This document shows positions 1-32,000 of a stretch of DNA of 32,000 bases, one piece after another (position 1 is the first letter of the stretch; each line of letters begins with the position of its first letter). The stretch covers positions 330,001 through 362,000 of the forward strand of contig CP072208.2 in NCBI GenBank assembly GCA_015257795.3, read 5' to 3'. Made by a program: the position numbers and the translations under genes. The notes beneath the pieces are model-generated. The model ran no database searches. It saw only the letters and a program-made list of their open reading frames with translations, and was not told the DNA's origin. This stretch comes from Candidatus Nanogingivalaceae bacterium. Its GTDB lineage: Bacteria; Patescibacteriota; Saccharimonadia; Saccharimonadales; Saccharimonadaceae.

Positions 1-779
1 TTTTTTGTAGTTCTTTCTGAAAATTGCTTTTGTAGTTTTTTTGCAGTTTCATCGTTCTTTGCACCAATAATGACTCCCGATGTTTCCCTATCGAGACGGT
101 GAACAATACCGACACGATTTGTACCTTTTGCAAACTTAGCACCACGACTTTCAAAAAAATCTGCAACAGTAAATTCATCATTTAAAACTCCTTTACTGTG
201 CGTTAAGACACCCCGAGGCTTATTAATCACAACAACGTTCTCATCTTCAAAAATAATCGAAAAATCAACCTTTTCAACCTTTTTATCTGGAATACTAATT
301 AAAATTTTCGATTTTTCGTCCACTAAATCTTTTGGTTTTTTCGCAAGTTTTCCATTAACTTCAACAAAACCATTTTTAATATATTTTTGAATTGTAGCAC
401 GTGAAAATTCTGGATATTTTTCAGCTAAATAAACATCCAAACGCTTTTTCGACTGAATATTTTGGAAAAGATAAACGTCTTTACCTTCAAAAGGTATCGC
501 GAAGCTCATCATTGAATCTAATGGATTTTCAATCAGACGTCCTTCGATTTCGCCAAAATTCTTACGCAAAATCTCTCGAATATAAGACTCATCATCTTCC
601 GCGGTCCCATCAATAATAACAAAAAATTTATTCTTATTAAATTTAAATGTAAATATTTCTGAAAATTCGTCAGCCGAAATCTTTTTAAGCTCTTCAATAT
701 TTCGTGGAACATTGTCTTCGTTCGCGATATTGAATTTTCGCAAAATCTTTAAAATATCACTCGAATTAAATTTCGCCAT
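1..779 (-). CDS. rluD: RluA/RluD-family pseudouridine synthase with S4 domain, partial (C-terminus lies beyond the left edge)
   Basis: Not in the ORF track because it runs off the window. My translation from ATG 779 gives [11 protein letters not shown]... It contains an S4-like segment ([33 protein letters not shown]) and the RluA-family catalytic motif HRLDRETSG. The start overlaps the trpS stop by 14 nt. Confidence 0.8.
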
Positions 780-1806
780 TTTTATCTCCAAAATAGTCAA
801 TTTTCATTGCACGTTTAACTTCTTGCAAAGTTTCCGCTGCAGCTTTTCGTGCCTTCACACTTCCTTCTTCGAGCATTTTATAAATAGCTCCGGGATCTTT
901 CGCAAGCTCTTCACGCCTTTCTCGAATAGGTTTTAAAATCTTATCCATTTCTTCGATAAGGTATTTTTTAACCGCAACATCACCTAGTCCACCTTTTTGA
1001 TATTGCTTTTTCATTTCTTCAACCTTATTTTTATCTTCAGCAAAAACATCTAGATATGCAAAAACAACATTTCCTTCAACCTTACCCGGATCTTCAACCC
1101 TAATATGATCTGGATCCGTATACATTTTCATTACTTTTGCACGCATTTCTTCAAAAGAATCTGCAAGATAAATTCCATTATTTAAACTTTTACTCATCTT
1201 AGCATTCATACCATTAACACCCGGCAAACGGCGCTCAAGCCCTTCTTTCGAAAGAATAATTTCCGGCTCAACGAGAACTTCTGAATTATAAGCTTGATTA
1301 AAAGAACGCGCGATTTCACGAGTTAATTCAATCATCGGCGATTGGTCTTCACCGGCAGGAACATGAGTTGCTTTAAAAGCCGTAATGTCTGCGGCCTGCG
1401 AAATCGGATAAAACACAAAACCGCTTGGCACACCTTCGCCAAAGTTTTTCTGTTTAATCTCGGTTTTAACTGTTGGATTGCGTTCAAGACGCGAGATAGA
1501 AACTAAATTCGCATAAAACATTGCCAATTCAGGAAGTTGTGGAACCTGACTTTGAATAAAAATTGTCGTTTTCGAAGGGTCAATTCCAGCAGCTAAATAA
1601 TCCAATGCAACCTCAAGAACATTTTCACGAACTTTTTCAGGATTTTTTGCATTATCTGTTAAAGCTTGGGCGTCTGCAATCATTACAAACATCTCATATT
1701 CGCCTGAATTTTGTAGATCTACTCGGTTTTTCAATGACCCCACATAATGACCAATATGTAATTTTCCAGTCGGACGATCACCTGTTAAAATAATTTTTTT
1801 ACTCAT
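766..1806 (-). CDS. trpS: Tryptophan--tRNA ligase
   Basis: 346-aa track ORF with a class I HIGH-type motif ([11 protein letters not shown]) and a KMSKS motif. The ATG overlaps the upstream gene's TGA stop (ATGA). Confidence 0.92.
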
Positions 1807-2615
1807 TTTTGCTCCTTTAAAGACTTATTAATATCTTTCGAAATTTGTGAAATCATTGATTTTGTTGGATCGTGTGCGCTTAAAACTCGCGAAACTTTAA
1901 TTTTATCGTTTATCCTACCTAACTTTCGAATATTTCTACCAATCACAACAGGATCGAAAGCTCCATAAATAATTTTCGTTGGTGTTTCAGTTTTTGAAAG
2001 AACAGTGAAAGTATCTTGTTGGATAATAGCTTCTTTTAAAGACCTTCGAACTGGACGAAACTGTTCTTGCGAATCAAATTTTTCAACATCTGCTACACCC
2101 ATTCCAATTGCGGTATTTACAAATTTAATAGATTCCTTTGGATCTGAAACAATTTTTTGATAACTCTTTTTAAGGATAAATTCTTGAACCGATTCACGAG
2201 CTTCTTCTGGTGAATATATTGGCGGCGAAAGTAGAAATATCTTATCTACGAGATTTGGGTACATTTTTGAAAATTCAGCAGCAACTAAAGACCCCATTGA
2301 ATGGCCTACTAAAAATAGAGGTTTTTTATATTTTTTCATTACAAAAACCATCCTACGAACTGCCCGGGCTTGCACGGCAAGACTTTGTGCGCCCAACCAT
2401 TTTGGTTTTGGTGATTTTCCATGACCGATCAAATCAACGGCGTAAATGTCAAATTCACCTTCAATTTCACTTTCAGCTTTCTTCCACATTGCAGCATTGC
2501 TTGCAATTCCATGAATAAAAACCACCACAGCTTCAGGGTTATCCGAACTACGCATTTTTGTAGCGTGAAGTCGATAAGGCACTCTCATATTTTTATGCAA
2601 AAACGAATCAAACAT
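1803..2615 (-). CDS. Alpha/beta-fold hydrolase
   Basis: HG oxyanion motif ([11 protein letters not shown]) and nucleophile elbow GHSMG. The start is ambiguous. The track uses TTG 2669, which lies inside the rpsH terminator stem and adds a T-rich hydrophobic N-terminus. I prefer ATG 2615, which sits 7 nt downstream of TGtTATAAT. Confidence 0.8.
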
Positions 2616-2622
2616 TAATATT

Positions 2623-2651
2623 ATTATAACATATCCAAGTAGTAAAATAAA
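2623..2651 (-). promoter_or_regulatory. Putative promoter of the hydrolase-trpS-rluD unit (TTTATT-17-TGtTATAAT), with the ATG 7 nt downstream
   Basis: Read directly on the minus strand. It has an extended -10 and a weak -35. Confidence 0.4.
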
Positions 2652-2656
2652 CCCTA

Positions 2657-2694
2657 CTAAAAAAGACAAGCCCTCATTAGAAGACTTGTCTTTT
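2657..2694 (-). terminator. Hairpin plus U-tract after rpsH
   Basis: AGACAAG / CTTGTCT stem extendable by A/U pairs, followed by T6. The 14-nt loop is large. Confidence 0.45.
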
Positions 2695-2716
2695 TAATTT
2701 AGCCTTAAGGATTAAA

Positions 2717-3118
2717 CTACCAAACTTTAAGTAGCAATTCGCCACCAAGTCGTTGTTTTTTAGCCTCAAAACCATTCATTACACCTTTTGAAGTTGAAAG
2801 TAGAACCATTCCACGACCACTTTTAATTCGTGGGATTTCTTCTACACCTACGTACATTCGGCGTCCTGGTTTACTCATTCGAGTAAGTTCATTAAAGCGA
2901 GCAGCTTCGCCATCTTTAGCAATTTTTACTACCAAGATATCGCGAGGTTTTGCTGACTCAACTTTAACAGATTCAATATAATTAGCTTTAGCAAGCTCTT
3001 TCGCTACTACTTCTTTCAATTTACTTGAAGGAACGCGAATTTCATTTTTGCCAACCATTGCTGCATTTCGAATGCGAGTTAGAAGGTCGGCAATAGGGTC
3101 AGTTGATTGTAATGACAT
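2717..3118 (-). CDS. rpsH: 30S ribosomal protein S8 (uS8)
   Basis: Recognisable uS8 sequence (DPIADLLTRIRNA...), spc-operon position after S14, and an SD (GGAGAA) upstream. Confidence 0.95.
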   Translation of the reverse strand: MSLQSTDPIADLLTRIRNAAMVGKNEIRVPSSKLKEVVAKELAKANYIESVKVESAKPRDILVVKIAKDGEAARFNELTRMSKPGRRMYVGVEEIPRIKSGRGMVLLSTSKGVMNGFEAKKQRLGGELLLKVW

Positions 3119-3133
3119 ATTTTCTCCTTCCTT

Positions 3134-3403
3134 CTACCAACTACTTTTCGTTACGCCTGGGATTTCACCCTTTGAAGCTTTAATGCGGAAAGTGATTCGG
3201 CTCATACCAAATCGTCGCATATAACCGCGTGGTCGACCATCAAAATTGTCGCGGTTCTTAAGTCGTGTAGGACTTGAGTTGCGTGGAAGCTTTTGAAGAC
3301 CTTCTTGGTCACCAGCAGCTTTCAATTCGGCGCGTTTTGCAGCATATTTTTCAATCATTTTTTTGCGCTTCAAGTCTTTTGCAATCATTGATTTTTTAGC
3401 CAT
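3134..3403 (-). CDS. rpsN: 30S ribosomal protein S14 (uS14), long non-zinc form
   Basis: 89 aa ending in ...[11 protein letters not shown], with no CxxC pairs. TAATG junction with rplE. Confidence 0.93.
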
Positions 3404-3981
3404 TACGCTTTTCCTTTCTTTTCAAATGGAATACCGAATTTTTCAAGTAGTGCTCGACTGTGAGCTTCACCTTCGTTTTTAATTACGAAAGTAACTTGAA
3501 GTCCGTGAAGAATTTGTGTTTCTTCGAAAGTCAATTCTGGGAAAATTGATTGTTCTAAAATTCCCAAGTTATAGTTTCCACCTTTGTCGAAACCTTTTGC
3601 ACCAACTCCATGGAAGTCTCGAACACGAGGTAATGCAACATTTACAAGACGGTCAAGGAATTCATACATTCGATCACCGCGCAAAGTTACACTATAACCA
3701 ATTGGAGCACCCATTCCACCACGAATTTTGAAAGTAGCAATTGATTTTTTAGGCAAACGTGCTACTGGTGTTTGACCAGTAATTTTTGTAACTGTATTTT
3801 TTACAGCTTCTTGAAAACGTTTGTCTTCTTTCTTTTTTCCTGTTCCTACGCTAACAACGATTTTTTCAAGCTTTGGAACTTGGTGGATATTTGTTAGCTC
3901 TAGTTCGCTTTCGAGTTCTTTAACAATAGTGTCTTTGTAAAGAGTTTTCAAGCGAGGAACATAAACAGTAGTTTTAGCCAT
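3403..3981 (-). CDS. rplE: 50S ribosomal protein L5 (uL5)
   Basis: 192-aa uL5-like sequence in the expected operon position, with TAATG junctions on both sides. Confidence 0.95.
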
Positions 3982-4244
3982 TATTTATCTCCTTTTTTGC
4001 TTGATTTAGCGCTTTTAGCTTCTACTTTTTTAACTTTGTGAACTGGAGTTGGAACATGAATGTCTTTTACTCCACCACGTGGATTAAATTGGTTTGGTTT
4101 AATGTGACGGTGTTTTTTACCAACACCTTCAACTAGAACGGCGTTTTTCTTTGGTAGAACTTTAACAACTTCACCTGTCAAACCTTTATCTTTTCCACTG
4201 ATAATTACAACATTATCACCTTTTACAATTCCATTTAACGCCAT
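3981..4244 (-). CDS. rplX: 50S ribosomal protein L24 (uL24)
   Basis: 87 aa with a KOW-like segment (VKGDNVVIISGKDKG), located between L14 and L5. Confidence 0.93.
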   Translation of the reverse strand: MALNGIVKGDNVVIISGKDKGLTGEVVKVLPKKNAVLVEGVGKKHRHIKPNQFNPRGGVKDIHVPTPVHKVKKVEAKSAKSSKKGDK

Positions 4245-4245
4245 A

Positions 4246-4614
4246 TTAGAGCACCTCCGGAGCTAAGCTGATAATTTTGTTATATCCCAAATCGCGAAGC
4301 TCGCGTGGCACTGGACCAAATACACGAGTTGCTTTTGGAGTTTTGTCGTCAGCGATAATAACTGCAGCATTATCGTCAAAACAAATAGTTGAACCATCTT
4401 TTCGACGAATCTGGTCGCGAGTTCGCACAACAACAGCCTTCACAACTGATTTTTTCTTAACGTTACCAGTTGGGTTAGCGTCTTTAACAGTAGCAACGAT
4501 AATATCGCCAACTCGTGCGTAGCGGCGTTTTGAACCACCAAGAACACGAATACAAAGGATTTCTTTTGCACCACTGTTATCTGTTACTTTAAGTCGGCTT
4601 TCTTGTTGAATCAT
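4246..4614 (-). CDS. rplN: 50S ribosomal protein L14 (uL14)
   Basis: 122 aa, [17 protein letters not shown]..., a classic uL14 N-terminus. Confidence 0.96.
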
Positions 4615-4883
4615 TATGCCTCCTCTTTCAATTCTACTGAACCTCGGGCTTTTTCAACAATTTCAACTAAAGCAAAACTTTTAGTTTTCGAAATTGGTCG
4701 AACTTCTTTGATAACAACTTTGTCGCCTTCACCAGCTTCATTGTTTTCATCATGAGCAGTGTATTTTCGAGTTACAGTATATTGTTTGCCGTAAATTGGG
4801 TGTGTTTCACGGCTATGAACTGTTACGGTGATAGTTTTGTCGGCCTTAGCGCTCGAAACAACACCTGTCAATGTAGTCGCCAT
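4614..4883 (-). CDS. rpsQ: 30S ribosomal protein S17 (uS17)
   Basis: uS17 sequence ([18 protein letters not shown]...). I moved the start to ATG 4883, which lies 1 nt after the rplP TAA and has GGTGA upstream. The track's GTG 4895 would overlap rplP. Confidence 0.93.
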
Positions 4884-4884
4884 A

Positions 4885-5304
4885 TTAGATTTCACCTTTC
4901 TTTACGAATTTAACTTTTACTGGAAGTTTGTGGCCAGCAAGTCGCATAGCTTCGCGAGCAACTTCTTCTGAAACACCATTCATTTCAAACATGACAGTTC
5001 CAGCTTTAACTTTTGCCACAAAGAATTCTGGATTTCCCTTACCGCTACCCATTTTCACGTCTTGTGGTTTTCGAGTAACTGGTGTATGTGGGAAAATTCG
5101 AATCCAAACTTGACCGCCACGTTTAATGTAACGAGTCATAGCTGTTCGAGCTGATTCAATTTGTCGTGAATTGATTCGCTCATTTTCAAGGCTCATTAGA
5201 CCGTAGTCACCGAAAGCAACAGTGTTTCCACGAGTTGCTCGGCCTGGGTTTTTACCTTTTCGAACTTTTCGGTGAGCGGTTTTCTTTGGTAACAAAATAG
5301 CCAT
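4885..5304 (-). CDS. rplP: 50S ribosomal protein L16 (uL16)
   Basis: 139-aa uL16 sequence ([11 protein letters not shown]-type N-terminus) in the S10-operon position. Confidence 0.96.
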
Positions 5305-5939
5305 TACTTAATATTCCTTTCACCTTTATTAATCCAAACTTTTACACCGATAATACCAGCTGGGGTTTTTGATCGTGCGCCGTGATAATTGATGTCTGCA
5401 CGGATTGTATGTAGAGGCACAGAACCTTCTGAGAATTTCTCGCGACGGCTCATTTCAGCACCATTCAAACGTCCAGCAACCTCAATACGAACACCTTTCG
5501 CACCAGCTTGCATTGTATTTTGTAAAGCCATTTTTACGGCTCGACGGAAGTTAATTCGACGTTCAAGTTGACGAGCAATATTTTCAGCAACTAATTTAGC
5601 TGAAAGTTCTGGTCGTCGAACCTCTTCAATATTAATTCGAACCGGCAAGCTAACCATTTTTTCAAGTTGAGCTTTTAGTTCTTGAACGCCAGCACCACCA
5701 CGTCCAATCACAACACCTGCTTTTGCAGTATGAATTGAAACGGTGATAAGGTTTTCTGTTCGTTCGATTTCGATTCGGTCGATAGTTGGTCGGCTTTCAA
5801 ATCGTTTTTCGATAGTTTTTCGGATTTTGTCATCTTCAATCAAGAATTTTGCAAAATCTTTTTTCTGAGCAAACCATCGTGAATCCCAGTTTTTATGAGC
5901 TTGCAAACGGAAGCTAATTGGATTAACTTTTTGACCCAT
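5304..5939 (-). CDS. rpsC: 30S ribosomal protein S3 (uS3)
   Basis: 211 aa, [12 protein letters not shown]..., with KH-domain GRGG. Confidence 0.96.
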
Positions 5940-6355
5940 TATTTGCTCTCTTTCTCTGCTTTTGCAGTAGTTTTCTTAACTTCAGCTTTTTTAGCTGGAG
6001 CTTTTTTCTCTTTAACAACGCCAGAAACTTCTACTAAAATGTTTGAAGTTTTCTTTTGGAAAGGAAGCGCCATTCCTCGCATATGAGGTTTAAATCGCTT
6101 TAGTCGTGAACCAGCTGTAACCGACAAAGTTGTGATTACAAGAGTTTTTGGATCAGCATTATCGTTGTTTTTAGCGTTAGCTGCAGCCGATTGAATAGCT
6201 TTTTTAACAGCTAAAGCGCTTCGGCGTGGTGTGTGATCAAGGATAACTAGAGCATCAGCAACAGTTCGACCCCGAACAAGACTTGCCACGATTGAAACTT
6301 TTCGTGGAGCCTGACCAATACCTTTGATGTAGGCACGAGTTGTTACATTAGCCAT
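5939..6355 (-). CDS. rplV: 50S ribosomal protein L22 (uL22) with a Lys/Ala-rich C-terminal tail
   Basis: 138 aa with a uL22 core and a tail KEKKAPAKKAEVKKTTAKAEKESK. Confidence 0.94.
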   Translation of the reverse strand: MANVTTRAYIKGIGQAPRKVSIVASLVRGRTVADALVILDHTPRRSALAVKKAIQSAAANAKNNDNADPKTLVITTLSVTAGSRLKRFKPHMRGMALPFQKKTSNILVEVSGVVKEKKAPAKKAEVKKTTAKAEKESK

Positions 6356-6621
6356 TATTTCTTATCCTTTCCACCGTGTTTTCGGAATTTACGTGTTGGC
6401 GCAAATTCACCAAGTTTATGTCCAACCATATTCTCTGAAATATAAACAGGAATATGCAATCGACCATTGTGAACAGCGATAGTTCGACCAACCATTTCTG
6501 GTGTAATTGTGCTTGAGCGAGCCCAAGTTTTAATCACTGTTCGGTCATCAGCTCCAAGAGCCGCTACTTTTTTAGCAAGCTTGAAGTCGATAAACGGACC
6601 TTTTTTCAATGAACGACTCAT
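6355..6621 (-). CDS. rpsS: 30S ribosomal protein S19 (uS19)
   Basis: 88 aa, [12 protein letters not shown]... Confidence 0.96.
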
Positions 6622-7467
6622 TTATTTTCTCCTCTTAGCTTCGTGACGACTCTTCACGATAAATTTATTAGTACTCTTACGTCGGCGAGTTTTGTAACCG
6701 AGAGTTGGTTGACCCCAAGGTGTGCGTGGAGTTGAACGACCAATTCCGTGTCGTCCACCATCACCACCACCGTGTGGGTGATCTACGGCATTCATAACAA
6801 CACCACGAACTGTTGGACGAATACCCTTGCGGCGTTTGCGACCAGCAGAACCAAGTTTAATATTTTGGTGTTGAATATTTCCAACTGTTCCAAGAGTTGC
6901 CTCTGCTTCCAATCGGAATTTTCGAACTTCGCCTGAAGGTAACTTAACCTGTGCGTAATCACCTTCTTTAGCCATTAACTGAGCTTTTGCACCAGCTGAA
7001 CGAACCATTTGTGCACCTTTTCCTGGTGTGATTTCAATTGCATAAATCAATGAACCAACAGGAATTTCTGAAAGTGGCATTCGGTTTGAGGCTTCAATTT
7101 CAATGTCTTTTTTACCAGTTTGGAAAACTTTTCCTTGGAACATTGATGTATCAGCCAATACATAGTAGAATTTACCATTTTGATCTTGAACTCGAGCAAT
7201 TCGCGCGCTTCGGTTTGGATCATATTCGATTTCTCGAACTGTTAAAGTCAAACCTGTTGGCAATTTGTGAGTTAAGATTCGGTAATGTCGCTTAACACCA
7301 CCACCTCGGTGTCGAACTGTAATTCGACCAGAGTTGTTGCGTCCAGCATTTTGCTTTTTCGCTTTCAAAAGACTTTTTAGCGGTTTTCGAGTTGTGATTT
7401 CGCTATAGTCTTCAGTCGTCATACCGCGTCGAGCAGGAGTCGTAGGATTATATTTCTTAATAGCCAT
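6622..7467 (-). CDS. rplB: 50S ribosomal protein L2 (uL2)
   Basis: 281 aa with the conserved MNAVDHPHGGG motif. Confidence 0.97.
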   Translation of the reverse strand: MAIKKYNPTTPARRGMTTEDYSEITTRKPLKSLLKAKKQNAGRNNSGRITVRHRGGGVKRHYRILTHKLPTGLTLTVREIEYDPNRSARIARVQDQNGKFYYVLADTSMFQGKVFQTGKKDIEIEASNRMPLSEIPVGSLIYAIEITPGKGAQMVRSAGAKAQLMAKEGDYAQVKLPSGEVRKFRLEAEATLGTVGNIQHQNIKLGSAGRKRRKGIRPTVRGVVMNAVDHPHGGGDGGRHGIGRSTPRTPWGQPTLGYKTRRRKSTNKFIVKSRHEAKRRK

Positions 7468-7802
7468 TACTTCTTCTCCTCAGCAGTTTCAGCTTCAGCG
7501 CTTTCAAAGATTGCAATTTTATCACCTTCTTTTACAGTCACGTAAGCTTTCTTGATATCTTTTTGAGTTGTTGAACCAGCAACGTATCGTTTTGGATTTC
7601 GAGATTTGTTGATTCGTTTAACTTTACCAGCTTGAACAACAGTTCGAACGCCAGTTACAGTTACTTCAAACTCTTTTTCAATCGCTTCTTTGATTTGATT
7701 TTTATTCAAAGTTAGCGGTACATTAAATACGTAAACATTTTTTGTTGTAGAAAGAGCATAAGCTTTCTCGGTTGCTCGTGGAGTAATAGGTTTGATCGCC
7801 AT
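7467..7802 (-). CDS. rplW: 50S ribosomal protein L23 (uL23)
   Basis: 111 aa, located between L4 and L2, with uL23-like sequence. Confidence 0.92.
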   Translation of the reverse strand: MAIKPITPRATEKAYALSTTKNVYVFNVPLTLNKNQIKEAIEKEFEVTVTGVRTVVQAGKVKRINKSRNPKRYVAGSTTQKDIKKAYVTVKEGDKIAIFESAEAETAEEKK

Positions 7803-8389
7803 TATTTTTCTCCTCCTAACCAGTTTTCGATTGTTTCAATTGCTTTTGGTGCAATAACAATGTGATCAGCGTTCAAAATGTCGAACACATTTAGATACAT
7901 TGGTGAAACAAGCAAAGCTTCACTAATATTATTTGTTGCACGAATTAATTCGTCTGTTTTTTCAGCAACGATAAGAACTCGTCGATTCAAATTATTCTCT
8001 TTCAAGAATTTTGCAACTTCAGCAGTTTTACCAGTTGTTTTGATATCTGCAACAAGAACTTTATCAGCTTTAACTGTCAAAGCTTGTCGAAGAGCAACTC
8101 GTTTTGAAGTTTTTGAAATTTTCTTAGTATAGTTTTCATTACCACGTGGTCCAAAAACAATACCACCGCCTCGCCAGATTGGGTTTCGAATTGATCCAAA
8201 TCGTGCGCGACCAGTTCCTTTTTGTCGCCATGGTTTTTTACCACCACCGCGAACTTCACCGCGTTGTTTTGTTGTAGCGCTTGCTAAGCGGTTATTAGCA
8301 AGATAAGCGTCATAGGCAAGCTTCAAGAGTTCGTGATTTCGAACTTCAACTGCAAAAACGCTTTTTGGAAGAGTTGTTTTTTCAGCCAT
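7802..8389 (-). CDS. rplD: 50S ribosomal protein L4 (uL4)
   Basis: 195 aa with the motif RGGGKKPWRQKGTGRAR. Confidence 0.96.
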   Translation of the reverse strand: MAEKTTLPKSVFAVEVRNHELLKLAYDAYLANNRLASATTKQRGEVRGGGKKPWRQKGTGRARFGSIRNPIWRGGGIVFGPRGNENYTKKISKTSKRVALRQALTVKADKVLVADIKTTGKTAEVAKFLKENNLNRRVLIVAEKTDELIRATNNISEALLVSPMYLNVFDILNADHIVIAPKAIETIENWLGGEK

Positions 8390-9003
8390 TATGCTTTACC
8401 TCCAATGCTAACAAGACCTTTCTTTGGTCCTGGAACAGCACCTTTTAGCCCAATTAAATTATTCTCTACATCGATATAGGCAACTGTTAGATTTTTAACA
8501 GTAACTTTATCGTGTCCCATTCGTCCAGGCATTCTTTTACCTTTAAAGACTTTTTGTGGATACATTGATCCGATTGAACCAACACGACGCACGTTTCCGT
8601 TTCCACCGTGTGAGCTCTTGCTTGTGTTAAAGTTGTGTCGCTTAACCGTTCCAGCAAAACCTTTACCTTTGCTTGTTCCAGTTACATTAACAATGTCTCC
8701 AAGCTCGAAAGCTTCAACATTAATTTTAGCGCCAACTTTTACATCCGCAGGGATTTCGTCAACGCGGAACTCACGAAGATGCTTCGGAGTTACCTCTGCT
8801 GGTTTTACATGTCCAGCCACGGCCTTGCTCAGGTTCTTACCCTCACCAAATGCCACTTGAACTGCGTTGTAGCCGTCTGTTTCAACGGTTTTAACCTGAG
8901 TCACAGTTACAGGGCCAGCTTGAACGAGCGTAATTGGTGTAACAACGCCGTCTTCACCGATGATTTGGGTCATACCAATTTTGGTACCGAGAAGTGTTTT
9001 CAT
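8389..9003 (-). CDS. rplC: 50S ribosomal protein L3 (uL3)
   Basis: 204 aa, LLGTKIGMTQI..., and the first gene of this transcription unit. Confidence 0.96.
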   Translation of the reverse strand: MKTLLGTKIGMTQIIGEDGVVTPITLVQAGPVTVTQVKTVETDGYNAVQVAFGEGKNLSKAVAGHVKPAEVTPKHLREFRVDEIPADVKVGAKINVEAFELGDIVNVTGTSKGKGFAGTVKRHNFNTSKSSHGGNGNVRRVGSIGSMYPQKVFKGKRMPGRMGHDKVTVKNLTVAYIDVENNLIGLKGAVPGPKKGLVSIGGKA

Positions 9004-9146
9004 TTCACTTATGCTCCCATTAATTTAATATTAGTAAACTTTCCACGATTAAAGCTTGGCGTTCGCGTGGTTTCGAAAGCGGGTTTTCCCTGTTACGACC
9101 CTCGCATAGCCAAGTTTTACATTTACGTAAATAAAGTTCACCCATA
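9004..9146 (-). promoter_or_regulatory. Structured 5' leader of rplC (candidate ribosomal-protein autoregulatory leader)
   Basis: Three competing helices are visible: CTTGGC/GCCAAG, GGGT/ACCC, and CCACG/CGTGG. The 3' arm of the first helix lies inside the loop of the third. Confidence 0.35.
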
Positions 9147-9175
9147 ATTTTAGCACATTTGTCTCTAAAAAGCAA
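9147..9175 (-). promoter_or_regulatory. Promoter of the rplC-rpsH operon (TTGCTT-17-TGcTAAAAT)
   Basis: Exact 17-nt spacer and extended -10, followed by a leader of about 135 nt. Confidence 0.6.
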
Positions 9176-9193
9176 GGGTTTTATATTAAAATC

Positions 9194-10252
9194 TTATTTC
9201 GAAAATCGCATAGCAACTGCAAAAGTTGTTTTAAATTTTTTAGTCTTAGGAATTCGCTCATTTTTCACACTAATATTACTGTGTGTTTTATCGGCTAGCT
9301 TCTTTGCAATTGCCAGCCCTAAGCCATAACCTTCGGTTCGATTATTACAGCTACGCACTTTATCACATCGATAAAATCGATCAAAAAACCGATTTAATTC
9401 ATCTTGTGAAATCTCATTCGAAAAATTCGAAATCTCCAAAATAGCTTGTCGATTTTGCCGAAAAATCTTAACTTCAACAGGGTCTTTCGAAACATTATAT
9501 TTTAAAGCATTATCAATTAAAATTGTCGCCATCTCATCTATTACGGTTTCGTTGTTTTGTATAATAAAATCTTTTCCACCTTCAAATTTAATTCTTTTAT
9601 CCGCATCTGGAAATTTTGCGATTCTTGCCTTTACAACTTCATTTAAATTTGTTGCTGAAAGTGGAATTTCTTCATCAATTTTCGAAAGCTTCAACAACAT
9701 ATTCACCATTGCGGTCAAGCTTTTAGCTTCTTCTAAGTTGCTCTCTAAAACTTCACAAAGTTCCTCTTTAGACGCGTTTTTATCTTTTAAAATCATTTCT
9801 GTTTCGAGTTGTAATGCGGCAAGTGGCGTTCTGATTTCATGACTCGCATTTGAAACAAACTCAGACTGTAACTTGTGGGCTTGTTCGAGTGGCTCTAGAG
9901 CGCGATGCGCAAGCCAAAAACTGCCAACTCCACCGGCGAGCAAAATTGAAAAATCTAGAATTAGAATAGCTTCCGTTATTTGTTCGCTAGCCCGCTTGTT
10001 TCGTGCGGTAATTATTCTCGTTCTAAACTCATCGCTACCGTATGAGTCTTTATCTTCCTCTTTAAAAGCTCCCATCTCTACCGATGGTGTAGAGATTTCC
10101 ATATTGTTCGTATTTATCGAATAAAAAATAACTATATTAAAAATACCAACAATCGCTAATAAAATCAAAAAATATAGCATCGAAAGACTAAAATGCGCAC
10201 TTCGAAAAATATCACCGCCAAATCGTAAAAAATTACTGTTTTTATTCTTCAT
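9194..10252 (-). CDS. Sensor histidine kinase (two TM segments, HisKA plus HATPase_c)
   Basis: H-box SNASHEIRTPL, N-box IDNALKYN, FDRFYR, and G2 box GYGLGLAIAKKL. The ATG overlaps the response-regulator stop by 11 nt. Confidence 0.9.
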   Translation of the reverse strand: MKNKNSNFLRFGGDIFRSAHFSLSMLYFLILLAIVGIFNIVIFYSINTNNMEISTPSVEMGAFKEEDKDSYGSDEFRTRIITARNKRASEQITEAILILDFSILLAGGVGSFWLAHRALEPLEQAHKLQSEFVSNASHEIRTPLAALQLETEMILKDKNASKEELCEVLESNLEEAKSLTAMVNMLLKLSKIDEEIPLSATNLNEVVKARIAKFPDADKRIKFEGGKDFIIQNNETVIDEMATILIDNALKYNVSKDPVEVKIFRQNRQAILEISNFSNEISQDELNRFFDRFYRCDKVRSCNNRTEGYGLGLAIAKKLADKTHSNISVKNERIPKTKKFKTTFAVAMRFSK

Positions 10253-10916
10253 CGATTTTATACCCTAAGCCACGAACTGTTTTAATTAATTTATCCTTAA
10301 ACGGCTTATCAACCTTTTCGCGCAAATAGCTAATATAAACTTCAATATTATTTGGCAAAATATCAGCATCATAGTCCCAAACGTGGGCGATAATTTGCTC
10401 TTTCGAAACTGGTCGACCAGCGTTTCGAACAAGATATCCTAAAAGCGAAAATTCTTTATTTGTGAGTTCGATTTTTTGATTATTTCGAAGAACTTCATGT
10501 GTATTTAAATCTAGCGATAAATCAGCCACTCTTAAAACCGTTTCCACTGACGTTTGAGGCCGACGTAAAAGCGCACGCACGCGTGCAAGAAGCTCATCGA
10601 GCGCAAATGGTTTTGTTAAATAATCATCCGCGCCACCATCTAAACCTTCTGTTTTATCTTGAGTTGCTCCAAGTGCGGTTAAAAGCAAAATTGGCACATT
10701 TTTTCCTTCTTCTCGAAGTTTTTTAGTTAGGCTCAAACCATCGTAATCACCGGGAATCATTCGATCAAGAATTAATAAATCATAGTCGATCATTCCAGCC
10801 ATCGCATAAGCATCTGTACCATCGTATGAAATATCCACGGCATATTTTTCATTTTTTAAAGCTCGCCCGAGTGCTCGAGCAATTTTTCGTTCATCTTCAA
10901 CAATCAAAATTCTCAT
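10242..10916 (-). CDS. OmpR-family response regulator (receiver plus winged-helix)
   Basis: MRILIVEDE..., phospho-acceptor context LLILD, conserved LTKPF, and C-terminal TVRGLGYK. Confidence 0.92.
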   Translation of the reverse strand: MRILIVEDERKIARALGRALKNEKYAVDISYDGTDAYAMAGMIDYDLLILDRMIPGDYDGLSLTKKLREEGKNVPILLLTALGATQDKTEGLDGGADDYLTKPFALDELLARVRALLRRPQTSVETVLRVADLSLDLNTHEVLRNNQKIELTNKEFSLLGYLVRNAGRPVSKEQIIAHVWDYDADILPNNIEVYISYLREKVDKPFKDKLIKTVRGLGYKIDEE

Positions 10917-10924
10917 ATGTAATT

Positions 10925-10933
10925 ATTTTATCA
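10925..10933 (-). promoter_or_regulatory. Extended -10 (TGaTAAAAT) 8 nt upstream of the response-regulator ATG
   Basis: No SD lies between the -10 and the ATG, and the -35 is poor. Confidence 0.4.
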
Positions 10934-10970
10934 TGCTTTACTTAAAAATTCCTGAAAATTTATTTTTTCG

Positions 10971-10998
10971 AAAAAAAGAAAAGCCCCAAAATGAGGCT
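10971..10998 (-). terminator. Rho-independent terminator of the 108-aa gene
   Basis: AGCCTC-ATTTT-GGGGCT followed by TTTTCTTTTTTT. A second hairpin (CAAGATAA-CTTA-TTATCTTG, 11002-11021) straddles the stop codon. Confidence 0.55.
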
Positions 10999-11013
10999 AA
11001 TCAAGATAATAAG

Positions 11014-11340
11014 TTATCTTGCAATAAATTTACGGCGAGTTCTTCTTTTGTTCGATTCTATGGATCTTTTGAGTTCAGACAGAAAAAGTGCAACATAGCA
11101 GCCAATAGGGCTTAATGGATTAGTTTCGAAAAACATGTCAGATCCATTACACAAAAAAATAGTTCCAATTCTGCCCCAGTTCCTTCCGCTAAAAATTATA
11201 CATCCATCTAGAGGATTATAGTTCATGGAATTTTTTTTACCAATAAAGCATATAAAAGATCTATCACTGTAAATTTTTTCAACTTTATCATCGAAAGACT
11301 TTTCAAATATCTTTCTTAAAACATCCTCGCTCAATTTCAT
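11014..11340 (-). CDS. Hypothetical protein, 108 aa, orphan
   Basis: Strong SD (GGAGGTGG) 6 nt from the ATG, with its own promoter and terminator. I recognise no motif. Confidence 0.6.
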   Translation of the reverse strand: MKLSEDVLRKIFEKSFDDKVEKIYSDRSFICFIGKKNSMNYNPLDGCIIFSGRNWGRIGTIFLCNGSDMFFETNPLSPIGCYVALFLSELKRSIESNKRRTRRKFIAR

Positions 11341-11384
11341 AATGTTCCACCTCCAAAAAAATTTCGATTTTGAAAATCTTTTAA

Positions 11385-11413
11385 ACTATACAACTTTTTA
11401 CAATAAAAGTCAA
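11385..11413 (-). promoter_or_regulatory. Promoter of the 108-aa orphan gene (TTGACT-17-TATAGT)
   Basis: Exact 17-nt spacer. The -35 overlaps the 3' arm of the permease terminator. Confidence 0.6.
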
Positions 11414-11440
11414 GAGCCGTTCTTTTTCGAACAGCTCTTG
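11404..11440 (-). terminator. Rho-independent terminator of the ABC operon
   Basis: 12-bp stem CAAGAGCTGTTC / GAACGGCTCTTG with one GU pair, then ACTTTTATT. Confidence 0.65.
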
Positions 11441-11457
11441 TTAATTTTTAAGCTAAT

Positions 11458-12699
11458 TTAAGCGATTTTCTTTTTCGAAAAAATACTTTTTAGGTTTATT
11501 TTTGACCCGTATGCAATTGTGCCAAAACGGAAAATTCGCACAGCTAGCCAAATCGCAACAATCGCAAAGACAATTAGTAATAAAATTCCAACTAATGCTT
11601 CGGAAAAACTTAAAGTTCCAAGCATATTTCGAAGCAACAAAGAGATCGGCGAAGTTAGAGGAAAATAACTCAAAAAGATTACAATCTCATTTGGTTCGTT
11701 CACAAAGAATGAAGGAAGAACAAAAAGCGGCGCCATTAGAGTCATTATAATCATTCCAAAATAGTTTGAGGCTTCTTGTGCCGTTGGCATCATTGCGCCC
11801 AATGCAACAATAAATCCCGTCACCATCATAAATCCGGCAATTAAAATTATCGCCGAAATTGCAATTGTACTAAATTCCCACCTTATATTTGGAAGAATTG
11901 TTGATAAATCTGGTAAATTGATATTTTTCGCAAAATCTCCTACATTCGAAATCAAAAACAGCATCACAACTCCAGTTAAGAGTAAAGTCAAAATTTGAAC
12001 AATTCCTAAAACTATGATTGAAATTATTTTACCCAAAATAAGTGTTCGTGCAGAAATACTTGTTAGAATTATCTCCGTTACGCGGTTTTCTTTTTCTTCG
12101 GTTGTGCTTGTAAGCATTCGATTTGAGAGAAAAACTGTAATAAAATAGAAAACGAACAAGAAAATTCCTGGAGCAATCATTTCATAAATCTGCTCATATT
12201 TTTGGCCATTTTTAAAGATAGTTTGTTCGGTTTTATAGGTTTCATTGATTAAAACTAACTGATTTGCGCTCGTAGCTTTCGCGCTTGAATTCTTTAAAAT
12301 ACTCTTTAAAACGGCACTGTATTTAGCATTTTCATTTATATTTACATTCTTGGCGTAAATCTCAACTTTTTCATGAGTCAAATCTTTTGGAATAAAATAA
12401 AACGCATCGATTTTTTGATCTTTAACTTTCGCAATTGAAGCTGCTTTATTTTTCGAAACATTACCTTTCATTCCAGTAATAACATCTTTCGAAATCATTG
12501 AACTCTCATCTTGAATATCAAATGAAAAAGTTTCTTTTGCGAGTTTTTCTTGATTTTCGCGAGTTTGAGCACTTGAAATTGCACTAAAACCAAATATTAC
12601 GCCATAAATCAAAGGTATTGCAAAAATTGCAGCCCAAAAAGTTGGCTTTTTTAACGCTCGAAAAACTTCAAATTTTAAAACCGTTCCTAGATTATACAT
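11458..12699 (-). CDS. ABC-2 type transporter permease with a large extracytoplasmic loop
   Basis: One N-terminal TM segment, a soluble loop of about 150 aa, then 5 TM segments. I moved the start to ATG 12699, which has GAGGA upstream and overlaps the ATPase stop as ATGTATAA. Confidence 0.85.
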   Translation of the reverse strand: MYNLGTVLKFEVFRALKKPTFWAAIFAIPLIYGVIFGFSAISSAQTRENQEKLAKETFSFDIQDESSMISKDVITGMKGNVSKNKAASIAKVKDQKIDAFYFIPKDLTHEKVEIYAKNVNINENAKYSAVLKSILKNSSAKATSANQLVLINETYKTEQTIFKNGQKYEQIYEMIAPGIFLFVFYFITVFLSNRMLTSTTEEKENRVTEIILTSISARTLILGKIISIIVLGIVQILTLLLTGVVMLFLISNVGDFAKNINLPDLSTILPNIRWEFSTIAISAIILIAGFMMVTGFIVALGAMMPTAQEASNYFGMIIMTLMAPLFVLPSFFVNEPNEIVIFLSYFPLTSPISLLLRNMLGTLSFSEALVGILLLIVFAIVAIWLAVRIFRFGTIAYGSKINLKSIFSKKKIA

Positions 12700-13600
12700 T
12701 TTTTTCCTCGCCTTCTTTACCATAAATTTCCAAGAAAATTTCATTCAAAGTTGATTTTTGAACTTTAAAGTTTAGAATTCGCAAATCTTTCGAGATTAGC
12801 TCTTTTAGAATTTCTTGCGAATCTACTTTTGGCGACAATTCAGCGTAATTTGTTTCTTTTTTAATTATTTCGAATTTATCGCTTTTTGGCAATTCACCAA
12901 CAAACTCAAGAATAATTCGTTGCTTACCGAACTGATTTCGAATTTCATCAACCGTACCATAAGCCTTCGTTTTGCCATTTTTTAGTAGCAAAGCACGATT
13001 ACAAATCTTTTCAACTTCTTCCATCTGATGCGTCACCATAATAATCGTTGCTCCGCGAGCGTTTTCTTCCTTAATAATCTCCATCAATAACTCGCGATTT
13101 ACAGGGTCAAAACCTTTTGTTGGCTCATCTAAAATGAGCAAGTCCGGCTTTCCCATAATCGTAATTCCAAGCTGAATTTTTTGTTGTTGACCACCCGAAA
13201 GCTTATCAATATTCAACCGCGCCTTATCTTCAAGCCCAACGCGCTTTAAAAAATCCTGCGAAAAATCCCGTGCTTCTTTTTTCGAAAGCCCTTTAAGCTG
13301 ACCAAAATATTGCATTACGTCAATAACTTTTTCTTTTCGGTAAAGTCCGCGCTCTTCTGGCAAATAACCAATCAAACCAGTTCTTTCCGGTGAAAATTTC
13401 TTCCCATTAATTAAAAGCTCGCCCGAGTCTGCTTGATAAATTCCCAGCAATGCTCTAATTGTTGTTGTTTTTCCACTACCGTTTGAACCCAAAAAACCAA
13501 AAATTTCACCTCTTTTAACGCTGAAATTTAGTCCATGAATTATTTTCTTGCCACCAAACGATAGCTCAAAGTCTTTAATTGAAACAATATCTTCATTCAT
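12692..13600 (-). CDS. ABC transporter ATP-binding protein
   Basis: Walker A GSNGSGKTT, signature LSGGQQQK, Walker B LLILDEPT. Confidence 0.93.
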   Translation of the reverse strand: MNEDIVSIKDFELSFGGKKIIHGLNFSVKRGEIFGFLGSNGSGKTTTIRALLGIYQADSGELLINGKKFSPERTGLIGYLPEERGLYRKEKVIDVMQYFGQLKGLSKKEARDFSQDFLKRVGLEDKARLNIDKLSGGQQQKIQLGITIMGKPDLLILDEPTKGFDPVNRELLMEIIKEENARGATIIMVTHQMEEVEKICNRALLLKNGKTKAYGTVDEIRNQFGKQRIILEFVGELPKSDKFEIIKKETNYAELSPKVDSQEILKELISKDLRILNFKVQKSTLNEIFLEIYGKEGEEKNV

Positions 13601-13609
13601 TATGTAACC

Positions 13610-13618
13610 ATTTTAGCA
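13610..13618 (-). promoter_or_regulatory. Extended -10 (TGcTAAAAT) 9 nt upstream of the ABC ATPase ATG
   Basis: No SD, and a poor -35. Confidence 0.4.
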
Positions 13619-13646
13619 CGAAAACCGCAAAAAAAAAGCCCCACAA

Positions 13647-13675
13647 TTGAATACCTTTTCGAAAAGTGTTAAAAT
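13647..13675 (+). promoter_or_regulatory. queA promoter (TTGAAT-17-TGtTAAAAT), with the ATG 6 nt after the -10
   Basis: Exact 17-nt spacer and no SD. The geometry predicts a transcription start at or next to the ATG. Confidence 0.6.
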
Positions 13676-13681
13676 ATAAAA

Positions 13682-14809
13682 ATGGAACTTAAAGATTATA
13701 CTTATGAATTGCCCGAAGACCGAATTGCGGCACATCCGCCAAAAATTCGCGGAACTTCAAGATTGTTAGCTTTAAATCGAAAAAATGGCGCAATGACAGA
13801 TAGCTTCTATAAAAATATTGCAGATTTTTTCGAAAAAGGCGATTTGTTAATTTTAAACGACACCAAGGTTATTAAAGCACGCCTTTTTGCAACAAAAGAA
13901 AATGGCGCCGAGCGTGAACTAGTTATTTTGGAGCGCCACAGTTTTGATAATGACTGGCATAAACACAAAGTAATGTATCGTGGAAAACTTAAAGCTGGCA
14001 ACAAACTTTTTGTCAAAAACTCTTCGCCTGAAGAAAAAAATCAAAATCAAAATTCTAAAGCTGAAATTGTTGTAGAAGAAATTCTTGGCGACGGCATTGC
14101 GATTGTAAGTTCGAAAGCTGATTTACGCGAACTTTGCGAAAATTTCGGCACAGTTCCGCTTCCGCCATATATGCGCCGAGATGCAACTCCGCTCGACATC
14201 GAACGTTACCAAACAGTTTTTGCGGAAGAAAAAGGTTCTGTTGCTGCTCCAACCGCTAGTTTAAATATGACAGAAGAAATTCTCGATTCTTTACGCAAAA
14301 AAGGTGTGGAAATTAAATATTTAACCCTTCACGTTGGGCTTGGAACTTTCATGCCGATTCGTGTTGAAAAAATCGAAGAACATAAAATGCATCAAGAATA
14401 TTTCGAAATTCCGGCCGAAACAGCCGAAGAAATTCGAAAAACACATCAAAACGGTGGTCGAGTTTTCGCACTCGGTACAACCGTTGCCCGAACACTAGAA
14501 TATGCCCATAACGCAATTTTCGAAAAAAGCTTAAATGGAAATTCTGGCAATCGTGAAAATTTAAGTAAGGTTTCAAAAAACCAAAATGGTGATTTATCTG
14601 GTGAAGCTGATATCTTTATTTTTCCAGGCTACGAATTTAAAACAATTCAAGGTTTAATTACAAACTTCCATGCGCCAAAATCAACAGTCTTAATGCTTGC
14701 AAGTGCGTTTGCCGGTTGGGAAAACCTTAAAAACGCTTATAGCCACGCGATCCAAAATGGCGAATATAAGTTTTTGTCTTACGGCGACTCAATGATTATT
14801 TACCAGTAA
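13682..14809 (+). CDS. queA: S-adenosylmethionine:tRNA ribosyltransferase-isomerase
   Basis: MELKDYTYELPEDRIAAHPP..., PLPPYM, GTTVARTLE and NFHAPKSTVLML are typical QueA blocks. It carries two N/Q/S-rich insertions. Confidence 0.9.
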   Translation: MELKDYTYELPEDRIAAHPPKIRGTSRLLALNRKNGAMTDSFYKNIADFFEKGDLLILNDTKVIKARLFATKENGAERELVILERHSFDNDWHKHKVMYRGKLKAGNKLFVKNSSPEEKNQNQNSKAEIVVEEILGDGIAIVSSKADLRELCENFGTVPLPPYMRRDATPLDIERYQTVFAEEKGSVAAPTASLNMTEEILDSLRKKGVEIKYLTLHVGLGTFMPIRVEKIEEHKMHQEYFEIPAETAEEIRKTHQNGGRVFALGTTVARTLEYAHNAIFEKSLNGNSGNRENLSKVSKNQNGDLSGEADIFIFPGYEFKTIQGLITNFHAPKSTVLMLASAFAGWENLKNAYSHAIQNGEYKFLSYGDSMIIYQ

Positions 14810-14842
14810 AAATAGAGCGACTCAACGCTCTATTTTATTTTT
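14807..14842. terminator. Bidirectional terminator between convergent queA and gpmA
   Basis: AATAGAGCG-actcaa-CGCTCTATT, flanked by A-runs and T-runs on both sides. Confidence 0.7.
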
Positions 14843-15533
14843 ATTCACCTAGCGAGTATTCTTTCAAAACTTTTAAGTTTTCGTCAAATTCAAACACTAA
14901 TGGCGGGAAATTAGGGATTTCGACGCCCATAATTTCGTCATCACTCAAACCTTTGATATGTTTCACAAGCGCACGAATCGAGTTTCCGTGAGCGCCAACA
15001 AATACATTTTTACCACTTTTCAAAGCTGGTGCAATTTGATCTTCCCAAAACGGTAGAGCTCGCTCCAAAGTTACTTTTAAGTTTTCAGCATCCGGAATAA
15101 CTGAATCATCCAACAAGGCATATCGACGATCATTATGTGCAGAATATTCATCATCTCGTGGCATTTCTGGAGGTAAAGTATCATATGAACGACGCCAAAT
15201 ATGAACTTGCTCATCACCATATTTTTCAGCTGCTTCGGCTTTGTTTTTACCAGTCAAGCCACCATAATGTCGCTCATTCAAACGCCAAGATTTTTGAACT
15301 GGAACCCATAGCTGATCCGAATACTCTAGCGCCAAATTAGTTGTTTTAATAGCACGCTTCAAAACCGATGTAAAAGCAACATCAAATTCAATCCCAGCAT
15401 CTTTAATTAATTTTCCAGCATCAATGGCCTGCTGAACGCCTTTTTCGCTTAAATCAACATCAGCCCAACCAGTAAAAAGATTTGCCTTATTCCATTCACT
15501 TTCACCGTGTCGAGCAAAAACTAATTTAGCCAT
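14841..15533 (-). CDS. gpmA: 2,3-bisphosphoglycerate-dependent phosphoglycerate mutase
   Basis: RHGESEWN and [10 protein letters not shown] motifs. I moved the start to ATG 15533 ([10 protein letters not shown]), preceded by AAAGGAGAAGGA. The track's GTG 15578 lies inside the promoter. Confidence 0.93.
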
Positions 15534-15568
15534 TCCTTCTCCTTTCAAAATCTGTTTTTTCATTAACA

Positions 15569-15597
15569 ATTTTATCACTTTAAAAGCATTCCTTCAA
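15569..15597 (-). promoter_or_regulatory. gpmA promoter (TTGAAG-17-TGaTAAAAT)
   Basis: Exact 17-nt spacer, followed by a leader of about 30 nt with an SD. Confidence 0.6.
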
Positions 15598-15610
15598 GGC
15601 TTATTTAATA

Positions 15611-15639
15611 TTGACTTAACACCTAAAATATGTTAAAAT
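15611..15639 (+). promoter_or_regulatory. Promoter of the 350-aa coiled-coil gene (TTGACT-17-TGtTAAAAT)
   Basis: Exact 17-nt spacer. It is divergent from the gpmA promoter, 14 nt away. Confidence 0.6.
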
Positions 15640-15721
15640 TTCTTTTAATCGATTGATAGTTCTTTAAAAAGTTGTTCTAACTTTAACTATTTTTCGAAAT
15701 TCTTTAAAAGGAGGCTCTGAT

Positions 15722-16774
15722 ATGAGAAAGAGCAATAAAAAATTAACTGCAGAAGAAATTCAGGAAATTAAAGATATTCTAGAGAAAATCCAAGAAATCC
15801 CCAATTTTAAGAAAATATTTGGAGATGACACGATCAAAGCTCTAGAAAATTCTATAAAAACTGGCGTTTTACTCCCGGATAATATTATTTCGAAAATACA
15901 CACTTTAATGATTCGATTTGGTATAAAGCCCCGCCGTAAAAATATTAGCCCTAAAACTAAGCGCCGAAAGCGAAGGTCGGCTACAAAAAACGAGGCCAAG
16001 AATGAAGCCAAATGCATCAAAATGGTCAATAACCTGAAAGAAACAGTTAAGAATAGGAACCGAGATATCGGTCAAAAAAATCTAACCATTTCTAAATTAC
16101 GGCAAGAAAAAAATAATCTAGAAGAAGATAATCGTAAGCTTTTAGCAACTACAAAATATCAAGAAACTGAAATTCGCGAGCTCAATGATACTCTAGATTC
16201 TTTACAAAAAATCGTTGGAGATCCCGAGAAATTGCTTGAAACTTACGCAAAAATAATCCAAGAAAATGCTACGAATGAAGCATCTAAAAAGTCCGGAGCA
16301 CTCATCGAAGATCTTCAACAAAAAAATACCGCTTTAGCTGAAAGAATAAATAACTTAGAAAAAGAAAACGAAGAATTGACGAATATTCAAGATTCAACTT
16401 TTGAAACTCAGAAAATTTTCACTAATGAAGATATTACCGAAATGCGAAAGTTAAATATTTTCGTAATTAGAAATAACATGCGAAAAGGTAGTTCAAGTCT
16501 AATTCAGAAAAAGCTTCTTAATGATTTTGGTGATAAATCTGAGATTTTCAACGAAATCGACAACATCCAGCAAGCCCGCGACAAGATTAAGGCTGCACTT
16601 AGCGGGAATCGGTTCGATTATGTTGTTTTATATATCGACGGGATATCTCACAGTATTTCGAACGGATTTAATATCTATAACGAACCTCAAATAATTGTCA
16701 TTAAAAAAGATCAAGAAAATCTGAATTCTATCAAATCTAAAATTCTTGAGCGAAATCGAACATTAACAGTTTAA
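15722..16774 (+). CDS. Hypothetical charged coiled-coil protein with a small C-terminal alpha/beta domain
   Basis: AAAGGAGG SD, with its own promoter and terminator. It has a basic patch (KPRRKNISPKTKRRKRRS) and long heptad-like E/K/N/L region. The C-terminus (FDYVVLYIDGISHS...IIVIKK) resembles my memory of the DUF2325 layout, which is unverified. Confidence 0.7.
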   Translation: MRKSNKKLTAEEIQEIKDILEKIQEIPNFKKIFGDDTIKALENSIKTGVLLPDNIISKIHTLMIRFGIKPRRKNISPKTKRRKRRSATKNEAKNEAKCIKMVNNLKETVKNRNRDIGQKNLTISKLRQEKNNLEEDNRKLLATTKYQETEIRELNDTLDSLQKIVGDPEKLLETYAKIIQENATNEASKKSGALIEDLQQKNTALAERINNLEKENEELTNIQDSTFETQKIFTNEDITEMRKLNIFVIRNNMRKGSSSLIQKKLLNDFGDKSEIFNEIDNIQQARDKIKAALSGNRFDYVVLYIDGISHSISNGFNIYNEPQIIVIKKDQENLNSIKSKILERNRTLTV

Positions 16775-16775
16775 T

Positions 16776-16800
16776 AAGCCCTTTTGGGCTTTTTTATTTT
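16776..16800 (+). terminator. Terminator of the 350-aa coiled-coil gene
   Basis: AAGCCC-TTTT-GGGCTT followed by TTTTATTTT. Confidence 0.65.
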
Positions 16801-16806
16801 TCATTT

Positions 16807-16831
16807 AAAAAAGCGCCAGATAACCTAGCGC
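16807..16831 (-). terminator. nrdD terminator
   Basis: Minus strand reads GCGCTAG-GTTAT-CTGGCGC (one GU pair) followed by T6. Confidence 0.55.
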
Positions 16832-16857
16832 CCAAATAATATTTACTTAGAAAAATT

Positions 16858-19083
16858 TTAAATTGTCGAACCGTTCATATGTTTAACTCGTGCAGAGATT
16901 TCCTTATGGCGACCTTTAACCATTGGTCGAGCCTGAGGATTTCCCAAATAACCACAAGTTCGTTTTACTACATCACAAGTTCTTGGATCGGCGTTTCCGC
17001 AATTTGGACATTTGAAACCTTTTTCAGTAGGCTCAAAATCACCTTCAAAACCACACTTGTAACATCTATCAATTGGTGTATTTGTTCCCAAATAACCAAC
17101 CCGGTCATAAGCATAATCCCAAACAGCTTCAAGCGCTTTCGGATTTTGTTGCAAAACTGGATATTCACAATAATGAATAAATCCGCCTGTCGCACCAGCC
17201 TTAACGTAATCTTTTTCAAAATCAAGTTTTTCGAAAGGAGTTGGATTTTTTCGAACATCATAGTGGAAAGAGTTTGTATAATACTCTTTATCTGTAATAT
17301 TCTCAATTACACCGAATTTCTCTTTATCCAAGCGACAAAAACGGTCAGTTAAGCTTTCGCTCGGAGTTGAATAAACACTGAAGTGATAGCCAAATTCATT
17401 CGACCAGTCTTCACAGAGTTCTTTCATCTTTCGAACGATAGAAATTGTAAATTCTTTAGCCTCTGGATTATTTTCCCATGAACCGCCATAGAAAACTGTA
17501 CCAACTTCGTAAAGACCAATATATCCAAACGAAACTGTCGCACGACGATTTTTAAAAGCTTCATCAACCGAATCTTCTGGAGATAAACGTTTACCGAAGG
17601 CTCCGTACTGATACAAAATTGGTGCATTAGTAGGGAGAGCTTCTTTAGTACGATTAACTCGAAAAACTAGCGCGTCTTTAACAATTTTGGCGCGTTCATC
17701 AAAAATTCTCCAGAATTTTTCGAAATTACCACCAGATTCAATTGCAATTCGCGGCAAGTTTAAAGTAACCACACCTAAATTCATTCGGCCAGAGTTTACT
17801 TCTTCACCGTTTTCGTCTTTCCAACCTTGAAGGAAAGAACGACAACCCATTGGAACCTTAAATGAACCAGTTAATTCAATAATCTTGTCATAAGAAAGCA
17901 CATCCGGATACATCCGTTTTGTTGCACATTCCAAGGCGAGCTGCTTGATATCATAGTTCGGATCTTCAGAATAAAGATTCACACCACGCTTAAGCGTAAA
18001 TACCAGCTTTGGAAAAATCGCTGTTCGATGCGATGCACCCAAACCTTTAATACGAATCTTTAAAATAGCTTTTTGAATTTCGCGCTCAAGATCAGTTCGA
18101 CCAAGTCCAAAACCGAAAGTCACAAACGGCGTTTGACCATTTGAGGTAAAAAGCGTATTAACTTCATATTCAAGCGATTGCATTGCGTCATAGATATCTT
18201 TACGCGTCTTTTCCCGAGCATATTGTTCTTGTTTGTCGCTGTCTTCAATCCATTTTTTGGCATCTTTAAGATGTTTTTCGTAATTCTTTTTTGCATAAGG
18301 CGCAAGGAGCTCGTCAATACGGTCGGCTGAGCAGCCACCATATTGGTTTGATGCAACGTTTGCAATAATTTGCGCCATTTGTGCTGCTGCTGTTTGAATT
18401 GATTTAGGGCTTTCGATATTCGCATTCCCCATCAAGAAACCTTCTTTCAGCATTCCTTTGAAATCAATCAAGCAACAGTTAGTCATTGGTTCATAAGGGC
18501 TATAATCCAAGTCATGGAAATGAATTTCACCCTTTTGATGCGCGTTTGAAACATGTTCTGGAAGCATTTGTAAACCAATTGCTTTACCTGTAACACCAGC
18601 CGTCAAATCACGTCTCGTCGCAAAAACTCCGCTGTCTTTATTTGCATTTTCATTAACAGTTGTAGCTTCTTTCGAGATTAATCGATTGATTGTTTTATCA
18701 ATTGATTTAGCACTTTCACGTTCTTCTTTGCGTTCATCGCGCCAATTTTTGTAATGATGATACACTTCGTCTTCTTTTAAACCCCTAAGAGTTGCCTCAA
18801 CTTCATCTTGAATTTCTTCAATAGCAAACTTATCTTGACCGTTATCGATTTTCTTTTTTAGATTTTTAATAACTAAATTACTAACCTCAAACGCTTTCGA
18901 AATTGAGTCTTCATTTTCGCCATATACCGAAATATAGGCTTTTTGAAGTGCGCGATAAATGCGTTCAGCATCAAATAAAACTTCACGACCATCGCGTTTC
19001 AAAACCTTCACATTCTTGAATAGGCTAGATTCTGCTTGCATTTTTTGCAATTCTTCTTTGTTAAATAGTTCAATTTGTACCAT
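16858..19083 (-). CDS. nrdD: Anaerobic (class III) ribonucleoside-triphosphate reductase
   Basis: N-terminal ATP-cone (VLKRDGREVLFD), C-terminal Zn ribbon (CYKCG...CPNCG), and glycyl-radical motif RTCGYLG. Confidence 0.93.
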   Translation of the reverse strand: MVQIELFNKEELQKMQAESSLFKNVKVLKRDGREVLFDAERIYRALQKAYISVYGENEDSISKAFEVSNLVIKNLKKKIDNGQDKFAIEEIQDEVEATLRGLKEDEVYHHYKNWRDERKEERESAKSIDKTINRLISKEATTVNENANKDSGVFATRRDLTAGVTGKAIGLQMLPEHVSNAHQKGEIHFHDLDYSPYEPMTNCCLIDFKGMLKEGFLMGNANIESPKSIQTAAAQMAQIIANVASNQYGGCSADRIDELLAPYAKKNYEKHLKDAKKWIEDSDKQEQYAREKTRKDIYDAMQSLEYEVNTLFTSNGQTPFVTFGFGLGRTDLEREIQKAILKIRIKGLGASHRTAIFPKLVFTLKRGVNLYSEDPNYDIKQLALECATKRMYPDVLSYDKIIELTGSFKVPMGCRSFLQGWKDENGEEVNSGRMNLGVVTLNLPRIAIESGGNFEKFWRIFDERAKIVKDALVFRVNRTKEALPTNAPILYQYGAFGKRLSPEDSVDEAFKNRRATVSFGYIGLYEVGTVFYGGSWENNPEAKEFTISIVRKMKELCEDWSNEFGYHFSVYSTPSESLTDRFCRLDKEKFGVIENITDKEYYTNSFHYDVRKNPTPFEKLDFEKDYVKAGATGGFIHYCEYPVLQQNPKALEAVWDYAYDRVGYLGTNTPIDRCYKCGFEGDFEPTEKGFKCPNCGNADPRTCDVVKRTCGYLGNPQARPMVKGRHKEISARVKHMNGSTI

Positions 19084-19147
19084 TTTATTTCACCACGTTT
19101 TTCTATTCTAAGTAAATATTTTAAAGTTCTTCTGTTCGACTTATATA

Positions 19148-19176
19148 ATTATAGTGCTTTTGTTTTAAAAAATCAA
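19148..19176 (-). promoter_or_regulatory. nrdD promoter (TTGATT-17-TATAAT)
   Basis: Exact 17-nt spacer, followed by a leader with a GGTGA SD. Confidence 0.6.
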
Positions 19177-19177
19177 G

Positions 19178-19198
19178 AAAAAACGCTATATTTAGCGT
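19178..19198 (-). terminator. Second tandem hairpin plus T6 upstream of the nrdD promoter
   Basis: ACGCTA-AATA-TAGCGT followed by TTTTT. Confidence 0.45.
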
Positions 19199-19212
19199 GT
19201 ATTATTTACAAC

Positions 19213-19237
19213 AAAAAAACCGCTTCTTTCGAAACGG
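19213..19237 (-). terminator. Terminator after the 154-aa membrane protein gene
   Basis: CCGTTTC-GAAA-GAAGCGG followed by T7. Confidence 0.65.
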
Positions 19238-19238
19238 T

Positions 19239-19703
19239 TTATTCTCCTTCTGTTGTGCGTTGCCATTTTCGACAGGCTATATTTGCTAATACTAAATACA
19301 ATAAAGTAAAAAGTATTCCTCGCCATAGATTATATCTCACCAATTGGGAAATAGCTCCCGGATAGTCCATGAGCGCTTGGGTTGCAATAAATGCCGCCCC
19401 AAATAAAGCAAGATCCTTTCTAAACTTTGCAATACCAGTTGCCTTCACTAGAATCGCTAGGCTTATCACTACTTCCAATATTAATCTTATTATTAAAATT
19501 GGACCAGAATCATTTTCGATAGCTAAGAAAGAAAACAATTCCATCTCTTTTCCGGTAACCTGCCTAACAATTAGCAAAATTGCATTCAGCACAATGATAG
19601 AAGAAAGGAAAATCAGTAGTTTTCTATTTATCCTCTCTCTACCAACAGAATTGAACAGAATTAAAACAATTGCAAATAGTATAATAATTATTTTTTGCAA
19701 CAT
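19239..19703 (-). CDS. Hypothetical multi-pass membrane protein
   Basis: About 5 hydrophobic helices. I moved the start to ATG 19703, preceded by GGAGGTGA. Confidence 0.65.
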   Translation of the reverse strand: MLQKIIIILFAIVLILFNSVGRERINRKLLIFLSSIIVLNAILLIVRQVTGKEMELFSFLAIENDSGPILIIRLILEVVISLAILVKATGIAKFRKDLALFGAAFIATQALMDYPGAISQLVRYNLWRGILFTLLYLVLANIACRKWQRTTEGE

Positions 19704-19758
19704 GTACTTCACCTCCGATATAGTGATTAATACATTATACAATTTTAAATTAAAAATG

Positions 19759-20058
19759 TCAAATCAAAAAGCCTATTGGCAAAAAGAAGCTTATAATTCC
19801 GCATATTAATGATACTGCATAAAAAATTCTTCGGTTATCTTGACGCTTTTCGAAAAAATAAACTCCCAAAAAACCAACAAAAAGACCAAGTGGAATACTT
19901 ACAGCCTCATGGGTTTTTATCCAAAATAACGAAATTAATGCACACAAAATCAATTTAAATAAAAATATCATATCATTTTCTGGGTTCTTTTCAAAACCTC
20001 GACGGCTCAATTTTGTTCGATTTCTAGCATAAGTTCGTGTATTTTGTTTTTGACTCAT
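19759..20058 (-). CDS. Hypothetical small membrane protein, 99 aa
   Basis: Basic N-terminus followed by 3 hydrophobic helices. The ATG lies 10 nt downstream of TGaTATAAT and has no SD. Confidence 0.6.
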   Translation of the reverse strand: MSQKQNTRTYARNRTKLSRRGFEKNPENDMIFLFKLILCALISLFWIKTHEAVSIPLGLFVGFLGVYFFEKRQDNRRIFYAVSLICGIISFFLPIGFLI

Positions 20059-20068
20059 ATTGCTTATG

Positions 20069-20077
20069 ATTATATCA
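20069..20077 (-). promoter_or_regulatory. Extended -10 (TGaTATAAT) 10 nt upstream of the 99-aa membrane protein ATG
   Basis: No SD. The -35 (TTTATT) is weak. Confidence 0.4.
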
Positions 20078-20100
20078 TATTTTTTATAAAAAATAAACTT

Positions 20101-20131
20101 AAAAACGAGCCAAATTCACTGACTCGTTTTT
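20101..20131 (-). terminator. rpsJ terminator
   Basis: CGAGTCA-GTGAATT-TGGCTCG flanked by A5 and T5. Confidence 0.65.
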
Positions 20132-20143
20132 AATTTTTACATA

Positions 20144-20458
20144 CTACATTTTGATTTCTGCATCAACACCAGCTGGAAGGCTGAGGTTTTGCAAAGAATC
20201 GATAGTTTTTGGTGTAGCGTTACTGATATCAATCAAACGTTTGTGTACGCGCATTTCATAAGCTTCACCACCCATTTTGTAAACGTGCGGGCTTTTCACG
20301 ACTGTGAAAGTACTTCGACGTGTTGGTAGTGGAACTGGTCCAGCAACAGTTGCTCCAGTTCGAAGTGCAGTATCAACAATTTGTTTTGCACTTTGGTCAA
20401 TAACTTTGTGATCGTATGCTTTTAGGCGAATACGAATTGTTAGGCCTTGTTCTGCCAT
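20144..20458 (-). CDS. rpsJ: 30S ribosomal protein S10 (uS10)
   Basis: 104-aa uS10 sequence ([17 protein letters not shown]...) with SD AAGGAG and its own promoter and terminator. Confidence 0.96.
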
Positions 20459-20547
20459 TTTTACTCCTTATTTTTGCGTTTGTAACTTCTTTCGAAACTT
20501 TAAGATAATCTCGAACGAATTCTCAAACAATTTTATATTGCTTTAAT

Positions 20548-20576
20548 ATTTTAACATATATTATTATTAAAATCAA
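20548..20576 (-). promoter_or_regulatory. rpsJ promoter (TTGATT-17-TGtTAAAAT)
   Basis: Exact 17-nt spacer, located just downstream of the tuf terminator, followed by a leader of about 90 nt. Confidence 0.6.
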
Positions 20577-20607
20577 CAAAAAACACCCCTTTCGGAGCGC
20601 TTTTTGT
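20577..20607 (-). terminator. tuf terminator
   Basis: AAAAAGCGCTCC-GAAA-GGGGTGTTTTTT. The stem contains several GU pairs. Confidence 0.5.
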
Positions 20608-20621
20608 AAAGTCATAAACTA

Positions 20622-21806
20622 TTATTTGATGATGTTTGTAACAACACCAGCACCAACAGTTCGTCCACCTTCACGGATAGCAAAGTTCAAACCTTGTTCC
20701 ATGGCGATAGGTGCTTGCAATTTAACTTTGAAAGTTACGTTGTCACCAGGCATAACCATTTCTTTGTCGGCTGGAAGTTCAACTTCACCAGTAACGTCAG
20801 TTGTTCGGAAGTAGAATTGTGGTTTGTAACCCTTTGAGAATGGAGTGTGTCGTCCACCTTCATCTTTCTTCAAGATATAAACTTCAGCTTCAAATTCTGT
20901 GTGTGGAGTAATTGTGCCAGGAGCAGCAATAACTTGTCCACGTTCAATTTGATCTCGGTCAATACCACGAAGAAGAAGACCAGCGTTGTCACCTGCTTGA
21001 CCTTGATCAAGAGATTTTTTGAAGGCTTCGATACCAGTAACAACTGTTTTTTGTGATGGGCGAAGACCAACAATTTCAACTTCATCGTTAAGTTTAACAA
21101 CACCTTGTTCGATTCGTCCAGTAGCAACTGTACCACGTCCTTTAATTGAGAAAACGTCTTCGATAGGCATCAAGAATGGTTTGTCCATATCGCGAACTGG
21201 TTCTTCGATGTATGAGTCCATAGCATCAACCAATTCCATAATAGCGTCTTCGTATTTTTCATCACCTTCAAGAGCTTTAAGAGCTGAACCTTTGATGATT
21301 GGAGCGTTGTCGCCATCAAATCCATTTGCTGAAAGAAGTTCACGAACGTCCATTTCAATCAATTCAACAAGTTCTTCATCGGCCATATCCATTTTGTTCA
21401 AGAAAACAACAATCTTAGGCACACCAACTTGTTTTGCCAAAAGAACGTGTTCACGAGTTTGTGGCATAGGACCATCTGTAGCTGCGATAACAAGAACAGC
21501 ACCATCAACTTGAGCGGCACCAGTAATCATGTTTTTAACATAGTCTGCGTGTCCAGGCATGTCAACGTGAGCATAGTGTCGGTTTTTTGATTCATATTCT
21601 TGGTGAGAAGAAGCAATCGTAATACCACGAGCTTTTTCTTCTGGAGCGTTGTCGATTTGATCGTACGCGATTGGTTTGTTAACTTCTGATGGAAGTCGTT
21701 TTGCAAGAACTGCTGTGATAGCCGCAGTAAGAGTTGTTTTACCGTGGTCAACGTGTCCCATTGTACCAACGTTTACGTGTGGCTTTGAGCGGTCAAAATC
21801 TGCCAT
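20622..21806 (-). CDS. tuf: Elongation factor Tu
   Basis: [17 protein letters not shown] and NKMD motifs. I moved the start to ATG 21806 ([14 protein letters not shown]), preceded by AAAGGAG. The 23 extra codons in the track cover the 5' leader. Confidence 0.97.
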
Positions 21807-21840
21807 TTTTAGATTTTCTCCTTTTATTAATAATATTATG

Positions 21841-21886
21841 CGCGTCGCACGAGTCACTGTTTTAGCAAAACACACGACGCGACGCT
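21841..21886 (-). promoter_or_regulatory. GC-rich stem-loop in the tuf 5' leader
   Basis: GCGUCGCGU pairs with GUGCGACGC (7 Watson-Crick and 2 GU pairs) and encloses a small GUUUU-GCU-AAAAC hairpin. No U-run follows. Confidence 0.45.
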
Positions 21887-21894
21887 ACCTATAA

Positions 21895-21923
21895 TTATAC
21901 CTAATTTGTAATATTTTGTAAAG
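21895..21923 (-). promoter_or_regulatory. tuf promoter (TTTACA-17-TATAAT)
   Basis: Near-consensus hexamers with an exact 17-nt spacer. Confidence 0.65.
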
Positions 21924-21937
21924 AGTTTTTATGAAAA

Positions 21938-23017
21938 TTATTTTGAAGCTTTATAAAGTCCTTCATGTCGCTGATTCTCATAAATCAAAGTTGGAATACT
22001 TTTCGTTTTAATCTCATCGTTCACAATTCGCAAATTTTCTTTAACACGATTCGAAATTTCTTCACTTTTTGCCTTTTTCGAAATTTCTTCGATTTGAGAA
22101 TCCGAATATCCTGCATCTTTTAGCCAACCTTGCAGAATCTTTTCGGTCTCTTCGGTTGTAGTTGCAGTTTGGTTTTCGCCGTTAAATTTCTCTTGGAATA
22201 AAATTCCTTTTTCGTCCTTTTCGATAAAAATCTTCTCAACAATCATCCATTCGGCTGAAATCTTCTCACCATTTTCAGGTTGAGTACCTCGCACAGCTTC
22301 GATATACTTAGCAATAAAATCAGAATTCTTAAATTTTCCAGGAATTGGATACGGTAAAAGATACGTTTTATGCGTCTTAAAGAAACCGCTATTTTTTTGA
22401 TTTATAAACGTGCGTCGGCAAACAATACAACCAGGGTCGAAAATATCAACTGCTACGCTTGCGTCTTTCGAAACTTCATTCGAAAATTCACCACGATAAG
22501 TTGAATTCTTCACAACATAGTCTTGCGCATTCCAACTTCGAAACTTCGCAGGCATCGCACTAAAGATTTGTCCCCAATCCGTAAACCATGAAACTATTGG
22601 ACTTTCCGTATTTCCGCCATCAATCGAACAAGCCTCGGTTGAATTTAGCGCGCAAGAAGCTGGTCGTTGAATATCACAAGTTCCAAAAACAAATAGCGCT
22701 AAAGCCGATTTAATCACTGTTAAAACTGACCAAATAGTAATCAAAACAATTAAGCCGGCCACCGCCTCAATCGCCCAAGAAACCGGTTTTACCCATTTTT
22801 TGTGCTTCACGATTACTTTTCGAAGAATTGAATTTTTAATTTCGTCTTTAAAATTCGAATCACAAGCACGCAAAGTTACTCTTCGCGAAAAGCAATGCAT
22901 CGATTTTTTAAACATTTGATTGATTGATTTTGCTTGCTTTTTAAAGCCCAACAACTTTAAAGCGGGCGTAAACAGCCAAATAATCAACAAAATTATAAAT
23001 GCAGCAATACAAACCAT
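21938..23017 (-). CDS. Membrane-anchored thioredoxin-fold (DsbA-like) thiol:disulfide oxidoreductase
   Basis: Two N-terminal TM helices and extra Cys pairs (CFSRRVTLRAC and CDIQRPASCALNSTEAC). It has a CxxC active site (DPGCIVCR) and a cis-Pro-like IPTLIY. The ATG overlaps the upstream stop as TAATG. Confidence 0.75.
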   Translation of the reverse strand: MVCIAAFIILLIIWLFTPALKLLGFKKQAKSINQMFKKSMHCFSRRVTLRACDSNFKDEIKNSILRKVIVKHKKWVKPVSWAIEAVAGLIVLITIWSVLTVIKSALALFVFGTCDIQRPASCALNSTEACSIDGGNTESPIVSWFTDWGQIFSAMPAKFRSWNAQDYVVKNSTYRGEFSNEVSKDASVAVDIFDPGCIVCRRTFINQKNSGFFKTHKTYLLPYPIPGKFKNSDFIAKYIEAVRGTQPENGEKISAEWMIVEKIFIEKDEKGILFQEKFNGENQTATTTEETEKILQGWLKDAGYSDSQIEEISKKAKSEEISNRVKENLRIVNDEIKTKSIPTLIYENQRHEGLYKASK

Positions 23018-24162
23018 TAGCTAAAAATCCTTTCTAAAACTTCTTTTAATTTTACAACATCGGCTTCAGTATTATGCAAGCCAATTGAAATTCGCACCAA
23101 ATGTGGCAGTTTTCGAACTTCTTTTAAGTAGTAATGCGCACAAAAATAACCACTTCGCACCATAATTCCCTCATCACTCAAAGCCTGTGCAATTAAATGC
23201 GCATCAAGTTCATCGTGATAAAAGCTAATAACTGGCGCTGGTTTTTTGTTAATTACATGCACGCCTTTTTGCGTATTCAAAAACTCGAAAATTTCATTCG
23301 CAAAATTATCAATTTGTGAAGTTTTCTTTTGTTTTTTTAACCAATCAATTGCTGTTTTCAAGGCAATAATTTCACCCCAAGCTTGAAGTCCTGGTTCGAA
23401 AAGTGCATGAATATGTTCGCCATCCAATACCTCATAAGATTCTTTCGAAACGCCCGAAACCATTCCACCGCCAATAAAAGAAGTTTTTACGAATTTCGCA
23501 AAATCTTTTCGAACAACCATAATTCCAAGGCTTGCTGAATACATCTTGTGCGCGCTCGAAACGATCGCATCCGCTGGAACTTTTTGGAGCAATTCGTAGC
23601 TTGAACCTAGCGCTTGTGCCGCATCAATAATCACAAATCCGCCTTGTTTTTTGATTTTCTTCACTAGTTTTTTGATATTTTCGAGTCGTCGCCCATCAAT
23701 ATTTGAAGCCGCATTAACTACAACCAAAGCTTTCGAAAAATCATTCTCGAGCGAAATCGAACCATCTTCTTCGCGTTCAAGCACGATTCGTTCAATTTGA
23801 TGTTTTTTGGCAAATTCAATCGTTGAAAGAAAAACCGAATTATGTTCAATCTCGCTAGTTATCACTTTCGAAACTGGTAATTCAAGCTGCGAAAGCAATA
23901 AATTTAAACCATAGGTTGTGTTAAGCGTAAAACTTACAAAATAATCTTTTTCTTTTAACTTTAATAAATCCAAAACTGCTTCACGAGTTTCTTCAACCTT
24001 TTCATCAACTTTTCTACCCCAAGCGTATTTTACACGCTCGCCACAAGAGTTAAAACTCAAATAGTAATCATTTAAAGCATCCAAAACTGGTTGTGGGCGC
24101 AAAGATTGGCACGCCGAATCAAAATAATGAGCATTTTCTGGCAAATATTTAAAATCGTCCAA
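23017..24162 (-). CDS. Class V aminotransferase, SufS/Csd-like cysteine desulfurase
   Basis: YFDSACQSLRPQ N-terminal block, PLP-lysine context SSAHKMY, and catalytic-Cys context RSGYFCAHY. The TTG start lies 7-8 nt after AAGGAGG. Confidence 0.82.
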   Translation of the reverse strand: MDDFKYLPENAHYFDSACQSLRPQPVLDALNDYYLSFNSCGERVKYAWGRKVDEKVEETREAVLDLLKLKEKDYFVSFTLNTTYGLNLLLSQLELPVSKVITSEIEHNSVFLSTIEFAKKHQIERIVLEREEDGSISLENDFSKALVVVNAASNIDGRRLENIKKLVKKIKKQGGFVIIDAAQALGSSYELLQKVPADAIVSSAHKMYSASLGIMVVRKDFAKFVKTSFIGGGMVSGVSKESYEVLDGEHIHALFEPGLQAWGEIIALKTAIDWLKKQKKTSQIDNFANEIFEFLNTQKGVHVINKKPAPVISFYHDELDAHLIAQALSDEGIMVRSGYFCAHYYLKEVRKLPHLVRISIGLHNTEADVVKLKEVLERIFS

Positions 24163-24191
24163 AATTTAAACCTCCTTCTTTAACTTTTACC

Positions 24192-24220
24192 ATTTTAGCA
24201 CAAAAAAACATAGGCGTAAA
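24192..24220 (-). promoter_or_regulatory. Promoter of the desulfurase/DsbA-like pair (TTTACG-17-TGcTAAAAT)
   Basis: Exact 17-nt spacer. Confidence 0.6.
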
Positions 24221-24245
24221 GAAAAACCGCCCAATCTGAGCGGTT
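24221..24245 (-). terminator. Terminator of the 215-aa charged protein gene
   Basis: AACCGCTC-AGATT-GGGCGGTT followed by TTTC. Confidence 0.6.
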
Positions 24246-24250
24246 AAATT

Positions 24251-24898
24251 TTATGCGAAGGCAATCCGTGTCGCATTCTTTTTAGCGCGCGCAATGTCGC
24301 GATTTCTTTTATATGCTTGGTCGTGTCGATTATTAATTCGACGACCGTACTTCCTGTCTTTATGGTTAGTTTTTTGAACCTTTCGCATCTGACGATGATC
24401 ATCATTTTCAGCGATAGATAAGGCCTTAATTACTTTTTGAAGTTCTGGAATTAGCTCCTTATCTACATGATTTAGCTTTTTTCGAATTGTTTCCAGATAT
24501 TTCAATTCCTTATAAATTTCTTCACGTTGACCAGATGAAAGATTCGCTAAATAATTTTCAGTTTCGAAAATTTGATCAATCAATTCACATCGGCGTCTTA
24601 GCGCATCAGCTAGTTGATATTCATAAGATTCCAACTCTTCTTTTATAGAACAACTTTCAATTTCTTGAAGGGCTTTTTTTAGCCCTTTTCGTGTTTTGCC
24701 TTTCGAAAAATCCCGAGAAATTTTTGATCCTCGCAAAGATCTAGCTCTTTTATGAACTTTTAAAACTTCTTGCCAGCTCCCTGCTTCATCCAGTAAAGCA
24801 TCAACTTCATCAAATAATGATTCGAAAGCTCCATCTTCAGGACTAATAATTAAAACACGAACGCCGCCTTTTCTTTGTAAAACTTCTGTTGCTGTCAT
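24251..24898 (-). CDS. Hypothetical charged protein with a very basic C-terminal tail
   Basis: I moved the start to ATG 24898, 9 nt after AAGGAGG. It has its own consensus promoter and terminator, and I recognise no motif. Confidence 0.65.
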   Translation of the reverse strand: MTATEVLQRKGGVRVLIISPEDGAFESLFDEVDALLDEAGSWQEVLKVHKRARSLRGSKISRDFSKGKTRKGLKKALQEIESCSIKEELESYEYQLADALRRRCELIDQIFETENYLANLSSGQREEIYKELKYLETIRKKLNHVDKELIPELQKVIKALSIAENDDHRQMRKVQKTNHKDRKYGRRINNRHDQAYKRNRDIARAKKNATRIAFA

Positions 24899-24953
24899 AA
24901 CGAGCAACCTCCTTGAATATTTTTAGTCAAAGTTCTAACCTAAGACAAATCAT

Positions 24954-24982
24954 ATTTTAACACATAATCGTATTTTAGTCAA
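24954..24982 (-). promoter_or_regulatory. Promoter of the 215-aa charged protein gene (TTGACT-17-TGtTAAAAT)
   Basis: Exact 17-nt spacer. Confidence 0.6.
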
Positions 24983-24984
24983 TA

Positions 24985-25007
24985 GAAAATCGCCCTTTCT
25001 GAGCGAT
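24985..25007 (-). terminator. Terminator of the 132-aa coiled-coil gene
   Basis: ATCGCTC-AGAAA-GGGCGAT followed by TTTC. It is near-identical in design to the terminator at 24221-24245. Confidence 0.6.
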
Positions 25008-25016
25008 TTTTAAATT

Positions 25017-25415
25017 TTAAGTACTATTCCAGTCATCTTCACTAAAAATTCGAGAACTAAGCAACCGCTTATTTTCTTCCCTCTCTCGTCTTAATTCGCG
25101 AATCTCATTCTTGGCTTCTTTGTATCTTTTCGAAGCTCTTTTCGAACGACGCTTGCGATAATCAAGTTTATCAACGAACCGTTGATATTCATTATCATCA
25201 ATTTCACCTTTTTGAAACTGCTTTTCAGCTTTCGAAAGATTGCTTTTAGCCTCGTCGTAATCATTCCATCGATCAAGAACATCATTCAAAGCTTCACTTC
25301 GATTAGAATAAGCTGAATCCATCAATTCACTAAGCTCAATATTTTTTTCTGAAAGATTCACAACACGATGATAATCTCGTTCAATATCTTTCATTCTTAA
25401 AAGTCTTCCAGCCAT
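25017..25415 (-). CDS. Hypothetical charged coiled-coil protein, 132 aa
   Basis: Own consensus promoter and terminator, a K/R/E-rich helix-type sequence, and no recognised motif. Confidence 0.6.
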   Translation of the reverse strand: MAGRLLRMKDIERDYHRVVNLSEKNIELSELMDSAYSNRSEALNDVLDRWNDYDEAKSNLSKAEKQFQKGEIDDNEYQRFVDKLDYRKRRSKRASKRYKEAKNEIRELRREREENKRLLSSRIFSEDDWNST

Positions 25416-25465
25416 AATTTTTAGACCTGCCTTTAAATTTACTAAGGAAAATCCTCGTGATTCCT

Positions 25466-25494
25466 ATTTTACAACCAAAACGGCTAAAAGTCAA
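25466..25494 (-). promoter_or_regulatory. Promoter of the 132-aa coiled-coil gene (TTGACT-17-TAAAAT)
   Basis: Exact 17-nt spacer. The -35 abuts the femX-like stop codon. Confidence 0.6.
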
Positions 25495-25495
25495 A

Positions 25496-26506
25496 TTATC
25501 GCCGCAAAATTTTACTCAAAATTGTGCGGAATAAATATCTTTTGCGATATTCACCAGCATACTCAACCGCTACACCACGAAAACCAGCTTTAAAACGCAA
25601 CAAGCTCGCCTTTGGTTCTGCCGTGATACCATAAAAATTATATTTCGAAGCTCCTGCACGAATCGCCTCTTTAATCATATAATCTTGCAAAAATGTTGAA
25701 GCTGGAATTTTGCGATATTCTTGAAGACTTCCACCTTCAAAATAGACAACTTCATTTTTCGAAAAGATAAACACGCCAGCAGAAATTAATTTTCCTTCAA
25801 ATTCTACACCCATAAAATGCGCTTGCTCGCCAAAACAAGTTTTTAAATTGTGGTAATATTCTTCATCCCGCGTGCCAACACCATTTTTTTGATTTGAGCT
25901 TTTTAAAATCGCCACAAAATCGGCAAATTCGCTCTCTTTAACTTTGCGAACATTCACACCTTTTTTCATTGCTGCGCGCAAATTTCGGCGGGTAGTTTGG
26001 TTATAAGTTGAAGCCACGCCATCTTCACTTAATTCTGTTAGATCTTTCAAATAAACATGCATGTTTACATCCATATCAAACTCGTGCTTAAAGCCAGAAT
26101 GATATTTAAAACCAGCTTTTAATAGTGGCTCGCTTAGCCATTTTAAGTTAGTGCTTTCGATAATTTCAAGCTTGTCATTACGAAGCGCACGCACCACTTT
26201 TGGTAAAATACGATAAGAAATCGCTCCACGTTCACGTGCAAATTCTTCACTCTTCACCAAAAAATCCACAAAATCTGCTTGCGAAACGCCATTTTGCTCA
26301 ACCATCACCAAATCGAAACGCTTATTTTTGCTAGAAATCAACCCAGCAACTTCAATTCTTTCATCATTTTTTAACGCCACAAAATAGCATTCTGCGCCAC
26401 GCTTCTTGCGCATTTCGGCAAATTCTACACTTTGCAACCAGTCAATGTTTTTATCTTGGCAATAGTTTTGGTATTCTTCTTTTAAAATCTCTACAAGGCT
26501 TTTCAT
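25496..26506 (-). CDS. FemAB-family (FemX/MurM-like) aminoacyl-tRNA-dependent peptidoglycan peptidyltransferase
   Basis: 336 aa with two GNAT-like halves and no coiled-coil insert. The C-terminal block (YNFYGI...LLRFKAGF) is typical of the FemAB family, recognised from memory. Confidence 0.75.
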   Translation of the reverse strand: MKSLVEILKEEYQNYCQDKNIDWLQSVEFAEMRKKRGAECYFVALKNDERIEVAGLISSKNKRFDLVMVEQNGVSQADFVDFLVKSEEFARERGAISYRILPKVVRALRNDKLEIIESTNLKWLSEPLLKAGFKYHSGFKHEFDMDVNMHVYLKDLTELSEDGVASTYNQTTRRNLRAAMKKGVNVRKVKESEFADFVAILKSSNQKNGVGTRDEEYYHNLKTCFGEQAHFMGVEFEGKLISAGVFIFSKNEVVYFEGGSLQEYRKIPASTFLQDYMIKEAIRAGASKYNFYGITAEPKASLLRFKAGFRGVAVEYAGEYRKRYLFRTILSKILRR

Positions 26507-26515
26507 ATATCCTCT

Positions 26516-26524
26516 ATTTTAACA
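26516..26524 (-). promoter_or_regulatory. Extended -10 (TGtTAAAAT) 9 nt upstream of the FemX-like ATG
   Basis: The 9-nt gap (AGAGGATAT) contains GAGGA only 3 nt from the ATG. The gene is therefore either leaderless or read through from res. Confidence 0.35.
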
Positions 26525-26530
26525 CAAAAA

Positions 26531-26583
26531 AACCAATTTTAAAACCAGCCCGATAGCTCTTTTTGCTACTGGAAGCTGGTTTT
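26531..26583 (-). terminator. Possible terminator after res
   Basis: AAAACCAGC / GCTGGTTTT stem with a 25-nt loop, followed by a T-rich tract. Confidence 0.4.
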
Positions 26584-26643
26584 AAACTTCAATAAGTTAT
26601 TTTTCAATTTTGATATTGATCGCCTAAATATCCTAAAAAGTTA

Positions 26644-29292
26644 TTATAAATCCCGTAATATAGTTTTAATTTTATCTCTACTAATCTTATTATTAAAGAA
26701 AGGCAGCCCAACAATACGATAATTGTCATTATCAATCAGCATTTTAGCATCAGACCGTTTTGTAATCTCATTCAAGAAGCGTTGCTTCCAACCTTCTTTT
26801 CCTTTGTCGAATCCACCTTCACTATCAAAGGACCCATCACCTTTTGGCTCAATAAAGATCTGCCATGAAGTGTTTTCGCTCCTTTTATCATTAGCAAATA
26901 GTAAGAAATCTGGTTCAAAAGCTTTTCCATCCTCAAAATTATATATCCGGACAGCTTTTTCGTTTCTTAGCAGATAAATATCTGACCATTTTTCTTCCAG
27001 TTCATTTATTAGAGGTTTTAATGTTGTAACTAGTAACTTCTCTTCATCGGTTCCAAAATTATCATCATAAGCATACCATTCAAGAGCATCTATGTTCGCA
27101 TAATATTGCGTGTCATTGGGGTTCTTTTGAGAATGACCAAATTCCTTATTATTATGTTTATTAATTGTATATCTACGAATAATATCATCTTCAAAAATTT
27201 CCCGAATTGAATAAGCCTCAAAGGTATCTGACCCAAAGTAACGCTGCTCCATAGGCAGTAAAGAGTTTTCCATCTCCCGAAGAAGCTTTTCTGCAATAAC
27301 CAACTTTTCATCTTGGTTTAGCATATCTTTATTTTTTGCACACCCCTTATACTGTACTTCAACATTTGATAGCTTATCTATAAATCCAGAGACGCTAGAA
27401 ATACCAACTATTGCCTTACGAATCTTATCAAACGTAAAGTTTTTATTCCTATTCATAGCATGTCGAACAATATGCATGTCAATTACCTTGCCAAATTTAA
27501 AGAAAAATTCATTAGGATTATTAATCGGAGTACTGTCATTATCATCCCCAAAAGCGTCTATCTCGAAAATACTATTAGAAGGAAATGATACTTCAATACT
27601 ATCTGGCACAAATGTTGTATCAAATAAACTACCTTGTCTGCTTTTAACTACTTCTTCATACGAAAGACGTTTGTTCATCCACACAACACCGTCAGTATAA
27701 GTACGGGTTCTCTTGAACGATTCTTTTAGTTTTAACTCTCGTTCAACCATATTTTGATCGTCATAAATTCCGGATTCACGTAAAACTTGCTTCATCTCAT
27801 AAATATATCTAGGGTTATTGGCTGAATGGTAATGTAATTGTTCAATAACACGAAGTTCGTTATTTTCGTTTTCGTCAAATTTACGAGTATATTTCTCTTC
27901 AACTTTTCCATCAATCACAAAAGGATAATAACGTGCCCCACGCCCGATTAATTGTTTTTCAGCATTTGTAGTTTTGCCAGCTTGAAATCCTGTTTCAGTT
28001 GTTTTTCCATCACGCTTATCATACAAACGAACAATATCAAACAAGTTTAGTACATCCCAGCCTTCATTTAACATATCTACTGCAAAGATTGCACGAATTT
28101 CGTTTGAAGGTAACTCCAACGTGTTTAGTGTTACAAGGTGATTACTATTCTTATTCTTTCCATCAATCAATAGCAAACGCTCTTCACGAAAGTCTTCTTG
28201 TAATTCAGAAATTAGGTCAAACAAACTGAGCTCAGACGCTTCAAAAAAGTCCAACGCTTTTTGCAGCACATTGACTTTTGTGTCTGTATTAATCTGAATC
28301 ATTTCTTTTTGCTCTAAAATCATTTCAGGGGTCAACTCTGATAACATTTCTTGGAACAATTCCATGTTCCCTTTATTATCCGCAATTTTCTCAGATTTAA
28401 ACATGACTAGTGGTTTTAAATTCACGCCATTCTTTAATGCAATTTTTTTACGATATTGACTGATAAGAATTGCATTCAACATGCGAACCTTTAAATTACC
28501 ATCAACTAAATGGAACAAAACATCTTTTGAGTACTTATCAAGACGGAATTCCTTCAAATCGTATTTAAAAATTAAAGAGTCTTTGTATTTTTCTGCAATA
28601 TCTTTATTGGAAAGATCAATGGTAGCCGTAAACTCAAAAATACTTGAACGTGCCGCTCTTTTTTGAATGTTCTCAATTGTAGAAGTCCAGCTTGTGTTAT
28701 CATCTTTTTCGCCTTTACTTAATCCAGCGTTTAGATGGTGAGCTTCGTCTGCTAATAAAACAACTGATAAACCTTCAAATTGTTCATATGACAAGCGGTT
28801 CTCACGCGGTGTATTTAAATCTAAATGTAACTTTTGAATTGTTGTAAACACAATATTAATAGCATCTGATTGTGCATCCGAGAAATCAGTCACTTCACGC
28901 ACATTCACCACTTGGTTATCAATCACAATTTTGTCTGCAAATAAATATTTTTCATTACCAGAATCTACAAAATTACTTCTCGTTTTTGTAAGAATATTGT
29001 CATTATTAACAAAGAAGATAAAATTACGTTCACCTTGCTTATACTTTTCAAGAATGATTGCAGCCATTAACAAGGTTTTACCTGAACCTGTTGCCATATT
29101 AAACAAGATTTGTTCTCGAGAAGACGCTTCACAAGAATAATGATATAAATAACGGTTCACTGCTTCTTCTTGATATGGGCGAAGAGAATATTTTAAATTA
29201 CCTACTATATAGTCTGGTATCTTTTTTCGGAATTTTTGTTTTTCTATTTTGTCCAAAGTATTATAAAATTCATACAAGAAGTTATAATCCAT
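26644..29292 (-). CDS. res: Type III restriction enzyme Res subunit (SF2 helicase plus C-terminal PD-(D/E)xK nuclease)
   Basis: Motif I MATGSGKTL, motif II LLADEAHH, and nuclease-like FEPDFLLF...IFIEPKG at the C-terminus. ATG 29292 is preceded by GAGGTGA and overlaps the mod stop by 11 nt. The alternative ATG 29316 lacks an SD. Confidence 0.88.
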   Translation of the reverse strand: MDYNFLYEFYNTLDKIEKQKFRKKIPDYIVGNLKYSLRPYQEEAVNRYLYHYSCEASSREQILFNMATGSGKTLLMAAIILEKYKQGERNFIFFVNNDNILTKTRSNFVDSGNEKYLFADKIVIDNQVVNVREVTDFSDAQSDAINIVFTTIQKLHLDLNTPRENRLSYEQFEGLSVVLLADEAHHLNAGLSKGEKDDNTSWTSTIENIQKRAARSSIFEFTATIDLSNKDIAEKYKDSLIFKYDLKEFRLDKYSKDVLFHLVDGNLKVRMLNAILISQYRKKIALKNGVNLKPLVMFKSEKIADNKGNMELFQEMLSELTPEMILEQKEMIQINTDTKVNVLQKALDFFEASELSLFDLISELQEDFREERLLLIDGKNKNSNHLVTLNTLELPSNEIRAIFAVDMLNEGWDVLNLFDIVRLYDKRDGKTTETGFQAGKTTNAEKQLIGRGARYYPFVIDGKVEEKYTRKFDENENNELRVIEQLHYHSANNPRYIYEMKQVLRESGIYDDQNMVERELKLKESFKRTRTYTDGVVWMNKRLSYEEVVKSRQGSLFDTTFVPDSIEVSFPSNSIFEIDAFGDDNDSTPINNPNEFFFKFGKVIDMHIVRHAMNRNKNFTFDKIRKAIVGISSVSGFIDKLSNVEVQYKGCAKNKDMLNQDEKLVIAEKLLREMENSLLPMEQRYFGSDTFEAYSIREIFEDDIIRRYTINKHNNKEFGHSQKNPNDTQYYANIDALEWYAYDDNFGTDEEKLLVTTLKPLINELEEKWSDIYLLRNEKAVRIYNFEDGKAFEPDFLLFANDKRSENTSWQIFIEPKGDGSFDSEGGFDKGKEGWKQRFLNEITKRSDAKMLIDNDNYRIVGLPFFNNKISRDKIKTILRDL

Positions 29293-31027
29293 TCTGCTCA
29301 CCTCTATAAAACTCATAATTTAATTTCTTGTCAGCATCCGAAACTCTATTGCTAACATCGTCTATATCAGAGTAATTTACATACAAATTATTATTATCAA
29401 CAATCTCGGATAGGATTTGTTTTTGTTCAGCTAATGAAAGCTTTTCAAATTCATTCGCTTTCAGCTTTTTAGGGTCAATACGATAAGATAAGAAGGAAGA
29501 TTTTTTAGCAAGCTCAAACAATTTCAGTAATTCTTCTGGATTTGTCGCATCAAGAATGGCTTGTTTGAAATCTTGGGCGTCGTTCTTGAGCTCGGCGTAA
29601 ACAAAACTTCCCCCACCAGACCAATTGGTATCTTTTGAGATGCCGCTCTGCTCTCCAATAATAACTTTCTTCAAGCGCTCAACAGAAATTGTTTCAATAT
29701 AATCCATTTGTTCAATACCAATGTATTGGCGATTCATTTTATGCGCAACAGCGGCGGTTGTGCCTGAGCCGAGATGAAAATCAAGAACGATGTCGTTTTC
29801 GTCAGTATGTGCTTCAATAATACGTTGTAGTAGTTTTTCAGATTTTTGACCTTTCAGATCATCGCCACCGAGCAGTTTGGATACACTTTCGCCTGCGAAA
29901 CTCACAATCGCAATACTATTTAAATCATCGTATTCGTTCGCATTCCACACATCTTCTAACGGATAACGTTCAGGGCGATTGGCAAAATTCAAATCATTCA
30001 AGATTTGCGTTTTTACAGTTGCCGAAATACCATATTTTTCAAAGGTTTCTTTGGTTTTTTTATCATCTTTAATGAGTGGTTTAAATTGCGTATTTGGAAT
30101 GTAATGCTTATTAAAATTCAATTGAGTAGCATTTTTTGAATAGAATAAAATAGTGTCATGATTACGTACGTAATTATTCACACTTGTTTTATAGCCAGAC
30201 ACCCAACCAATTCGCCAAATAATTTCACGCTGAAAATTTGCCTTGCCAAAAATTTCGTCCATTAACACTTTACAGTAATGTACTTCGTTGTAGTCTAAAT
30301 TAACGTAAATTGCGCCATCGTCGGCTAATAATTCTCGAGCAATTTCAAGTCGATTCTTCATAAATGTCAACCAGGTTGAATGATTGAAACTATCATTATA
30401 CTTAAATCCATCATTTCCCGTATTATAAGGCGGATCAATATAAATCAACTTAACCTTGCCAGCAAAGCGTTTCTTGAGACTATGCAGAGCAATAAGATTA
30501 TTCCCTTTAATAATAAGATTATCAGTATCTTTTACCTCTTCCACGTTATGTTCGCCAGTTTCGTCATAGCGTTTGAAGTTGGTCAAGACCTTATCATCCA
30601 GTAAACGATTAATTTCCGTTGGAGCAAACGTTTCGTTAAAGAAAATCTCTTGACGTTTAGCATCGTCCTTAGTCTGTCCACCCTCAAGGACACAGTCTTT
30701 GTACGGAAAATTTAAAACAACTTCTTGATTTTCTGACAGGTACTTATCGCCTGTCGCTAAACCGATTTTAGTCTTGTAGGCGGTAAAGCTATCAGGGAGA
30801 AACTCCTTATTGTTCAAAAACTGCAAAAAGACATCTTTCTTAAAGACGAGGGAGCCAGTTTCGAGTGTTGAAAAGAAATGATTAGAGATTTGCTCATCAC
30901 TCATTAAAATATTTAGGAGTTCAGGATTATACTGTCGTGCCAGCTCTGCTAATTTATTCTTATTTAATACTCCGTCTACTAAAAAATCAGGATTTTTAAC
31001 TAGGAGATTTTGCAATTCTTTCTTCAT
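29282..31027 (-). CDS. mod: Type III R-M Mod subunit, beta-class N6-adenine DNA methyltransferase
   Basis: Motif IV (IYIDPPYNTG) lies upstream of motif I (VLDFHLGSGTT), which is the beta-class order. The gene sits immediately upstream of res and overlaps it. Confidence 0.88.
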   Translation of the reverse strand: MKKELQNLLVKNPDFLVDGVLNKNKLAELARQYNPELLNILMSDEQISNHFFSTLETGSLVFKKDVFLQFLNNKEFLPDSFTAYKTKIGLATGDKYLSENQEVVLNFPYKDCVLEGGQTKDDAKRQEIFFNETFAPTEINRLLDDKVLTNFKRYDETGEHNVEEVKDTDNLIIKGNNLIALHSLKKRFAGKVKLIYIDPPYNTGNDGFKYNDSFNHSTWLTFMKNRLEIARELLADDGAIYVNLDYNEVHYCKVLMDEIFGKANFQREIIWRIGWVSGYKTSVNNYVRNHDTILFYSKNATQLNFNKHYIPNTQFKPLIKDDKKTKETFEKYGISATVKTQILNDLNFANRPERYPLEDVWNANEYDDLNSIAIVSFAGESVSKLLGGDDLKGQKSEKLLQRIIEAHTDENDIVLDFHLGSGTTAAVAHKMNRQYIGIEQMDYIETISVERLKKVIIGEQSGISKDTNWSGGGSFVYAELKNDAQDFKQAILDATNPEELLKLFELAKKSSFLSYRIDPKKLKANEFEKLSLAEQKQILSEIVDNNNLYVNYSDIDDVSNRVSDADKKLNYEFYRGEQNGL

Positions 31028-31073
31028 ATTAAGAGGTTCCTTTTTTACTTATTTTCTTTAAAGGGTTAATCGT

Positions 31074-31101
31074 GGGCTTCTCTATATGTAGAGAAGACCC
31101 C
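31074..31101 (-). promoter_or_regulatory. Strong hairpin / inverted repeat in the mod 5' UTR
   Basis: Minus strand reads GGGtCTTCTCTA-CATA-TAGAGAAGcCCC: 8 perfect bp plus 3 G-C pairs beyond one mismatch. No U-run follows. Confidence 0.5.
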
Positions 31102-31133
31102 TATAGCTTGATTTTATTAAAATCTATGTCTCT

Positions 31134-31162
31134 ATTTTACCAAATTTATCTGTTTTTCGCAA
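31134..31162 (-). promoter_or_regulatory. mod-res promoter (TTGCGA-17-TGgTAAAAT)
   Basis: Exact 17-nt spacer, just downstream of the fusA terminator. Confidence 0.55.
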
Positions 31163-31194
31163 AACAAAAACCACCTCCCGAAAGAGGTAGTTTT
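31160..31194 (-). terminator. fusA terminator
   Basis: CTACCTCT-TTCG-GGAGGTGG followed by TTTTTGTTTT. Confidence 0.65.
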
Positions 31195-31210
31195 CAAGTT
31201 TTCGAAATTA

Positions 31211-32000
31211 TTATTTAGCGTTTCGCTTTTCGATAATTTCTTGCGCAACGTTAGGTGGAACTTCTTCGTATTGCGCAAGCTCCATTGTTGAGGCTGCACG
31301 ACCTTTACTCATTGAGCGTAAGTCTGAAGTGTAACCAAACATATTTGCAAGAGGCACGAAACCTCGAATAAGTTTTGTTCCGCCCATCAAATCATCCATT
31401 GAGTCGATTCGACCACGGCGTGAGTTCAAGTCTCCAATTACATCACCCATGAATTCTTCAGGAGTTGTAACTTCAACTTTCATCACAGGTTCAAGAAGAA
31501 CAGGATTTGCCTTCTTAATACCTTCACGAGTTGAAAGCGCACCAGCCAATTTAAAGGCCAATTCACTTGAGTCGACATCGTGGTAAGAACCATCGTAAAG
31601 TGTAGCTTTAACGTCAACTACTGGGTAACCAGCAATCACACCGCCTTCAAGCGTTTCAAGCACACCTTGCTCAACTGGTTTGCGGTATTCTTGTGGCACA
31701 ACACCACCTTTAATTTCATCAAAGAATTCAAAGCCTTTTCCTGGTTCATTTGGTTCAAAGCGAATCCAAACATCACCATATTGACCACGACCACCAGACT
31801 GTTTTGCGTGCTTACCTTGAGCTTCAGCAGTTCCACGAATAGTTTCACGGAAGGCAACTTGTGGCTCACCAATGTTAGCTTCAACATTAAATTCACGTTT
31901 CATTCGGTCGATCAAGATGTCAAGGTGAAGCTCACCCATTCCCGACATAATTGTTTGACCAGTTTCTTCGTCTGTGTGAACTCGGAAAGTTGGGTCTTCT
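31211..32000 (-). CDS. fusA: Elongation factor G, C-terminal part (N-terminus lies beyond the right edge)
   Basis: The frame stays open to position 32000: ...[37 protein letters not shown]..., which matches EF-G domains III-V. Confidence 0.95.

Follow-up and report, generated by a model that had tools for sequence, protein, structure and literature searches.

The window analyzed here, that is, the whole stretch of 32,000 nucleotides (32 kb), comes from a Nanogingivalaceae-related Saccharibacteria MAG. Saccharibacteria, also known as TM7, are ultrasmall epibiotic bacteria. The window carries ribosomal-protein genes such as rplC and rpsJ, a response-regulator gene, an ABC-2 permease gene, queA, nrdD, tuf and, towards its end, a Type III restriction-modification island flanked by a FemAB-like gene and fusA. 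The palindromic octamer TTTCGAAA, in which the hexamer TTCGAA is nested, recurs through these genes and the spacers between them (Table 1). A first-pass annotation of the window had put the totals at about 77 hexamers and about 36 octamers, and a recount gives exactly 77 TTCGAA and 36 TTTCGAAA, or overall densities of 2.4/kb and 1.1/kb, respectively.

Table 1. Motif-related features of the window; codes beginning with L denote related genomes
Feature	Position	Strand	Remarks
Native chromosomal DNA	1..26643		76 of 77 TTCGAA and 35 of 36 octamers, across genes and spacers
Intergenic octamer ~70 nt upstream of rplC (8389-9003, minus)	9071..9078		Conserved in L006
Intergenic octamer ~50 nt upstream of response-regulator gene (10242-10916, minus)	10966..10973		Conserved in L004, deleted in L006
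Terminator-like hairpin after ABC-2 permease gene	11411..11440	-	12 pairs, CAAGAGCTGTTCGAAAAAGAACGGCTCTTG then T-rich tail; TTCGAA (11426-11431) at apex, conserved in L006
Two octamers 28 nt apart within ABC-2 permease gene	12451..12494		Sole close pair in the window; shuffles predict 0.03 such pairs
Intergenic octamer in promoter-like spacer, 24 nt upstream of queA	13657..13664		TTGAAT-17-TAAAAT at 13647-13675; conserved in L002, L003, L008, L025, L010, L014; TTTGAA instead in L006, L036, L005, L004
Intergenic octamer 29 nt upstream of ORF 15722-16774	15692..15699		Conserved in 9/9 relatives aligning there
Terminator-like hairpin upstream of nrdD	19217..19240	-	AAACCGTTTCGAAAGAAGCGGTTT then T run; TTTCGAAA (19227-19234) at apex, conserved in L002, L003, L008, L010, L014
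Intergenic octamer ~35 nt upstream of rpsJ	20490..20497		Conserved in L002, L003, L006, L005; TTCGTA instead in L008, L025, L010, L014
Type III restriction-modification island, motif desert	26644..31027	-	res 26644-29316, mod 29282-31027
Intergenic octamer directly downstream of fusA, edge of restriction-modification island	31200..31207		Outside gene calls

At the GC content of the window (36.5%), mononucleotide composition predicts 10.6 TTCGAA and 1.06 TTTCGAAA, in line with the crude first-pass expectation of about 10 and about 1. Dinucleotide-preserving shuffles of the whole window yield 27.4±5.0 hexamers (maximum 44) and 4.5±2.3 octamers (maximum 10), against the 77 and 36 observed. For the coding DNA, which holds 69 TTCGAA and 29 TTTCGAAA, the synonymous-codon shuffle gives 33.6±4.6 and 7.3±2.3, the dinucleotide-preserving third-base shuffle 51.1±4.1 and 13.1±2.6, and the codon-order shuffle 22.8 and 2.9. 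Every shuffle is exceeded (z-scores of 4.4-10 for TTCGAA and 6-15 for TTTCGAAA); the excess of both words persists under dinucleotide, synonymous-codon, dicodon and codon-order nulls, and the over-abundance in the window is real.

The enrichment is nested: over the mononucleotide expectation, it rises from 2.3x for TCGA through 8.3x for TTCGAA to 39x for TTTCGAAA (8x over Markov-1), and ends there, as the decamer brings no gain. Among 8-mers, TTTCGAAA ranks first in the window and in the relatives L008 and L022; in L006 it comes fourth, after three 6-copy words. The logo around the sites reads T(69%)-TTCGAA-A(69%), and the flanks carry no information past ±4, so the motif is not part of a longer repeat. 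One-base deviants from the octamer pile up at its outermost positions, with observed/expected ratios of 2.42 at positions 1/8, 1.28 at 2/7, 0.93 at 3/6 and 0.80 at 4/5.

About 90% of the TTCGAA sites (69) lie inside genes, spread over three frames, and the other 8 lie between genes. By frame, 33 sites are read as xxT-TCG-AAx (Ser), 24 as xTT-CGA-Axx (Arg) and 12 as TTC-GAA (Phe-Glu); the first pass had correctly recognized the Ser and Phe-Glu frames and overlooked the Arg frame. The density of TTCGAA is 2.35/kb in coding DNA and, in non-coding DNA, 3.1/kb (gene-call set) or 4.25/kb (separate intergenic set). The intergenic DNA of the window contains 8 hexamers where 1.2 are expected and 7 octamers where 0.29 are expected, and pooling over relatives gives 44 against 9.7 and 32 against 2.07, respectively; the intergenic DNA of motif-poor Saccharibacteria has 1 against 1.3. 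Enrichment peaks between genes, where the full octamer predominates. With an excess in all three frames that is strongest in the spacers, a single codon preference is insufficient, as had been argued from the first reading, and TTTCGAAA is a feature of the DNA rather than a codon preference.

The eight non-coding sites originally named are all outside gene calls. Those assigned to terminator loops (11426 and 19228) are both at the apex of terminator-like hairpins, and that assigned to the queA promoter spacer (13658) is within the spacer of a promoter-like match. The spacing of sites is Poisson-like (CV 1.01; mean 327 bp), with gaps of up to 1.6 kb in native DNA; within the window, there is no evenness beyond random and no sign of selection for it.

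The window is not a local anomaly, a possibility that the first-pass annotation had raised against itself: in the same genome the hexamer density persists past both window ends (the adjoining 10 kb and 5.3 kb add 19 and 9 sites, respectively), and it is also present in non-syntenic DNA of related genomes. The motif-rich genomes are monophyletic in a QueA neighbour-joining tree, and the motif does not rise above background in the sister lineages L027 and Ca. Nanogingivalis gingivitcus (L028), in other Saccharibacteria or in about 45 outgroups. TTTCGAAA is a highly iterated palindrome confined to one clade of human-associated Saccharibacteria. We found no description of it in the searchable literature.

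Site positions are maintained across species. Hexamers of the motif are conserved more often than hexamers in general in L006 (70% vs 45%), L008 (71% vs 28%) and L036 (59% vs 29%). The same holds for synonymously conserved TCG, CGA and TTC codons, at 12/15 inside the motif and 26/70 outside it against L008 (p=0.004), and 9/13 and 18/61 against L036 (p=0.01); numbers in these tests are modest, and comparisons between relatives are not independent of each other. Intergenic sites show the same trend as coding sites. Conservation between related genomes, initially proposed as a check, is thus well above background. Where orthologous sites differ, the differences are mostly CpG transitions, to TTTGAA or TTCAAA.

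Protein sequences have accommodated the motif. Per 1000 aa, motif-rich genomes encode 5.1-6.3 F-E dipeptides and motif-poor relatives and outgroups 2.5-2.7; for the peptides of the remaining two frames, the excess over the latter is 1.5- to 1.9-fold. Overall, in gene sets that are not strictly orthologous, peptides that can accommodate the motif (F-E, x-S-K/N, x-R-x) exceed their frequency in relatives 1.5- to 2-fold, and 25-50% of compatible sites are realised as the motif in motif-rich genomes, vs 1-18%. Uptake sequences likewise shift the proteomes of Pasteurellaceae and Neisseria (PMC2817400).

The Type III island is a motif desert, with 0 TTCGAA in 4.4 kb. Its motif-compatible peptide sites are never realised as the motif (0/31), whereas 58/124 are in other genes (Fisher p=1e-7); its TCGA density is 1.6/kb vs 7.7/kb elsewhere, and its observed/expected CpG is 1.10 vs 1.32. 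The motif-free stretch 25764-31200 had been taken for fusA at first, an identity corrected by Pfam matches of the island genes to ResIII, N6_N4_Mtase and TypeIII_RM_meth. As for fusA being a long motif-free gene, the full-length gene (read in L081) carries 2 sites. A phage-like island (L024 1-7100) has 1 site in 7.1 kb; an exception to island scarcity is the res gene of L024, with 8 sites. In these two islands (window 26644-31027 and L024 1-7100), TTTCGAAA is scarce in mobile or recently acquired DNA. The related claim that highly expressed genes avoid the word was overstated: its main desert was not fusA, but a shortfall does exist in ribosomal-protein genes, where 26% of motif-compatible sites are realised vs 47% in other genes (p=0.02), and in tuf and the fusA fragment, where 0/7 are.

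TTCGAA is the canonical specificity of Type II enzymes such as BstBI/AsuII, and the targets of active restriction systems are usually depleted. In the window, TTCGAA ranks first by observed/expected ratio among all 64 palindromic hexamers, and the same DNA avoids CATG, GGCC, GTAC and GATC in the usual way. The genome otherwise avoids palindromes, which makes TTCGAA a genuine exception and bears out the contrast with restriction-site avoidance first suggested. A scan of all ORFs in ~0.4 Mb of clade loci (motif scan and Pfam; ~3% of each genome) turned up no TTCGAA/TCGA Type II or orphan methyltransferase; the only methylases in these loci were Type I HsdM and Type III Mod. An oriented motif of the Chi/KOPS type was also considered and rejected, as a palindrome is without orientation and hence without strand skew.

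We tentatively propose that TTTCGAAA may be a genome-wide, DNA-level "self" tag similar to HIP or uptake sequences, probably acting in natural transformation or recombination. The tag would be read by a sequence-specific dimeric protein, most plausibly once a methyltransferase of the host has methylated the inner TTCGAA or TCGA. The benefit would arise during natural transformation, through preferential uptake or recombination of tagged DNA. Such a preference would act as selection or molecular drive: motif alleles would spread and stay in place, the motif would come to occupy all reading frames and the spacers, proteins would be bent to fit it, and newly acquired DNA would be without it. Several points weigh against this proposal. 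The clade loci scanned (~3% per genome) yielded no cognate Type II or orphan methyltransferase, an 8-mer would discriminate only modestly against other AT-rich oral DNA, classical USS/DUS are non-palindromic and 9-12 nt long, the spacing of sites is Poisson-like, and a structural or repair-linked function would equally yield positional conservation and accumulation.

An alternative that we regard as unlikely, but the most serious of those weighed, follows Elhai's HIP model: a TTCGAA/TCGA methyltransferase together with methylation-biased mismatch repair would ratchet near-matches into sites, and the motif would be a functionless by-product. The canonical Type II specificity of the hexamer fits this account, as do the nesting of TCGA in TTCGAA in TTTCGAAA, which mirrors that of HIP1, the prevalence of CpG transitions at orthologous sites and the outer position of one-base deviants (cf. 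PMC4390886). However, the deamination products TTTGAA/TTCAAA reach 0.90-0.93 of their Markov-1 expectation, vs 0.80 in motif-poor relatives; they are not depleted, so a drive of the very-short-patch (Vsr) type is unsupported. That conservation exceeds background, at synonymous and intergenic positions too, argues that particular sites are maintained rather than randomly replenished, an argument also made for HIP1 by Xu et al. (2018; PMC5861425). Moreover, no such methyltransferase was found in the clade loci scanned (~3% per genome), and an enzyme specific for the hexamer would leave the octamer preference unexplained.

Somewhat less probable again is that TTTCGAAA serves as the site of an abundant dimeric nucleoid-associated or chromosome-organising protein, with selection on site density, a kind of function that Xu et al. 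proposed for HIP1 (PMC5861425). Its palindromic form with TTTC/GAAA half-sites would suit a dimer, and spacers show both the highest site density and the purest octamer; a number of sites precede genes by 24-90 nt, and positions are conserved. Yet ~90% of sites are intragenic and in all frames, their spacing is Poisson-like, and such a protein predicts nothing specific about motif-free mobile islands, save their young age.

We consider it improbable that the motif is a Dam-like strand-discrimination mark for mismatch repair, for which a 6-mer would need enrichment to recur every few hundred bases. The mean spacing of 327 bp is near that of GATC in E. coli, the palindrome could be methylated, and sites occur genome-wide, also inside genes. 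But neither a MutH-like gene nor a methyltransferase of this kind was seen in the clade loci examined (~3% per genome), spacing is no more even than random, with native gaps to 1.6 kb, and the octamer is again unexplained; to our knowledge, bacteria that use Dam have no excess of GATC itself. A compositional artefact of dinucleotide content and codon and codon-pair usage is already contradicted and hardly credible: observed/expected ratios in the window are indeed high (CpG 1.32, TT and AA 1.33), maximal-order Markov ratios are just 1.05-1.2 per step and the dicodon null accounts for 51/69 coding sites, but these last two nulls absorb the very signal under test, the counts surpass those of every shuffle, octamers between genes reach 15-24 times their expectation, and the excess is missing from sister Saccharibacteria whose GC and CpG (observed/expected 1.23) are similar.

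The possible role of TTTCGAAA as a "self" tag can be set beside several known systems. In Campylobacter jejuni, RAATTY methylated by CtsM discriminates DNA in transformation. RAATTY is, like TTCGAA, a short palindromic hexamer, and there it is a self-mark read when methylated; the discriminator there is methylation state, whereas methylation of TTCGAA is putative, and we know of no description of a strong excess of RAATTY in C. jejuni. The Type II target of BstBI/AsuII is the identical hexamer, but differs in being enriched here rather than depleted, as is usual for targets.

The USS of Pasteurellaceae and the DUS of Neisseriaceae share more traits with TTTCGAAA: they occur about once per kb and in all reading frames, shift the proteome (Findlay & Redfield 2009), are rare in horizontally acquired islands, have some copies in terminator hairpins, and are clade-specific (cf. 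uptake-sequence dialects) in a competent host phylum. Natural competence is established for Saccharibacteria, with com genes conserved throughout the CPR (PMC10633639). The motifs differ in form, TTTCGAAA being a perfect 8-bp palindrome and USS/DUS asymmetric sequences of 9-12 bp.

The likeness to HIP1 (GCGATCGC) noted in the first pass holds. HIP1 and the alternate cyanobacterial HIPs are likewise hyper-abundant palindromic octamers at ~1/kb, dispersed through genes and spacers without a longer repeat. HIP1, too, nests shorter palindromes of the methyltransferase-target type (GATC in CGATCG in GCGATCGC), is conserved in position between genomes, and is lineage-specific in a naturally transformable host phylum; the concentration of its one-base deviants at outer positions was reported by Elhai (PMC4390886). 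HIP1 raises transformation efficiency in a methylation-dependent manner (bioRxiv 10.1101/2024.09.10.611283) and a role as an uptake recognition sequence has been put forward for it (bioRxiv 10.64898/2026.06.24.733823). TTTCGAAA is not HIP1 proper, since the sequence differs, the host is not cyanobacterial and the native part of the window has a single CGATCG. It is AT-rich with a CpG core, whereas HIP1 is GC-rich; its hosts are Saccharibacteria (CPR) with genomes of ~1 Mb rather than cyanobacteria; and its excess, 39x mononucleotide and 8x Markov-1, is lower than the 15-300x reported for HIP1. The HIP class also shows quasi-periodicity at 10-90 kb, a scale to be read against the 32 kb + 15 kb of contiguous sequence here, in which local spacing is Poisson-like.

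A bolder and more doubtful suggestion is that, with TTTCGAAA, a "self" signal for transformation or uptake might come to light for the first time in the Candidate Phyla Radiation. It would have evolved independently of HIP1, USS and DUS, would possibly be read only when methylated, and would favour own-kind DNA in a clade of oral and gut Saccharibacteria that are uncultivated. Highly iterated palindromes would then represent a general convergent route to self-recognition in natural transformation. Kept in place across species and missing from acquired DNA, the motif looks like a counterpart of HIP1 and uptake sequences, and may mark "self".

The word TTCGAA occurs exactly 77 times in the window and its full palindromic octamer TTTCGAAA exactly 36 times, at the coordinates where the first-pass annotation had counted about as many by eye. 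At the window's GC content of 36.5%, mononucleotide composition predicts 10.6 hexamers and 1.06 octamers, in agreement with the rough estimates of 10 and 1 made earlier, and shuffles of the window that preserve dinucleotides yield 27.4±5.0 (maximum 44) and 4.5±2.3 (maximum 10), respectively. Of the 64 palindromic hexamers, TTCGAA shows the strongest enrichment. In native DNA, that is, the window without its Type III restriction-modification island, the enrichment is nested and ends at the octamer: TCGA exceeds its mononucleotide expectation 2.3-fold and its first-order Markov expectation 1.6-fold, TTCGAA 8.3- and 3.2-fold, and TTTCGAAA 39- and 8.0-fold, while TTTTCGAAAA exceeds the first-order Markov expectation 8.4-fold. 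The logo of the sites reads T(69%)-TTCGAA-A(69%); beyond ±4 the flanks return to background composition, so no longer repeat contains the word. Maximal-order Markov z-scores, which had been proposed as a check, were rejected as a test of presence: TTCGAA is not outstanding under them (ratios per step are only 1.05-1.2) because its sub-words share the same signal. Lower-order and codon-aware nulls took their place and show the excess.

Otherwise, ordinary palindrome avoidance prevails in native window DNA (CATG 0.47, GGCC 0.51, GTAC 0.59, GATC 0.67); TGTACA, GCATGC, GGGCCC and CCTAGG are missing, GTTAAC and CGATCG occur once each, and CATG is nearly missing (0.04) from L024, a locus of another genome. 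This avoidance suggests restriction pressure at those sites. Across the whole window, CpG (1.32) and GpC (1.37) are high and TpA (0.64) is low, an unusual signature at 36% GC. CpG is likewise in excess in Saccharibacteria at background motif density (1.23; hereafter motif-poor), so the motif is not the cause of that excess. Several non-palindromic words are over-represented as well, namely TGGCGA/TCGCCA and CTGGCG/CGCCAG (the top words in loci L023 and L024) and CTGGTG/CACCAG and GGTGGT (in the window and locus L006), probably reflecting coding or peptide biases.

With 37 genes called in the window, 69 sites are coding and 8 intergenic. The coding sites are read as xxT-TCG-AAx (Ser, 33 sites), xTT-CGA-Axx (Arg, 24) and TTC-GAA (Phe-Glu, 12). 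Coding DNA holds 69 hexamers and 29 octamers, and three codon-aware nulls all fall below these values: 33.6±4.6 and 7.3±2.3 when synonymous codons are shuffled within genes, 51.1±4.1 and 13.1±2.6 when third bases are swapped only between identical dinucleotide contexts, and 22.8 and 2.9 when codon order is shuffled. Enrichment is highest in intergenic DNA, mainly as the full octamer. There the window has 8 hexamers against 1.2 expected and 7 octamers against 0.29; the window pooled with six relatives has 44 against 9.7 and 32 against 2.07, and motif-poor Saccharibacteria have 1 against 1.3 and 0 against 0.15. The earlier argument that a single codon preference is insufficient is thus borne out. 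In native DNA the sites lie 327 bp apart on average, with a Poisson-like distribution of distances (CV 1.01). Two intergenic copies do lie at the apex of terminator-like hairpins and another within the spacer of a promoter-like match ahead of queA, as the first-pass annotation had described. Several terminator-like hairpins, listed in the table, have a C-GAAA-G (GNRA-type) loop at their tip; TTTCGAAAG provides such a loop, and the motif may thereby be favoured at terminator tips.

To place the motif among relatives, QueA-anchored loci from GTDB species representatives were compared; they place the source in the Nanogingivalaceae group of Saccharibacteria (TM7), from human oral and gut metagenomes. 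The data comprise about 47 kb of one genome and fragments no longer than 21 kb, usually less, from about 30 relatives, all centred on one locus. The worry that the window might be unrepresentative was eased by the same genome, in which the density holds past both ends: a further 10 kb carries 19 hexamers and 11 octamers, and a further 5.3 kb carries 9 and 4. Loci L081 and L082 are 100% and L084 is 99.99% identical to the window. Where QueA identity is 69% or higher, relatives have 1-3.6 TTCGAA sites per kb, a density that includes about 17 kb per locus non-syntenic with the window. No excess was found in L027, L028 (Ca. Nanogingivalis gingivitcus), L030-L032 or any other phylum sampled, all of which are at or below expectation. 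In a neighbour-joining tree of the single protein QueA, the motif-rich genomes form one clade, within which the L018-L020 branch has a weaker signal, and L027 and L028 are its motif-poor sister. No alternative "dialect" word of similar strength was found in 11-21 kb samples of motif-poor Saccharibacteria.

The densest load, 3.6 sites per kb, is that of L022 (1-21095, GC 42%), which also has 11 octamer pairs at most 30 nt apart and a 3.3-kb stretch without any ORF of at least 120 aa; ribosomal RNA was rejected as the content of this stretch, which has zero Rfam matches. Viral contigs scanned with a two-octamer pattern gave chiefly chance matches, and host-like density in none. A three-octamer scan of metagenome contigs gave chiefly local tandem arrays of TTTCGAAA in unrelated contigs (L268, L215, L226, L312 and others), L268 having 32 copies at distances that are multiples of about 27 nt; arrays of this kind are repeats and differ from dispersal across a genome. 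The sole clade-like match, the gut contig L232 (GC 0.36; 17 dispersed sites in 4 kb, 4.2 per kb), looks like a further clade member.

Aligned relatives keep the window's TTCGAA sites far more often than hexamers at large, in comparisons that have small counts and are non-independent: 84% against 62% in L002, 70% against 45% in L006, 71% against 28% in L008, 59% against 29% in L036 and 36% against 17% in L022. Among frequent words, TTCGAA ranks 2nd-12th in conservation, except in L002, the closest of these relatives (24th). At positions with an unchanged amino acid, a TCG, CGA or TTC codon is retained more often inside the motif than outside it (12/15 against 26/70 in L008, p=0.004; 9/13 against 18/61 in L036, p=0.01), with the same, non-significant direction in L006 and L002. 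In intergenic DNA, 3/4 motif sites are conserved in L008, compared with 32% of hexamers. Turnover is also present: every lineage has private TTCGAA sites, gains and losses are both seen, and differences between lineages are mostly CpG transitions to TTTGAA or TTCAAA. Directional multi-substitution gain (e.g., CTTGTA to TTCGAA in L006) was dropped as a candidate, TTCGAA being unexceptional in an all-hexamer control that was underpowered, with only about 1500 positions remaining under a strict ancestral state. Within-species SNPs in six contigs fall at motif sites slightly less often than expected (e.g., 1 against 4.8), and are too few to polarise. Many human samples carry this species, whose TrpS protein alone is indexed in 68 blocks of the sequence collection.

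The proteome has been bent to fit the motif. In gene sets that are not strictly orthologous, peptides that TTCGAA could encode are more frequent in motif-rich genomes than in motif-poor Saccharibacteria and low-GC outgroups: per 1000 aa, 5.1-6.3 against 2.5-2.7 for F-E, 6.3-6.8 against 4.2-4.4 for [FLIV]-R-[A-initial codon], and 9.3 against 5.0-6.3 for [T-ending codon]-S-[K/N]. Compatible sites are written as TTCGAA in 25-50% of cases in motif-rich genomes, against 1-18%. Uptake sequences affect the proteomes of Pasteurellaceae and Neisseria likewise (PMC2817400).

A 5.4-kb desert in the window, which the first-pass annotation had read as fusA, is actually a Type III restriction-modification system flanked by a FemAB-like gene and fusA. 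The island contains no TTCGAA; 0/31 compatible peptide sites are realised there, against 58/124 in ordinary genes (p=1e-7), its CpG and TCGA contents are below those of native DNA, and it looks recently acquired. TCGA-directed restriction was rejected as a reading of the low TCGA, since many 4-mer palindromes are depleted in the island and TCGA is therefore not specially avoided. Similarly, a phage-like island in L024, with a D5-type primase/helicase, a phage capsid gene, a large serine recombinase and a Type III mod, has 1 TTCGAA in 7.1 kb, compared with 3-7 sites per kb in neighbouring native DNA. Oddly, 8 sites fall in the Type III res gene that borders the island; mod and res there may differ in residence time, or mod may have been replaced. 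The claim that highly expressed genes avoid the word survives in part: they have fewer sites (26% of compatible sites realised in ribosomal-protein genes, p=0.02; 0/7 in tuf and the fusA fragment, p=0.017), which fits competition with codon selection. Full-length fusA has 2. The str-S10-spc ribosomal cluster is broken three times by unrelated gene blocks; the inserted blocks are motif-rich, the restriction-modification island excepted, and are therefore not recent.

Coordinates and contents of features in the window and in loci of other genomes
Feature	Sequence	Coordinates	Description
Restriction-modification island	window	26644-31027	Type III
res	window	26644-29316	890 aa
mod	window	29282-31027	581 aa; overlaps res reading frame by 35 nt
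Terminator-like hairpin	window	11411-11440	TTCGAA at apex; C-GAAA-G loop
Terminator-like hairpin	window	19217-19240	TTCGAA at apex; C-GAAA-G loop
Terminator-like hairpin	window	20576-20607	C-GAAA-G loop
tuf ORF	window	20622-21875	mechanical call, GTG start, 417 aa; EF-Tu models match from residue 24-25 on; true start probably ~23 codons downstream
str-S10-spc cluster	window	2717-9003, 20144-21875, 31211-31948	broken three times
str-S10-spc cluster	L084	20302-21041	
Break 1	 		fusA / restriction-modification system, FemAB-like gene, hypotheticals, SufS-like gene / tuf-rpsJ
Break 2	 		rpsJ / nrdD, gpmA, queA, ABC transporter, two-component system / rplC...rpsH
Break 3	 		rpsH / hydrolase, trpS, rluD-like gene, holB, TPR protein, P-type ATPase, GDPD / rplF-rplR
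ORF-free stretch	L022	3777-7127	
Type III res	L024	7101-9956	adjoins phage-like island, the two together spanning 1-9956

What the motif does can be approached through HIP1, the highly iterated palindrome of cyanobacteria. One-base deviants of the octamer have observed/expected ratios of 2.42, 1.28, 0.93 and 0.80 from outer to inner positions, and such clustering at the outer positions is what Elhai found for HIP1 (PMC4390886). HIP1 sites are conserved, and selection is believed to act on them (PMC5861425). The motif increases natural transformation by as much as >100-fold, an effect that depends on methylation (bioRxiv 10.1101/2024.09.10.611283), and it has been proposed to be an uptake recognition sequence (bioRxiv 10.64898/2026.06.24.733823). 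Saccharibacteria, for their part, are naturally competent, and conservation of com genes extends across CPR (PMC10633639). This HIP-like evidence and literature lead us to a tentative best reading, somewhat short of an even chance, of TTTCGAAA as a self tag akin to HIPs or uptake sequences. The tag would be kept by selection or molecular drive, would act in transformation or recombination in a putatively competent clade, and might be read in methylated form. An unlikely alternative is that the motif has no function and arises as a by-product of a methyltransferase together with repair. Against it, no very-short-patch repair footprint is present, TTTGAA/TTCAAA being at 0.90-0.93 of expectation and not below motif-poor relatives. 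A methyltransferase search covering some 0.4 Mb from the clade, or about 3% of any one genome, found Type I and Type III enzymes and no Type II or orphan one. That a nucleoid protein, or some other dimeric DNA-binding protein, recognises the palindrome seems to us quite improbable, and a strand mark for mismatch repair would be a long shot. A compositional artefact, set against the dinucleotide and codon-aware nulls, is almost certainly not the explanation.

If TTTCGAAA is indeed such a self tag, its sites on donor DNA, methylated or not, would offer a simple and testable route to genetic tractability in the clade, at a time when natural transformation is only now making Saccharibacteria tractable. 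The motif is also a sharp marker for binning MAGs and for finding foreign islands, and flagged both the Type III restriction-modification island and the phage-like island here. Full-text literature searches of incomplete coverage returned no paper linking TTCGAA or TTTCGAAA to Saccharibacteria and no account of an uptake sequence in Patescibacteria. Short motifs are seldom hyper-abundant, and each case has pointed to a mechanism, such as DNA uptake for USS/DUS and recombination for Chi, while the link between HIP1 and transformation is only recent. A HIP-like palindrome of another sequence, in another phylum and a tiny genome, is an independent case on what such palindromes do, and makes it possible to test directly whether their common denominator is methylation, uptake or chromosome structure. 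In kind, the phenomenon is already known from highly iterated palindromes and uptake-type motifs; from these the Saccharibacteria motif differs in its sequence, base composition and phylum, which are what is new.
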